A stretch of 64,000 bases of DNA. Origin: an uncultured delta proteobacterium (lineage in GTDB: Bacteria > Desulfobacterota > Desulfuromonadia > Desulfuromonadales > BM103). The stretch covers positions 32,001 through 96,000 of the forward strand of contig CAVQRZ010000005.1 of assembly GCA_963715335.1 (NCBI GenBank), read 5' to 3'. Position numbers and translations under genes: made by a program. Below, one piece after another: positions 1-64,000 of the stretch; within the stretch, counting starts at the first letter, position 1; every line of letters starts with the position of its first letter. The notes under the pieces were generated by a model that saw only the letters and a list, made by a program, of their open reading frames with translations, was not told the DNA's origin and ran no database searches.

Positions 1-5
1 AACAC

Positions 6-36
6 AAAAAAAGGGCGACCCACAGGGCCGCCCTTC
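6..36 (-). terminator. Intrinsic terminator after frdB
   Basis: aagggcg/cgccctt stem preceded by an A-run on + (U-tract on -), just downstream of the frdB stop. Confidence 0.75.
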
Positions 37-59
37 AACCATTATTGGAACATGTCAGG

Positions 60-800
60 TTACTTGATCAGCGCCTTCATGTATTCACGGTTTAGCTTGG
101 CAATGAACTTGACATCCACGCCTTTCGGACAGGAAGCCTGGCACTCGTAGTGGTTGGAGCAGTTGCCAAAACCATTTTCCTTGGCTACTTCAGTCATCGC
201 GTTGACGCGGCGCGCGGCTTCGATCTTGCCCTGCGGAAGAACCGCAAGTTGAGCGACTTTAGCGCTGGTGTACAGCATTGCCGAGCTGTTCGGACAGGAA
301 GCAACACAGGCCCCACAACCGATGCACTCGGCGGCGTCCATGGAATAATCAGCTTCCGGCTTGCCAACCAGGATGGCATTTGCATCGGCCACGCCACCGG
401 TGTGGCAGGAGGTATAACCGCCAGCCTGCATGATCTTCTCCAGGCTGCCACGATCAACGACCAGGTCTTTGATCACCGGGAAGGCGCGGGCCTTCCAGGG
501 CTCGATGAAGATTTCGTCACCGTCGTTAAATTCCCGCATATGCAGCTGGCAGACCGTGGTCCGCTCCATGCCACCGTGAGGAACACCGTTGATGACTTGT
601 GAACACATCCCGCAGATCCCTTCGCGGCAATCGTGATCGAAAGCAACGACATCCTTGCCTGCTACAGCCAAAGCCTGATTGACGTCGTCGAGCATCTCCA
701 GAAACGACTGGTCGGGACTAACATCAGGGGCATCGATAGTCTCAAGTCGTCCTTTATCATTGGGGCCGTTCTGGCGCCATACGTGAAGTTTGAGTTTCAT
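60..800 (-). CDS. frdB: Succinate dehydrogenase/fumarate reductase iron-sulfur subunit
   Basis: CREGICGMC [2Fe-2S] motif; CIGCGACVASCP and CSNHYECQASCP cluster motifs; operon position. Confidence 0.95.
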   Translation of the reverse strand: MKLKLHVWRQNGPNDKGRLETIDAPDVSPDQSFLEMLDDVNQALAVAGKDVVAFDHDCREGICGMCSQVINGVPHGGMERTTVCQLHMREFNDGDEIFIEPWKARAFPVIKDLVVDRGSLEKIMQAGGYTSCHTGGVADANAILVGKPEADYSMDAAECIGCGACVASCPNSSAMLYTSAKVAQLAVLPQGKIEAARRVNAMTEVAKENGFGNCSNHYECQASCPKGVDVKFIAKLNREYMKALIK

Positions 801-2716
801 TATTTGTAACTCCTTACGGCAAGTTTGACATTTTCAAACTTCAAAGGCTCTTTGTGCAGTTCGGGCTCGACACCCGCGCCTTTGAATTCCCAGGCAGCGA
901 CATAACAGAAATCCTCGTCGTTACGCATCGCTTCGCCATCTTCGGTCTGGTGCTCGGTCCGGAAGTGGCCACCGCAGGACTCCTCACGGTTGAGTGCGTC
1001 CTTGGTGAGGATTTCGGCGAATTCGATGAAGTCGGCCAGGCGACCGGCGTTCTCGAGTTCCTGGTTGAACTGCTCATTGGTGCCAACCACTTTGAGGTTG
1101 CTCCAGAATTCCTCACGGATTTCCGGGATACGCTTGAGAGCTTCCTTGAGACTGGCATCGCTACGGGCCATGCCGACGTGCTCCCACATGACCTTGCCGA
1201 GTTCACGGTGCAGCTCGGAAGGCGTTTTGCTGCCGTTGATCGAGAGCATTTTATCGATGTTGGCCTTAACTTCCTCGGCAGACTTCTTGAACTCGGCGTG
1301 GTCGGCCTTGACTTCGCCGGGTTTCACAGTCGCCAGGTAGTTGGCGATGGTGTAGGGAATAACAAAGTAGCCGTCAGCCAGACCCTGCATCAGTGCCGAG
1401 GCACCGAGACGGTTGGCGCCGTGCACGGAGAAGTTGGCTTCACCGAGAACAAACAGGCCGGGGACGTTGCTCATGCAGTTGTAATCGACCCAGAGACCGC
1501 CCATGGAATAGTGCGGCGCGGGGTAGATACGCATCGGCTGTTTGTAACCGTCTTCGGCTGTAATCTTCTCGTACATCTCGAACAAGTTGCCGTAACGCTC
1601 ACGAATCGTGTCTTCACCGAGGCGTTTGATCGAATCGGCAAAGTCGAGGTAAACACCGCGCTTGCCGGGACCGACACCACGTTCGTCGTCGCACTGCTCT
1701 TTGGCTGCACGGGAAGCGATATCACGCGGGGCCAGGTTGCCGAAGGACGGATACTTGCGTTCCAGGTAATAATCGCGGTCTTCGTCAGCAATGTCACCGG
1801 CCGGCTTCTCGCAATCTTCGACCTTCTTGGGGACCCAGCAGCGACCATCGTTACGCAGCGACTCGGACATCAGGGTCAGCTTCGACTGATGCTCGCCGTG
1901 CTGCGGGATACAGGTTGGGTGAATCTGGGTGTAGCAAGGGTTCGCCATGTAAGCGCCCTTCCTGGCGGCCTTCCAGACGGCGGTCGCACTACAACCCATA
2001 GCGTTGGTGGAAAGGTAGAAAACATTGACGTAGCCGCCGGTTGCCAGGATGACAGCATCACCCCAGTAGGGCTCGATTTCACCGGTAACCATGTTGCGGC
2101 AGGTAATCCCCCTGGCAACTCCGTCAACCACGACCAGGTCGAGCATCTCACGACGCTCATAGAGCTTGACCGTGCCGGCCTTGATCTGGCGGGACAGGGC
2201 CGAGTAGGCACCGAGCAGCAACTGCTGGCCGGTCTGACCGCGGGCGTAGAAGGTACGGGAAACCTGGGCGCCGCCGAAAGAGCGGTTGTCCAGGTAACCG
2301 GCATAATCGCGGGCGAATGGCACGCCCTGGGCGACACACTGGTCGATGATGTTGTTCGACACCTGGGCCAGACGCCAGACGTCGGCTTCACGGGCGCGGA
2401 AGTCGCCACCCTTGATGGTGTCGTAGAACAGGCGGTAGACCGAGTCACCGTCGTTCGGATAGTTCTTGGCTGCGTTGATGCCGCCCTGCGCTGCGATCGA
2501 ATGGGCGCGGCGGGCGCTATCCTGGTAGCAGAAAGCTTCAACATTGTAGCCGAGTTCACCCAGGGAAGCCGCAGCGGCACCACCGGCAAGGCCGGTTCCG
2601 ACGCAGAGGATTTTGTACTTACGTTTATTGGCAGGATTCACCAGCTTCGACTCGAAGCGGTGGCGATCCCATGAAGTTTCAATTGGTCCGGTAGGACATT
2701 TGCCATCGAGTATCAT
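800..2716 (-). CDS. frdA: Succinate dehydrogenase/fumarate reductase flavoprotein subunit
   Basis: GTGLAG FAD motif, AHSIAAQGG covalent-FAD His motif, [22 protein letters not shown]. Confidence 0.96.
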
Positions 2717-2728
2717 TGAGTCGACCCC

Positions 2729-3397
2729 CTATATCCTTACGCAGCCGAAGACGATCAGCAGCGGAATTGAGATGTAACCCAGTAGGAGGACAACAGCAAC
2801 CAGTTTGCTGAGTAGTCCCATGACCGGAAGTGATTTGTCATTGCTCAAGCCAATAGTCTGGAAAAAGCTCTGGAAGCCATGGCCAACGTGCAGGAAGAGA
2901 AAGCACATTGCAATAACATAGGCCGCGACAGGCAGTGCGCTCTTAAAACCCTGAACCACCATGGTGTAGACATTGACCATTTGAGTTGCTTCGTTCATCT
3001 CGTAGACCCCCATGCCGGGCACCCTAACGGTGAAGTGCAGCAGGTGGTAGATGACGAATGCCAGCAGGAGCAACCCTGAGATGATCATGGTTTCGGCGCC
3101 GAAACCGGTCTTCAGGCGTTTAACCTGGACGTTTTTCTCGGGTGTGGCTGCCTTGTTTTCCAAGGTCAGCTGGATCCCGAAAAAGATGTGAATGGCAAAA
3201 GCCGCCAGCATAACGAGCCGGAAGACCCAGACGAATGGTCCGAGACTGTGCAGCTTCTGCGCGTAAGCGTTGATTGCGTCGGCACCTACAAACAGGGACG
3301 AGTTGCCCAGCAGGTGCACACAAACAAACGCGACCAACACGATGCCGGTAACGGCCATGATGATCTTTCTGCCCACAGAACTTTGCGTCAGTTGCAT
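2729..3397 (-). CDS. frdC: Succinate dehydrogenase/fumarate reductase cytochrome b subunit (5 TM, diheme type)
   Basis: SSVGRKIIMAVTG start, five hydrophobic helices with His ligands, first gene of the operon. Confidence 0.92.
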   Translation of the reverse strand: MQLTQSSVGRKIIMAVTGIVLVAFVCVHLLGNSSLFVGADAINAYAQKLHSLGPFVWVFRLVMLAAFAIHIFFGIQLTLENKAATPEKNVQVKRLKTGFGAETMIISGLLLLAFVIYHLLHFTVRVPGMGVYEMNEATQMVNVYTMVVQGFKSALPVAAYVIAMCFLFLHVGHGFQSFFQTIGLSNDKSLPVMGLLSKLVAVVLLLGYISIPLLIVFGCVRI

Positions 3398-3621
3398 GAT
3401 TTTGATCCCTTACTCAAAGTGTGTTGTGATAAAAACCCGAAATGGAGACCTGTTCAAGAACCGGCCAAGACCGGCACGACAGACACAAGCAAGACAACGC
3501 GTCTTGCCACGACCCACCGAGGAGGTCCCCGCCAACGACTTGACAAACCCATACTGATGTCCCTTGTCGCCTTGCACCGGCTCGAGGGTACTTCTCTCTC
3601 GCGACCCGGCGCACATAACAC

Positions 3622-3650
3622 TGCATACTGTATACAAGACCTCCGTATAC
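3622..3650. promoter_or_regulatory. Putative operator upstream of frdC (repeated GYATAC, palindrome TGTATACA)
   Basis: tgcatactgtataca...gtatac: three G(C/T)ATAC units within 30 bp. Confidence 0.35.
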
Positions 3651-3729
3651 TAAACACCGTTTGAAAAAAAATAAAGTAAAATTTTCCAAGAAAACGGCTT
3701 TAAGGATTTTTTCGAAAGGATGACTGAAT

Positions 3730-4326
3730 TTACGTCGGCGGAGCCGTGAGGAAGTTGACGAGTTGGTGCAGGGCCTGGCCGCGATGGCTGACCTGGTTCT
3801 TCGTATCGAGAGGCAGTTCCGCCATTGTACAGCTATAGTCGGGCAGCCAGAAAAGCGGGTCGTAACCGAAGCCACCGGCACCCCGCTCCTGCTCAAGGAT
3901 CAGGCCATCGACCCTGCCTGCAAAAAGGCGCGGCGACTGGCCCGGCATGCACATGGCCATGACGCAGCAGAACGATGCCTGGCGCTGACTTTTCGGGACT
4001 CTGGCCATTGCTTCGAGAAGTTTGCGATTATTGCTCTGATCATCGGCATCGGCGCCGGAGAAACGCGCCGAATGCACGCCCGGACGGCCCTGCAACGCAT
4101 CGACAACCAGGCCGGAATCATCAGCCAGGCAGGGCAAAGCCGTAAATTGTGCAATCGCTTGCGCTTTTTTTACTGCATTCTCCGCAAAGGTGTCGCCATC
4201 TTCCACGACCTCCGGGGCATCGGGGAAAGCTTCAAGGCCCAGGATCCTGAAGCCCTGAGACTCCAGCAGGCGACGAATCTCCTTGAGCTTGCCCGCATTC
4301 CGGGTCGCCACGACCAGCTCCATCAT
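3730..4326 (-). CDS. rdgB: Non-canonical purine NTP pyrophosphatase (RdgB/HAM1)
   Basis: [33 protein letters not shown] motifs. Confidence 0.95.
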
Positions 4327-5060
4327 GACTGGCTTCTTGCCTCGATCTGCAAACGGGTCAATTCTCGACAGCCTTCTTCAGCCAGGGACCTGAGAGCATC
4401 CAGCTCGGCGTGACTGAAAGGCTCTGCCTCCGCGGTGCCCTGCACTTCGACAAATCTGCCGTCGCCGGTCATGACAAAGTTCATGTCCACGCTGGCCTCA
4501 GAGTCCTCGACGTAGTCGAGGTCGAGCACCGCCCGGCCATCGACAATCCCGCAACTGATTGCGGCGACGCTGCCGATCAGCGGTGATTTCTGGAGCACGT
4601 TGTCAGCGAGCAACTTGTCAACAGCGTCAGCGAGTGCGATCCACGAACCGGTAATTGCTGCCGTCCGGGTGCCGCCATCAGCTTGCAGTACATCGCAGTC
4701 GACGACAATCGTGCGTTCGCCAAGAAGTTCAAAATCGACTATCGCTCGCAGCGCCCGACCGATCAGACGCTGGATCTCCATGGTGCGGCCACCGAGCTTG
4801 CCACGGGCCGCTTCCCGCGCCGAACGCGTATGGGTGGCACGGGGCAGCATGCTGTATTCAGCGGTCACCCAGCCACGCCCCTCTCCTCGCATGAAGGAAG
4901 GGACTTTCCCTTCAACAGACGCGTTGCACAGCACCCGGGTTTCACCAAAGCAGATCAGCACGGAGCCTTCGGCATAGCGGGTAAACCCCCTCTCCACCTT
5001 GAACGACCGGAGTTGGCTTGGTGCGCGACCATCATGTCGGGACAGAGAGGATGAACTCAT
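4323..5060 (-). CDS. rph: Ribonuclease PH
   Basis: [47 protein letters not shown]. Confidence 0.97.
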
Positions 5061-6136
5061 CGTGAAACTCCTGAGGATGTGGCGAAGAAAGCCTGCAGCC
5101 CTTCGAACAGGGCACGGGCAAAATCCTGTTGCCGGGCCGGGTCCTGCAATGTGATCAAATCGACACCATTGGTCAGGCTGCCCATCTCTACCAGGACACG
5201 AGGCAGGTCGCCGCGACCGAGCGGGTAAACCGGCAACTCCTTGACCTGATGGACAGCAAATCCTTTACGCTTCAACTCCTGCCGCAGAATTTCGGCAAAT
5301 TTCATACTGGAGTTCTCCTGGATCACGCCATCGGGAACGTCCCGTTCTGTCTGGGGTTGCACGTAAAGGTTGACCCCGGACGCCTCAGGAGAGAAAAAGG
5401 CCCCGGCGTGCAGCGACAGCAGCACATCGGCCTGCCCTTCGGCAACAATTTCCAGCCGACGGTCCAGATCAAGCGCATAATCACCATCGCGCGTCATGAC
5501 AACGGGTGCATCCTGATGCATCTTGAGGAGCTTTTCCAGTCGCTGGCTGACCGCCAGAGAGAGGTCTTTCTCCTTGCTGCCATCGGAGCCGAGCGAACCG
5601 GAATCTTCACCGCCGTGTGCAGGGTCAATCGAAACAACCCACTTGCTGCCATCGGCAACCGGCTCCTTTTTACGCAACAGGAAGGCGAACAACCGGTCGA
5701 GCGGATCTTCGCCGCCGGTCGGTGCAGGCGGGTTGTGGTTCCGGTAGTAGATCGGCTCGGTCAGCAACGGGGCCAATTGGCTGAGGAGGAAAACTTCCGA
5801 GACCCGCAGTTTACCATCGATAAAGCGCGGTCGATGGCTGATCGGGATGAAATTATCGCCGATTTTCAGGAATTGACTGCCCGGAGAAATAATCGCCCGG
5901 CCGTGCGGTGTGCGGATTACGTAAACATGGGCGACGGAATCCCAAGTCCCTTCCAGTTCAAGCGCGTTCAGAACATCATCGATAGAGATAAAAGCCGTCC
6001 CTTCACGAAGGTAAACATCTTCGACGATCAGCGGCTCTTTACCGGGGCGCCCGATTTCGACCAGTGCCGCGGCGTGAGAAGCGAAGACCAGCAGCAAAAG
6101 GAAGAAACTGAAGAGATGGATAGCAAAGCGGGGCAT
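5057..6136 (-). CDS. N-acetylmuramoyl-L-alanine amidase (Amidase_3) with signal peptide
   Basis: [16 protein letters not shown] and LVEMG Zn/catalytic motifs; ATG at 6136 begins a signal peptide. Confidence 0.85.
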
Positions 6137-6193
6137 GGCGCATTTTATACTCCAGATGGGTGAGGCTGTCAACGCGGACCTGACGACTGGCAC

Positions 6194-7244
6194 CTAACGT
6201 TTGACAAGCGGTTGCGGCTCGGTATGTTCGCGCCCCAAGGCAGCCAACAGACGCCCGGCAAGTTCGTATTCCAAGGCCCCGAGACTGCCTCGCACTGCTT
6301 CGAGCGGACGGATCTGTCCACCGGCTGTCATGCTGTGACCACCGCCGGTACCGAGCCCCTTGATGATTGTCTGCATCAGGACCCCGGCGTGGGTTTCTTG
6401 CTGACTGGTCCGTAATGAAAGGACACCCTCTTCTTTGCAACAGCCCAGACCAAGGACTATCTCGACGCCTTCAACCCTCATCAGGAAGTCGGCAATTTCG
6501 GCGACGATCTCCGGGTGATCGATGAGGTAGAGGTTGAAGATCAGGGTATTGCCGTAAATCTTGGCATTCCTGAGGCCGGTCTCAAAATACTTGAAGTAGA
6601 TTCGCGATGACTTCGGCCGGGTGATCTCGTGCAGGATGCGGTTGTTGCAGAGCGGCATCAGCTTCATATAGGCGTCGCGATCAGACTTGCTCCAGTCGCG
6701 GCCCAGGTCTTCAGTCTCTGACTTGATTGCATAGAAGAGGATCGTCGCCAGCTTGGTCGCGATCTTCACTTCCTGGGCCTGAAGGTATTCGAAAAGAATA
6801 CTTGCCGAGGCGCCATATTCGGGCCGCACATCGACCCATCGGCAAGCCTGGGTCTGTGTCCTGATCTGGTGATGATCAATGACCAGATCGATTCGCCGAC
6901 CCGCCGGGTATGAGTTGTTGCCGGTTTCCGGCTGGGTGTCAACCATGCAGACCGCATTGAACGTGTCCAGGTCAAGCTCGTCTATCGATTTCGACTTGAT
7001 TTCCAGCTGCTTGGCCATTACCAGGTTTTCACGTCGCCCGATTCCGCCACCGAACGCGATCGTCGCCGTCTGACCGGTCTTGATCAGAATCAGATGTTGC
7101 AAGGCAAATGATGCGGCGAGGGCATCAGGATCAGGGTGGTCATGGGTGACGATCAGGATCGCCCCTTTGCCGCGCAGCCATTCGATGATCCCGGTCGAGA
7201 ACTCATTCTGAATGGCTCAGGTTGCAATCAGCTTTTTGGTTCAT
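6194..7244 (-). CDS. DHH/DHHA1 family phosphoesterase (apparent frameshift near 7205)
   Basis: Reading frame upstream of the ORF-track start gives ILIVTHDHPDPDALA; DHH and GGGH motifs present; likely ATG at 7244 overlaps the upstream stop but is out of frame. Confidence 0.8.
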
Positions 7245-7708
7245 TTGTCCAAACGTTCAAAGGCAATGGCAACAGCCGCTTGCGCCGAATCGGCGGGCAG
7301 TGTCCCGGTTACGGCCTGGGCCCCTGGCAGGACGACAACCGGCTTGCCGAGTTTGAGCCCTATTGCGGTTTCCGAAAGCGTCCCGTACTCGCCTTCAACC
7401 GCTATCAGGGCTTCAGCCGTGTGGGCAATAATCACGTTGCGGGCGTGGCCCATGTTGGTCGGAACCGCTATGGTGACAAAGGGATTGGCCGATACGCCGC
7501 CCGGCCCCGGCAGGACGCCAACGACCTCACCTCCGGCCTCGAACGCTCCCCTGGCAGCAGCTTCCATGACCCCGCCGAGCCCGCCGCAAACCAGGACCGC
7601 ACCGCGCCGGGCGATTTCGCGCCCGATTGCTTCGGCCAGGACAAGCCCGTCCGGTGAAGGCTGCGAAGCGCCGATGACACCAATGATTGTTTTTCGTCGG
7701 GTTGTCAT
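7241..7708 (-). CDS. TIGR00725 family / LOG-like nucleotide-binding protein
   Basis: IGVIG, LVCGGLGGVMEAA, GHARN, GEYGTLSE. Confidence 0.85.
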   Translation of the reverse strand: MTTRRKTIIGVIGASQPSPDGLVLAEAIGREIARRGAVLVCGGLGGVMEAAARGAFEAGGEVVGVLPGPGGVSANPFVTIAVPTNMGHARNVIIAHTAEALIAVEGEYGTLSETAIGLKLGKPVVVLPGAQAVTGTLPADSAQAAVAIAFERLDK

Positions 7709-7789
7709 AAAAACCAAACCATCACATGGGGCAAGGATGCAACATCAGAGGACATTAAACCCCATTCCGCATGAAAACGCAAAACTTCA

Positions 7790-8239
7790 GATTTAACCAT
7801 AGACTCTGCCAGAGTTGCGAGGACTCTCCGGCCACCATCACGCTCGGAACGTCCAGAATCGTCCATGTGAGTTCGCGCGGATATTCGAGGACTCGGGAGA
7901 AGCCATAATATGCCACGCCACGTGCCCTCCGATTTCGAACAGCGAACTACTGTCCTCGAATGCACTTTTTAGCCAGTAGAGAACTGGGTAATCTTCTAGT
8001 TTGACGTCAGAATGCTTCTCGGCGTACCAACTGCTCGCATTCGCGTTGTCGTAACCCACAGGCTTGGTCCGCGGTGCCGCTGCAACGGCTTCAGCAAAGG
8101 TCGCATATACTCCCCGCACCTCATTGACCGGTTGCAGGCGATTCCGCACGCGCTCCTGCATAGCCTGAAGGATTCGTTTGGCCGTAAGAGGCTTTCCATT
8201 GAATGATAAGAATTTGCTTCTTAAGGTTTGTGCCGACAT
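7790..8239 (-). pseudogene. Truncated/frameshifted putative methyltransferase (resembles TIGR04325 family)
   Basis: GVYATFAEA...GYDN...DYPVLYWL...FEIGGHV, continuing in another frame as WTILDVP, then lost. Confidence 0.5.
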
Positions 8240-8397
8240 CAATAAATTCTGTCCACATAACGGTATAATCAGACAAAAACCAACCCTTTTCAATTTTACC
8301 CAACAACCAAAACCTTGTCAAAACCAAGACCCCGGCAGGGAAAACCACTCAACACCGCAAAACCACTTGGAAGCCACCGATTTTGCACGCACTTATC

Positions 8398-9805
8398 CTA
8401 TACTGCCTGCTGGGTCAAGTAGCAAGCACACCCCACATGACCGTCAGTGCAGTGTGTTATCCGTTTCATCGTGACGGCCCCAGCCGTCGCGAACGCTTCA
8501 CAGACAACAACTTCGGCGGTGTCTTCCTGTTCTTTGGGAGGCGGCAGACCTTTGGGTAGACTCTCGTGCCAAAGACCGAGGTATTCAAGAATGCGGTGGA
8601 TCAGCAATGGCTCGTCGATGAAGCTGATGATCTTCATCTCGCCACCACACTTTGAACAGTCCAGCGGGTCAACTTCCCAGACCTTCTTGATGCACTCCCG
8701 CCAGGTCTTTGATGGAATTTTTTTGTGTGCTTCGGTGATTGTCAGGATTTCTGCTGCATAGATGTGGTATCAGTGTTATTTTTTTGCTGCTTTTTCTTAT
8801 GATCCCCTCTTGAGCGATTGGAATACCAGCCATAATAGCGCACCAGTTGAAAAGACCTGTCAGGGATGTGCGGGGTGATCCTGGCGATGAATTCTTCTGC
8901 GCTGAAACTTAAAGTTTCTTTTGTTCTTTCCATGCCCCAAATTCGAACGATAGATCACCGTTCCTGAATCGTCAATGTATTGTATCTTCTCCAAAGCAAA
9001 TGAACTGCAAATGATCTACTGTGCGAGCGCTTCACGGCCTTTATTGTCCTGCCGGTCTATCTTGACACCGTTGTGAATCTTGAACCCGGACATATGTCGC
9101 CACTGCATAAACTTACGGATGAAATCATCGTCGATCTTCCCCTCCTTTTTCAACATCTTCAGCGCCGCGGCACGAAACAGTTCCTGCAAAGGTTTGAGGC
9201 CGACATCGGGCATGACGTGGAAGTTGCCACTTGGCATAAAAAGGCCGTCGACCACCAGCAGGTGAAGATGTGTATGCCAGCGACCGTAGTCGCCAAACGT
9301 CTGGATGGCGGTCACCGTGCCGAGCTGGCCAGACTTGACATTGAAGACTGTCCTGAAGAGATGGAGCAGACTTCGGTTGGCGTACTAGCAGAGCCTGGTG
9401 AGCAACGCACGATCGTAGCGGAAATAGATACGCAGAATTTTCGGCAGGGTGAAAGCATTCTGGCGGTGCTGTAAGGGGGGAGAGGATTGTGCTGCCAAGT
9501 AGATTGCCGAACCACCTTATTGGCGTGACAGCTCGGGCAGAACCAGCGACCTTTGCAGCCGAATGAAGGTACTCATGGCTGCAGTCGGGGCATCGAACAC
9601 GGGCGAAACCCTCGCGCAGGTCACCACATTTCAGATAGTCGCGTAACACGTCATCGACAACCGCGAGCTTGAAACCGTAAGCCTTTTGATACTTCTGCTC
9701 GAACTCCTGTTCAGAGATTCCGTAATGCTTGTTGAGCATTTTCCACAACGGCGACTGCTGCGACTACCGGGGGTGGTAAACGGTTAAATCGTTCCCCTCC
9801 GACAT
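8398..9805 (-). mobile_element. Decayed IS91-like (Y2/HUH rolling-circle) transposase
   Basis: ATG at 9805 with GGAGG RBS; CGDLREGFARVRCPDC Zn-binding region; IQTFG..WHTHLH HUH motif; LVRYYGWYSN; CSKCGGEMKIISFI C-terminus; in-frame stops and several frameshifts. Confidence 0.85.
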
Positions 9806-10005
9806 CTCCCCTCCACGGGATCACATAGGCCGAAAGCCCAAAGTGGCATCCGAGCCTTTCAGTTAGATTTTATTCTCTCGGCGTCTTTGCGCCTTTGCGT
9901 TAAACAGATTTTTTGACTTTCCGCGTTCCTTGCACTTCGGGCCTCGAACCTTACCCTAAACAGTTACGCTCATTTTGCCCTTGATACAGCCGCAAACAAG
10001 CCGGA

Positions 10006-12469
10006 TCACAGCCTCCTGGCATAGCCTTTCAAAAGGAGACTGTTGGTCACGACTGAAACACTGGAGAAGAGCCATAGCCAGACCTGCAAACTCGGGCTTG
10101 AGGATGATTCCGAAAGCGGGATAAAACAGTCCAGCGGCAATCGGGATGCCAATCACATTGTAGAAGAATGCCCAAAACAGGTTCTGCTTGATCTTGGCGA
10201 GGGTTTTCCGTCCCAGGCGAATGCCGCGCTCAACATCGCGGATATCACCCTTAACCAGGACGAGGTCGCCGGTCTCCTTGGCGACATCGGTCCCGCTGCC
10301 GATCGCAATACCGATATCCGCCTGAGCCAGAGCCGGCGCATCGTTGATGCCGTCGCCGACCATGCCGGTGAAAAAGCCGCGGGTCTGATAGCTGCGTACC
10401 ACGCCCTGCTTGTCGCCGGGGAGCACTTCGGCCTCAACCTCTTCAATCCCAAGCTGCCGGGCAACCGCATCAGCCACGGTCTGTCGGTCGCCGGTGATCA
10501 TGACCGTTTTCAGTCCCAACTGCTGCAGGCGGGCAATCGTATCGGCAGCATCATCCTTGAGGGTATCAGCAAGGGTCAACGCGCCGAGGATTAAGCCATC
10601 CACGGCAACGTAGATGACCGACTCGCCGCCCTCGGCCCGGCCGCTGAGGAGGAGATCAATGTTGTCGGCGGCCACCTGTTCCCGCTCCATCAGTCGCCGG
10701 TTACCGGCAAGGACAACGCGGTCATCGGACTCGCCTTTCAGACCAAGCCCGCCGATTTCTGCGACATCTCGACAGGGGGTGTAATCAACACCGTTGTCCT
10801 TGGCATATCGTCACGACAGCGCGAGCGAGGGGATGACTGCTGGCTGACTCCACTTCTGTCGCATACCTGATCAAGGCATGCCTGGCGACACCCTCTGCGC
10901 AGATCACATCCGTGACGGAAAATTCACCCCGCGTCAAGGTCCCGGTCTTGTCCAGCAACAACACCTGCAGACGGGATATGTTCTCAAGGGCAGACGCCTT
11001 TTTAAAAAGGATTCCGGCGGCAAGCCCGATCGAACTGCCGACCATGATAGCCGTCGGCGTCGCCAGGCCCAGAGCGCAAGGGCATGCAATCACCAGCACG
11101 GCAATCGCCATTTTAAACGCAAACAGGAAATCGGCGCCGACCAGAGCATACCAGGAGACGAAAGTTGCCAATGCGACCACGACTACTGCAGGCACGAACC
11201 AGTTGGAAATTCTGTCGGCCAGGCGCTGGATCGGTGCCTTGTCGCTCTGGGCGTCCTCAACCATGCGGACAATCTGTGCCAGCACCGTTTCACTGCCGAC
11301 CCGAGCTCGCCTCTATGACCAGCCGACTGCTGGTGTTGATCGTCGCCCCGGTGACCTCATCGCCGGGCTGCTTGTCCACAGGCAGAGATTCACCTGTCAC
11401 CAGCGATTCGTCAACAGCTGAGGCCCCCTCGACGACAACACCGTCCACCGGGATTTTTTGGCCGGGACGCACCACCACCCGGTCACCAACCTGCACACGA
11501 TCCGCCGGAACATCCTCTTCGCGACCATCGACCATGATCAGTGCACGATCGGCTTGCAGATGCAAGAGTGCCTTGAGGGTCTGGCTGGCCTTGCCTTTGG
11601 CCCGGGCCTCCAGCCATTTGCCGAAACGGATGAAGGTGATCAGCATGGCGCTCGTTTCGAAGAAAACACTTCACCAGACAGGCCAAAGACTTGAAAGAGC
11701 GCCAGCAGCGAGTAGCCGTACGCGGCGGTAATCCCCATGGCGACGAGGACATCCATGTTGGCCGAGCGGTTTTTCAGGGATTTCCAGGCGCTGCGATAGA
11801 AGGTCAATCCGGCAGTGAACTGGACAACCGTCGACAAAACACAGATGCAGGTAGATGGTTGCCGAACCGAATGGTGCAAACCACATTAGCGGCATGATCG
11901 GCAACGACAGGGTTGCGGCAAAGATCAGCCAATAAAGTTGGCGTGCGGCCTTCGTGCAGATCTCGTCATCTTCTGCTGCCGCCCGGTAACCAAGGTCATC
12001 GACCTTCGCGATCAGATCGGCACTTTGCACTAGGCGAGGATCATAAACGACGGAGAGCTTTTCTGCGGCAAAGTTTACCGCAAGCTGAGCATGACCCCAG
12101 GCACTTTGGCGACACCCTTTTCGATGGTTTGCGCGCAATTGGCACAGGTCATCCCCTGCATGGCAAAGGTACTCGTTCCGGTTGCTGCTTTTTTGACGGA
12201 ATGCTCGCCAGCAACGACTCTCTTCTGTATCAGCATCATCCGAGGCAATCGGGCCACAACCTGAAAGCCCGTCGCGACGACAACATCGAAAAGCTCTTCA
12301 CGGTCCGGACCGCTATCAACCACCTGAATCTTGCCCTGTTGCTCCTCTAGCGAGACCACAACCACACTCACCCCATCCATCGCCTGCAACGCTAGCGGTG
12401 ATCTTGGCAACACATTTTTGACAGCTCATGCCGTAGATACGGGATGGTGATTTCAGTGTTTGTCGTCAA
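10006..12469 (-). pseudogene. copA: Copper-translocating P1B-type ATPase, broken by many frameshifts (possibly sequencing errors)
   Basis: Two HMA motifs (GMSCQKC, GMTCANC), NMDVL, TGES, CPCALGLATP, DKTGT, SSHP, GDGINDAPAL and YN, spread over at least six ORF pieces. Confidence 0.85.
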
Positions 12470-12931
12470 GAATCAAACCTCCGGGCAATTGATCCTCTGT
12501 TACAGGTTTCCAGAGCCAAGCCAGCAGGCAAGTCAGGAGGATTGCCAGGGCACAGTCGCAGTCCCAGCATGACAACCCCATCCCCACCCAGGACGACAAA
12601 GATCAGGACGTCTTCGATCACGGCATGGCAAGTCGCCAAAAAAAGACCCGTCAGAAACAGTTCGCGGCGATCCATCTGCCCGGCGGCGGCAGAGCGAATG
12701 ATTATCCCGGCGCCGTAGGCGATGCCGAGGAAGACCCCGGTAAAGAGCGGCAAGACTGCCGATCGTCCCAGGCCAAGGCAGCGCATGACCGGTTCCGTTC
12801 GCGAGCCGATACTGTTGAAAGATCCGCATATGCCGCAAAAGTTCAAAGATCGCCACCAGGGGAACCACGATCAGGACCAGTTTGCCACACAGCATCAATC
12901 CGCCGAGGACGGCATCAAGCAAGGCTGTCAT
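12466..12931 (-). CDS. Nucleoside-recognition (Gate) domain membrane protein, frameshifted
   Basis: MTALLDAVLGG start joins GVFLGIAYGAGII...CHAVIED in another frame. Confidence 0.6.
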
Positions 12932-13392
12932 CCCGCCACCCCCAACCACTGCAGCCCCATCATCAGCCAGCCGGCAAGGACAGCGAGCAGAATGCGGCAG
13001 AGTGTCAGGACGCCACCGCGCGCTCCGGTGCTGCTCAGGACCCCTCCTTCAAGGACCAGGTTGTGCGCAATCCCCATCATAACGCCGCACTGCGTGACTT
13101 GCCAGGGAGTCAGGTCCAGGGGAGCCAGAACGGCGATCGCCGCATAGAGATTGATCAGGGCCGCAGCAATAAAGGCGAAGGCCGTCTCCCCGGGGAGTCC
13201 GAACAGGCCCATAAACGGCGCGCACCAATTACCCAGGTTGTCGATCAAACCGTAGGTTTTACATAAATCGACAACGATGTAGAGAGGCAGGACAAACTTG
13301 ACCATCCGGAAAGCCGTCCACCAGCCGTCGACCACACCGGTCCGTAACCGCTCGAGAAGGGGTGGAACCTGTTCTTCCTCTGTTATTTCCAT
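12928..13392 (-). CDS. Nucleoside-recognition (Gate) domain membrane protein
   Basis: PFMGLFGLPGE, NLYAAI and AHNLVLE motifs; hydrophobic. Confidence 0.7.
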   Translation of the reverse strand: MEITEEEQVPPLLERLRTGVVDGWWTAFRMVKFVLPLYIVVDLCKTYGLIDNLGNWCAPFMGLFGLPGETAFAFIAAALINLYAAIAVLAPLDLTPWQVTQCGVMMGIAHNLVLEGGVLSSTGARGGVLTLCRILLAVLAGWLMMGLQWLGVAG

Positions 13393-13450
13393 GTGTTAAT
13401 CGCTTTCTGTGCGGTTGACATCTCGGTTTACGGCCCCTATAGTGGCGCCT

Positions 13451-14173
13451 ATGAGAGCCATATTTCTTGCCGATGCACATTTGCGCAAACCCGGCGACCT
13501 CAATTACCGGATGCTGCTTGACTTTCTCGACGAACAGTGCGGCAGAACGGACATGCTGGTCCTGCTCGGCGATATCTTCGAGTTCTGGATCGGTAAAAGC
13601 AGCGTGATCGCCGAGCACGTCCCGTTGGTCGATGCCCTGGAGCGGCTGCATCAGTTAGGGACGAAGCTGGTGTACGTTGAAGGCAATCACGACTTCCACC
13701 TCGGGCCGGTCTTTACCCGGCGGCTTGAATGCCTGGTGTTCCCCGACGGCGGCAGCATCGATCTCGACGGCAAAAAGGTTTTTCTCGCCCATGGCGACCT
13801 GGCCAACCCCGATGACACCGGTTATCATCGGCTCCGCATGTTCTTCCGCAGCGGCCTGGTCCGTGTCCTGATCCGGACCCTGCCTAACTTCCTGTTGTTG
13901 AAGATCGCAGCCCGGGCCGGTTACGCAAGCAAAAAGAGTTATGGAGGGGGGCGCAACAGCTGGCCAGCCAGGGAGGTCCTGATTCCTTATGCCGAAAAGA
14001 TTCTCGCAACCGGTCAGCAGGCAATTGTCACCGGACACTTCCATCAACCTTTCCACGAAAGACTGGTCGATGGAGAGCTCATCGCCCTGGGTGACTGGAT
14101 CACGCAGTTCTCCTACGCCGTTTACGAAGACCATGCCTTTACCCTGACCAGCTATCAGGCGACGACGGCCTGA
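13451..14173 (+). CDS. lpxH: UDP-2,3-diacylglucosamine diphosphatase (metallophosphoesterase)
   Basis: ADAH, LGDIFEFW, GNHD, HGD, GHFH, LGDW. Confidence 0.8.
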   Translation: MRAIFLADAHLRKPGDLNYRMLLDFLDEQCGRTDMLVLLGDIFEFWIGKSSVIAEHVPLVDALERLHQLGTKLVYVEGNHDFHLGPVFTRRLECLVFPDGGSIDLDGKKVFLAHGDLANPDDTGYHRLRMFFRSGLVRVLIRTLPNFLLLKIAARAGYASKKSYGGGRNSWPAREVLIPYAEKILATGQQAIVTGHFHQPFHERLVDGELIALGDWITQFSYAVYEDHAFTLTSYQATTA

Positions 14174-15552
14174 GCAGCTTCATCAAACTGGTCCTCGCCC
14201 CGGTCATCTGCCTCTTCAACCCGTAGGACCAGATCGCGCAAGGTCATCCCTTCCAGGGCTTGCATCTCCGCATCACTCAAGATCCCTGCAACTTCGGCGA
14301 CGGCGACACGCTCAGGGGTATTGCGCAGATGGCTGTAATCGTCGCCATCAGCCGCCAGACTCCTGATCACATCATGCAGCCTGATCTTCTCCAGGGCACG
14401 GGCCGGCTGATATCCCGTACCTTCAAAGTCCTGGACGGTCTCGGTAATGAATCCCAACCTGACCAGTTCATCCAGAATCTTGCGCAACAGGCGTGACGGG
14501 ACATCCACTTGCTCCACAAGGTCGTCCTTGCCCATGGCGGGCTGCCCGAGGTAGAAGCGCCGGCCAACACAAAGCAGGACCATAAGGGCAATAAATTCGA
14601 GGCTGGCAAAATTGACCTGCGCACCACGGATATCTCGCCGGATGCTGCGCAGGTTCTGGGTGGCATAGGTCATCTCCAGGCCAAGCAGTACGATCATCCA
14701 GGAGAAGTAAATCCAGACCATCAAAACCGGCAGGGCCGCCAGGGTTCCGTAAATAGCATTGTAGCGCGCCACACCGACCTGGAAGCTCAGGTAAACCCAC
14801 TGGCTGATCTGCCAGAGCGTACCGCCAAACACACCGCCGATCAACGCTGCGCGGGGGCTCACCTTGACATTCGGCATAAACAGATAGAGGCCGGCGAAGA
14901 CCAGCCACATGACCATGAACGGCAGCACCTCGAAAAGCGCGATCAGCGCTTCACCGACATACTGGTGTTCGATCAACGTCTGGACCAGTAGCTGGCTCTT
15001 GACCGTGCTGGTCATGGAGATCGCTGCGACGACAAAGATCGGGCCGATCGTCACCACCGAAAAGTAATCAGTGAAGCGCCGCAGTAGCGGGCGGGTCTCT
15101 TTGACCCCCCAAACCCGGTTGAACGTTTCTTCGATGTTGGATAGCAGGGTCAGCACGGTGATCACCAGGAAGAGCAGGCCGTAGGTGCCGAGCCGTGCGA
15201 CGTTGGTATTATTGATGTATTTTACGATGTAGGTGACCACTGTGCCACCACCGACAGCAAGCTGCTTGAGCAGCAAGGTTTCAAGCTCATTCTGGACACC
15301 GAAGCCCTTGAGGACCGCAAACATCAGGGCGAGCAGCGGCACCAGCGAGAGCAAGGTCGTAAAAGTCAGTGCGGAAGCCCGCAACATGCAGCCGTCAGCA
15401 AAAAAGCCGCGCACGACCAAAGCCATAATCTGCACCTGGTTGAGCAGAAAGGTCCGCCACCAGCCTCGGTCGGCAGCGCTCATTTCCCAGAGATCCTGTG
15501 CAAAAAAATTGCGGCTGCGGTCGATAACTGTTCGCAAAGAGCCCACTCTCAC
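14155..15552 (-). CDS. YihY/BrkB family membrane protein with C-terminal winged-helix-like extension
   Basis: RASALTFTTLLSLVPLLA, IEETFNRVW, YNAIYGTLAALP. Confidence 0.85.
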   Translation of the reverse strand: MRVGSLRTVIDRSRNFFAQDLWEMSAADRGWWRTFLLNQVQIMALVVRGFFADGCMLRASALTFTTLLSLVPLLALMFAVLKGFGVQNELETLLLKQLAVGGGTVVTYIVKYINNTNVARLGTYGLLFLVITVLTLLSNIEETFNRVWGVKETRPLLRRFTDYFSVVTIGPIFVVAAISMTSTVKSQLLVQTLIEHQYVGEALIALFEVLPFMVMWLVFAGLYLFMPNVKVSPRAALIGGVFGGTLWQISQWVYLSFQVGVARYNAIYGTLAALPVLMVWIYFSWMIVLLGLEMTYATQNLRSIRRDIRGAQVNFASLEFIALMVLLCVGRRFYLGQPAMGKDDLVEQVDVPSRLLRKILDELVRLGFITETVQDFEGTGYQPARALEKIRLHDVIRSLAADGDDYSHLRNTPERVAVAEVAGILSDAEMQALEGMTLRDLVLRVEEADDRGEDQFDEAAQAVVA

Positions 15553-16994
15553 CTCACGATCCCGGGATTCTCATCCAGATCGACGTTTACCACCGGCAGA
15601 CCGATCTGTTCCAGCTCCACTCTAAACTCTTCAGAGTCGCCGACCAGGACAAGCTGCTGCCTGGAGAGATCGACAAATTCCCGCGCGACCCGCTGCACAT
15701 CGGCTGCCGTAACCGCGGCAATATTGTCACGGTAGCTGGCCAGGTAGTCTCCGGGATAACCGAAGAACGTCAGGGTCATCTGCTGGTTGACCACCGCATG
15801 CGTATTCTCGAAGCCGAACACAAAAGAGTTGATCTGACTCTCTTTGGCCAACTGCAACTCGTCTTCACTGACCGGGTTGTTCCTTAATTCGGTCATGATC
15901 TCACGCGTCAGCGTGACTACCGGCACGACCGATGCGTTCTTGGTTTCCGTTCCGGCAACGAACGGCCCCGGCAAACGCCGACCGATCTGGAAGTAGGAAT
16001 AGGCGGAATAGGCCAGGCCACGATTCGATCTGATCTCCCGCATCATGCGGGAGTTGAAGCCTCCGCCGCCGAGGATGTAATTGAAGACCCGCACGGCATA
16101 CTGGTCAGGATTGTCCTTGGTCAGCCCCAGGTCCCCGATCGCCACCGTAGTCTGCGGCAGGTCCTTGGTTACAACCTGCACCAAACCCGACCCAGGCCGG
16201 ACAACGGCCGGCATGATCTGTGCCGGAACTTCGCGCTGCTCCCAGTCGCCGAAATTTTGCTGCAGCAGCTGCAGCAGCCTGTCACGATCGAAGTCGCCGG
16301 AGACGGCCATCCAGAGCTCATTCGGGGCAAAATACATCTGCTGGAACTCAACCAGGTCCTGTTGTGAAATCTCCGCCAGTGTCTCAGGGGTCGGCGAATA
16401 GCCAAGGGAGCTGTCCGGATACAGCGCGGCCATCAGCAACCGTCTGGCGATCGCTCCCGGACTGTCATTCTGTCGCCGCACCTGTTCCTGGGCCTGCAGA
16501 CGTGCCAGCTCCAGGCGCTCCGCCGCGAAGCGGGGCCGACGCAGCATGTCTGCCAGAATCGCAACGCCATGCTCCAGGTCCTGTGCACGCAACGACAGGT
16601 CCAGCTGTGAGGTGTAAGTATCCATGCTGGCGCCCAGGTTGGCCGCAAGCTGGTCCAGGAAGTCGTCCAACTCCTCCGGGGTGCGATCCCCTGCCCCACC
16701 GGTACGCCAGGTACTGCCAAAAAGGTCGGCAAAACCGGTCTTCTCTTTTGGCGTCGTGATGTCACCGGCGCCGACCAGTGCCGTAATCTGCACCAGGGGC
16801 AATTCCTTGTCTTCCTTGAGGTAGAGGCGAATACCGTTGTCCAGAACCAGGGTTTCCACCTCCGGGAGCTGGAATTTCAGCACCGGATATTGCAGTTGAT
16901 CAGGGTGGCTCGGGAGCTGGTTGGCGCATCCGGCCAAAAAAACTATGCTTACAACAAGAGACGAGAAGACGCCGATTGAATGGAAGTATCTCAT
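15549..16994 (-). CDS. M16 family peptidase, non-catalytic subunit (lipoprotein)
   Basis: LAGC lipobox, LDNGIR, GGGFNSR..EIRSNRGLAY; HxxEH absent. Confidence 0.85.
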   Translation of the reverse strand: MRYFHSIGVFSSLVVSIVFLAGCANQLPSHPDQLQYPVLKFQLPEVETLVLDNGIRLYLKEDKELPLVQITALVGAGDITTPKEKTGFADLFGSTWRTGGAGDRTPEELDDFLDQLAANLGASMDTYTSQLDLSLRAQDLEHGVAILADMLRRPRFAAERLELARLQAQEQVRRQNDSPGAIARRLLMAALYPDSSLGYSPTPETLAEISQQDLVEFQQMYFAPNELWMAVSGDFDRDRLLQLLQQNFGDWEQREVPAQIMPAVVRPGSGLVQVVTKDLPQTTVAIGDLGLTKDNPDQYAVRVFNYILGGGGFNSRMMREIRSNRGLAYSAYSYFQIGRRLPGPFVAGTETKNASVVPVVTLTREIMTELRNNPVSEDELQLAKESQINSFVFGFENTHAVVNQQMTLTFFGYPGDYLASYRDNIAAVTAADVQRVAREFVDLSRQQLVLVGDSEEFRVELEQIGLPVVNVDLDENPGIVR

Positions 16995-18490
16995 AGCGCT
17001 GCATCCTCTCTCTGCAGCACCACAACCGTGCGGTTTGATTTCGTGAAGTACCGGTTGGCAACCTGCCGGAGATCCTCCGCAGACAACTTGTCGATCTCCG
17101 CCGGGTAGGTCACCAGGTAACGCCAGTCACCGGCAAGGGATTGATAGCTGGTCAGCAGCATCGCCAGTCCGGAGTTGCTCGTCAGCTGCCGAAGCTGGTC
17201 GGTCAACAGGCGGTTTCTGACTTTGGCCAGCTCCTCTGCGCCGACCGGTTCAGTCCTGAGTTTTTCGAGTTCGGCATAAATTGCCGATTCGAGCTCTGCA
17301 ACCGTGTGCGGATGGCGCGGGATACCCTCTATAACGAAGAGGTTGGGATAACGGGAACCCGGTGCGCCATACACGGAGACGGAGGTCGCCAGCTTCTGCT
17401 CCTCGACCAGGGAGCGGTAGAGTCTCGAGGTACGGCCGCTACCAAGGACCTGGTCGATCAGGTCGAAAGCGTAATCGTCTTTGTCGGGCATGGTCGGCTT
17501 GTGCCAGGCAATCGCCAGTCTTGGCTCGGCGTCAAACACCTCGATGATTCTCTTCTCCCCGCTCTGCTCAGGCTCCACGGCGGCCACTCCGGGGGCTGGT
17601 GTGCCGGGGGCAATATCTGCGAAATAGCGCTCGACCAGAGCCACCGCATCAGCGGCCCTGACGTCGCCGACCAGAGCGATCACGGTATTGACCGGTGCGT
17701 AATATTTCTCCAGGAACCCGCGGGTTTTCTGCGGGCTGAGGTTGGCAATATCAGAATGCCAGCCGATGATCGGGTTGCGGTAAGGGTGCACTTCAAAGGC
17801 ATTGGTCACGAGGCTCTCGTAGTGCTTGCGTGCCGGGTTGGTATCGTAGGATCGGCGCCGTTCCTCCCTGATCACATCCCGTTCGGTGTAGAACTCGCGC
17901 AGGACCGGGTTTTTCATCCGGTCCGACTCGATCATGGCCCAGAGCTCCAGCTTGTTGGACGGCAGAGAGATCAGGTATGTGGTCAGGTCCTTGCTGGTGA
18001 AGGCGTTGTAGCCGACGCCGCCATTTTCCGAGTAGAGGTTTGAGAAAACGTCCTTGACCACGTACTGCTTGTGTTCTGTCTGCAGGTCGGCCAGTTGCTT
18101 TTCCAGCGCGGCAACCTCCGCTGGATCGACATCGCTCTGCAATCGCAGGGCATCGAGCCGGCTGCCGACCCGTTCAATCTCTTCGAGTAAAGGTTTCTCT
18201 TTCGCGTAGTCCGTCGTGCCGAGAGTCCGGGTGCCCTTGAACAACATATGTTCCAGCAGGTGTGCCACTCCACGGGTCTCACTGGTCTCGTGTACCGAGC
18301 CAACCCCGAGGGTGATGTAGGCCGAGACGATCGGCGTATCATGACGCTCAACCACGAGCAAGGTGAGTCCGTTGCCAAACCGGTGTTCAAACACCTTATC
18401 CTCAAGTGTTGTGCTACCGAGAGCCATTCCCGGCAAGCAGAGCAGGAGTATGCTGAATATCACTACAAACGATCGATTCATTTTATTCAT
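16991..18490 (-). CDS. M16 family zinc peptidase, catalytic subunit
   Basis: GVAHLLEHMLFKGT (HxxEH), NAFTS, HPY; signal peptide. Confidence 0.9.
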   Translation of the reverse strand: MNKMNRSFVVIFSILLLCLPGMALGSTTLEDKVFEHRFGNGLTLLVVERHDTPIVSAYITLGVGSVHETSETRGVAHLLEHMLFKGTRTLGTTDYAKEKPLLEEIERVGSRLDALRLQSDVDPAEVAALEKQLADLQTEHKQYVVKDVFSNLYSENGGVGYNAFTSKDLTTYLISLPSNKLELWAMIESDRMKNPVLREFYTERDVIREERRRSYDTNPARKHYESLVTNAFEVHPYRNPIIGWHSDIANLSPQKTRGFLEKYYAPVNTVIALVGDVRAADAVALVERYFADIAPGTPAPGVAAVEPEQSGEKRIIEVFDAEPRLAIAWHKPTMPDKDDYAFDLIDQVLGSGRTSRLYRSLVEEQKLATSVSVYGAPGSRYPNLFVIEGIPRHPHTVAELESAIYAELEKLRTEPVGAEELAKVRNRLLTDQLRQLTSNSGLAMLLTSYQSLAGDWRYLVTYPAEIDKLSAEDLRQVANRYFTKSNRTVVVLQREDAAL

Positions 18491-18606
18491 TATCCTTACG
18501 TAAGGGAGTTGTCAATTTATGCTGCCCAATCCATTATAACCATGACGCGGCGATCGGTCGAGGTAGACATCTATTTTTTTAGATGTTTCATAATTCTTGA
18601 AAAATA

Positions 18607-20874
18607 TTAACAAAATCCCTGCGACGCGGCAACCGCGGCCTGCCCGAGGGCCAGGCCGCCGTCATTGGGGGGCACCAGGGAGTGGGTAAGAACTGTGAGC
18701 CCTGATTTCTCCAGGCGGGGGACCACCATCTCCGTCAAGAGACGGTTCTGGAAAACCCCGCCCGACAGGACTATCAGATTCAGACCGGTCCGTTGCTGCA
18801 ATTCGGCGCAGACCTCTGCAATCATCATGGCCAGGGTAAGGTGGAAACGGCCGGCAAGCTGATCTGCACCGACACCCGACAGATGGTCTTTAACAATCGA
18901 TTCGATCATCTGCGCCGGATCACAGATAATTTGATCATTCTGGTCTGATAACCGGTAAGGGTAGACAGTTGATTGACCCGGATCGGCGAGCATTTCCAGT
19001 TCCATCGCCGCCTGCCCTTCAAAGGAGACCACCTGGCGCAGGCCGATTATCGCCGCAACCGCGTCAAACAGCCGACCGCAACTCGAGGTAAGGGGCGCGT
19101 TGATCCCCCTGTCCATCGCCTGGGAAACCAGGTGCAACTCGTTTTCGGCAATCCCGGCAAAACACTTCAGCTCGTCGGGGATTTCGCCGAAAACCGACTG
19201 CAGGTAACTCAGCGCCATACGCCAGGGCTGCCTGGTCGCCAGGTCACCACCAGGCATCGGCTGGTAGCGAAGATGACCAAGGCGTTGATACTCCTTCAGG
19301 TCGCCGACCAGGAACTCCCCGCCCCAGATATGACCATCGGCGCCGTAACCGATCCCGTCGAAAATAATCCCGATGGCAGGCTCGCGAATGCCATGTTCTG
19401 CCAGGCAACTGGCCAGATGTGCGTGATGATGCTGTACGGCGACCGAGGGCAGCCCGCTCTCTTCCAGGGCATAGCGTGTCGAATAGTAGTCGGGATGCAG
19501 ATCGTGAGCGACCCGCTGCGGCACGACCTCGAGCAACCTCTGCAAGTGGCTGATCGTAGTCCGGAAAGATTCATAGACCTCGAGGTTTTTCAGGTCGCCG
19601 ACATGCTGGCTTAAAAAGGCACGATCGCCGCGGGTCAGGCAAACGGTATTCTTCAGCTCCGCGCCGACAGCCAGGACTGGACAGCTGTCTCCGGACAAGG
19701 CCACGCCCCGCGGGACAAATCCGCGTGAACGGCGCAGCAACAACGGCCGGTTTGCCATGACCCGGGCAATCGAGTCGTCGGTGCGGGTATAAATCCGCCG
19801 GTTGTGGCACAAAAATGCATCGGCAATCGTCGCCAGACGCTGCAACGCTTCATGATCCTCAAAAGCAATCGGCTCATCGCAGAGATTGGCGCTGGTCATG
19901 ACCAGGGCTTTAAAATCCTGCAGAAGCATATGATGCAACGGCGTGTACGGCAGCATTATGCCAAAGCAACGGTTACCTGGTGCGATATTTTCGGCAAGTC
20001 CGTGGCCGGGTCGTTTCCCCAGCAACACGATCGGTCGCTCAATGCCCTGCAGCAGGCGTGCTTCATCAGACCCAACGACAGCCAGCTCCCTCACCGCGTC
20101 AAGATCCTTTGCCATCAGGGCAAAAGGCTTCTCATCACGCTGTTTGCGCCGCCGCAGCTCGGCAACGGCAGCCTGGTTGAAAGCGTCCACGGCAAGGTGA
20201 TAACCGCCCAGCCCCTTGATTGCGACAATCTGCCCGGCGCCGAGACGGTGAATCGCGTCCTCCAGGGGATCGACGCAATCGAGGGTTGAGCCATCCAGGG
20301 CAACCAGCCGCAGCCGCGGGCCGCAGGCCGGGCAGGCGTTCGGCTGGGCGTGGAATCGACGAGACGTCGGGTCGTCATACTCCGCCTGGCAATCGGCACA
20401 CAACGGGAAATCCGCCATGGTGGTCAGCGCTCGATCGTAGGGGATGCCGGTGACTATCGTATATCGCGGCCCGCAGTTGGTACAGTTGATAAAAGGATAA
20501 CGATACCGTCGATCGGCTGGATCCAGGAGCTCGGCGAGGCAGTCGTCGCAGACAAAGGTGTCGGGCGCAACCTGGGCTCGACGGCTCTGATCGACGGCGC
20601 TCTGGAGAATTCGGAAACCGGCATCACCCCGTGTCGGGGTCTTTTCTATATCGATCGATTGAATCGTGGCCAGGGGGGGCTTTTCATCGCGCACGGCAGC
20701 AACGAACTGTTGCAGGAGGTTTTCTCCCCCTTCCACTTCTATGGTCACACCACGGCTGTCGTTGCACACCGAACCGGCCAGGCCGAAACGTTCTGCCAAC
20801 AGATAGACAAAGGGCCGGAAGCCGACCCCCTGGACGATCCCCTCAACAGCTATTTTATAGCGCAAATACTCCAC
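18607..20874 (-). CDS. hypF: [NiFe] hydrogenase maturation carbamoyltransferase
   Basis: GIVQGVGFRP acylphosphatase domain, four CxxC motifs, KGLGGYH, QHHHAH, PPNDGG. Confidence 0.96.
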   Translation of the reverse strand: MEYLRYKIAVEGIVQGVGFRPFVYLLAERFGLAGSVCNDSRGVTIEVEGGENLLQQFVAAVRDEKPPLATIQSIDIEKTPTRGDAGFRILQSAVDQSRRAQVAPDTFVCDDCLAELLDPADRRYRYPFINCTNCGPRYTIVTGIPYDRALTTMADFPLCADCQAEYDDPTSRRFHAQPNACPACGPRLRLVALDGSTLDCVDPLEDAIHRLGAGQIVAIKGLGGYHLAVDAFNQAAVAELRRRKQRDEKPFALMAKDLDAVRELAVVGSDEARLLQGIERPIVLLGKRPGHGLAENIAPGNRCFGIMLPYTPLHHMLLQDFKALVMTSANLCDEPIAFEDHEALQRLATIADAFLCHNRRIYTRTDDSIARVMANRPLLLRRSRGFVPRGVALSGDSCPVLAVGAELKNTVCLTRGDRAFLSQHVGDLKNLEVYESFRTTISHLQRLLEVVPQRVAHDLHPDYYSTRYALEESGLPSVAVQHHHAHLASCLAEHGIREPAIGIIFDGIGYGADGHIWGGEFLVGDLKEYQRLGHLRYQPMPGGDLATRQPWRMALSYLQSVFGEIPDELKCFAGIAENELHLVSQAMDRGINAPLTSSCGRLFDAVAAIIGLRQVVSFEGQAAMELEMLADPGQSTVYPYRLSDQNDQIICDPAQMIESIVKDHLSGVGADQLAGRFHLTLAMMIAEVCAELQQRTGLNLIVLSGGVFQNRLLTEMVVPRLEKSGLTVLTHSLVPPNDGGLALGQAAVAASQGFC

Positions 20875-21025
20875 AGGATGAGGATAACGGAAATAACCGG
20901 GAAATGCAGTTTGAAAATCAGGGGATGGTCATGAATATGTTGAGTTTCCCGGGTAATTTGAGAATTAATTATGCATGAGATTGAAGACCCTTTTCCCGTG
21001 GCTGAAACAGCCCTTCAATTAATTC

Positions 21026-21135
21026 AAAAAAAAGCCCCACGGTTCAGGAGGTAGAGAACCGTGGGGCAAATATTTCTTTTTAGGAGGTTTTGAAGAAGTT
21101 GTCTCTGGCCTGCCTGCCACAGCAGGCCTTTGATG
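21026..21135 (-). ncRNA. Candidate anti-SD (CCUCCU) small RNA 1
   Basis: Minus strand: ggcctgc..gcaggcc hairpin, ACUUCUUCAAAACCUCCUAAAAAGAAA, terminator gccccacggttc-UCUACCUCCU-gaaccgtggggc-U8; similar to 39880-39973; 5' end uncertain. Confidence 0.55.
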
Positions 21136-21419
21136 ATTGTTACTCTATCGAAGATATCAAAGGGAATAAACGTGGAGACTCGTATAATATCGATCGTAAC
21201 CTCACAAAACCCTACTGTGCATAACCACACTAAATCAATTGGTTCTGTTCGTTAATTGAGCTGATTTGAATCAAAAACAGAGCCTTCTGGTGTGCCCTTG
21301 TTCTTATTTTACGTTAATAATAGAGATTCGCCCCCTGTGTCAGCGTAGTTGTCGCCTGTAACTGAACTCAACAAGATTGGGGGCAGTCAAACTTACAGAG
21401 GCGCATAATTCTTACCGAG

Positions 21420-21487
21420 CCAGACAAATGGGCAAGCCACCCGTTTAAGGTGGACAAGCTTTTCAGAGCCGCTCTCTATAACGACAG
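21420..21487 (+). repeat. Degenerate ~100-bp repeat, copy 1 (internally deleted)
   Basis: ccagacaaatgggcaagccacccgtttaaggtggac...ctctctataacgaca. Confidence 0.5.
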
Positions 21488-21589
21488 ACAGAGGGGAGGA
21501 TTCAGTGGATTGTTGTTTCAGCGATGTTGTTGTCTCTGGTAAAATTCAAATACTTATTACTCCCCTCTGCGAAAAGGAAGGGTTCCTTT

Positions 21590-22006
21590 ATGCACAAGCA
21601 CTTATGGATTGGCCTGTTGGCTGTAGCATCGTTGTCACAACCGTCGATGGCTCCAGCCGTCGAAATTATAAAACCTGGGCTGTGGGAAATCATTACTAGC
21701 ATTGAGATCCCCGGGATACCATTTCAACAACCACCACAGACAGTGCGACATTGCGTCACTCCGCAGGAAGCTAAAGAACCTGAAAAATATCTGCCGCTAG
21801 GAAAAGACTGTAAGATCATCGACCTCAGGGCCTCTGCGACCAAGGTCAACTGGAAAGGGGAGTGCACCGGAGAGATCTCAGGCAAGGGCGAGGGGGAGGT
21901 CGAATACAAGAGTGATTCATCCTACGAAGGGATAACTAAGATTCAGACCCAAGGACTGATCTTTAACATGAAACACAAAGGGACGCGGGTCGGGGAATGT
22001 CCCTAA
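21590..22006 (+). CDS. DUF3617-like secreted protein
   Basis: Signal peptide, KPGLWEI, conserved Cys pattern, C-terminal GTRVGECP; AAGGAAGG RBS. Confidence 0.75.
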   Translation: MHKHLWIGLLAVASLSQPSMAPAVEIIKPGLWEIITSIEIPGIPFQQPPQTVRHCVTPQEAKEPEKYLPLGKDCKIIDLRASATKVNWKGECTGEISGKGEGEVEYKSDSSYEGITKIQTQGLIFNMKHKGTRVGECP

Positions 22007-22030
22007 GTTGGGCTTACAGATTATTAAATC

Positions 22031-22131
22031 TCCTGACAAATAGGAAAAGGTCACCCGTTTCAAGATGGCTTTCATCACGTGTATTGAAGAGCTTCCCAAT
22101 TGTCTCTATCAATAAGAAACTGTTTTTCGTC
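22031..22131 (+). repeat. Degenerate ~100-bp repeat, copy 2
   Basis: tcctgacaaataggaaaaggtcacccgtttcaagatggc...gtattgaagagc...tgtctctatcaataag...gtttttcgtc. Confidence 0.8.
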
Positions 22132-22237
22132 TTATAACCAGGGGGTTATGGGATTCGCCAAGAATATGGCAAGACTGTCTGGTGAATCTTGAAGAGTTTA
22201 TTTTTCGTAAAACATTTCCCTGACGGCTTGATTAACC

Positions 22238-23119
22238 ATGAATCCTCCATTTCCTGACCTTGGTCCCAAGATGTCCCGTCAAGCCGTTGGCTGGCTTGCT
22301 GTTTTCGGCTCAGCCTTTTTTTTCTATCTGGCCACTCTTATCATTCGTTGGTCTGCGAATCATGTAACCATTGGTTCTGCATATTTTGTTTTTGCACGCT
22401 TTCTGCTCGGCTTCGTCGTCGTTTCCGTATCCATGGTTGTGCAGAAGCAAAAGTTGCAACCCAAAAGATCCCATTTTCTTGTCGGCCGAATGGTAGCAAA
22501 TACCGTTGCTGTGTTCTGCTTTTACAAAGCAGTAGAGATGGGGGCGTTGGCTGAGGCCAATATCCTTAATATGACTTATCCTCTTTTTGTTGCGGTTTTC
22601 TCGTGGTTTTTTCTTAAGGGTCAACGCGACTTGTTCTCATCGATGATTGTCATGCTGGCCTTTGTCGGCGTCTGGTTGGTCCTTGCGCCGGGCGGCATCA
22701 GCTTCAGCCAAGCAAATCTGTGGGGTCTCGGCTCCGGGATAACAGCTGCAGTTGCGGTTCTTTACCTCAATATAAGCAGGCGCTACCACGACTCGCAGAC
22801 CATCTTGTTTTTTATGTTTGGGCCAGGCATGGTGATGATCCTGATATTCTTTCACAACGCCATCTTTTTGCCGAATGGCGAGGAGTTATTTTATCTGCTC
22901 AGCTGTTCGGTTGCTGGTGTGCTTGGTCAGTATTTATTCACTTATGGGTTTCTCTATGTCACTGCCGTGGAAGGCTCCATTATCTCTTCCAGTCGGATAC
23001 TGCTGGCAGCCCTGTTTGGACCATTATTAGTAGCAGACCCGGTACTGACAGTTTCAGGTTGGTGTGGAGCGTTGCTTATCTTTACTGCCAATGCGGCACT
23101 TGCTTTAAGGAGAGCTTGA
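22238..23119 (+). CDS. DMT/EamA family transporter
   Basis: About ten TM helices in two repeats; FARF, YPLFV. Confidence 0.85.
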   Translation: MNPPFPDLGPKMSRQAVGWLAVFGSAFFFYLATLIIRWSANHVTIGSAYFVFARFLLGFVVVSVSMVVQKQKLQPKRSHFLVGRMVANTVAVFCFYKAVEMGALAEANILNMTYPLFVAVFSWFFLKGQRDLFSSMIVMLAFVGVWLVLAPGGISFSQANLWGLGSGITAAVAVLYLNISRRYHDSQTILFFMFGPGMVMILIFFHNAIFLPNGEELFYLLSCSVAGVLGQYLFTYGFLYVTAVEGSIISSSRILLAALFGPLLVADPVLTVSGWCGALLIFTANAALALRRA

Positions 23120-23445
23120 ACACGCCCGTTTTCGTCCTGGCAGTGGTGATCAGTAAGAAAATGTTTGCTCATCGTTACGTGATTATTGAAATTACATAGG
23201 TCGCTAATTTAGTCACGAGTGCATGGAGTTAACTCGAAAATGATATTAACATTGCGTTGACTTGAGTGTCCGTGATAAAGACCCTTATCTTAAACGTTTG
23301 TGCAGAGATAGTTTGTTGGACTAGATTAAATGTTAATCAGTCACGAATATGCCACGCAAACTTTTTACGGTTGCGTGTTTTTTATTTTTCAGCAGTTATG
23401 GTTGCACAACCAAGAGCGTTCTCACAGGGGGACAAGGAGGTAAAA

Positions 23446-23646
23446 ATGGCTGAAGGTACTGTAAAGTGGTTCAACGATGCAAAAGGTTTTGGGTTTATCG
23501 AGCAGGACAACGGACCGGATGTGTTCGTACACTTCTCTGAAGTCCAAGGCGACGGTTTCAAATCTCTTGCAGAGGGAGACAGAGTGAGTTTTGATGTGAC
23601 TAATGGCCAGAAAGGCCCTCAGTCGTCAAATGTACGCAAAATTTAA
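23446..23646 (+). CDS. Cold-shock protein (CspA family)
   Basis: [32 protein letters not shown] before the ATG at 23446. Confidence 0.97.
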
Positions 23647-23669
23647 GGTATGTATTTATCTTGATAAGC

Positions 23670-23702
23670 AAAAAAGCCTCGCGGGTTTCCGTGGGGCTTT
23701 TT
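23670..23702. terminator. Bidirectional intrinsic terminator after the csp gene
   Basis: aaaaaagcctcgcgg-gttt-ccgtggggcttttt. Confidence 0.8.
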
Positions 23703-23707
23703 ATTGC

Positions 23708-23818
23708 CCTGATACCTAAAAAATAAATCGCCCTCGGTTTCCCGGTGGCCATGTTTTTGTGTATTAAAGAGCGTCCTGGTTTGCTCAATCAATGACAAGC
23801 GCGTTTTTGTCTCGGCAG
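23708..23818 (+). repeat. Degenerate ~100-bp repeat, copy 3
   Basis: cctgata...cggtttcccggtggccatgtttttgtgtattaaagagcgtcc...tcaatgacaagcgcgtttttgtctcggcag. Confidence 0.75.
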
Positions 23819-24005
23819 GATTGACAAATAAAAACGGTTCACGGTTACCCATGAGCCGTTTGTTTAGTTGGTAATATCAACGAGACAATTTATTCTTTCC
23901 TTCGCCAACTGCAGGGCCATTCTGCCATGTTCCTTCAAACTCTGTTAAGCTGTAACGACTTTAGTACGTAATCAGTATCCTAACAGCGAAACAGAGGAGG
24001 AAATT

Positions 24006-24110
24006 ATGGGCAAGGGCATGGATAGCAAGAAGTCGGAAAAAAAGGCTCCAGCTAAAAGCATGAAAGAAAAAAAGGCGGACAAAAAGGCCAAAAAGGCCGA
24101 GAAAAAGTAG
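24006..24110 (+). CDS. 34-aa lysine-rich small protein (below the ORF-track cutoff)
   Basis: GAGGAGG RBS 5 nt upstream; MGKGMDSKKSEKKAPAKSMKEKKADKKAKKAEKK*. Confidence 0.75.
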   Translation: MGKGMDSKKSEKKAPAKSMKEKKADKKAKKAEKK

Positions 24111-24272
24111 TCAGTGATGCGCGAGAGAGGCTTGGGTTAGAGGACACTCAAAAAAGCCCCTCTATATTGAGAGTCTCCGGCTTCGGGGACCACATAAGGA
24201 GGTAGCCTACGCCAATAAATGGATAAAAGTTAGCGACGTCATGATGTTCGAGTCAGTAGAAATTCCTATTTA

Positions 24273-24381
24273 TCCTGACAATTAGTAATAAGGCCACCCG
24301 TTTCCAGGTGGCCATCATTTTGTGGATTGACGAACGTCCGAAATGTCTCTCTCAATAACACGCCGGTTTTTCTATCGGCAG
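24273..24381 (+). repeat. Degenerate ~100-bp repeat, copy 4
   Basis: tcctgacaattagtaataaggccacccgtttccaggtggccatc...attgacgaacgtcc...tgtctctctcaataacacgccggtttttctatcggcag; 76 of 100 columns identical to copy 2 in a hand alignment. Confidence 0.8.
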
Positions 24382-24424
24382 TTGTGAGTTTATAGAGCAA
24401 CTCACTTCTCTACCAAGATAATAT

Positions 24425-25000
24425 TCAACCCTTTTTACCAGAAACACTCTTGATTCTGACTGGTCCTTGCTTCTCCGGACGTTTACCAATTTTATCGCGA
24501 TAATATTCCTCCAGAATTATGAAATCTGCATCAATATCACCGCTAGGTTCCAACATACGATCTATACCAATCCGTTTACTTGGATAGTCTATATACGCCA
24601 GAGCAATCGGTACGCCAGTTGCCAGGGCAATACGGTAAAAACCTTCTTTCCATTGTTTTGTCAGACTACGTGTCCCCTCCGGAGCGATTGCCATGACGAA
24701 TTGGTCGCGGCTCATAAAAATATCGATCACTTTTTTAAGAAAGCCGGTACTTCCCTGTCGGTCTACCGGGATGCCACCAATCGCCCTCATAATTGGCCCG
24801 AGCGGCCCCTTAAATAAGGTGTCTTTGCCAACCCAGTTAAAACGCAAGCCGCAAGCCCACATTCCCAGAAGCCCAAGAGGAAAATCCCAATTGCTGGTAT
24901 GCGGAGCACCGATCAGTACGAACTTGTCCCGAGGGGGAAGAGAGAAAGAGACCTGCCAGCCGAATGTCTTGAGTAGAGTCGTCGCGATAATTCTGAGCAT
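24425..25000 (-). CDS. Lysophospholipid acyltransferase (PlsC-like) family protein
   Basis: APHTSNWD (HxxxxD), GGIPVDR, APEGTRS. Confidence 0.9.
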   Translation of the reverse strand: MLRIIATTLLKTFGWQVSFSLPPRDKFVLIGAPHTSNWDFPLGLLGMWACGLRFNWVGKDTLFKGPLGPIMRAIGGIPVDRQGSTGFLKKVIDIFMSRDQFVMAIAPEGTRSLTKQWKEGFYRIALATGVPIALAYIDYPSKRIGIDRMLEPSGDIDADFIILEEYYRDKIGKRPEKQGPVRIKSVSGKKG

Positions 25001-25013
25001 AGGGTCGTATTCT

Positions 25014-25124
25014 ATCCGACGAAGAAGAAAATGGCCACTCGGGGTTGATCCAGATGGCCATGATTGTTTTGATTTGGGTGCGTCTTAAATCTCTCCATTA
25101 ACAACACGCAGGTTTTCGTCTCAG
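25014..25124 (+). repeat. Degenerate ~100-bp repeat, copy 5
   Basis: atccgacgaagaagaaaatggccactc...ccagatggccatgatt...cgtcttaaatctctccattaacaacacgcaggttttcgtctcag. Confidence 0.65.
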
Positions 25125-25468
25125 ATGTCTTGGTCCTGACACACACCCTGGAGTGATTCAGCGGAGTATCTATTAAGAAAGTCAGACAACAGTGTGGCTG
25201 GAATCGCAATGATAGATTGTTTCACTTCTGAGTGTGTCTCATGATTCTCTAAACTCTATTCTTAACAAGAGATGCCAAACTCCCTATTTTCATGTAGCGT
25301 CAAAGATCAGGCTAATCTTCAAGGGGAGAAGAATGGCCTGGGCGGCTTAAACAAATCCGAGGAAAAGGTCTCTTGGAACAGATATAAAGGACGGACGAAT
25401 CGACGCACCTGACTTGGCAAAGAGTGTGATTGCTTTTGCGTCAATGAATTTAGCACGTATTTAAGAGA

Positions 25469-26857
25469 TTACGAGCCTTCGGCCAAATTATATTTCTCCA
25501 TTTTGTAGCGCAAGGTTCCTCGTGGCAAATTGAGAAGGCGTGCCGTTTTCGCAACATTGCCACCGGTAATCACGACCGCCTGTGAGATCAGCTCCTTTTC
25601 CAGTCGACCGACGATCTCTTCGAACAGTACACCTTCCGGCGGAATCTGGTAGTCAAAGGAAGCCTCTGCCTTCGGTTTGCCTCCCCAGATCTCCCTCGGC
25701 AGGCAGTCCGGCGTGATCGTTTCCTGGTTATGCATGATACAGATGCGCTCTACTACGTTGCGTAGCTCACGTACGTTACCCGGCCAGTGGTACCGCATCA
25801 GAAGGTCGAGGGCCGGGCGTGAAACTTCCCGCACATTCTTGTGGAACGCCTTGCTGAAATGTTTGAGGAAGAAATCCAGCAGGGGCGGAAGATCTTCGCG
25901 ACGGTCTCGCAACGGCGCAACATGGATAGGGAACACGTTGAGCCGGTAGAACAGGTCCTCACGAAAATTCTTTCGTTCAATAGCCTCTTTCAATTCAAGG
26001 TTGGTGGCAGCCACAACACGGACATCAATATCAATATTCCTGCTCCCGCCCAGTCGACGGATTTTACGGTCTTCAAGTACCCTGAGCAGCTTAACCTGAA
26101 GATTCATGTCCATTTCACCGATCTCATCGAGAAAGATCGTGCCGCCGTTTGCCTCTTCAAAGAGACCGATTTTACGGTTTTTGGCATCGGTGAAAGCACC
26201 CCGCTCGTGGCCAAACAGTTCTGTTTCGAGAAGGTTGAACGGCAGGGAGCCACAGTTTATTTCGATGAAAGGTTTGCCATTGCGAGGGGACAACTGGTGG
26301 ATTGACTTGGCAACCAGTTCCTTGCCTGTCCCCGACTCACCGGTAATCAGGACCGTTGATGTCTCATGCTTGGCAACTTCCCGAATTTGTCGGTAGACCT
26401 GGGTCAGATGTGCACTGGAGCCGATCATGGTGTTGCTGCCCGGTAAATCCTTAGCCTGCGACCCTCGCCGCAATTGACGGACTTCACGACGCAGGTTCTG
26501 GGTCTCCAGGGCCAGTCGGACAATCAGGCGGATGGCATCTGCCTTGAATGGCTTTTTGATGTAATCGTATGCACCCATTTTCAGCGCTTCAACAGCACTC
26601 TCTACCGTGCCGTAACCGGTAATGATAATAACCAGGATTCCCGGATCGATCTCACGCAGGGCACGCAAGACATCCAGACCGCTCTGGGCACCAAGATTCA
26701 GATCGAGCAGGACCAGGTCGATATCCGAATCGCTGACCTCCCTGATAGCATCGTCACCATTATCTGTGGAGAGGGGATGATAACCATCTTCCTCGAGAAT
26801 TCTTTCCAGGTTTTCGCGGATGAAGGCCTCGTCGTCCACGATCAGGATACGTTCCAT
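25469..26857 (-). CDS. Sigma-54-dependent response regulator (NtrC family: REC-AAA+-HTH)
   Basis: ILIVDDE receiver, GESGTGKE Walker A, GAFTDA loop, FLDEIG, WPGNVREL, Fis-type HTH; start at MERIL. Confidence 0.95.
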   Translation of the reverse strand: MERILIVDDEAFIRENLERILEEDGYHPLSTDNGDDAIREVSDSDIDLVLLDLNLGAQSGLDVLRALREIDPGILVIIITGYGTVESAVEALKMGAYDYIKKPFKADAIRLIVRLALETQNLRREVRQLRRGSQAKDLPGSNTMIGSSAHLTQVYRQIREVAKHETSTVLITGESGTGKELVAKSIHQLSPRNGKPFIEINCGSLPFNLLETELFGHERGAFTDAKNRKIGLFEEANGGTIFLDEIGEMDMNLQVKLLRVLEDRKIRRLGGSRNIDIDVRVVAATNLELKEAIERKNFREDLFYRLNVFPIHVAPLRDRREDLPPLLDFFLKHFSKAFHKNVREVSRPALDLLMRYHWPGNVRELRNVVERICIMHNQETITPDCLPREIWGGKPKAEASFDYQIPPEGVLFEEIVGRLEKELISQAVVITGGNVAKTARLLNLPRGTLRYKMEKYNLAEGS

Positions 26858-27001
26858 GCTGAACCTCTCTGACTTGTCTCTGCGTAATCGACAGGAGCGT
26901 ATTTTAGTGACAAGCTGGATTTGTGGCAACAAGAATGGCCAGAAATGGCCACTTAATTTATTGGCTGCCGGTTTTCTGTTGGGAAGACTCTGACTGGGTG
27001 G

Positions 27002-29500
27002 CTAATTTTGACCGCCATCGGGAAGATATATCTTGAATTCGGCGCCTTTCCCTTCGCTACTCTTAACCTCGATACGACCACCATGACCGGCAATGATTGT
27101 GTGGGTAATCGAGAGACCCAGCCCGGTTCCCTCCCCCTTTGTCGTATAAAAAGGTTCGAAGATCAATTCGAGACGGTCGGCAGGGACTCCGTGTCCCGTG
27201 TCACGGATTGTCACCCAAGCGCCATCTTCTGTACGTTGGGCAGAAAGCCACAAATCTCCCTCGCCGGGCATCGCTTCAAGGGCATTGGTCAACAGATTTA
27301 AAATGGCCTGTTTGAGGCGGCCACTGTCCATCTGAGGATGCGGCAACTGTTCAGGGACATCGTCATGGAGGCGGACCCCCTGCTTCTGGAACTGCTTGCC
27401 GATCAGGAAAAGCGTATCACGGAGGACTTCCGCGAGGTCGCCGGGAGCAAGTCGAGCATCCGGCGGTGATGCAAAATTCAGCAGTTCATTAACCAGCCCA
27501 TCAAGACGCTCAATCTCCTCCAGTGCTCTTTGGATCAGGCCCTGGTCTTCCGGGTTTGCCAACATGCGGTCGTGCAGTTCGTCGAGCAAAAGACTGATGC
27601 CGGTCAAAGGGTTGCGCACTTCGTGGGCGATCCCGGCAGAGAGTCGGCCAAGCGAAGCGAGTCGCTCGAAGCGCGCCATACGCTTCCTGAAGTTGACGCG
27701 CTCGGTCAAGTCCTCTATCGTCAGGATGTGCCGACCTTCCCCGCCAGATGAGAGCGGGTGGAGGACCAACCTGTAGGTCAGCGAGCGCCCTCCCCTTTCC
27801 AGCGTGACGTATTCACTCCAGCGCCCTACTTCCGGGCTTTTCGATACAGCATCGAGCAGTTCGGGGAAATCGTTGAGGATCTCATTGAGAGGTAAATGGC
27901 CCGATTGTGCCGCATCAACTTGCAGAATCCTGCGTGCAACACCATTTAAAGAAGTCACAAGCTGGCTGCTGTCGAGAGTCAGGATACCTACATCCACGTT
28001 CTCCACGATCGTCTGCTTGAAATCTCTCTCCTGCTTGATTTGCTTGCGCGATCGGCGCAATACGGCAAGCGCCTTGAGCAATCTTTCGCGCCGTTCACCC
28101 AGCTGCCTGGCCATGATGTTGAATGCCGCAGCCAGCTCCGCGACCTCAACCGGGCTGTTAATTTCAACCTGCGTCCCAAGCTTGCCACGAGACATCTCCT
28201 GGGTTCCGGCGATCAGGGTGGACAAGGGGCTGGTGATGTTATGGGAAAGGCGGTACGCAACGTAAACGACCAGCAGAGCGGTCAACCCGATCATCACCCA
28301 GGCACCGGTCAAAAAAGCATTGTAGAGCCTGCGGATATCTATTGAAGCGGCTTCGGCTATTTTGTGAAACTGACCGACCTCTGCGCCAATCGTGATCCCG
28401 CCAAAGACGCCCTTTTCCGCGTAGGAACCAGAGTCATAAAAAATTGGAGCGAAAGCCATGATCTTCTTTGAGCCACCCACATTGGTGACATCAAGCACCC
28501 CCGATTTACCTTCGAGCACCGACTGGTTGACCACCGGGTAGTTCGGATGAATAAAGGCCGCCTCGTGTAAATTGTACGGAATAGTCCCCCTGTCGATGTC
28601 CTCAGGAGAAGATTCTTCAGTATAGGGGGCAACCAGGTGGCCCTGTTTATCCAGACCACGGATATCCCAGAACTTGGGGTGAGTAATGATCCAGCCTTCA
28701 TCATCGAACATGAAAGCGTAGTTGCCGCTCTCGTAAGATGGAAAGACAACAAAGTTCTCTTCTGCGGGGGTGATGTGCTGGGTAAATTCCATCAGGTGGC
28801 GATGATCGAGCGATAACACGACCACGCCCTGCAGCAATCCGTTTTCAGCAAAGACCGGCTGCGCAAAACGGATAACTCCTTCGTATGTGGCCCCCTCGAT
28901 CGCTTCCGCTGGGGTCGCCGCATCAAGGAGCTGTTCCTGTTTACTCACATGCCATCCTGTAACATGTGAGACATAAATCCGGCCTTGCGGCAATTGCCTG
29001 GCTGCGTTGAAATACGTTTCCGTCAGGTAGGTGGTGTTTTGCGGATTTGACACGTCGCGAAGGTCCTCGGCGACGGCCCCTCCAACGATGCGCAATCTCT
29101 CCACACCGTCAGCACCTACGAAGGCAATTTCCTTGTAGAGGCGCATGGATGGCCGTTCTTCGCGCGGCTCTTCATTGGTCCCGGCACGAACCCACACCGG
29201 GCGACGGTGACTCTCACTGAACCAGGTATAAGTAGTCGCATCAACCGGCAATTGTGCAAGGGCAGCGAGATCACTTTCAATCTGACGCAGGAAGGTCCGC
29301 ACCTCGTCCGCGACCATAACCGCCCGCAGTTCGAGGGTGTCAGCGGCCTGTTCGTCAAGGGCACTAATCGCACTGGTACGCAATAGCCGTTCGACGGTGT
29401 CAAGACTCTGGCCGGCAAAAATCGCCAGGAGAATCAGCGGCAAGAGGGTCAATCCGCAGCAAACGTAGAGGACTTTTCGATGGAAGGATAAGCGCAACAT
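27002..29500 (-). CDS. Sensor histidine kinase (periplasmic Cache-like, HAMP, PAS, HisKA, HATPase)
   Basis: Two TM segments, AHEVRNPL H-box, NLLTNA, DTGHG, FYTTK..GTGLGL. Confidence 0.93.
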   Translation of the reverse strand: MLRLSFHRKVLYVCCGLTLLPLILLAIFAGQSLDTVERLLRTSAISALDEQAADTLELRAVMVADEVRTFLRQIESDLAALAQLPVDATTYTWFSESHRRPVWVRAGTNEEPREERPSMRLYKEIAFVGADGVERLRIVGGAVAEDLRDVSNPQNTTYLTETYFNAARQLPQGRIYVSHVTGWHVSKQEQLLDAATPAEAIEGATYEGVIRFAQPVFAENGLLQGVVVLSLDHRHLMEFTQHITPAEENFVVFPSYESGNYAFMFDDEGWIITHPKFWDIRGLDKQGHLVAPYTEESSPEDIDRGTIPYNLHEAAFIHPNYPVVNQSVLEGKSGVLDVTNVGGSKKIMAFAPIFYDSGSYAEKGVFGGITIGAEVGQFHKIAEAASIDIRRLYNAFLTGAWVMIGLTALLVVYVAYRLSHNITSPLSTLIAGTQEMSRGKLGTQVEINSPVEVAELAAAFNIMARQLGERRERLLKALAVLRRSRKQIKQERDFKQTIVENVDVGILTLDSSQLVTSLNGVARRILQVDAAQSGHLPLNEILNDFPELLDAVSKSPEVGRWSEYVTLERGGRSLTYRLVLHPLSSGGEGRHILTIEDLTERVNFRKRMARFERLASLGRLSAGIAHEVRNPLTGISLLLDELHDRMLANPEDQGLIQRALEEIERLDGLVNELLNFASPPDARLAPGDLAEVLRDTLFLIGKQFQKQGVRLHDDVPEQLPHPQMDSGRLKQAILNLLTNALEAMPGEGDLWLSAQRTEDGAWVTIRDTGHGVPADRLELIFEPFYTTKGEGTGLGLSITHTIIAGHGGRIEVKSSEGKGAEFKIYLPDGGQN

Positions 29501-29558
29501 GGCGGCAGTATAGCAGTTGGCAGAACGAAACGGATAGCCGGATATTGTGGCGGAGAGT

Positions 29559-29795
29559 TTAATTCATCAGGCGCGATGAACGCGGTATCTTTCTTGAGCG
29601 AATTGCAAGCGGCAACAGGTCCTGGTGCCTGACCAAGACCTCCTCAAAGCTGACCCCGTCACTGATAATCACATCCTGCGGGCTGAATACCGTGCGCGCA
29701 AAATGGCTGCCATCCGGACGGCTGAACACTTCAATCAGATATTTCCGCCCCTCGAAATCGCAGGTCAGTTGATGAACCAGTTCAATGTTATCCAT
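29559..29795 (-). CDS. 78-aa hypothetical protein
   Basis: MDNIELVHQL...DVIISDG; protein-like composition; preceded by a sigma-54 promoter-like site. Confidence 0.6.
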   Translation of the reverse strand: MDNIELVHQLTCDFEGRKYLIEVFSRPDGSHFARTVFSPQDVIISDGVSFEEVLVRHQDLLPLAIRSRKIPRSSRLMN

Positions 29796-29845
29796 AGCCG
29801 CCCACATCACACGCACAAGTTTGTCATGTATATGGCAGATACAGG

Positions 29846-29862
29846 AGCAAGCTTCGGGCCAA
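29846..29862 (-). promoter_or_regulatory. Sigma-54 (-24/-12) promoter
   Basis: Minus strand TTGGCCCGAAGCTTGCT = GG-N10-GC, close to the TGGCACG-N4-TTGCW consensus. Confidence 0.65.
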
Positions 29863-29955
29863 ACGGGAAATGGCTCAATCTTGCCGTTGAAACAAGGAGA
29901 CCTGCCCAAAAAACGTTAAAACGCGGGGGAGTATGCAGGAAAATGACGGAAACAG

Positions 29956-30924
29956 CTAGTGATTGCGGCTGATGATGTAATCCGCAAGCCGGAGCATGGC
30001 CTCTTTGGCCGGGCAATCGGAAAAACCGGAGAGATGCGCTTTGGCCGATTCGATCAGAACCTTTGCCCGTTCGCGGGTGTAGCCGATACCATCGTAGGAG
30101 TGAATCAGGTTGATGACGTACTGCAAGTCCTCATCCGGCAGGACTTCCTGTTCGACGATGGCTGCAATCTTCCGACGTTCCTCGCTTGTACAGTTTTTCA
30201 GGGTGTGTATGAGAGGCAGGGTTACTTTACCTTCCAGCAGGTCATGGCCGCACTCTTTGCCGAACTCTGCCTGGTCGGCGACATAATCCAGCGCATCATC
30301 CATAAACTGGAAAGCGATGCCAAGATCCATCCCATAGGCGGCCAGAGCTTCCTCCTCTGCCGGGGAGCAGTCACCCAGGATTGCGCCACTGCGGCTCGCA
30401 GCGGAAAGCAGGACAGCCGTCTTGTTTCGCACGACTTCAATATAGTGATCTTCGTCAAGCTCGACGTCGCTGGTACTGATTAGCTGCTGCACCTCGCCTT
30501 CGGCCATCTGGGTTGTGGCGTCAGAGAGAGTCCGCAGGACATCAAGATTTCCTTCACGCACCATGATCGAGAAAGACTTGGCAAAGAGGAAATCTCCGAC
30601 CAGGACACTGGCTTCGTTGCCCCAGACTGCGTTCGCGGAATCCTGGCCACGTCGCAAAACCGCGCTATCGACGACATCATCATGCAGCAGGGTCGCCGTA
30701 TGGATAAACTCAACCACGCTGGCCAACCCGATATGCGCGCTGCCCTGATATCCGGACAGTTGCGCACTGAGCAGCAACATCATCGGCCGCACACGCTTGC
30801 CACCACTGGCAAGCACGTATTCACCAACCTTGCGGATCAAAGGCACACGCGAGGTCAGATCCTCGCGAAACTGCTCCTCGACGCGACGAATGTCATCATT
30901 CAGCAATTTAAGGACAAAATCCAT
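29956..30924 (-). CDS. ispB: Polyprenyl (octaprenyl) diphosphate synthase
   Basis: GGKRVRP, LLHDDVVD..RRG, KTA, FQFMDDALD. Confidence 0.88.
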   Translation of the reverse strand: MDFVLKLLNDDIRRVEEQFREDLTSRVPLIRKVGEYVLASGGKRVRPMMLLLSAQLSGYQGSAHIGLASVVEFIHTATLLHDDVVDSAVLRRGQDSANAVWGNEASVLVGDFLFAKSFSIMVREGNLDVLRTLSDATTQMAEGEVQQLISTSDVELDEDHYIEVVRNKTAVLLSAASRSGAILGDCSPAEEEALAAYGMDLGIAFQFMDDALDYVADQAEFGKECGHDLLEGKVTLPLIHTLKNCTSEERRKIAAIVEQEVLPDEDLQYVINLIHSYDGIGYTRERAKVLIESAKAHLSGFSDCPAKEAMLRLADYIISRNH

Positions 30925-31185
30925 AATTATGGGAATCCGGAGGGAAAATTATCGCCCATCCTAATGAATTCTCGCGAAACATGTCAAAGCTTTTTTACCT
31001 GATCCAGCAAAGGCTGTGAAACCGTTGGTTGCGCTCGGGCCAGTTGGTCCTTCAATGCCATGATTTGACATCTCCGGGCTTCGAGTACCGGCGACAAGGA
31101 ACTGGTTTTGGCCGCCCTCCCTTAATGATTAAATGCATGGCAAACAACATCACGCAAGGCAAAAGCATTATTTTTTGCACGGGTA

Positions 31186-31214
31186 TTGACAAGGGCCTGA
31201 AGCTTACGTATAAA
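31186..31214 (+). promoter_or_regulatory. Sigma-70 promoter of the cco operon
   Basis: TTGACA-N17-TATAAA. Confidence 0.7.
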
Positions 31215-31306
31215 TGTTACCGTTTTTGTCTTGTTTAATTAGCCCTTGACAATCATCTGCCCAAACCTACACATTGGAACAAATTAACATGCATTCAGGA
31301 GGTGCC

Positions 31307-32723
31307 ATGGAGAGCCATAGCTACAATTACGCCATTGTGCGCAGCTTTGTCACGTGGAGCGTGATTTGGGGGCTGGTCGCAGTGCTGGTGGGGGTTATTG
31401 TCTCCTTCCAGATGATCGACCCTGACCTCAACTTTCCGCCTTACCTGACTTTCGGCCGCTTACGCCCGATCCACACCAATGCGGGGATCTATGGCTGGGG
31501 AGTGGGAGTCATTTTCGCGACTTTCTTCTACATAGTCCAGCGGCTCTGCAAGGTGCCTCTCTGGAGTGACAAACTGGCAAAATTCCAGCTCTGGTTTTTC
31601 AATGCGACCATCATTGCCTCGGCTGTCACACTGTTGCTTGGGGTACACCACTTCCAAGGAATACCATGAGATGGAATGGCCGATCGATGTCATGATCATC
31701 ATCCTCTGGGTTGCCTTCGCCATCAACATCATCATGACCATCCTTAAGCGCAAGGACGAGCAGATGTACATCTCGCTCTGGTACATGATGGCGGCTATCA
31801 TCGGCGTAGCCATACTTTTTGTGACCAATTCGGCAGCGGTCCCAGTCTCCTTGTTCAAATCGTACTCGGCCTACGCCGGCACCAACGACGCCAACGTCCA
31901 CTGGTGGTTCGGCCACAATGCCGTGGCCATGGCGTTGACGGCACCGCCTTTGGCGATGTTTTACTACTTTCTGCCAAAATCGACCGGCGTGCCGATCTAC
32001 AGCCACCGCTTGTCAATCGTGGCTTTCTGGTCCTTGATTTTCATGTATCTCTGGACCGGAGCACACCACCTGCTCTGGACCCCGGTCCCCGACTGGATTC
32101 AGACCCTGGCCATGGGCTTTTCGATCATGCTGATTGCACCTTCATGGGGGTCAGTGTTTAACGGCTACCTCTCGATGAACGGGCAATGGCACCAGATGCG
32201 GGAGAACTACCTGGTGAAGTTCCTGATCCTCGGCATCACCTTCTACGGCCTGCAGACCCTGCAGGGGCCGATGCAGGCAATCAGAACTTTTTCGGCCTTC
32301 ATCCACTACACCGACTGGGTCCCCGCACACATTCACATGGGTACCATGGGTTGGGTATCAATGATCGCTTTTGCCAGTATCTACTTCCTGGTCCCGCGTA
32401 TTTATGGCCGGGAGGTCTACAGCATCCCCCTGGCAAACCTGCAGTTCTGGCTGATCCTGATCGGCCAGTTGATCTGGTCCATCTCCCTGTGGGTCGCTGG
32501 TGTCCTGCAGGCCGGGATGTGGAATGCCATGAACCCTGACGGCAGCCTGACCTATACCTTCATGGAGACTATGGTTGAGATGTATCCCTACTGGTGGGCG
32601 CGCGCATTCGGCGGTCTCGTTTACCTGCTCGGGCTGATCATCTTTATCTACAACCTGTATATGACAGTAACCAAAGGCAAAACAACCACCGCACAGACGG
32701 CAACTGCAGAAGGGAGGGCCTGA
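31307..32723 (+). CDS. ccoN: cbb3-type cytochrome c oxidase subunit I (frameshift near 31640)
   Basis: FGRLRPIHTN, KEYHE, WWFGHNAV, YLWTGAHHL, HYTDW..AHIH; AGGAGG RBS. Confidence 0.93.
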
Positions 32724-32725
32724 TC

Positions 32726-33601
32726 ATGTGGGAAAAGAAACCTGTCCTCCTGCTGGTCCTGGCGACAGCAGCCATGCTGATCGGAACCATCATAACCATG
32801 GTACTGCCTTTCGCCTGGGTCAATACCGAGGCCGACCGGATCGAAGGCGTCAAACCTTATACGGCACTGCAACAGGAAGGCCGCGATATCTACATTCGTG
32901 AAGGCTGCAACAATTGCCATTCCCAGACGGTCCGCCCCCTGGTTTCAGACGTTTTGCGCTACGGCGAGTATTCCAAGTCCGGCGAATTTGTTTACGATCG
33001 TCCCTTCCTCTGGGGGTCAAAGCGCACCGGTCCGGACCTGGCCCGCCTTGGTGGAAAATATCCGGACGCATGGCATTACAAGCACATGGAGTCGCCACGA
33101 TCCATGGTCCCGAAGACCAACATGCCCGACTACGGTTGGCTCTCTGAAAACCGGCTCGATACGGCGATGATCGAGCGCAAGATGGAAACCCTTGGCTTTC
33201 CATACACGGCCGCCGAGATCAAGGCTATCGAGGGTAAGAATGAAATGGATGCCATTGTGGCCTATATGCAGAAGCTCGGCAGCGACATCCCGTGGCGGGA
33301 AAGCGCCAAAACCGAAATCGTCGGCGACCTGGTGAACCCTTACGCCGGAGTTGACCACGGCACAATGGAGCCATGGGAAGAACTTTACGAGCAAAATTGC
33401 GCCGCCTGTCACGGCGCGCATATGGAGGGAGAAATAGGGCCGGAGTTGGTTGGTGAAGATTATGACGATGAGATTCTATTCGAAATTATCTACACTGGCA
33501 TTGAAGATAACGGCATGCCGAGTTTCTCGAGTCTGGGAACCGACAAGGTCTGGAAGCTGGTTAATTTCATCAGGTACTACAAGCAGGGTGAGAGCCACTG
33601 A
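32726..33601 (+). CDS. ccoO: cbb3-type oxidase subunit II with an extra C-terminal cytochrome c domain
   Basis: GRDIYIREGCNNCHSQ, WGSKRTGPDLAR; second CAACH...GMP domain. Confidence 0.92.
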   Translation: MWEKKPVLLLVLATAAMLIGTIITMVLPFAWVNTEADRIEGVKPYTALQQEGRDIYIREGCNNCHSQTVRPLVSDVLRYGEYSKSGEFVYDRPFLWGSKRTGPDLARLGGKYPDAWHYKHMESPRSMVPKTNMPDYGWLSENRLDTAMIERKMETLGFPYTAAEIKAIEGKNEMDAIVAYMQKLGSDIPWRESAKTEIVGDLVNPYAGVDHGTMEPWEELYEQNCAACHGAHMEGEIGPELVGEDYDDEILFEIIYTGIEDNGMPSFSSLGTDKVWKLVNFIRYYKQGESH

Positions 33602-33603
33602 TC

Positions 33604-33744
33604 ATGGACCTGGCCTCGATTTTTTACCTTGGCATAACTTTCGGCCTCTTTGTGATCTTTGCTCTGATTGTCGTGCGCACCTACAGCAAGAAGCGTAAGG
33701 ACGAAGGCGAAGCCGCCAAGTACCGGATGATGGATGATGATTAA
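33604..33744 (+). CDS. ccoQ: cbb3-type oxidase subunit CcoQ (46 aa)
   Basis: MDLASIFYLGITFGLFVIFALIVVRTYSKKRKDEGEAAKYRMMDDD; one TM helix; position in operon. Confidence 0.8.
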   Translation: MDLASIFYLGITFGLFVIFALIVVRTYSKKRKDEGEAAKYRMMDDD

Positions 33745-33791
33745 AACCGGTCAAGCCGAAACGGATTGACTTTTGCCAAAAGGATATTCAC

Positions 33792-34292
33792 ATGAGCACA
33801 ACGGACCCTCACCACGAAGAGCATGCGGACGGCATAGTCGAAGACCGTGAAAAGGCCGCACCGGTCTACTTCACCATCCTGTTTTATGGCCTGATCATCT
33901 GGGGTGTGGCTTTCATGGCATTCTATCTGCTTTCCGGCTGGAGCTCAGATGCCGAATTCCAGGAGAAGATGGCCGCCCACAGAGGCGAAGCGCCGGCACA
34001 GCAACAAGCCGCAGCGCCTCCAGCAACAACTCCGGCACCAGCAGCCACGCAGACCCCGGCTGCAGTTGCCGGCGGTCAGGAATTGTATGCCAAATACTGT
34101 GCAGGCTGCCACGGTGCCGATGGCAAAGGCGCTTTCGGTCCGGACCTGTCAGGTGAGTACAAGTACGGGAAAACCACCATGGCCGTTGAAGAAAGTATTG
34201 CTTTTGGCAGGCCGGGGAACATGCCAGGTTTCGAGAAAAAGCTCTCCAGCGAGGAGATCAAGACCCTGACCGAATTTATTCTGAGCCTCTAG
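33792..34292 (+). CDS. ccoP: Short monoheme CcoP-like subunit
   Basis: DGIVE...P.YF..LFYGLIIW FixP_N-like region, Ala/Pro/Gln linker, one CAGCH, MPGF. Confidence 0.8.
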   Translation: MSTTDPHHEEHADGIVEDREKAAPVYFTILFYGLIIWGVAFMAFYLLSGWSSDAEFQEKMAAHRGEAPAQQQAAAPPATTPAPAATQTPAAVAGGQELYAKYCAGCHGADGKGAFGPDLSGEYKYGKTTMAVEESIAFGRPGNMPGFEKKLSSEEIKTLTEFILSL

Positions 34293-34303
34293 AGTTATCG
34301 TGA

Positions 34304-34337
34304 GGCAGGGGTTAATTCCCCTGCCCTCTCACTTTTC
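34304..34337 (+). terminator. Hairpin between ccoP and ccoG (weak terminator or stabiliser)
   Basis: ggcagggg-ttaatt-cccctgcc. Confidence 0.45.
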
Positions 34338-34339
34338 TC

Positions 34340-35582
34340 ATGTCAGAGCCATCCTGCCCGACGAAGGGCCCCCGCCCTCCTCTCCCCCTGGCGACGCCGC
34401 TGCCAATGGGGAGCGACCCTGCTGTTGTTATTGATCCCGTGGTTCCATATCAATGGCAACAGCGTACTGCGTGTTGATATCCCCGAGCTGTCCCTGTATT
34501 TTTTTGGCCAGACCCTGCGCATCGAGGAACTCTACCTGGTCCTGCTGTTCAGCCTGCTCCTGACCCTCGGCTTCCTTCTGCTCACAATGGTGCTCGGACG
34601 AGTGTGGTGCGGTTGGCTCTGTCCGCAAACAACCTTGACGGACCTGGCAGAATGGTTTTCCCGACGCCTGGGATATAACCCCGGGCGTAAAAAAAATATT
34701 TTCAAAAGTTTCACATTACACGGCTTTTATCTCATCCTTGCCTTGCTGGTCTCTGCAAACCTGCTCTGGTATTTCATCGAGCCGCAGAACTTTTTCACCA
34801 AACTGGCCTCCGGACAGATGCACTATGCGACCTGGATCTGCCTGGTGCTGGTTGCGACGACCATCTATCTGGACATGGCCCTGATTCGTCGCCTGATGTG
34901 CAGTGATTTCTGTCCCTATGGCCGATTCCAGACGACCCTGGCCGACGAAACGACTTTGGCCCTGCACCTCCCCGAGTCCGAGCTGGTGCGTTGCATAGAA
35001 TGCAACTCCTGTGTCCGGGTCTGTCCAATGAAAATCGACATTCGGCGCGGTTACCAGGTAGAATGCATCAACTGCGGCCGTTGCCTCGATGCCTGCCGCC
35101 AGGTCATGGCCAAACGGCATCAACCGGGCCTGATCAGCTACTCTTTCGGCACGGCCGGTCAGGGTGTCAGGGCCCTGCTTAATCTGAGAACCCTGCTGCT
35201 CTCCCTGGCCACTTTGGCCCTCTCTGTGATCCTGGTCTTTGCCGTACACCAAAGACCGGAGGCTTCATTGAAAATTTCGGTTTCGCACACCGTAGCCAGC
35301 CGAATTCTCCAGGATGGCAGCCGGGCAACCTTTTTTAACGCCTGGGTGAATAACCGAAGCAATCAAAGCGCCAGTTACGATATCATTGCCCGCCAGACTG
35401 CTGACGCCAACCCGTTGACTGTGAAGGGTCAGACCAACGGGATCGCCCTGGCAGCAGGCGGAAATCTTCGCATCGACTTTGTGCTGATTACGCCTGTCAC
35501 TGAAGCCCGGCTAGAGGTGGACTTGGTCCTGCTGGATCAGACTGGCACTGAACTGGCTAGCGCCGCGGCATATATCGATTAA
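34340..35582 (+). CDS. ccoG: CcoG/FixG 4Fe-4S accessory protein (apparent frameshift near 34375)
   Basis: GRVWCGWLCPQT, CSDFCPY, CIECNSCVRVCP, CINCGRCLDAC. Confidence 0.9.
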
Positions 35583-35601
35583 CCCACGGGTGTAACGACT
35601 G

Positions 35602-36054
35602 ATGATGAAAAAGACCAACCTGTATCCTGCCTTCGTCCTGCTGATTCTTGGCAGTTTTATCTGTTTTCTCGCCTGGTCGGCCATGCGGGCTTCTGATTCC
35701 GCACCACAGGTGACCGACGCCGACTACTACAGTAAAGGCTTGAGGTACACCTCCACAGTTCTGGAGAAAAGAGCTGCGGCCGTACTTGGCTGGCGCGTCG
35801 ACACACAGTTGTCAGAACGGACCCTGCAGCTGCAGTTGAGTGACAAGGAAGGACAACCAGTCAGGTCAGCGAACGGGGTTATTGCCATCTACATGCGGAA
35901 CCGTGGGGAAAGCATGCTCTTCCCTCTACAGGAAGTCAGCGCCGGGATTTACCAGTTGCACCTGACCGACAGCATGACCGGGGAGATGACTGCGCGCGTC
36001 GAGTTTGAACGCGACGGCGCCCGTCTCAGCCGGCAGCTGCTGCTGAACCTCTGA
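35602..36054 (+). CDS. ccoH: CcoH/FixH family protein
   Basis: N-terminal TM helix, DYYSKGLRY, LGW; operon position. Confidence 0.75.
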   Translation: MMKKTNLYPAFVLLILGSFICFLAWSAMRASDSAPQVTDADYYSKGLRYTSTVLEKRAAAVLGWRVDTQLSERTLQLQLSDKEGQPVRSANGVIAIYMRNRGESMLFPLQEVSAGIYQLHLTDSMTGEMTARVEFERDGARLSRQLLLNL

Positions 36055-36058
36055 GATC

Positions 36059-38503
36059 ATGGCGGCACCTGATCCCTGCGTCCATTGCAACCTGCCGATA
36101 CCGCGCGCCGACCTGGTTGTCGAGCAAATTGACGGCAAAGAGCTGCGATTTTGTTGCCATGGCTGTCAGGGGGTCTACCGAATCATCACCGGCGCGGGAC
36201 TGGACAGCTTCTATCGCAACCGCCGCTGGGATGAGCTGGGCGTACCAACCGGCGCCTTCGAGGCCGAGTACGATGAGGCCAGCCTGGGCGGACACGTCAT
36301 CCGTCGGGATGAAACCACGGCGGACATCGCCCTGATTATCGAAGGCATCCGCTGTGCTTCCTGTGTCTGGCTGCTGGAAAAGCTGCTGCTCAGGGAGGTC
36401 GGGATCACGGCGATTCAGGTCAATTACGGCACCCATCGGGCAGTGATCCGCTTCAACCCGCAAGCGACAACACCGGCAAAGATCTTTACATCAATCAGCC
36501 GGCTCGGCTATCTCCCCCATCCATTCTCGCCCGGCGCAGCACAGTTAGCTGCAGCAAGAGAGCAGCGTACACTGCTGATCCGTTTCGGTACCGCCGCCTT
36601 TCTCTCCATGCAGCTAATGGGCTTCTCCTTCGCTCTCTACGGCGGCTACTTTCACGGTATCGACCCGGGAATCCGTCAGTTGATCCAGTATTTTGCCGCA
36701 GCCGTTGCGACTCCGGTGGTTTTCTATTCGGGCTGGCCGTTTCTGGCTGGCGCCTGGCGCAGCCTGAAGAACCGGGCGGCGAGCATGGACCTGTTGATCA
36801 GCCTCGGCGTATCGACTGCTTACAGTTACAGCCTTTACGCCATGTTCAGGGGTGGCGAGGTCTACTTTGACACGGCAGCCATGATCATCACCCTGATTTT
36901 GCTCGGCAGGCTCTTCGAAAGCTCGGCCCGCAGCCGCTCGATCTCCGGCATTGACAAACTTCTGCAACTTGCCCCCAACTCGGCAAACCGGGTCGACGGC
37001 GATGAAGTCAACGTGGTTGCCAGTGCCAGCCTAACCCCTGGCGACATCATCCTGGTCCGTCCGGGCGAACGCATTCCTGTCGATTGCCAGGTCCTCACCG
37101 GTGTTACGGAAGTTGACGAATCAACCATCACCGGCGAACCTATGCCGATATTGCGTCAGGAAGGCGACAAGGTTTCAGCGGGCAGCCTGAACCTTTCCAC
37201 GTCGGTCAGGCTGCAGGTAGATCGTGTTGCGGCTGAATCTTTTGTTGCGCGGATGGCACGCCTGGTCGAAGAGGCACAGAACCGCAAGGCGCCAATCCAG
37301 TCGATGGCGGACCGGGTGGCCACGCTATTTGTGCCACTGGTAGCCACCGTTGCCGTTGGCACCTGGGCATTCTGGTGGTTCAGCGGGGCATCACACGCCG
37401 AGGCGCTGTTAAATGCTGTTTCGGTGCTGATTGTCGCCTGTCCATGTGCCCTTGGCCTTGCAACACCGACAGCTGTTCTGACAGCATCCGGCAGTGCAGC
37501 AGGCAACGGGATTCTGTTCCGCGGTGGTGATATACTTGAAGCGATATCGCGCGTGGATTTGGTCGCGTTCGACAAAACCGGGACCTTGACCTGCGGCCAG
37601 CCAACCGTAAAGAGAATAATTCCCGCAACGGGACAAACCGGGGCGGCGCTTCTCGAACTTGCCAGCCGTGCAGCAAGCGGTTCGAACCACCCGCTGGCGA
37701 TTGCGGTACTGGCCAGTGTCAGAGCGGCAGGGGTTCAGCCAGGGACAGCAGGGCCGGTCACTTCAATGCCCGGTCGCGGCTTGAAAACGCAGGGGGAAAA
37801 CGGCGAGATTCTGACCGGCAGCCGGGCCTTTCTGACTGAAAACAGCATTGAGGTTCCCGCGATTGATTCGGCAGCCGAAACTGAGGTTCACGTCAGCCTG
37901 GACGGGGTTTGGCAGGGGCTCCTGCTGCTGCATGACCCGCTCCGCACAGAAGCCGAACAGACCATCAGAGAACTGAAAGGCCTCGGGCTGAAAACGGTCC
38001 TTCTAACCGGAGACCGCCCCGAAACAGCACGTCAGGTCTGCACGACACTGGTCCTGCCTGACTTTCATGCCAACATGAGTCCGGCAGACAAAACGTCCTG
38101 GATCGAAAGCCAACAGCGTAATGGCCACACGGTGATGATGGTCGGTGACGGCATCAACGATGCCCCGGCACTATCATTGGCAGATGTCGGATGCGCCATG
38201 GCCGGAGGCACTGATATTGCCCTGGAAACTTCGGACCTGGTTCTGACCAGAACAAATCTCGCCTCTCTGCATGAAGCGATTTTTATCGGCCGCAAGACCA
38301 TGCAGGTTATTAAGCAGAATCTGTTCTGGGCCTTCACCTACAACCTGATCACCCTCCCGCTGGCCGCGGCCGGCAAGCTGGCTCCGGTCTGGGCGGCAGC
38401 GGCCATGGCCGGCAGTTCGATTCTGGTGGTCAGCAACTCATTACGTCTGGGCAGGCTGGTCCGCCGCACCTTTTCGATTGCCAAGCCGCCGACGAGCAAT
38501 TAG
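36059..38503 (+). CDS. ccoI: CcoI/FixI copper P1B-type ATPase
   Basis: CVHC...FCCHGC N-terminal domain, CASC HMA, CPCALGLATP, DKTGT, GDGINDAPAL. Confidence 0.92.
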   Translation: MAAPDPCVHCNLPIPRADLVVEQIDGKELRFCCHGCQGVYRIITGAGLDSFYRNRRWDELGVPTGAFEAEYDEASLGGHVIRRDETTADIALIIEGIRCASCVWLLEKLLLREVGITAIQVNYGTHRAVIRFNPQATTPAKIFTSISRLGYLPHPFSPGAAQLAAAREQRTLLIRFGTAAFLSMQLMGFSFALYGGYFHGIDPGIRQLIQYFAAAVATPVVFYSGWPFLAGAWRSLKNRAASMDLLISLGVSTAYSYSLYAMFRGGEVYFDTAAMIITLILLGRLFESSARSRSISGIDKLLQLAPNSANRVDGDEVNVVASASLTPGDIILVRPGERIPVDCQVLTGVTEVDESTITGEPMPILRQEGDKVSAGSLNLSTSVRLQVDRVAAESFVARMARLVEEAQNRKAPIQSMADRVATLFVPLVATVAVGTWAFWWFSGASHAEALLNAVSVLIVACPCALGLATPTAVLTASGSAAGNGILFRGGDILEAISRVDLVAFDKTGTLTCGQPTVKRIIPATGQTGAALLELASRAASGSNHPLAIAVLASVRAAGVQPGTAGPVTSMPGRGLKTQGENGEILTGSRAFLTENSIEVPAIDSAAETEVHVSLDGVWQGLLLLHDPLRTEAEQTIRELKGLGLKTVLLTGDRPETARQVCTTLVLPDFHANMSPADKTSWIESQQRNGHTVMMVGDGINDAPALSLADVGCAMAGGTDIALETSDLVLTRTNLASLHEAIFIGRKTMQVIKQNLFWAFTYNLITLPLAAAGKLAPVWAAAAMAGSSILVVSNSLRLGRLVRRTFSIAKPPTSN

Positions 38504-38512
38504 TATCTGCCA

Positions 38513-38698
38513 ATGATCAAGTCAATTATCATTCTGATTGTTCTGTCACTTTGTATCGGCACCGGTGCCTGGCTGCTTTTTATCTGGACGGTCAAGCGCG
38601 GTGATTTCGACGATATTGAAGGACCCAAGTATCGCATGCTGGACGATGAGGATGAGAATTCATCGCTCCCGGGTGCATCTCAAGGAGAGAAAAAATGA
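38513..38698 (+). CDS. ccoS: cbb3 oxidase assembly protein CcoS
   Basis: TM helix plus FIWTVKRGDFDDIEGPKYRML. Confidence 0.9.
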   Translation: MIKSIIILIVLSLCIGTGAWLLFIWTVKRGDFDDIEGPKYRMLDDEDENSSLPGASQGEKK

Positions 38699-39111
38699 AA
38701 AGACCCGTTCGCCCCGGCCTTATGATCCTCGCTACCATAATCCTGCTCAGCAGCTCAACCGTCCTGTTCGCGGCGGAAACGAGCCTGGAGAAACCAGCCT
38801 TCAAGTCTGGCAAGGTTACGCTGACTTTTGCCGATGCACCGCTGAAAACGATGACTGAGACGCCCTTTGCAATAAAAGTTACGGGTGCTACCGGTATCGT
38901 TATCAGCGATGCCAGACTGAGTATCGACCTCGACATGCCGGACATGCCGATGCCACCGAACCACCCTGCAGCGACCTGGAAGGACGGTGCCTATCGAGGC
39001 GTTGCGATCTTCACAATGGCTGGCGCCTGGGAGATGACTGTTAACGTCCAGCGCCCCGGTTATGATCAGGAACACGTCATTTTCAAAATTGATCAAGTCA
39101 TGATGAAATGA
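38695..39111 (+). CDS. YtkA/FixH-like secreted Met-rich protein
   Basis: Signal peptide, LDMPDMPM, FTMAGAW. Confidence 0.7.
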   Translation: MKRPVRPGLMILATIILLSSSTVLFAAETSLEKPAFKSGKVTLTFADAPLKTMTETPFAIKVTGATGIVISDARLSIDLDMPDMPMPPNHPAATWKDGAYRGVAIFTMAGAWEMTVNVQRPGYDQEHVIFKIDQVMMK

Positions 39112-39791
39112 GCGAATCGCTCGTTTACATGGCCTTTATTACCGGTCTGCTTGGAACCGGTCACTGTATAGGTATGTGTGGCGGGTTGGTCAGTGCCCTG
39201 TCCCTGTCGGATGTCGGGCAGAAAGGTGGCTGGCTGTTTCATCTGCTCTACAATACCGGACGCATTGTAACTTATACCTTTATCGGTGCAGTGGTCGGCT
39301 GGCTCGGCTCCGCTCTGGCCTATACAGATCAGTTCAGGACCGTGAGCCGCACCCTGCTGCTATGCTCGGACCTGTTTGTCATCCTGGTAGGCCTTGGTAC
39401 CGCTGGCATGTTCGCATGGCTCAATGTCGCAAAACTCGATTTCCCCGGGCCGATGCGGTTGATGGCGACTGCCGTAAGCGGGTTGAGGCGCCTGCCACCG
39501 GCGCTGGCTGCCCTGCCGCTCGGTCTCCTGTTCGGCTTCATTCCCTGCGGGTACCTCTATGCCGTTGCCATCACGGCAGCCCAGAGTACGAATGTCATCA
39601 CCGGTGCCCTGATGCTCCTGGCCTTCGGCCTGGGGACGGCGCCAGCACTGTTCTTTTTCGGCAGCGCTGCCCAATGGTTGAGCGGCAAGGCCCGGACATG
39701 GATGCTGCGCATCGCCGGGATAGTCGTTGCCGGCATGGGTGTCATCAATCTTTTCAGTCACTTGAGAATGATGGGCATAATCGGGCCGTAA
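39108..39791 (+). CDS. DsbD_2/TauE-SafE-like cytochrome oxidase biogenesis membrane protein
   Basis: GHCIGMCGG, YNTGRI, IPCGYLY, AFGLGT. Confidence 0.85.
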   Translation: MSESLVYMAFITGLLGTGHCIGMCGGLVSALSLSDVGQKGGWLFHLLYNTGRIVTYTFIGAVVGWLGSALAYTDQFRTVSRTLLLCSDLFVILVGLGTAGMFAWLNVAKLDFPGPMRLMATAVSGLRRLPPALAALPLGLLFGFIPCGYLYAVAITAAQSTNVITGALMLLAFGLGTAPALFFFGSAAQWLSGKARTWMLRIAGIVVAGMGVINLFSHLRMMGIIGP

Positions 39792-39879
39792 AGGCTATCT
39801 TTTGGCTCTACTTGCGTTCTGTTTTGATATTAACGTCTGCCGCTGCCCCCTCCTTATCAAGATCCGTAACCTGAATTAC

Positions 39880-39973
39880 AAAAAAAAAGCCCCACAGCCA
39901 GGAGGGGACTGTGGGGCAACGGGTTCTATAGGGTTTTTCTTTAGGAGGTAGAACATGAAGAAAGTATGTTCTG
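39880..39973 (-). ncRNA. Candidate anti-SD (CCUCCU) small RNA 2
   Basis: Own promoter, 5' hairpin agaacat/atgttct, single-stranded ACCUCCU, terminator gccccacag-UCCCCUCCUGG-ctgtggggc-U9; no convincing ORF. Confidence 0.65.
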
Positions 39974-39979
39974 GTTATT

Positions 39980-40007
39980 AGATTACCATTTTGGTCAGAT
40001 ATGTCAA
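39980..40007 (-). promoter_or_regulatory. Sigma-70 promoter of candidate sRNA 2
   Basis: TTGACA-N16-TAATCT with a TGn extended -10. Confidence 0.6.
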
Positions 40008-40027
40008 CATGAAAAACACAATAAAAA

Positions 40028-40118
40028 ACCACCCAAGCGCGAACCCGGGTGGCAAGGATCTCCTTGGCTGGAGAGTTTGTAAATATCTCTGTCAACAAGA
40101 AGCCGGTTTTTGTTGCGA
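40028..40118 (+). repeat. Degenerate ~100-bp repeat, copy 6 (most diverged)
   Basis: ccaccc...gggtggc hairpin, then tatctctgtcaacaagaagccggtttttgt. Confidence 0.5.
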
Positions 40119-40183
40119 CATTGGTTACTTACAGGCAGATCTGAGTCAAGGCGAAAGACCCTCCACTTAAGCTTGAATGATCG

Positions 40184-41236
40184 TCAAGACCTTAATTCTT
40201 CATAAATTTCGGCAAATCTTCCGCGACATTTTCGGAAAACCTCCAGAACCTCCGGGTCAAAATGTTCTGGCGAGGTACGATCGCTCCCTTGCAGAATAAT
40301 TGTACAGCTCTTCTCATGGCTAAACGCCTGCTTGTAAGGGCGTTCGCTTCTGAGAGCATCATATTGATCGCAGATATTCATGATTCGCGCGGTGAGAGGT
40401 ATTTCTTCACCCTTCAGGCCGTTTGGGTAGCCCTTGCCGTCCCAACGCTCATGGTGGTATCTGGCAATATCCACCGCCATCTGCAGATACGGAGAATTTG
40501 AGCCTTCCAGTATCTCGGCACCGATGGTTGTATGGGTCTTCATAATCTGCCACTCTGAAGCATTCAGCGGGCCCGGTTTCTGCTGGATAGCATCAGGTAT
40601 GGCCACCTTACCGACATCATGCATCGGCGAGGCATAAAAGATACTCTCGGCAAATTCGCTGCCCAGGTTACAGGCTTCAGCGATCTCCCTGGAGTAATAA
40701 CTGATGCGACTGATATGGGCACCGGTGTACTCATCCTTGAATTCTGAAGCCAGCACCAACCGGTGGATGGTGTCGATATAGCCCTCCCGTAGCAACAGGG
40801 TTCGCTCTGCCACCTGTTTCTCCAAGAGCTGCTTGTGCTCTGCCAGAAAATCATGAAACTCCTTGTTGCGAAGATTGTTTCTGAGTCGCAGAGACAGTTC
40901 CTCATTGTCGATCGGCTTGGTCAGGAAATCATCAGCCCCGATGGCTATGCCCGCCAGCCGATCTTTCCGGGAATCGAGACCAGTGATTATAATCACGGGG
41001 ATATGGGCCGTGTCCTTATCGTTTTTCAAATGTGCCGTAGCTTCAAGACCATCCATCTCCGGCATTACCACATCCATCAGGATGCAGTCTGGATGCTCAG
41101 TACGGGCAAACTCCACGACCTCACGGCCGTTCCTGGCCTTGACAGTTTCATACCCCAGATCTCTACACAGTTCCTCCAAAACCATGATGTGAAACAACTG
41201 GTCATCGGCGATCAGAATTTTTTTTGATGTGGTCAT
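40184..41236 (-). CDS. Response regulator with HD-GYP cyclic dinucleotide phosphodiesterase domain
   Basis: REC domain; MHDVGK, HHERWDGKGYP, RPYK. Confidence 0.93.
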   Translation of the reverse strand: MTTSKKILIADDQLFHIMVLEELCRDLGYETVKARNGREVVEFARTEHPDCILMDVVMPEMDGLEATAHLKNDKDTAHIPVIIITGLDSRKDRLAGIAIGADDFLTKPIDNEELSLRLRNNLRNKEFHDFLAEHKQLLEKQVAERTLLLREGYIDTIHRLVLASEFKDEYTGAHISRISYYSREIAEACNLGSEFAESIFYASPMHDVGKVAIPDAIQQKPGPLNASEWQIMKTHTTIGAEILEGSNSPYLQMAVDIARYHHERWDGKGYPNGLKGEEIPLTARIMNICDQYDALRSERPYKQAFSHEKSCTIILQGSDRTSPEHFDPEVLEVFRKCRGRFAEIYEELRS

Positions 41237-41394
41237 GTACCTCTCTTTGATTTAGCTGGATCCATCTCTTGAAACTCTCCAAAAACCCGCCACTGACTCA
41301 CGGGAAAATATCACTGAAGCCAAACATTTTCAATGTTCCACTTCAATCAACACGGAACGCGCACAAAGCTTATACTCTTTGCAGGGAGAAAATA

Positions 41395-42216
41395 TCAGTC
41401 CTCTGGCGGTTTATACAATTTTGGCGGGGGAAGCTTATGCTGCCAGAATCGCTTGGCCAGCCACAGCAGAACCAGCCACAGCAACGCACAGGGCGTGTAA
41501 CGGAAGAGAAAAGTCACCAGCACCGAGGTTTGGATCTCCAGACCGACGACCATGTAAAAGCATACAATTATGTAAGGAAAGATTGGAATCATGGCGAGTT
41601 CACGCCAGCGATAACGGTAATGCCACAACATATGCAACTGCAGCAGGAGGTAGGCCGGGATCGATGCAAGGTTGAGGAAGAAGACAATATCGAAGAGAGC
41701 CCCGTATTTCTGTGGGGAGGGGTCGTAAACATAATCGACCTTGCGTCGTTCGGCCCTGATCATGGGGGGAACCCATTCTGCAGGCTTCCTCGACTCGACT
41801 GAAGCGACATCCTGCCACGTCACGTTCACCTCATGGGAGACCTGCTGCAGCGTCTGCCATTTTTCATCCAGAACGACTATCCTGACGGCATCGACATGCG
41901 TCGGGTTCGTGTACATAACCCACGCCAGGGACTCCCCCGCCCCAGGGGCATGCAACGTTGCTGGATTTCTAATCGCTCCGACTTCGAGTGGCAAGCCATC
42001 CAGCATGGCAATGGCCTGGAAACGCAGCGGGACATCGGCCTCGTAGCGGACCTTGACATACAACTTTTCATCATTGCCGAGCGTTGAACTGACGGCAGGA
42101 TCGACAGCGACAATATCGACTCGCATACCATCGACTGATTGAGCAAAAGCAGATGTCAGGCTGATGCAAAGGAGAAGCAGGCAGAAGAGGAGCGAAGCGG
42201 ATTTCAGATGAGTCAT
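41395..42216 (-). CDS. Hypothetical membrane protein (signal peptide, periplasmic domain, three C-terminal TM helices)
   Basis: MTHLKSASLLF signal; hydrophobic C-terminus. Confidence 0.65.
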   Translation of the reverse strand: MTHLKSASLLFCLLLLCISLTSAFAQSVDGMRVDIVAVDPAVSSTLGNDEKLYVKVRYEADVPLRFQAIAMLDGLPLEVGAIRNPATLHAPGAGESLAWVMYTNPTHVDAVRIVVLDEKWQTLQQVSHEVNVTWQDVASVESRKPAEWVPPMIRAERRKVDYVYDPSPQKYGALFDIVFFLNLASIPAYLLLQLHMLWHYRYRWRELAMIPIFPYIIVCFYMVVGLEIQTSVLVTFLFRYTPCALLWLVLLWLAKRFWQHKLPPPKLYKPPED

Positions 42217-42341
42217 ATTGTTCTTTATTATCAGGGTAATAATTCTACTAATTCCGGAGATTTGATTATACCCCAAAACACGTTTCGCATCATAATTATT
42301 TGTAAAAAACGGTCTAAGGAAATTTCGGAGATAGCCCGCAT

Positions 42342-42381
42342 AAAGCTCGCCCCGGTTCATCGGTGAACCGGGGCGAGCTTT
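42342..42381. terminator. Perfect 18-bp-stem hairpin
   Basis: aaagctcgccccggttca-tcgg-tgaaccggggcgagcttt. Confidence 0.75.
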
Positions 42382-42590
42382 TACCCGTCGAAGGAGGAGG
42401 GCGGGCTGATTAACTTTTGGGTGGCGGTTTGGCTGGGCTGCGCCCTGCCTTGAATTTTGGTCCCTGAAAGCCGCTTCAGGCGTCCTGCTCGATGGCAGGC
42501 TTGCTCACCACGCTTTACCCGGGATGTTTTCTTTTCAATGTTCTCGACGCTGCCAGACCGGATACCGCGCAACCCAAATTCTATTTGCCT
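42342..42590 (-). ncRNA. Candidate sigma-54-dependent structured RNA (sRNA or leader) with a CCUCCU loop
   Basis: Four small hairpins, the last with loop UCCUCCUUC, then the 18-bp hairpin; -24/-12 site upstream. Confidence 0.45.
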
Positions 42591-42600
42591 GTACTAAGGT

Positions 42601-42617
42601 TGCCAATCGCATGCCAA
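42601..42617 (-). promoter_or_regulatory. Putative sigma-54 promoter
   Basis: Minus strand TTGGCATGCGATTGGCA = GG-N10-GC. Confidence 0.5.
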
Positions 42618-42885
42618 AATTGTAAGGCTATGGCGGAAAGAACCGTCAACAAACAATTATCATCAATTATTACAGGTGTTTAAGTGACAGAAAAGTTTAC
42701 TCTCATGATAATCGGCAGGTGCTCATGGGTGTGTCAGAACAGGCTTGTGTCACATATCTTGCCACCGTTGATGACACATTTTGTCGCCGTATTATACGAA
42801 CAACAAGAACGCAAACGACCATACATTCAGTCGTCGACCTGCTATACTGAACGTCGTTATTTTATTACCCCTAAGGAGCAATGTC

Positions 42886-43047
42886 ATGGCCGTTGTCAAA
42901 ATTCTTCTGGCTATTTTTCTTCCCCCTGTTGCAGCCTTCATGCAGGTCGGACCGACGCTGCACTTCTGGGTCAATATAGTTCTTACCCTTCTCGGCGTGT
43001 TGCCTGGTATGGTACATGCGCTCTGGCTGGTCGTCACCAAGAAATAA
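42886..43047 (+). CDS. YqaE/Pmp3 family small membrane protein
   Basis: ILLAIFLPPVA...NIVLTLLG.LPG.VHALW; AAGGAG RBS. Confidence 0.92.
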   Translation: MAVVKILLAIFLPPVAAFMQVGPTLHFWVNIVLTLLGVLPGMVHALWLVVTKK

Positions 43048-43842
43048 ATGACAGGATCATCCCAGCCTGTCGGGATATGGATCATGACATCGCTTCTCGA
43101 TCACCCACTCATCAGTGAACGCTACTTTTTTCCCCGTCCGGAGGCACCGGCACAACCATTCTGGGTCGATTGCATCGATGGGATACGTCTGGCCTGTGCG
43201 TACCAGGAAACGAATCCGACCGCGCCAACCGTTGTTCATTTCCATGGCAATGGTGAAGTCGTCGCCGATTACCTCGACGATTTTGCCGGGTTGATCAACC
43301 GGATGGGCTGCAATTGTTTTTTTGCCGAGTTTCGCGGGTACGGCGGGTCTACGGGAACGCCACAGCTTGGTAAAATGCTCGACGACGTCTTGCCAACGAT
43401 CAGGTCAATTGGCTGCGCCGAAGAAAAGATAATTTTGTTCGGACGTTCCGTCGGCTCACTCTTTGCCGTCAAGGCTGCGGAACTGTTTCCAAATGTTGCA
43501 GGAATGATCCTTGAGAGTGCTATCGCGGACCCGATTGAAAGGCTGCTGCTGCGAGTCGATCCCGGAGAAGTGGGAACAACCCCTGCTGAACTTGTAGCGG
43601 CAATCACTGATGCGGTCGATATCAGGGAGGTCATGTCTCAGTTTTCCCGACCGACCCTGATTCTGCACACGCTTCACGACGGACTGATCGACGTCAGTCA
43701 TGCCGAGAGATTGGCCGATTGGTGCGGTGGGCCAACCCGCTTGAAGGTCTTCCCGAACGGCAACCATAACAACATCATGTTCGTCAACGGGCCGCAGTAT
43801 TTCGGCCTGGTCGATGATTTTCTTGCAGCTTTCCGGGAATGA
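43048..43842 (+). CDS. Alpha/beta hydrolase
   Basis: FHGNGE, RGYGGS, GRSVG nucleophile elbow, C-terminal Asp/His; true start may be 43084. Confidence 0.88.
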   Translation: MTGSSQPVGIWIMTSLLDHPLISERYFFPRPEAPAQPFWVDCIDGIRLACAYQETNPTAPTVVHFHGNGEVVADYLDDFAGLINRMGCNCFFAEFRGYGGSTGTPQLGKMLDDVLPTIRSIGCAEEKIILFGRSVGSLFAVKAAELFPNVAGMILESAIADPIERLLLRVDPGEVGTTPAELVAAITDAVDIREVMSQFSRPTLILHTLHDGLIDVSHAERLADWCGGPTRLKVFPNGNHNNIMFVNGPQYFGLVDDFLAAFRE

Positions 43843-43845
43843 GCG

Positions 43846-44223
43846 GTGAGTTACCGGTTTCTGGCTGACCTGACCCTGGCCCTGCACCTCTGCTTTATCC
43901 TGTTCGTCCTCTTCGGTGGACTGCTCTGCCTGTTCCGAACCAGCATGATCTGGCTTCATCTGCCTGCGGTAGGGTGGGGAATCTGGGTGGAATGGACCGG
44001 TAGAACCTGCCCGTTGACCCCTCTTGAAAACCGTTTCAGGCAGTTGGCTTCCGGTCAGGGCTTTTCTGGTGGTTTCATCGAACACTACCTGATCCCGATT
44101 ATTTACCCTGACCATCTATACGCTTCATTACAATGGCTTTTGGGGACTTGTGGTTATTATCGTCAATCTCGCCGTCTACCTTTTCGTGCTAAGCAGGGTA
44201 AGGAAAAGCTCTCAACAGGTTGA
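43846..44223 (+). CDS. DUF2784-like membrane protein (possible frameshift near the 3' end)
   Basis: HLPAV.WG..VE....CPLTPLEN..R, GFIEHY..PIIYP. Confidence 0.8.
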   Translation: MSYRFLADLTLALHLCFILFVLFGGLLCLFRTSMIWLHLPAVGWGIWVEWTGRTCPLTPLENRFRQLASGQGFSGGFIEHYLIPIIYPDHLYASLQWLLGTCGYYRQSRRLPFRAKQGKEKLSTG

Positions 44224-44273
44224 CTAATGATTGCAGTGCGTTACCTTTTAGTAAAACGCGAGGAGGTTATCCC

Positions 44274-44453
44274 ATGTCTGAAAATGATTGCTCAAACCCG
44301 GAAGAACATTGCGAACTACATATGTGTCAGTTGAAAGCAACAACACTTAATGATGAGATCAACAAGCTCTACGAGAATCCGCGTTATGTCTGCGCCAACT
44401 GTGGCGCCAAGGTCAACAGGAAAGAGAATTTGTGCAGTCCGAAACCGATTTGA
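44274..44453 (+). CDS. 59-aa Cys/His-rich small protein
   Basis: GAGGAGG RBS; HMC...CANCG...NLCSP. Confidence 0.75.
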   Translation: MSENDCSNPEEHCELHMCQLKATTLNDEINKLYENPRYVCANCGAKVNRKENLCSPKPI

Positions 44454-44470
44454 ACAGTAACCAGTAATGA

Positions 44471-44506
44471 AAACAGCGCCATTGGGTACAAGGGCGCTGT
44501 TTTTTT
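44471..44506. terminator. Intrinsic terminator
   Basis: aaacagcgcc...ggcgctgttttttt between convergent genes. Confidence 0.8.
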
Positions 44507-44549
44507 GTCTCCAGACCATGTTTATAGAACGGTTCGGGGTTTGAGAAAC

Positions 44550-45470
44550 TCACTGAAGGCCAGGGGCAGAAACAAACCGGCCTTTCTGCTTATCCCAGGT
44601 ATAATTTCCGCCATCCCAGAGGTTCTCCAGGTCAACCCAGTCGATGTGTACACCGGCCATGTCTTCTATGGTAAATGAACCCTCGAGCATTTCGGCATCA
44701 TCAATTCGACCATCGGCATTTGTGTCCACCCAGTGAACAGGTGCGACAATGACAGAGCGTTCTCCCTGAATTGGAACTGCCGACTGGCTACCCTCCATGC
44801 TGGCAACGATTTCCCCCTGAAAACCTTCGCTCGACTCCAGCTTGGCTTCCGAATCAACCTCGACAAGATATACGACCCTGTCCCGGACATCACCTGCCTT
44901 GATGATCCAGCGCGCGACACCGTTCACATTATCCAGACTCGAGGCGGGTGGATGGGATTGTGTGATCTTCCACCCTTTCGGAAAATACTCCCGCAGAATC
45001 ACGCCGCCACTCTGGGTACGATGCGTCAGGCGAATCTGTACCGGGATAGTGCTTCCGGGCGCGGCATAAACCGGCAAGAGCCTTTCTGCAGTAACCATCG
45101 CAGGCGGCAGGGGTGATTGGGTCAAAAGAGAACCGATGACGAGAATAGCGAGAAGGAGCGAAACCACAAATGCCAACCAGACGAATGGCGCTTTTGCCCG
45201 TGTGGTGACTACCGAGCCTGGCTCGTCTGCGACAGGCTTAAGCAGGATATCATCGAGCTGGACTTCCAGGGCTTCAGCCAGCTTCAGGGCATTTTCCCGA
45301 CGGATGGTCGGATAGCGGTTATTCTCCCAGCGGGAGATCGTGTCGGTGGTTACACCGACCACCTTGCTGACATACAACTGGGTCAGCTGCGCGTCTTCGC
45401 GAATACGCTTGACCTCTGTTGCATCGATACAGACCTTCGATACCCTGTCTTCCAAACCAGAATGATTCAT
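44550..45470 (-). CDS. XRE-family HTH protein with TM helix and extracytoplasmic domain
   Basis: IREDAQLTQLYVSKVVGVTTDTISRWEN HTH; central TM helix; DTNADGRIDDAE EF-hand-like loop. Confidence 0.8.
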   Translation of the reverse strand: MNHSGLEDRVSKVCIDATEVKRIREDAQLTQLYVSKVVGVTTDTISRWENNRYPTIRRENALKLAEALEVQLDDILLKPVADEPGSVVTTRAKAPFVWLAFVVSLLLAILVIGSLLTQSPLPPAMVTAERLLPVYAAPGSTIPVQIRLTHRTQSGGVILREYFPKGWKITQSHPPASSLDNVNGVARWIIKAGDVRDRVVYLVEVDSEAKLESSEGFQGEIVASMEGSQSAVPIQGERSVIVAPVHWVDTNADGRIDDAEMLEGSFTIEDMAGVHIDWVDLENLWDGGNYTWDKQKGRFVSAPGLQ

Positions 45471-45701
45471 ACCGCTGAGTCTACCAAGGGATCAACTAAC
45501 AAGCAAACGCTAAAAAACCCATGTCGACCAACTAGATTTTTTGTTACATAAGACACTGAAAATACAAAGAATAAGCCCTACATCTAGCGACATACGACTC
45601 GATGTCTGATGTCATCCCCATAATATTCGGCTATAAATACATCAAACGTTGTTAAGGCAATTGTGCCGAGAACAAAACACTTTTAACTCAGGAGGAAGAA
45701 C

Positions 45702-45971
45702 ATGAAGAAACTGGTAATCATCATGATGCTGCTGGCGTTCGTCGGTGTCAATGTTGCTATCGCAGCAGACAGCTACACCTACGAGAACAAGAAGGGTAAC
45801 GTTACTTTCGACCACAAGGCTCACCAGGACAAGGTGGGTGACTGTGCCAAATGCCACCAAGGCGAGCCGGCAAAAATTGCTGTCGACAAGGAATACGCCC
45901 ACTCGACTTGCAAAGACTGCCACAAGGACATGAACGGCCCGACCAAGTGTAACGACTGCCACAAGAAGTAA
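45702..45971 (+). CDS. ppcA: Periplasmic triheme cytochrome c7 (PpcA family)
   Basis: Signal peptide, GNVTFDHKAH, CAKCH, CKDCH, GPTKCNDCH; AGGAGG RBS. Confidence 0.92.
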   Translation: MKKLVIIMMLLAFVGVNVAIAADSYTYENKKGNVTFDHKAHQDKVGDCAKCHQGEPAKIAVDKEYAHSTCKDCHKDMNGPTKCNDCHKK

Positions 45972-45992
45972 CCTTAACTTACGCAATGCTGC

Positions 45993-46024
45993 AAAAAGGC
46001 CACCGGTTTTAAGGTGGCCTTTTT
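45993..46024. terminator. Bidirectional terminator
   Basis: aaaaaggccacc-ggttttaa-ggtggccttttt. Confidence 0.85.
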
Positions 46025-46070
46025 GTTCTTTGATTCCACTCCCAGGCAGCAACGAGTCCCAACTATCTAT

Positions 46071-46988
46071 TCAGAAAATCGACAGCCTGGTCTTGGTTGT
46101 AAACAGTTCCAGAGCCTTGGTCCCTGCGTAAGAGTTCCCGGCTGAATTCAGTGCCGGCGACCACACACACAGAGACATCTGGCCCGGCACAATAGCGACG
46201 ATCCCGCCCCCTACACCGCTTTTTCCCGGCAGGCCGACACGATAGGAAAAATCGCCCGCCGCATCGTAAGTGCCACACGTCAACATAACCGCATTGATCC
46301 GTTTTGCGTGCCTCCGACTGACGATTTCACCAGAGATAGGGGAAACGCCTTGATCCGCCAGGAAAAGGCTCGCCAGGGCCAGTTCTTTGCAGTTCATCAT
46401 CACCGCGCACTGAAAAAAGTAGAAATCAAGAACGTCCTCCACACTGTGCCGAAGATTATCAAAATCCTTGAGCAGGTTGGCCAAGGCCCGGTTGCGATGT
46501 CCGGACTCGATTTCAGCTTTGTAAATGGTCTTCGAAATCTTCATCGAAGGGAGGCCCGTGACTTGTTGTAGAAATGCAAGATACGTTTCCTTGGGGTCGT
46601 CAACGTGGTCAAGGATAATATCCGCAATGACAAGGGCGCCGGCATTGATGAACGGGTTTCGGGGAATTCCGCGCTCATATTCGAGCTGCGTAAGAGCATT
46701 GAAGGGCGTGCCCGAGGGTTCCCTGCCCACCCTCTTCCAGAGCGACGTTCCAACCAGCCGGAATGCCAGCGTCAAAGCAAACAGCTTGGAGATGCTCTGG
46801 ATGGAGAACCTTTCTCCCGCGTCGCCGATCTGACAGGACTGGCCAGCGGTTGTCTGCAGAGCCATGCCGAATTTCTTGCCGGAGACTTTGGCCAGGGGCG
46901 GGATATAGTCCGGAACGGTGCCGCGACCGATCAAGGGCTGGATTTCGCGATGGATCTCATCCAGGACCTCCTGGTAATTCACTGTCAA
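46071..46988 (-). CDS. glsA: Glutaminase
   Basis: YIPPLA, FSIQSISK (SxxK), GREPSG..FN, NPFINAGA, KSGVGGG. Confidence 0.95.
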   Translation of the reverse strand: MTVNYQEVLDEIHREIQPLIGRGTVPDYIPPLAKVSGKKFGMALQTTAGQSCQIGDAGERFSIQSISKLFALTLAFRLVGTSLWKRVGREPSGTPFNALTQLEYERGIPRNPFINAGALVIADIILDHVDDPKETYLAFLQQVTGLPSMKISKTIYKAEIESGHRNRALANLLKDFDNLRHSVEDVLDFYFFQCAVMMNCKELALASLFLADQGVSPISGEIVSRRHAKRINAVMLTCGTYDAAGDFSYRVGLPGKSGVGGGIVAIVPGQMSLCVWSPALNSAGNSYAGTKALELFTTKTRLSIF

Positions 46989-47032
46989 CGTCTATACCTC
47001 CTGAAGGGCTGTCGTAGCCGTCCTTGCAACGC

Positions 47033-47908
47033 TCAGCTGATCGCAAGCACGTCAACAGAGACTTTCAACTCATGTTCACCACTACCGAAAGCCACACCTT
47101 TCAACGGTGTCACATCGGTAAAGTCGCGTCCCCAGGCGACTGTAATGTACCGCTCTCCGGGCAGCTGGTTGTTGGTCGGGTCGAAGTCGAGCCAGCCGTG
47201 TTCAGGCAGGTACGCTGAGAACCAGGCATGTGAAGCGTCGGCGCCCACCAGCCGTTCCTTGCCAGGCGGAGGCTCAGTCTCGATGTAACCGCTCACATAG
47301 CGCGCCGCGAGGCCCATGGAACGCAGGCAACCGATCGCCAGGTGGGCAAAATCCTGGCAGACACCGCTACGGTGCTCAAGAACATCTTTTAGTGGAGTCG
47401 CAATGGTGGAGAATTCCGGATCGTAATTGAATTCGTGGAAGATCCTCTGCATCAGGTCACGTACAGCATCGATCAGCGGCCGACCCGGCGAAAAAGATGG
47501 CAGGGCGTAGTCTAAAACCAGGTCATTGACAACAAGCGTAGGCGAATCGAGAACATACTGGGATGCGTCGAGGGCTTCAGCGGACCTGGCGTTACGCAAT
47601 TGTTCCCGGGCCATCTCCCAAGCAAGAATGCCGGCTTCTTCAGGCAGGCTCGCGGCATTGGTCTCGACTTCGCTGGTCGCGGTCACGATCAGTTGGTCAT
47701 GGGGCTGCTGAATGGAGAAATAAGTTGTCCGGTTACCAAAGTAATCAAAGCGTTCGTAATAATCGTATGGCTGCGGTTCGATCAGCAAGCCGGCCGAAAG
47801 GACTTTCTGCTGAGGTAAATCGCGAGGCAGGAGCCTGGCCTCATTGTAACAGAGGCCGACCCGTGCTTCGTAACTGAACTCGGTCGTATGAGTGACGCGG
47901 TATTTCAT
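47033..47908 (-). CDS. Transglutaminase-like protein
   Basis: YRVTHTT N-domain; GVCQDFAH, SHAW, FDPTN Cys-His-Asp triad. Confidence 0.92.
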   Translation of the reverse strand: MKYRVTHTTEFSYEARVGLCYNEARLLPRDLPQQKVLSAGLLIEPQPYDYYERFDYFGNRTTYFSIQQPHDQLIVTATSEVETNAASLPEEAGILAWEMAREQLRNARSAEALDASQYVLDSPTLVVNDLVLDYALPSFSPGRPLIDAVRDLMQRIFHEFNYDPEFSTIATPLKDVLEHRSGVCQDFAHLAIGCLRSMGLAARYVSGYIETEPPPGKERLVGADASHAWFSAYLPEHGWLDFDPTNNQLPGERYITVAWGRDFTDVTPLKGVAFGSGEHELKVSVDVLAIS

Positions 47909-50478
47909 ATGTCCTCATCCTGGCGTTGCGGCGACAGCTGCTGATGTGGTTGCGAATGGCTGAAATAGGTGCCGGTGAGCACGTCGGACAATTGCCAGAG
48001 GTTCTCAGTCTGCCTGGAAAGCAATTCTTCCAGCCCCTTGCAGAAGCCATCGCCCTCTTCGATTCTCGACAATTCAACAGCATCGGCCAGACGCAGGGAG
48101 GTAAAGGCTTCGAGGATAGCCCTCTCGTCTGCGCCAAGACGGTGCGACACCTGAGTGCGCGGCAATTCGGCGACGTGGCGCTGCAAGCTATCAAGCTGGA
48201 AAGCCAGAGACCTTGGGTGATGCTGGTCCATCAGAATCAGTTCGAGAACGGTGGGCAGATGCATGTACGAGTGATAACGGCGCCGGAAGGTATTCAGGCT
48301 GTCGCAGATGACCAGCACCGTCTCCATCAGCTGGCGCTTCGTCGTATCATCCATGCCGGGAACTAAGGTGGCACGCAACAGCGAAATTAATCCCAGAGCC
48401 CGTTCCAGCCGTCGACCGATGTCGAGCAGCAGCCATCCGGCTTCCCGGGTCATGCTCTCAGAAGTCAGGCCACTGAATGCAACCAGCTGCATGATCAGGT
48501 GGTCAAGGCGGTCCTGGGTACGATGGCTCCCCGTGCCAGGGTCTTCCTCGTCAACAACCCAATCCTGCCGGATCGCGTCGATGATCCTCCAGATTTCGGT
48601 CGGCCAGTGGTCCCTGACGGTCATGGCAACCTGGCCAAAGGCCTGCAGGGTCGACGTCAGGCTGCCGCTCCGGTGCGCATCCTGCAACAGGGAGCGCAGC
48701 TCAGGGCGAGGCTGCTCCAGAAGCTTTTCAGCCCCCTCATCGACAAATCCCGGGTAAGTTCCGGTCACATGGGTCAGAGCGCGCAACAGGTTGTGAAGGT
48801 AGGAGATAGGCCTCCCGCCGTTGGCATCACGCAACTCCCTCCGGAGCAGATAGATGGCCCGCAACAGGCGGGCCGTCCCCTCAGCCCTCTCGACGTAGCG
48901 GCCGGCCCAGAACAGGTTGTCCGCAGCACGGCTCGGCAGTGGCTCGATGCGAAACTGCAGGACCTGGTCTTCTTTCGGCTGCCTCCATAGGCTGACGTAT
49001 TCAACCGGTTCATTCGACAGGACCCAGGCGTCCTTGCTCAAACCGCCGGCCCGGTTGGAAACCACCAGCTCTCCTTCCCGGGCGGCAATCCGCGTCAGAC
49101 CGCCAGGCATGGCGATATAGCCATCCTCGCCGGCCACCAGGAAAGAACGAAGCACCGCGTGACGCGGCTCAACCTGACCATCAACCAGCGACGGGGCGGT
49201 CGAAAAACTGACCATTTCCTGGCCGGTGTAAAGATGCGGTTTGTGCAGAATGCGCGCGCGCAATTCGGCCTGTTCGGCTTGTGTCAATTGAGCACCAAAA
49301 ACCGAACGGTAACCCCGTGTGCGGTGAATCGTCTTTATGACCAGCTTTTCCAGATTCTCGAGAACGAACCGACGTTCATTCTCCTGACCACACCACCAGG
49401 TCGCAACCGAGGGAAGCTTGAGGTCTTCGTCAAAGAAGTGCTTCGCAATCCCTGGGAGGAACGCCAGCAGCCCAGGGTTTTCCAGCACACAACTGCCGAT
49501 CGGGTTGGCAATCGCCACGTGGCCGAGACGGGCCGACTGCATCAGTCCGGTCACGCCGAGCCGGGAGTCCTCCCGCAGTTCCAGCGGATCGCAATAGGCA
49601 TCATCGACGCGACGCAGGATCACGTCAACCTGGTGCAATCCCTCCAGAGATTTGAGCCAGACCCGCCCGTCGCGGACGCTCAGGTCATCGCCCTGGACCA
49701 ATGTATAGCCGAGGTAATTGGCAAGGTAGGCGTGTTCGAAGTAGCTCGGGCTGTAGGGCCCGGGTGTCAGGACCACGATCCGCGGGTCTTCCCGATTCTG
49801 CGGCGCAAGGCTGGCGAGACGGTCCCGGAAAGGCTGGAAGAAGCCGGCCAGCCGTCGGACATGGCAGGCACGAAAGAGCGCCGGGGCGATGCGCGTCATG
49901 ACCATGCGGTTTTCCAGCGCATAACCGGCCCCGGAAGGAGTCTGCGCACGGTCATCGATTACCCACATGCGACCGTCCGGACCACGGGCAAGGTTGGAAG
50001 AGCAGATGGTCAGTGAGCGACCACCGTTGGTGATCGACCCGACGCAGGAGCGCTGGAAACCGGCGTGGCCGAATACCAGCTCAGGCGGCAGGAGGCCTTC
50101 GAGCAAAAGCTGCTGGGGACCGTAGATATCAGCCAGAATCAGGTTGAGCAGTTCCGCCCGCTGGACCAGGCCGGCCTCTATAACCGACCACTCCTCGGCA
50201 CTGATGAACAGAGGGATCGGGTCAAGCTCCCAGGGGCGGGCCATACCGCGCAGCCCGTCGTAGATATTGAAGGTGACGCCGTTCTCACGCAGCAGGCGCT
50301 GGGCCTCCAGGTGGCGGCGTTCAAGCCCCTCCCGGCCGAGCTGGTCGAGCTCCTGCATGAGGGTTTGCCAGTGGGGGAGAATGCTCCCCTCACCGGCATA
50401 CAACTCGTCATAGGCTTCGAGCCTGGGGGCGTAATACTGGGCAATTGACTCGGAAATCTGGTTATCGGGCTGTTCCAC
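47905..50478 (-). CDS. Circularly permuted type 2 ATP-grasp fused to an alpha-E domain
   Basis: PSGAGYALENR, YFEHAYLA, PGGLTR, SKD; C-terminal SRAADNLFWAGRYVERAE. Confidence 0.9.
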   Translation of the reverse strand: MEQPDNQISESIAQYYAPRLEAYDELYAGEGSILPHWQTLMQELDQLGREGLERRHLEAQRLLRENGVTFNIYDGLRGMARPWELDPIPLFISAEEWSVIEAGLVQRAELLNLILADIYGPQQLLLEGLLPPELVFGHAGFQRSCVGSITNGGRSLTICSSNLARGPDGRMWVIDDRAQTPSGAGYALENRMVMTRIAPALFRACHVRRLAGFFQPFRDRLASLAPQNREDPRIVVLTPGPYSPSYFEHAYLANYLGYTLVQGDDLSVRDGRVWLKSLEGLHQVDVILRRVDDAYCDPLELREDSRLGVTGLMQSARLGHVAIANPIGSCVLENPGLLAFLPGIAKHFFDEDLKLPSVATWWCGQENERRFVLENLEKLVIKTIHRTRGYRSVFGAQLTQAEQAELRARILHKPHLYTGQEMVSFSTAPSLVDGQVEPRHAVLRSFLVAGEDGYIAMPGGLTRIAAREGELVVSNRAGGLSKDAWVLSNEPVEYVSLWRQPKEDQVLQFRIEPLPSRAADNLFWAGRYVERAEGTARLLRAIYLLRRELRDANGGRPISYLHNLLRALTHVTGTYPGFVDEGAEKLLEQPRPELRSLLQDAHRSGSLTSTLQAFGQVAMTVRDHWPTEIWRIIDAIRQDWVVDEEDPGTGSHRTQDRLDHLIMQLVAFSGLTSESMTREAGWLLLDIGRRLERALGLISLLRATLVPGMDDTTKRQLMETVLVICDSLNTFRRRYHSYMHLPTVLELILMDQHHPRSLAFQLDSLQRHVAELPRTQVSHRLGADERAILEAFTSLRLADAVELSRIEEGDGFCKGLEELLSRQTENLWQLSDVLTGTYFSHSQPHQQLSPQRQDEDI

Positions 50479-50526
50479 GGCAGGGGCCTCGTAGCGTCAA
50501 CATGGCATTGATTATCCTCGGCCCGA

Positions 50527-53500
50527 TTATATTCCAGGAAGGCGTCGCAAATCCACGGTATAAGGGAACTCTTCGTTCGGTTCTTCTTCAGGTGGCGTCA
50601 TCGGTCCTGTCGAACCAGTGATAGGCGTAAAAGTACCAAGTCCGACAAATGCGGGCGGGGCTGTCTGTACCGAACCCGGCTCAGCGCCAAGATCCCAGAA
50701 CCGGGTGATGCGACGGGCTTCGGCCTCAAAGGCATTGACCGGGAAGACGTCGTAACTGCGTCCTCCCGGGTGGGAGACGTGGTAGGTGCAGCCGCCGATC
50801 GCCTGGCCGCTCCAGGTGTCGACAATATTAAAGACCAGCGGCGAGTGCGGCTTGATCGTCGGATGCAGCGCCGAAGGCGGCTGCCATGCCCGGTAACGGA
50901 CGCCGACGACAAATTCGCCCTTGCGACCGGTGCTGCGCAAGGCCAGTCGCCGACCATTGCAGACCACGACGTGACGCAGTTCGGTCAGCCCATTGATCCG
51001 CAGTTGCAGCCGCTCTACAGAAGAGTCGACAAACCGGGCGGTTCCCTGGCTCCCCATCTCTTCACCAAGCACGTGCCAGGGCTCAATAGCGAAGCGCAGC
51101 TCGAGCTCCATGGCATCGATATTCACAGAACCGAAGTGCGGAAAGCGGAACTCGAGGAACGGTTCAAACCATTCCAGTTCAAACGGGTAGCCCGCCCGGT
51201 TCAGGTCAACCACTACTTCCCGCATATCCTCACGGACAAAGTGCGGCAGCAGGAACCGATCGTGGAGCTCCGTGCCCCAACGCACCAGATCGTGCTCATA
51301 GGGCTTTTCCCAGAACCAGGCCACCAGGGTACGCAGGAGCAGGTTCTGCACCAAGCTCATACGGGCGTGAGGGGGCATCTCGAAAGCACGCATTTCAACC
51401 AGGCCGAGGCGTCCCGAAGAGCTGTCGGGGGAGTAAAGCTTGTCGATGCAGAACTCGGCGCGGTGGGTGTTGCCGGTCATGTCGATCAAAAGGTTGCGCA
51501 GCAGCCGGTCAACCAGCCAGGGGGCAGGCACCTCCCCTTTCGGCATCTGCTGGAACGCGATTTCGAGTTCATAAAGCGCGTCATTGCGTGCCTCGTCGAC
51601 GCGCGGGGCCTGGCTGGTCGGGCCAATAAACATTCCGGAGAAGAGATAGGAGAGCCCCGGATGGTGCTGCCAGTAGGTGACCAGGCTGCGCAGCAGGTCG
51701 GGCCGTCGCAGCACCGGACTGTCGGCCGGGGTCGCCCCGCCGATCGTGATATGGTTGCCGCCGCCGGTTCCGGAATGGCGGCCGTCGAGCATGAACTTCT
51801 CCGTACCAAGACGGCTCTGACGGGCCTCCTCGTAGAGGATCGTGGTGTTGTCCACCAGTTCCCGCCAACTGGCCGCCGGGTGGATATTGACTTCGATGAC
51901 GCCCGGGTCAGGGGTCACAAGCAGGCGCTCCAGGCGATAGTCCCGCGGCGGCTCATAGCCTTCGATGACCACTGGCATGGACAACTCTGCAGCGGTCGCC
52001 TCAATCGTCGCTACCAGGTCCAGGTAATGTTCGAGCTTCTTCAGCGGTGCCATAAAAACATGCAGGCGGCCGTCACGAGCTTCGACGCAGAGTGCCGTGT
52101 GAGGGATCTTGATCAGAGCATCCCCGCGGCGCTCATCAGCGAGCGGTTGTTCGTGAACTTCCGGATGGGCCATCACCGGCTTTTCAACCTTGCTGTACCT
52201 TTTCGCGACTTCGCCATGGGCATCCTCAAGAACCGGCAAGGCTGCGAACTGGTCGTGCTCGGCGCTAACTTCCCGTTTCTCTGGAGCCTCCCATGGCAGT
52301 GAATCAAGCGGCAGGCGCAGGCCCATCGCTGATCCGCCCGGAATCAGGAACATCTGTCCCCGACGGAACTCCCAGGGGCCGCTGTACCAGCCGCCGCTTT
52401 TTGCGTCCCACTGTAGCGGCAGAGCATAGCCGGACGGCGTTCCGAGTCCCTTGTCCAGCAACTTGGCCAGATACTGGCGTTCAAGAGAGTCTTTGAGATC
52501 GACCTTGAGCGGGTCGACATTATCCGGCAGAGTACCCTCTTTCCACAGGTAATAGAAAACATCCTCATAGCCCGGCACCACCCGTCGCGGATCAACCCCA
52601 AGACGTCTCGCCAGTTCGCTGGCGAAGCGTTCGGCGTGCTCATGAGTTATGTCGTAACTCTTGGCAATATTGGCGAGCAACTCAGGGTTCTTCCACACCG
52701 GAACACCGTCCTTGCGCCAGAAACAGCCGTAAGCCCAGCGCGGCAGCTGTTCGCCGGGATACCATTTCCCCTGGCCGAAGTGCAGCAACCCACCACTGCT
52801 GAATGACTCACGTAGACGGCGGACCAGGTTGTTGGCCAACTCCCTTTTGTGCGGACCATCAGCCTTGGTGTTCCATTCATCACCTTCCATATCATCGATC
52901 GATACGAAAGTCGGCTCACCGCCCATGGTCAGGCGGACATCTCCGCTGGTCAGGTCGGCGTCGACCTGCTCTCCCAGAGCATCAATCCGTGCCCATTGCT
53001 CATCGCTGTAGGGTTTGGTCACCCGCGGGTCTTCGTGGATACGCTTGACGCTGTTTTCGAAATCGAAGGTCACCTCGCACTTGTCCATAGAACCTGTAAC
53101 CGGAGCCGCACTGGAGTAATGCGGTGTACAGGCCAGCGGGATATGACCTTCTCCGGCAAGCAGCCCGGAGGTCGGGTCAAGTCCGATCCAGCCTGCACCG
53201 GGGATATAGACCTCGGCCCAGGCGTGCAGATCGGTAAAATCGACCTCGGTACCGGAGGGCCCGTCGAGCGATTTCTCATCGGCAGTCAGCTGGATCAGGT
53301 AGCCCGAAACAAAACGCGCCGCCAGCCCCAGATGGCGCAGGATCTGCACCAGCAGCCAGCCCGAGTCCCGACAGGATCCGATCTTCCGTTCAAGGGTCTC
53401 TTCGGCGGTCTGTACCCCGGGCTCCATGCGCACGGAGTAATTGACCGACTCGCGGACCATCTGGTTCAGGTTGACCAGGAAATCAACGGTCGTGGTCGGT

Positions 53501-53910
53501 GAACGATCGATCTTTTCCAGCCAGGCACTCAGCAGCGGTCCACTGTCGGTTATCTCGAAGTAAGGCGTCAGTTCCTTGCGCAATTGGGCTTCGTAAGTAA
53601 AAGGGATTTTCTCGGCAGATTCTTCAACAAAAAAATCGAACGGGTTGATGACGGTCATGTCGGCGACCACCTCGACCTCGATTCTCAGCTCGCGGGTCTT
53701 CTCAGGAAACACCAGCCGCGCCAGGTAGTTGCCAAAGGGGTCCTGCTGCCAGTTGAGAAAATGCGTATCGGGAGCGATGCGCATTGCATAGGCACGGATC
53801 GGGGTCCGCGAATGCGGTGCCGGCCGCAGGCGCAGGACGTGCGGCGAGAGGTTGATCGGCCGGTCAAAGCGGTAATGCGTGATGTGCCTGCAGGCAACGC
53901 GGATGGACAT
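50527..53910 (-). CDS. Transglutaminase fused to DUF2126 (putative amidoligase)
   Basis: GSCRDSGW, LHAW, LDPTS; LTMGGEPTFVS, TPDPGVIEVN, GTGGGNH, GNTHRAE. Confidence 0.9.
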   Translation of the reverse strand: MSIRVACRHITHYRFDRPINLSPHVLRLRPAPHSRTPIRAYAMRIAPDTHFLNWQQDPFGNYLARLVFPEKTRELRIEVEVVADMTVINPFDFFVEESAEKIPFTYEAQLRKELTPYFEITDSGPLLSAWLEKIDRSPTTTVDFLVNLNQMVRESVNYSVRMEPGVQTAEETLERKIGSCRDSGWLLVQILRHLGLAARFVSGYLIQLTADEKSLDGPSGTEVDFTDLHAWAEVYIPGAGWIGLDPTSGLLAGEGHIPLACTPHYSSAAPVTGSMDKCEVTFDFENSVKRIHEDPRVTKPYSDEQWARIDALGEQVDADLTSGDVRLTMGGEPTFVSIDDMEGDEWNTKADGPHKRELANNLVRRLRESFSSGGLLHFGQGKWYPGEQLPRWAYGCFWRKDGVPVWKNPELLANIAKSYDITHEHAERFASELARRLGVDPRRVVPGYEDVFYYLWKEGTLPDNVDPLKVDLKDSLERQYLAKLLDKGLGTPSGYALPLQWDAKSGGWYSGPWEFRRGQMFLIPGGSAMGLRLPLDSLPWEAPEKREVSAEHDQFAALPVLEDAHGEVAKRYSKVEKPVMAHPEVHEQPLADERRGDALIKIPHTALCVEARDGRLHVFMAPLKKLEHYLDLVATIEATAAELSMPVVIEGYEPPRDYRLERLLVTPDPGVIEVNIHPAASWRELVDNTTILYEEARQSRLGTEKFMLDGRHSGTGGGNHITIGGATPADSPVLRRPDLLRSLVTYWQHHPGLSYLFSGMFIGPTSQAPRVDEARNDALYELEIAFQQMPKGEVPAPWLVDRLLRNLLIDMTGNTHRAEFCIDKLYSPDSSSGRLGLVEMRAFEMPPHARMSLVQNLLLRTLVAWFWEKPYEHDLVRWGTELHDRFLLPHFVREDMREVVVDLNRAGYPFELEWFEPFLEFRFPHFGSVNIDAMELELRFAIEPWHVLGEEMGSQGTARFVDSSVERLQLRINGLTELRHVVVCNGRRLALRSTGRKGEFVVGVRYRAWQPPSALHPTIKPHSPLVFNIVDTWSGQAIGGCTYHVSHPGGRSYDVFPVNAFEAEARRITRFWDLGAEPGSVQTAPPAFVGLGTFTPITGSTGPMTPPEEEPNEEFPYTVDLRRLPGI

Positions 53911-53944
53911 AAACTGAATAACTCCCTGGGAATCCGTCTGATGA

Positions 53945-54934
53945 TCAGATCCCTAGCTCTGTGATTGATCTTGCACGGCAGAGGTTGCCGAGGAAATCGA
54001 GAAGAAACGTCTCGAAAACAACTTTACTTACGTCATTCAGGCGGGTCTGCAAGTCGTCGATAAACTCGTGAAGGCCAATCGCCTTGATGTCGTCAATGGT
54101 CGTGTAATCGAGGTCTGCCAGCAGACGCCCGAGCGTCTTTTCAGCGCGGTTGGTAAAGCGGCCGCGCATGGTCCCCGAAATATTGCGCAGCGATAGCTCC
54201 GCGATAATCAGGCAATGGTGAATCGCCCGCGGGAACTCGGCGTCAAGCACCATGAACTCGATAATCTGGTCGGGAACAATCTGGCCATAATCCTTGCGAT
54301 ACATTTCGAAGGCGCTGGCTGAACGCAGGATCGACCCCCAGAGGATGTGATCGTAAGGCGTGCCGACATACTCTACTGAAGGCAGCAGAATAAAATACTT
54401 GACGTCGATGATCCGGGCGGTCTTGTCTGCCCTCTCGAGCATCCTGCCGAGCCGGGCAAACTGCCAGCCATCACCGTGAGTCATGGTGTTCTGCGACAGC
54501 CCGGTAAAGAGATGGCTGGCGAGCATGACTTCAACAAAGAATTCGTGCGGGAGTTCAATCCCACCGCTGTTACGTGAGGCCTCCTTGACGAGCAGGTAGA
54601 AGGTGTTGACCTGCTGCCACATCTCGGAGCTGATCCATTCACGTACCGAGCGGGCATTTTCCCTGGCCATCTGCAGGCAGGAAAGAATCGAATTGGGATT
54701 TCTGGTGTCGAATGTCAAAAACTGGACAACGTTCTCCTCGTTGAAATCGTCGTAGAATTTTTTGAACAGGTCTTCGTCGCCGGTCGTCACGATCAGCGGC
54801 TCCCACTGCTCGCCAACGCCGCTTGGCAGGTCAAGGATCATGTGATAGTTGGCGTCCATGATCCGCGCCACGTTTTCAGCCCGCTCGACATAGCGGGCCA
54901 TCCAGTACATCGATTCAGCAACACGGCTCAGCAT
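53945..54934 (-). CDS. Alpha-E domain protein
   Basis: [31 protein letters not shown]; the 3' end probably has one extra base. Confidence 0.9.
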
Positions 54935-56391
54935 GCGGCACCCCCTTCCATGACCGAACGGTCCTCGACCACCCAGGTATCCTTGCTGCCGCCGCCCTGG
55001 CTCGAGTTGACCACCAGGGAGCCCTTCTTCAACGCAACCCGGGTCAGGCCGCCGGGCATGACATAGATCTCCTCACCGTAGAGGATATAGGGGCGCAAGT
55101 CGACGTGCCGACCTTCGAAGTGATCGTCAATCAGGGTCGGCACCCGTGAGAGCGCGAGGGTCGGCTGGGCAATGTAATTGCGCGGATTGGCCTTGACCTG
55201 CTCGGCGTATTCGGCGCGCTCCTTCGAACTGGCGTGCGGCCCGACCAGCATGCCGTAGCCGCCCGACTCTCCGACTTTCTTCACCACCAGCTTGTCGAGA
55301 TTGGCCAACACGTGCTGCAAGTCCTTGTCGCGCCAGCAAAGATAGGTCTCGACATTATTGAGGATCGCGTCCTGGTCGAGATAGTAGCGGATCATCTCCG
55401 GGACATAGGCGTAGATGGCCTTGTCGTCGGCCACCCCGGTCCCCGGGGCGTTGGCCAGAGCGACGCGACCGGCGCGGTAGGCACGCATCAGGCCCGGGAC
55501 ACCGAGCATCGAGTCTTTGCGAAACACCTCCGGATCGATGAAATCGTCGTCGATACGCCGGTAGAGGACATCGATCGGTTTCAGACCTGCCGTCGTACGC
55601 ATCATGACACGGTCGTCAACCACCACCAGATCACTCCCCTCCACCAGTTCGATCCCCATCTGTTGAGCGAGGAAGGAATGTTCGAAGTAGGCCGAGTTGT
55701 AGACACCGGGCGTCCAGACCGCGACCACGGGTTTGTCACGGCGCGGCGGCGCGAGGAACTGCAGGAGCTCCAGTAGGCGGTTCGGGTAATCAACCACCGG
55801 CACGACGTGTGCGGCATCGAAGGCGCGCGGAAAGCTGCGTTTCATGACCACGCGGTTTTCAAGCACATAAGAGACACCCGACGGGCAGCGCAGGTTGTCT
55901 TCGAGCACATAGAACTGCCCGTCAGCGCCGCGTACCAGGTCGGTCCCGGTGATATGGCACCAGACGCCGCCCGGGGGATTGAGACCTATACATTCCGGGC
56001 GATAACCGCTCGCCGACAGGACCAGGTCCTTCGGGATGATGCCATCCTTGAGAATTCTCTGATCATGGTAGAGATCGTCGATAAAGAGGTTGAGAGCCTG
56101 GACTCTCTGTTTGAGTCCGGCCTCCATAACGATCCATTCGTTATGAGCGATAATGCGCGGAACAATGTCGAAGGGGAAAATCCGCTCCGTGCCCTGCTCA
56201 TCTCCGTAAACGCTGAACGTGATCCCCATCTGCAACAGGGCTTTCTCTGCCGACTGCTGGCGGCGCCGGAGCTCTTCAAGGGGCAATTCGTTGAATCGAC
56301 TGACCACGGCTTCAGTGCCGGGGCGAGGGCGCCCTTCCGCATCGAACATCTCGTCGTAGAAACCGTCGAGCGAATAATTTTCAAATTGCAT
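54928..56391 (-). CDS. Circularly permuted type 2 ATP-grasp protein
   Basis: [49 protein letters not shown]. Confidence 0.93.
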
Positions 56392-56618
56392 ACCGGGTCC
56401 TTTCGTTGGCAGGGGAATATGAAGGAGATAGCCTTACGATTCAAGCCTATTCTGTGTATTATCAAATATTTTCAGTTGTTAATGATTTTCTGTTTCAAGA
56501 TAATCAGGGTCGCAATTTGCTGCTTATTATACCATACTTGAAAAATCTGTGGAAGACGCCGGCGGCCGCCAGGCATTGCCGTGTTGCAGTGAATTCCCGC
56601 CGCGCATAGAATGGGGCC

Positions 56619-57257
56619 ATGAATTATCGCTATATCTTCTGGGACAACGATGGTGTGCTTGTCGATACGGAACGGTTTTATCTCCAGGCCAGCAGGGAAG
56701 CGCTCGCCAGGGTCGCCATTGAACTGAGCGACGAACAGTTCGCGGAGATTTCGCTGGCAGCGGGACGCAGCATCTTCGATCTCGCGGCCGGGTCCGGGGT
56801 CTCCGAGCAGTCAGTCACCGCTTTGAAAGAGTGGCGGGAAAAGCGCTATGCGAAACTTCTCTGGCAAGAGGACATTTCTCTCGACGGGGCAGCTGAGGTA
56901 CTGAATATGCTCCACGGCAGACTCGGCATGGCTGTCGTGACAAGCTCACGGAAGCATCACTTCGACATTATCCACAGCAGGACGGGTTTTCTGCCTTATT
57001 TCGACTTCTGCCTGACACGCGAGGACTACACCAACAGCAAGCCCTCAGCAGAACCGTACCAACTGGCCTTGAAACGCAGCGGGATTGAAGCAGGAGAGGT
57101 CCTCGTGATTGAAGATTCGCCACGGGGTTTGAGAGCGGCGAAAGCTGCCGGGCTGGCATGCTGGGTCCTGCCGGGACATCACACCTCAGGGCAGGATTTT
57201 GCCGAAGCCGACAGGATTCTCTCTGATATCAGGGACGTCATGGATATCACCTCGTGA
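56619..57257 (+). CDS. HAD-superfamily phosphatase
   Basis: DNDGVLVDTE, VTSS, KP, IEDS. Confidence 0.9.
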   Translation: MNYRYIFWDNDGVLVDTERFYLQASREALARVAIELSDEQFAEISLAAGRSIFDLAAGSGVSEQSVTALKEWREKRYAKLLWQEDISLDGAAEVLNMLHGRLGMAVVTSSRKHHFDIIHSRTGFLPYFDFCLTREDYTNSKPSAEPYQLALKRSGIEAGEVLVIEDSPRGLRAAKAAGLACWVLPGHHTSGQDFAEADRILSDIRDVMDITS

Positions 57258-57306
57258 GACATTCCAGACAGCTCACTTTTTTCTCACATTTTTCTCAAAA
57301 ATACTC

Positions 57307-57335
57307 TTGCCAAGAACTTTCTGCTTTGATATATT
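57307..57335 (+). promoter_or_regulatory. Sigma-70 promoter of candidate sRNA 3
   Basis: TTGCCA-N17-TATATT with TGn. Confidence 0.6.
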
Positions 57336-57341
57336 TCAGCC

Positions 57342-57417
57342 AACTCTTCGATTGCCTGCAAGCCGAAGAGCTTTGGACCCCGCGTATCCCCCCCCTCCTT
57401 ACGCGGGGTCTTTTTTT
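57342..57417 (+). ncRNA. Candidate anti-SD small RNA 3
   Basis: Hairpin ctcttcg/cgaagag, then gaccccgcgta-UCCCCCCCCUCCU-tacgcggggtc-U7. Confidence 0.6.
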
Positions 57418-57466
57418 GTCTTTTGCCGTCGCACTGCGCTGTCCCTGTGTCATCCTCGATTTTCTC

Positions 57467-57495
57467 TTGACGGATCCCCAAAAATTTCTTAGGAT
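57467..57495 (+). promoter_or_regulatory. Sigma-70 promoter of candidate sRNA 4
   Basis: TTGACG-N17-TAGGAT. Confidence 0.6.
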
Positions 57496-57501
57496 TCACT
57501 C

Positions 57502-57566
57502 ATGTTCCCCTGACAATGGTCAGGGCTTTTGCCCCGTGATTCCCCTCCTTCGCGGGGCCATTTTTT
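57502..57566 (+). ncRNA. Candidate anti-SD small RNA 4
   Basis: Hairpin ccctgac/gtcaggg, then gccccgtga-UUCCCCUCCU-tcgcggggc, then ca-U6. Confidence 0.6.
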
Positions 57567-57578
57567 ACCCCTCCGTCG

Positions 57579-59231
57579 TCAAATTCTGAACGCCCGTAAC
57601 AGATGGGGCATCAGCTGCTTCTTCCTCGACAACACCCCTCTCAGGTCAAACCTGCCTGTAGCAATTTGCGGATAACCGACTGCAGAGATCAGGTCCTTCT
57701 CGCCACGAACGATCAACTGGCTGTTCTGTTGCACGATATCGGTCACCAGTAAGCCGGCCAGGGCCAGGCTGCGCTTCTCTGCAAGCGCTTGCAAGCCGGA
57801 GGAGATCTCTTCCAGGCGGTCGTCGAACTCCTGAAAAGTTACAACTTCAACCTGCCCGACGCCAAATCGCCTGCCTTCAACATCATATTCCTTGAAGTCG
57901 GCGGTCAGCAGCGACTCGATATCCGGATAGGCCGCAAGAGCGCTTCCAGCCTGGAACATCTGCCGGCCAAAAGCCGACGCATCCAACCCTGAGCATTGCT
58001 CCAGCCAGCCCAGCAGTTCCCGATCGGCATCGGTTGTCGTCGGCGACTTCAAGAGGACCGTATCGGACAATAATCCCGCCAGCATCAGAGCCGCAATCTT
58101 CGGTGCCGGGTCAATCCCTGCCTGCCGATAGAGCGTCGCAACCACGGAACAGGTACTTCCCAGTGGCTGGTTGATAAAGCGAATCGGCAGTTCCGTATGA
58201 AAATTACCCAGCCGGTGATGATCGATGATTTCCAGGATTTCTACCTGATCCGCACCTGGAACCGCCTGGGTCAGCTCATTATGATCGACCAGAATCAGCT
58301 TCAGGGGTGATGGCCTGAGCAGGTTGGTTTTGGTGCCGACTCCGCAAACCCTGCCATTGTCATCAATGACCAGCACTCCGGGGGCCGTACTGCGCATCAA
58401 GACCTTGCGAATTTCGTCAAGCCGGTCGTCAGGGTGCGCGCGCGGGACATCTGCTTCGGCCAGATATCGAACCGGCGTCGACAATCTCGCCAGCATGGCA
58501 CTGGTTGCCGTGTCGTAGGGCGAGCAAAGGACGGAAACCTGCTTTTCTCGGGCCAACATGACCAGGTCTTCATCGACAGGAAGATCTCCGGTTACGACCA
58601 GCAGTCTGATGCCAAGCTGAATGGCATGTTCCAGAATATTCCGGCGATCGCCGACAAAGACGACAATCCGCTGTGGGTCAACCTTTGCTAACCGCGCCTG
58701 GAAGCTCTGCGGAGACATTGCGCCGACAAACAGCTCGAGCTCCCCGGTGCGTTCGCCGTCTACCATGTTAATCGCAGTTGCCTGCAGGCAGGTCTGTATG
58801 GATTTCGGTGAAGAAAGCACCTGGCGAATCGGTTTGCCTGCGCGCGGCAGCAGGATATGTTCTGTCATACGTTTCAGGATCATGGCTCCGAGCGGGGCAC
58901 CATCGGTATCAACGACAGGGAGCATGCGGATATCGCGCTGGCGCATCAGTTCAAGGGCATTCGCCAGCGGGGCATCGGCATCGATCAGCGCCGGGCAATC
59001 TCCCACCGTGTCGCGCAATCGCGGGTAGACATCGGTCAAGAGTTGCGGCTGCAATTGCCCGATGGTATCAAGGACAAATTCAGTCTGCCTGTTAAGCCCG
59101 CCGGCCCGTCCCGGAAAGACGTTGCTTCTTCCCTGTAGCTGGCACAGCGCTGCATATGCAATTGCGCTGCAGATCGAATCCGTATCCGGGTTTCTATGGC
59201 CGACCACAAAAACTCTCTCCTGCTGGCTCAT
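57579..59231 (-). CDS. ppaC: Mn-dependent family II inorganic pyrophosphatase with CBS-DRTGG insert
   Basis: GHRNPDTDS, LVDHNE, IDHH, LLSDT, SRKKQ; CBS/DRTGG region. Confidence 0.92.
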   Translation of the reverse strand: MSQQERVFVVGHRNPDTDSICSAIAYAALCQLQGRSNVFPGRAGGLNRQTEFVLDTIGQLQPQLLTDVYPRLRDTVGDCPALIDADAPLANALELMRQRDIRMLPVVDTDGAPLGAMILKRMTEHILLPRAGKPIRQVLSSPKSIQTCLQATAINMVDGERTGELELFVGAMSPQSFQARLAKVDPQRIVVFVGDRRNILEHAIQLGIRLLVVTGDLPVDEDLVMLAREKQVSVLCSPYDTATSAMLARLSTPVRYLAEADVPRAHPDDRLDEIRKVLMRSTAPGVLVIDDNGRVCGVGTKTNLLRPSPLKLILVDHNELTQAVPGADQVEILEIIDHHRLGNFHTELPIRFINQPLGSTCSVVATLYRQAGIDPAPKIAALMLAGLLSDTVLLKSPTTTDADRELLGWLEQCSGLDASAFGRQMFQAGSALAAYPDIESLLTADFKEYDVEGRRFGVGQVEVVTFQEFDDRLEEISSGLQALAEKRSLALAGLLVTDIVQQNSQLIVRGEKDLISAVGYPQIATGRFDLRGVLSRKKQLMPHLLRAFRI

Positions 59232-60040
59232 GTGCCCTCCTTGTCCAGATAGCCTCGTACATCGCCCAAACCGATCAGATCCTCGATAATCCCTCGGCCG
59301 GGTACGCCCTGATCATCAAACCAGACATAAAGACTGCCGCTGTTGGTGTCGAATATTTCCGGATCAACATTTACCTGGATGAGCAGGCCGTGATCCGGGA
59401 AATAGTCCTTGCTGGCCTGCTCCTCGACAGTCAGAATCCTGACTTCAAAATCGACAAAACCTTTACCTGAATAAGTGGCGATCGGAATCTTTGTGCCGCG
59501 TTGCAACGGGCCATAAATTCCGGCTCGCAGGTTATAAAATGCCGTCAACATGTCGACAGGATGCTGACCCTCAGGGATATCATGCTCCTTGGTCGAACTC
59601 ACGACACCTGCCTTGAGCTTCTCTTCAGTAATCTTCCCCCGCTCGTAATCGAAACGGCGGATCTTGCCGCGGGTTTGCCACTTCCCCCACCTCTTCTTCC
59701 TGATGTGCGACACATGCTCAATACTGTCCAGAGAGCCATCCGGCAGCAATCGCATCAGTGAACTGTAGGTCTGCGTGCGATCACCCGCGAGCCACAACGC
59801 GATGCCCAGTGTCCGACCGACCAGCTCTGCGCGCAGGACGTTCGGCTCTCCGGTCTCGACCAGCCGCAGCTCCCCCTCCGCCAGCCGGGTGAAGAAGAGG
59901 AAATCGATCCCGTAAGAATAGGCTTCGCCCGTCAACTGCGACAGTGGCTTGACGACGCCGAAATCCTGTGCCCTTGTGAAACCAGGCACAGTCAAATGGA
60001 GAGAACTGAAGATAGCTATCAGCAGGCAGGAGCGTGTCAT
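59228..60040 (-). CDS. DUF3108-like exported protein
   Basis: Start MTRSCLL at 60040 with signal peptide; GEAYSY, DMLTAFYNLR. Confidence 0.65.
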   Translation of the reverse strand: MTRSCLLIAIFSSLHLTVPGFTRAQDFGVVKPLSQLTGEAYSYGIDFLFFTRLAEGELRLVETGEPNVLRAELVGRTLGIALWLAGDRTQTYSSLMRLLPDGSLDSIEHVSHIRKKRWGKWQTRGKIRRFDYERGKITEEKLKAGVVSSTKEHDIPEGQHPVDMLTAFYNLRAGIYGPLQRGTKIPIATYSGKGFVDFEVRILTVEEQASKDYFPDHGLLIQVNVDPEIFDTNSGSLYVWFDDQGVPGRGIIEDLIGLGDVRGYLDKEGT

Positions 60041-60999
60041 CAGAGGAACAGGCTGGCAATGAAAAGGAGATAGGCTCCCAGCAGCAGAAGACCTTTCCTG
60101 CGATTCAGTTGCAAACGGGGCAACATCATGGTCAGCAGCCCAATCAGGAGAGCACAGAAGGCCAGCATGACCGGAAAATCGAGCTGCAGAGCCCTTGCCT
60201 CTATCGCAATCGGATTGACCATCGGACAGAGTCCGAGCACAAACAGGATGTTGAAGATATTGCTGCCGATCACGTTGCCGACACTGATATCCATCTCTCC
60301 CTTCCAGGCACTCATCACCGAGGCGGCGAGTTCCGGCAGACTCGTGCCGATGGCGACGATCGACAGGCCGATGACCATCTCGGAGACCCCAAGCAGGGTC
60401 GCGATCATCACCGCGCCCCGGACCATCAACTCGGCTCCGACCCCCAGACCGGCCATCCCGAGGACGACCAGGGTCGCATTCCTGCCGCGCCCGGCAGAGG
60501 CCGCCCGGATCGCCTGTGCAACTTGCCCATCGGCCGGCATGGCAGGGTCCCGTGCGGTCACAACGCAATAGCCCAGAAAGACCAACAGGCAGATAAAGAG
60601 CAGCAGACCGTCCAGGAAGCTCAGCACACCGTCGAAGGCGACGACATACAGGCCAAGCGAGGCAACGACCATGATCGGCACTTCACGGACCAGCGTGGAA
60701 CGTGCTACGACGACCGGCGTAATCAGGGCGGCCACCCCCAGGATCAGGCCGATATTGGCAATATTCGAACCGATGACATTGCCGGCGGCCATGGCAGAGG
60801 CTCCCCGCACTGCGGCAAGGAGGGAGACCAGGAGTTCCGGCATGCTCGTCGCGAAGGCAACCACGGTGAGCCCGACAACCAGTGGCCTTACACCAAACGA
60901 CAGCGCCAGACGGGAACTCCCGGTGACCAGGTATTCAGCACCGTAGTAAAGGAGCAACAGTCCTGCCAGAACGAGAACAGCACCCAGAAACATCGACAA
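60040..60999 (-). CDS. Calcium/sodium antiporter (YrbG-like, CaCA family)
   Basis: Two alpha repeats: ATSMPE...GNVIGSNIAN and GTSLPE...GNVIGSNIFN. Confidence 0.93.
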   Translation of the reverse strand: MSMFLGAVLVLAGLLLLYYGAEYLVTGSSRLALSFGVRPLVVGLTVVAFATSMPELLVSLLAAVRGASAMAAGNVIGSNIANIGLILGVAALITPVVVARSTLVREVPIMVVASLGLYVVAFDGVLSFLDGLLLFICLLVFLGYCVVTARDPAMPADGQVAQAIRAASAGRGRNATLVVLGMAGLGVGAELMVRGAVMIATLLGVSEMVIGLSIVAIGTSLPELAASVMSAWKGEMDISVGNVIGSNIFNILFVLGLCPMVNPIAIEARALQLDFPVMLAFCALLIGLLTMMLPRLQLNRRKGLLLLGAYLLFIASLFL

Positions 61000-61106
61000 A
61001 ATCCTATCTGCACTACTGCTATCAGGTTAAATAAGCCATCGCGTCAGTGGCAACGCGTATCAGTTTAATACCTGCATCCCTTGCTGTCGAGCACTAGTCG
61101 AAGACG

Positions 61107-61153
61107 ATATGAATATCTTGACTTGCTTATCAATCAAGGGCTAATATTCATAT
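61107..61153. promoter_or_regulatory. Inverted repeat overlapping the promoter of the ArsR gene (putative operator)
   Basis: atatgaatat...atattcatat flanking TTGACT-N18-TAATAT. Confidence 0.45.
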
Positions 61154-61180
61154 ATTCAATTATTAGCTTAAGGATGATCT

Positions 61181-61483
61181 ATGGCAAACGTGGAATTCGA
61201 TAAAACAATCTGTCTTGACAGGGAAGCCGAGATTCTCAAGGTTCTGGGTCATCCGATACGACTGAAGATCGTTGCCGGCCTTATGTCGCAATCGTGTAAT
61301 GTGAAAAAAATCTGGGAATGCCTCGAACTGCCCCAGGCAACTGTGTCGCAGCATCTGGCCCTGCTTAAGAACAAGGGAATTATTGATGGCAAGCGTGACG
61401 GTGTTGAGGTCTTCTACCAGGTCACGTCGATCGAGGCCCGCAAAATTGTCCAGTCACTGATGGAGGGTTTCTCCTGCGGCTAG
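61181..61483 (+). CDS. ArsR/SmtB family transcriptional regulator
   Basis: LKVLGHPIRLKI, QATVSQHLALLK. Confidence 0.92.
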   Translation: MANVEFDKTICLDREAEILKVLGHPIRLKIVAGLMSQSCNVKKIWECLELPQATVSQHLALLKNKGIIDGKRDGVEVFYQVTSIEARKIVQSLMEGFSCG

Positions 61484-61574
61484 CCGCTAAAGAGGAACAC
61501 ACATCCGGCAATTATTACTAACGGTGGTTTGCAGTGATTCTGCGCCGCCGTTTTTGTTTCGACCCGCCTGAAAC

Positions 61575-62397
61575 TTAGCCTAAGTCTTTGCTTGCCGTAG
61601 CAATAATTACTTCATAACTTGCTGGCAGCCCGGACTCGCATCGATGCTGTTCTTCATAGAATTTGATCATTGACTGCATGACCCGGCGTGACGCAAACCC
61701 CCGCGGACGACCCGCCGTCGCGTTGCTGGCACCGATCTGCTTGAGTTGTCTGAGCAGGTCAGGCACATCAAGGTGGAATTCAACCTCCATCCCGCTGGAA
61801 ATATCATGACAGGTCAGTCCCGCAACGGCGATCGCATCGGCAACTTCGCCAAGAGTGGGGAAGTCCTGCACATGGGACAGCCCGCCCCGTGTCACTGGCC
61901 GCAACGGCCCGGCGGTGGGAAGAGCGCAGCTCGCAGAGAGTCTTTTCACCAAACAGCGCGAGGGCGAAACAGCCGCCCGGGCGCAGGACTCTCGCTACCT
62001 CGGCAAAAGCCGCAGGAAGACAATCGACCCACTGGTAAACCGAACTGGAGACCACACAGGCGAATGTTTGATCGGCAAAGGGCAGTAGCCTGGCGTCTCC
62101 ATCACAGGCGGCAACAGCTGTCAACCTGTCTGCAGCCGCTCTGGTCATAGCGTGCGCGATATCCATCACAACCAGCTGCTGTCCCGGCATACACTTAAGC
62201 ATTGCCGTAGCGAGGGCACCCGTGCCGGTGCCTACATCGAGGCATAATCCGGGCTGCAATACAATAGTTGCCAATCGATCATAAAGCAGCTCGACGACCC
62301 GCTTCTGGACCGATGCGTAGCGATCATAATCCCCGGCATGGTTCGAAAAATTACCGCGCACGCGGGCGCGGTCAATTGCTTTAATCGGCGGCACCAT
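61575..62397 (-). CDS. bioC: Malonyl-ACP O-methyltransferase (frameshift near 61900)
   Basis: YDRYASVQ, LDVGTGTG, QW; C-terminal LKQIGA...LPASYEV in a second frame. Confidence 0.85.
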
Positions 62398-63200
62398 CAG
62401 CAGAAGCCCATGAGCCTGGCCGCAACATCCTGCGGCTTGCTCAGAAACGGCGCATGCCCGATGCCGTGGAATGGCACGTATTCTCCGTGAGGAAGCATGT
62501 CCGCCATGGCCTGTCCGGCACCGACCGGCGAGATCCGGTCAAGTTCACCGTGCAGCACCATCGCAGGGATACGGATGTTGTAGAGGATGTCGCGTTGATC
62601 CTGTTCGGCCAGCATGTTGAGGAGCGCAATGGCAACCTCCTGATCAGGTAAAGAGCTGGCCCGCACCGCAAAATTGCGGATCGTCCGCAACCTGTCGATC
62701 GAGATTCTTTCGCCGGCGAAGGTCAGGGCAAAGAACTCGGCCAAGGTTGATTCGAACTGCCTCTTGAGATTTCTGACCATGGCACGGACCTGGCTGACCG
62801 GCAGACCGAACGGCCAGTCGTTGCCCGCAGTGAACTTCGGCGTCGAACCGATCAGTACCAGCCGATTCACCGCAAGTTGCCCCTCACTGGCGATCTGCAA
62901 GGAGAGCATCCCCCCCAGAGACCAGCCTGCCAGTGTAACCGGTTCTGTTTCAAGAGCCGCCAACCAGTCCGTCAGGACAGCAGTAAGCCCGGCAAGATCA
63001 TTCCGCCCGGCAGGCGAAGACTTACCATGACCTGGAAGGTCCGGGACCAGAACACGGAAATTCACGGCGAGCAGGCCGGCGAGTTCCTGGAAGGCCGCCG
63101 CCGACATGGCCCAGCCGTGCAAGAGCACCAGCGGCCTGCCCTGACCGGTCTCGTACCAGGTCAGTTGACGTCCGTCAGTACGCTGGAACTGTCTTGCCCT
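62397..63200 (-). CDS. bioH: Pimeloyl-ACP methyl ester carboxylesterase
   Basis: LHGWAM, DLPGHG, GWSLGG, GHAPFLS; lies between bioF and bioC. Confidence 0.85.
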   Translation of the reverse strand, partial: RARQFQRTDGRQLTWYETGQGRPLVLLHGWAMSAAAFQELAGLLAVNFRVLVPDLPGHGKSSPAGRNDLAGLTAVLTDWLAALETEPVTLAGWSLGGMLSLQIASEGQLAVNRLVLIGSTPKFTAGNDWPFGLPVSQVRAMVRNLKRQFESTLAEFFALTFAGERISIDRLRTIRNFAVRASSLPDQEVAIALLNMLAEQDQRDILYNIRIPAMVLHGELDRISPVGAGQAMADMLPHGEYVPFHGIGHAPFLSKPQDVAARLMGFC

Positions 63201-64000
63201 CATCCGGTGCACTCGCCGTAAACATCAAGGATTTTTCCAACCGCGGCCGACAGTTCGGTTAGCGAGTGACTGGCCATGACGGTTGCCCGCAACCGACAGA
63301 GCCCGGGGGGCACGGTAGGTGGTCGAACCCCCTGCAGAAAAACCCCTTTTTCGAGAAGCCGTTCCGTCATTTTCATGGTCGATTCTGGTTCCCGCGTCAA
63401 CACTGGAACGATCTGGGTGGTACTGCCGAGCAGATCCATTCCACCAGCTGTCAACAGCCCGGCGAACAGGGTGCGATTCTCATCAAGCTTCCGGCGAAGA
63501 CGCCGTCCTTCATCGCTGTCAACCAGCTCAAGTGCGGCCAAGGCCGCGGCCGGAACTCCTGGCGGCAGGCTGGTAGAGAAGATGAAAGAGCGGCTGCGAT
63601 TGATCAGCGTGTCGATGATGACCCGGTCTGCAGCCAGGTAAGCGCCTGCGCAACCAAGGGCCTTGCCGAGCGTTCCCATATGCAGGTCGATGCGCTCGAG
63701 ACAGCCAAGAGCTTCGCCGGTCCCTCGGCCGTTCCGACCCGAAACGCCGGTTCCGTGGGCATCATCCACCATCAGCAGTGCGTCAAACTGGTCTTTCAGG
63801 TCACAAAGCTCAGGCAATGGGGCAACATCCCCATCCATACTGAAAACACCATCGGTGACAATCAGCCAGCGACCCTTACGCAAGGGCTTTTCCCGCGCCA
63901 TGAGTTCTGCCAGGGCGACGTGGTCACAGTGGGGGTAAACCACTGTGCGTGCGCGGGCCAATCTACACCCATCAATGATGGAGGCATGATTCAGCTGATC
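63200..64000 (-). CDS. bioF: 8-amino-7-oxononanoate synthase (5' part outside the window)
   Basis: NHASIIDG, DGVFSMDGD, VDDAHG, GTLGKALG, RPPTVP. Confidence 0.92.
   Translation of the reverse strand, partial: DQLNHASIIDGCRLARARTVVYPHCDHVALAELMAREKPLRKGRWLIVTDGVFSMDGDVAPLPELCDLKDQFDALLMVDDAHGTGVSGRNGRGTGEALGCLERIDLHMGTLGKALGCAGAYLAADRVIIDTLINRSRSFIFSTSLPPGVPAAALAALELVDSDEGRRLRRKLDENRTLFAGLLTAGGMDLLGSTTQIVPVLTREPESTMKMTERLLEKGVFLQGVRPPTVPPGLCRLRATVMASHSLTELSAAVGKILDVYGECTG

Follow-up and report, generated by a model that had tools for sequence, protein, structure and literature searches.

The window, by which we mean the whole 64-kb stretch of DNA that was analyzed, contains five sites at which a CCUCCU motif is unpaired in a predicted hairpin loop, all at the coordinates given by the original prediction and with fold z-scores of -4.5 to -5.9. 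Four of these sites belong to predicted small RNA (sRNA) genes that we assign to types A, B, D, and E, and the fifth is of a different kind. The features discussed below are as follows.

21026-21135 (-): B-type predicted sRNA, about 110 nt; paralogues on C15, C19, and C28; matched by the A-type model at E 9.9e-10
21128-21107 (-): B-type 5' hairpin with UGUGGCAG loop
21100-21082 (-): B-type linker seed, UUCUUC..CCUCCU
21067-21034 (-): B-type terminator, CCUCCU loop, then U tract
21142-21234 (-): B-type promoter region; -10 at 21147-21142, no -35; conserved upstream element
31212-31236 (no strand assigned): further A-type operator copy, upstream of a cbb3-type oxidase (ccoN) operon
39880-39973 (-): A-type predicted sRNA, about 94 nt, small 5' hairpin
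39966-39943 (-): A-type seed, complementary to SD, spacer, AUG, and AAG
39917-39889 (-): A-type terminator, CCCUCCU loop, then U tract
39980-40007 (-): A-type promoter; -35 TTGACA at 40007-40002, extended -10 at 39988-39980
39997-39983 (-): A-type operator TGAC-N7-GTAA, overlapping the promoter
42343-42617 (-): fifth-unit locus; sigma-54-type promoter GG-N10-GC at 42617-42601
about 42577-42415 (-): predicted body of a diverged 6S-RNA paralogue; 6S core at about 42512-42465
42406-42385 (-): CCUCCUCCU hairpin of the fifth unit, then a long terminator at 42382-42343
45689-45971 (+): triheme c7 (PpcA-like) cytochrome gene (45702-45971) with its start region, predicted trans target, outside the sRNA genes
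57307-57335 (+): D-type promoter, TTGCCA-17-TATATT with TG extension; spacing maintained in relatives
57342-57417 (+): D-type predicted sRNA, 76 nt, 5' hairpin, single copy
57376-57410 (+): D-type terminator, 13-nt C-rich CCUCCU loop
57467-57495 (+): E-type promoter, TTGACG-17-TAGGAT
57501-57566 (+): E-type predicted sRNA, about 66 nt, 5' CAUG tail, co-varying hairpin
57531-57558 (+): E-type terminator with CCCCUCCU loop

In the A, B, D, and E units, CCUCCU occupies the loop of a GC-rich terminator that is followed by a U tract, as first described, and the four terminators cited as ordinary (at 6, 23670, 44471, and 45993) do have short loops without the motif. Three near-consensus sigma-70 promoters had been proposed; those at 57307-57335 and 57467-57495 are sigma-70-like, whereas the one at 40007-39980 has TTGACA followed, after 16 nt, by a weak extended -10 and is absent from the sites listed by the promoter scan. 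The unit at 21135 has only a -10, together with the conserved element upstream. This element contains TGTGC-N4-GCACA, TTTCGTG, and TACG-N8-CGT and is predicted to be the site of a putative activator; a matrix of the B promoter, built on 18 relatives' copies, has 9 matches in the genome, of which 7 lie at the predicted sRNA genes. A 111-codon ORF (57254-57589) overlaps both plus-strand units, but frame-breaking indels occur there in relatives.

The unit at 42342-42590 had been grouped with the others, which we do not maintain. Here CCUCCU lies in a weak hairpin ahead of a separate long terminator and the body is related to 6S RNA, which rules the unit out as a sibling sRNA. Judging from its sequence, it is a diverged 6S-RNA paralogue, the third in the genome, located behind a sigma-54-type promoter and carrying a CCUCCU tail. 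Global alignment with the genome's two 6S genes gives scores of 102 and 95 (shuffle maxima of 85.5 and 76.4 in 200 shuffles), and loci sharing its 6S core exceed the gathering score in 3 of 8 cases. The unit has the same apical core of about 45 nt as 6S RNA (RF00013) and a body of about 165 nt closed by a terminal stem, but it differs in its predicted fold (the minimum-energy structure is branched and not a rod with a central bubble), its sigma-54-type promoter, and its CCUCCUCCU tail, and RF00013 gives no match to it in an Rfam model search.

The CCUCCU hexamer by itself shows no enrichment in the window (38 occurrences against 33.3 expected); its placement in hairpins does. Among 891 terminator-like hairpins genome-wide, CCTCCT is unpaired in 13 and AGGAGG in none, and the loops of 460 strong intergenic terminators contain CCTCC in 19 cases versus GGAGG in 2. 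This count exceeds both null means, 0.9 with pooled letters (maximum 5 in 1000 trials) and 5.4 with each loop shuffled (maximum 11 in 1000), with the qualification that the 19 loops are not independent events because many are paralogues. At least seven different stems carry the CCTCC loop, and 22 of the 25 CCTCC hairpins have no same-strand stop codon nearby, compared with 231 of 435 other hairpins. About 19 copies of the family occur in the genome, and several are homologous, stand-alone predicted sRNA genes with exposed anti-Shine-Dalgarno (anti-SD) motifs, as expected of sibling anti-SD sRNAs.

Conservation extends across the order Desulfuromonadales and not across the whole class Desulfuromonadia, the range first proposed. 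Searches of relatives with three subfamily models gave matches throughout the order, with co-varying stems and fixed loops: among 75 Desulfuromonadales and 75 sister-order genomes, the A model matches 33 versus 4, the D model 52 versus 0, and the E model 60 versus 6. In D, 99.7% of cells are paired and 9 cells show double changes (0 of 500 shuffles), and in E, co-variation involves 6 pairs and 12 cells (0 of 500 shuffles); the invariance of the A terminator stem arises in part because the search pattern fixed the stem. The D-type unit is present in 24 of 24 family genomes and lies within 1.5 kb downstream of a small cytochrome gene with 3-4 hemes at 15 of 29 loci, and E stands in tandem with D in several families. 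Contigs from relatives' metatranscriptomes that cover the units are unstranded and extend into the promoter and flanks. The family appears to be undescribed, as had been suspected, since no Rfam family reaches threshold, and no paper on it, or on base-pairing sRNAs in Desulfuromonadales, was found in the literature searched.

With cassette structure, co-varying stems around fixed loops, order-wide conservation, an hfq gene, and no Rfam match, the notion of sibling anti-SD sRNAs holds for four of the five units. We consider it very probable that these units are real sRNA genes and, with less assurance, probable that they act as repressors by pairing with ribosome-binding sites; transcription and translational control of the four units are what we infer. 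The original prediction understates the system, which comprises 19 units in the genome, several subfamilies and promoters, a second seed complementary to SD and AUG, and an Rrf2-type operator.

This operator overlaps the A-type promoter. Of the 14 A-model loci found outside the family, 11 retain it. An operator matrix built from relatives' sRNA promoters gives 22 matches, all intergenic, of which 7 are sRNA promoters and 15 are others, including those of peroxiredoxin, yceI, feoA (feoAB), ccoN, thioredoxin-like, and DsrE-like genes. At feoA the box precedes the -35 and occurs in 5 of 8 loci, so iron limitation is only weakly supported as the signal. The box is also found downstream of the -10 in the promoter of the Rrf2 gene C19_131 and of 18 of 26 parsed orthologues, compared with 78 of 2973 genes, and it is absent before the cysE-iscR and cysK-linked Rrf2 genes; at C19_131 itself the site reaches 6.0 bits, slightly over the 99th background percentile (5.4) and under the 11-bit matrix cut-off. 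Orthologues of C19_131 occur in 41 of 41 genomes of the order and 0 of 5 sister-order genomes (E 1e-30), and the protein has three conserved cysteines and passes the Rrf2 superfamily cut-off only. The Fe-S Rrf2 repressor RisR of Myxococcus is reported to bind, over its promoters, a GAC-N7-GTC core flanked by AT-rich sequence (PMC9973013), and a similar palindrome with AT-rich flanks lies over the A promoter and at the regulator gene here. There is a good chance that subfamily A is controlled by C19_131.

We favor, as likely, a model in which the four units are multicopy cassettes producing trans-acting sRNAs of 65-115 nt, sibling translational repressors, with A released upon inactivation of an Fe-S repressor. 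Exposed CCUCC(U) would pair with SD sites and repress translation, and each subfamily would be switched by its own regulator. The CCUCCU of the terminator loop or linker may make first contact with AGGAGG, possibly with the help of Hfq, and the linker of A and B would extend pairing over AUG and into a second codon AAG, as is typical of 'MKK' signal peptides, so that the target set would be biased to exported proteins. Besides the anti-SD, A and B have a conserved UUCUUC(AU) that is complementary to AUG-AAG-AA, and CAU-to-CGU variants in the A seed maintain G-U pairing with AUG. C19_131, as a three-cysteine Rrf2 protein, would repress A via TGAC-N7-GTAA over the -10, and loss of its Fe-S cluster under oxygen, oxidative, or iron stress would release A together with peroxiredoxin, YceI, and the cbb3 oxidase. 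The released RNAs may then lower the synthesis of heme-rich periplasmic cytochromes.

Among 2982 start regions, ranked with gene starts from a simple gene caller made for this analysis, the top two for the A seed in predicted pairing are those of an octaheme HAO-like cytochrome and of the c7 cytochrome, whose start region (45689-45713) pairs at a predicted -31.5 kcal/mol. The best energies of A seeds are -33.8 and -30.3, whereas none of 40 shuffled seeds pairs better than -29.9. Four of the five A seeds have 4-5 exported CxxCH proteins in their top 30, and the fifth has 3 (28 of 1675 overall), an enrichment that rests on 4-5 genes and is due in part to the MKK bias, as 45 of 71 MK[KR] starts are signal-like; for the B, C, D, and E seeds, heme proteins are not enriched (0-1 in the top 30). 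The octaheme orthologue is in the top 5% of pairing in 8 of 12 genomes, and c7 in only 6 of 15 relatives' genomes. The exact sequence of target start regions is not conserved; the c7 spacer differs among relatives. That cytochromes are among the main A targets is a tentative proposal, somewhat short of an even chance. More speculative, and in our view rather unlikely, is an order-wide modular sRNA layer that numbers as many as about 26 copies in a genome. An Fe-S Rrf2 protein, and not Fur, would release these RNAs, which would recognize the SD, the start codon, and the first codon of the signal peptide together as a single address and stop synthesis of the periplasmic multiheme cytochromes of the extracellular electron-transfer chain under oxygen or iron stress. 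The system would thereby act as a switch that spares heme as cells change between anaerobic metal respiration and oxygen defense.

It is also possible, if improbable, that the RNAs are broad translation dampers, many copies of a 16S rRNA tail mimic that titrate strong SD sites (or bind a ribosomal or other protein) and have no defined cytochrome targets. CCUCC(U) is indeed the only element invariant in all subfamilies, D and E lack a long seed, and two relatives have 23 and 26 A-model matches. Seed-target co-variation was not found for c7 or octaheme, as a seed does not pair better with the target from its own genome than with that from another (p 0.61 and 0.20, respectively), and loop-only seeds give weak, unspecific target predictions. 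The Burkholderia 'toxic small RNAs' are likewise described as multicopy and expressed, with no known function in the account cited (PMC4603805). Against such dampers are the conserved complementarity of A and B to AUG-AAG-AA, the different promoters over the subfamilies, and a single-copy D that often adjoins a small cytochrome gene.

The units might instead be MITE- or REP-like repeats that spread selfishly or are copied passively and have no RNA function. This would agree with the dispersal of A, B, and C at 1 to 26 copies per genome with a near-identical terminator, but we regard it as very improbable: homology of A copies ends at promoter and terminator, with no terminal repeats or common flanks past the cassette, operator and seed are conserved, and D and E are single-copy, syntenic, and co-varying across families. 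As read from the sequence, the units have their own promoter and terminator, unrelated flanks, and fixed pyrimidine loops on co-varying stems in 19 units, with different predicted promoter modules sitting on the shared terminator. An action in cis, whereby read-through carries CCUCCU to the ribosome-binding site of the next gene and insulates it, or the cassette is merely an unusual terminator, has a precedent in CT-rich motifs of sigma-54 promoters that are reported as insulators of downstream genes (bioRxiv 10.1101/086108); it has slightly less still to recommend it, given a promoter 65-115 nt ahead of the terminator in each unit, unrelated flanks, and a next gene that shares the strand of the unit in 9 of 19 cases and lies on the other strand in 10. 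That the opposite strand is functional, as an AGGAGG+AUG small-peptide mRNA (the reverse of the A seed reads SD, six bases, ATG AAG) of a type I toxin-antitoxin pair or as a CsrA sponge with GGA loops, is scarcely credible, because the antisense ORFs in 51 of 60 copies range from 3 to 56 codons with no frame in common, the other 9 copies having no start, the transcribed strand bears no GGA loops of the CsrB/RsmZ kind, promoter and U tract are oriented with the CCUCCU strand, and csrA was not found in a genome rated 100% complete.

Anti-SD pairing as a general mechanism is already known. Three models, exact coordinates, a candidate regulator and operator, and named candidate targets are provided here, so that it can be tested directly whether these sediment bacteria control cytochrome synthesis post-transcriptionally. 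If true, more than 20 copies, an exchange of promoter modules over a single terminator, a seed directed at 'MKK' start regions, and a sparing RNA under Rrf2 rather than Fur control would each extend the known sibling-sRNA repertoire.

Among Rfam families, weak resemblances were obtained between D and Pseudomon-1/ErsA (RF01719; 25.8 bits, gathering 50, E 0.72), E and anti-hemB (RF02837; 25.1 bits, gathering 49.5, E 0.12), and the B unit and ncS54 (RF02871; 20.6 bits, gathering 43, E 3.7), a likeness in architecture only (hairpin and terminator, with a C-rich loop in ErsA). No Fur box like that of RyhB was recognized at the A promoter, where the conserved motif, judged from the alignment without a Fur matrix, is TGAC-N7-GTAA; two Fur-family genes are present in the genome. 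RyhB and PrrF are Fur-repressed iron-sparing sRNAs. NrrF is another (PMC5362039). The same logic is proposed for A, a metal-sensing repressor that would release an sRNA lowering iron-protein synthesis, but A has an Rrf2-type box, its predicted targets are exported heme proteins, and, unlike in those systems, its co-regulated genes appear to be related to oxygen or oxidative stress.

The Cuckoo/CcsR/ar14/NfeR1 RNAs of Alphaproteobacteria likewise keep the anti-SD fixed in loops on variable stems, with several copies per genome, and comprise 2-4 adjacent hairpins, each with CCUCCUCCC (PMC4615179). In the four units, the terminator is the only hairpin that bears the motif, the 5' hairpin is without it, and a linker seed is present in addition; lacking the CCUCCUCCC hairpins and any gathering-score match, and hosted by Desulfuromonadales, they are not members of that family (the ar14 model matches only the 42342 unit, at 14.6 bits versus 58.8). 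NmsR-A/B of Neisseria are tandem siblings that repress several mRNAs via an anti-SD, similar to the D-E tandem, but they differ in phylum, sequence, stringent-response control, and TCA-cycle targets (PMC5362039). Nearest in anatomy to the A and B types is LhrC1-5 of Listeria monocytogenes, multicopy siblings of about 110 nt under one dedicated regulator, in which redundant CU-rich sites in linker and terminator loop block the SD (PMC4132741). LhrC is a Firmicute system with a UCCC motif, five near-identical copies, and the two-component system LisRK (PMC4132741), and no LhrC model match up to E 5 was found in the window. The A and B types are distinguished from it by up to 26 copies, several subfamilies, CCUCCU, a seed over AUG-AAG, and an Rrf2-type operator.

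The original prediction described five CCUCCU hairpin-loop sites in the window; all were found (5/5), and their predicted folds agree with the description. Judged from sequence, four of them belong to a real, uncatalogued superfamily of predicted anti-Shine-Dalgarno (anti-SD) sRNAs spanning the order Desulfuromonadales. Its best-supported parts are existence, range, structure and an Rrf2 operator; the least supported are expression and targets. The units, lettered by subfamily or as singles, are as follows.

21026-21135 (-): copy of subfamily B (five copies); terminator common to A, B, C and G
39880-39973 (-): copy of subfamily A (five copies); terminator common to A, B, C and G
57342-57417 (+): unit D, single copy; stem related to, but different from, the A/B/C/G stem
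57501-57566 (+): unit E, single copy; stem again related to, but different from, the A/B/C/G stem
42342-42590 (-): fifth unit, with a 6S-related core
Elsewhere in the genome: subfamily C (two copies) and unit G (one copy), with the terminator common to A, B, C and G
Elsewhere in the genome: units F, H, I and J, four further singles

The bare word CCTCCT shows no enrichment over the window (38 occurrences against 33.3 expected); in terminator loops, however, it is enriched. Among 891 terminator-like hairpins in the genome (3.3 Mb assembly, rated 100% complete and 6.87% contaminated), 13 have CCTCCT loops and none has the reverse complement. Strong intergenic terminators number 460 and include 19 CCTCC loops, against null means of 0.9 and 5.4. 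Hairpins with a central CCTCC lie away from a same-strand gene end in 22 of 25 cases, compared with 231 of 435 other hairpins. The genome total is 19 units, falling to 17 should two pairs on nearly duplicated contigs prove to be strain copies; this count omits four weaker or intragenic hairpins (C1 285725, C5 177468, C30 16820 and C34 1611) and the terminator of C30_60, a second c7 cytochrome gene (gene identifiers are the output of a simple in-house gene caller). The C30_60 terminator carries a CU-only loop (C30:59635-59656 (-)), possibly a 3'-UTR origin or a mimic of the sRNA family. Contigs C15 and C28 share kilobase stretches at 89-99% identity, probably strain duplicates that account for the 6.87% contamination; the two unit pairs lie where identity runs at 89-92% over kilobases and may be strain duplicates as well. 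A 16S rRNA 3' end was looked for in the assembly and none was found, so CCUCCU is taken to be the anti-SD sequence on general grounds.

No Rfam family matched the four sRNA units, either at gathering score or by E-value; weak matches to ErsA, anti-hemB and ncS54 each reached about half of that score. Also in the window, the cspA gene with its leader (23243-23703 (+)) scored 47.5 bits with the cspA thermoregulator model against a gathering score of 78, and short-ORF fragments at 8398-12350 resemble, by eye, transposase and heavy-metal P-type ATPase. In metatranscriptomes, a small share of 57200-57700 was present in 20 of the 23 listed runs. In X1-X4 and X8, contigs include relatives of the 42342 unit and of A, D and E; they say nothing on discrete RNAs because they are unstranded and of low depth, run into promoter and flank, and also span coding genes. 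Several other readings were rejected: a cis insulator on the genome-wide unit survey, a larger mobile element because similarity among A copies stops at promoter and RNA, and an antisense peptide on the reverse strand of A copies because its ORFs range from 3 to 56 codons in 51 of 60 copies and none was found in 9 of 60. Of the two genes suggested for checking, hfq is present in the genome; csrA was looked for there and not found, and a CsrA sponge was rejected on that result.

The exact A/B/C/G terminator pattern occurs in 20 of 24 genomes of the family and in 1 of 16 others. Run across GTDB, the pattern for this common terminator yielded 100 loci, 90 of them titled Desulfuromonadales, Geobacteraceae or deltaproteobacterial, which puts the host in an uncultured family of the order. 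Assemblies titled Nitrospinaceae and Shewanella have full sRNA-family copies (L078 and L081) on short contigs, probably mis-binned Desulfuromonadales DNA. Covariance models, built and searched as originally proposed, matched 60 (E), 52 (D) and 33 (A) of 75 genomes of the order and 6, 0 and 4 of 75 of a sister order (cut-offs E 0.01 for E-type and 0.001 for D- and A-type), these being superfamily counts because the three models cross-match. Two relatives gave 23 and 26 A-model matches, with just 28 candidates scored. Co-variation in D comprises four double-change pairs with 99.7% pairing (20 sequences, the 5' hairpin being poorly aligned in the three most distant), and in E six double-change pairs (14 sequences); both loops keep to pyrimidines. 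Support for the A 5' hairpin is weak (87.8% paired, with double-change pairs matched by 38 of 500 shuffles), and the A terminator stem is fixed by the search pattern itself.

D and E stand in tandem in the window and in several other families. In 15 of 29 loci D follows a small cytochrome gene with three or four hemes at a distance of at most 1.5 kb; in the genome under study about 11 kb separate the two. The 5' hairpin loop of B-type RNAs, UGUGGCAG(GC) (21107-21128 (-)), is kept across families and tandem-doubled in some copies (L004, L056, L070 and L402-L412), and may be a second recognition motif. Before the A promoter, a terminator-like hairpin and shared upstream stretch (40028-40053 (-)) are seen, and the hairpin is kept at many relatives' A-type loci (L014, L016, L024, L053 and L065); it could mark where a neighbouring element ends, or a favoured landing site.

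A promoters consist of TTGACA followed by a box, TGAC-N7-GTAA, over the -10, with AT-rich flanks. A matrix built from 58 sites of other genomes gave 22 matches above 11 bits in the genome under study, all intergenic, at seven sRNA promoters (five A, F and G) and 15 other places. The latter, and the candidate regulator, include the following.

Operator sites: peroxiredoxin, yceI, feoAB and ccoN (window 31212)
Operator sites: two metallo-beta-lactamase-fold hydrolases, malate synthase, a thioredoxin-like gene and a DsrE-like gene
C19:133822-134262: C19_131, Rrf2 protein with three conserved cysteines

The operator resembles the IscR type 1 consensus, a likeness that prompted the Rrf2 test. Of three Rrf2 genes in the genome, C19_131 is alone in carrying the box in its promoter, immediately 3' of the -10; the promoters of IscR proper (C23_123, in a cysE-iscR-iscS-iscU cluster) and of a cysK-linked Rrf2 gene are without it, and both were rejected as A regulators. 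The box precedes 18 of 26 parsed C19_131 orthologues (loci L272-L301, 4 of 30 left unparsed) against 78 of 2973 genes, and C19_131 is apparently autoregulated. At the cut-offs used, it occurs in 41/41 genomes of the order and 0/5 of the sister order, in agreement with the sRNA range. In the genome under study it lies directly upstream of a nine-heme cytochrome gene. Identity with GSU1639 of Geobacter sulfurreducens (PMC7726332) was set aside, as no close orthologue was found in 5/5 sister-order genomes. RisR of Myxococcus is described as an Fe-S Rrf2 repressor binding a GAC-N7-GTC core with AT-rich flanks (PMC9973013), and holo-IscR as repressing via type 1 sites (PMC4055776). The predicted regulon of C19_131 would unite peroxiredoxin, YceI, cbb3 oxidase and feoAB, and from these co-regulated genes the A-type signal seems closer to oxygen or oxidative stress than to iron starvation, which fits less well because the feoA box lies upstream of the -35 and is present in 5 of 8 loci. 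Of 14 A-model loci outside the family, 11 have the box, among them copies whose 5' hairpin is B-type; exchange of promoter and RNA modules has therefore taken place.

B and C promoters, which have no -35, bear a tripartite element of 70 bp (21165-21234 (-)), found before seven sRNA genes and at two other places in the genome, a putative site for a private activator. The two other places, C14:112915 and C5:211132, precede a lipoprotein gene whose B-type leader has decayed, and a transposase-like gene.

A copies keep a linker, UUCUUCAU-N4-6-ACCUCCU, complementary to SD, spacer, AUG and AAG; in some, CAU has become CGU, whereby wobble pairing with AUG is retained and the reverse-strand start codon lost. 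With accessibility included, the best two of 2982 start regions for the window A seed are an octaheme HAO-like cytochrome (C22_24) and then the triheme c7 gene at 45702. Exported CxxCH proteins take 4-5 of the top 30 places with four of the A seeds and 3 with the remaining one, against 28 of 1675 SD-bearing starts overall; a GSU2204-family protein and a PccH-family cytochrome are among those in these lists. Forty shuffled seeds keeping CCUCCU reached -29.9 kcal/mol at best, compared with best energies of -33.8 and -30.3 without shuffling. The exported-heme bias comes partly from the A seed itself, since 45 of 71 MK[KR] starts are signal-like, and B, C, D and E seed predictions had no heme enrichment. 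Among relatives, 8 of 12 genomes place the octaheme start within the top 5% (G000, the home genome, as background), and 6 of 15 do so for the c7 start. Genome-matched seed-target pairs were no better than mismatched ones (p 0.20 octaheme, p 0.61 c7; pattern-matched copies alone, 80 of the terminator-pattern places). A fixed one-to-one pairing of A RNA and c7 was rejected, as the spacer varies among relatives and seed-target co-variation is absent. The MK[KR] bias, partial conservation and lack of a matched-pair advantage argue that the A seed is directed at start regions of a certain class and not at a single co-evolving partner.

The fifth unit, 42342-42590, had been counted as a sibling sRNA; its core is instead the apical part of 6S RNA. 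It matches 34 of 41 genomes, chiefly via a 45-nt core, and 3 of 8 loci with this core are 6S above threshold. The 6S model RF00013 gave the unit no score, and its predicted fold is branched. Besides it, two further 6S genes are present in the genome, one passing the gathering score and the other narrowly missing it.

C22:62535-62716: 6S-related locus
C25:148745-148925: 6S-related locus

The unit's alignment to each of the two outscored 200 shuffles. Ahead of it, in the window and in five relatives (L203-L207), lies a GG-N10-GC promoter, which also precedes L214, a 6S-like locus of another family (32.9 bits) that likewise ends in a CU-rich stretch; rpoN is present. There is also an overlapping sigma-70-like site, whose -10 is less conserved. 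We favour reading the unit as a 6S paralogue that has diverged, bears an anti-SD tail and is probably driven by sigma-54. With it, three 6S-related RNAs are present, and the third (42343-42617 (-)), marked by its CCUCCUCCU tail and sigma-54-type promoter, is a possible regulator of an alternative holoenzyme.

A search of the openly available literature that included the accessible text of PMC11109978 (a screen of a Geobacter genome), PMC3543383 and PMC2996986 found no description of the family, and four motifs searched for in the P. carbinolicus multicopy-sequence supplement (PMC3543383) gave one match, unrelated. Anti-SD sibling sRNAs are as a kind already known, and this superfamily is uncatalogued among them. 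Among published systems, NmsR-A/B are anti-SD siblings arranged in tandem (PMC5362039), cuckoo RNAs have 2-4 hairpins, each bearing CCUCCUCCC (PMC4615179), and LhrC1-5 use CU-rich sites that lie in the linker and the terminator loop (PMC4132741). By membership tests the four units fall outside the cuckoo RNAs; they also fall outside LhrC, yet are built like it.
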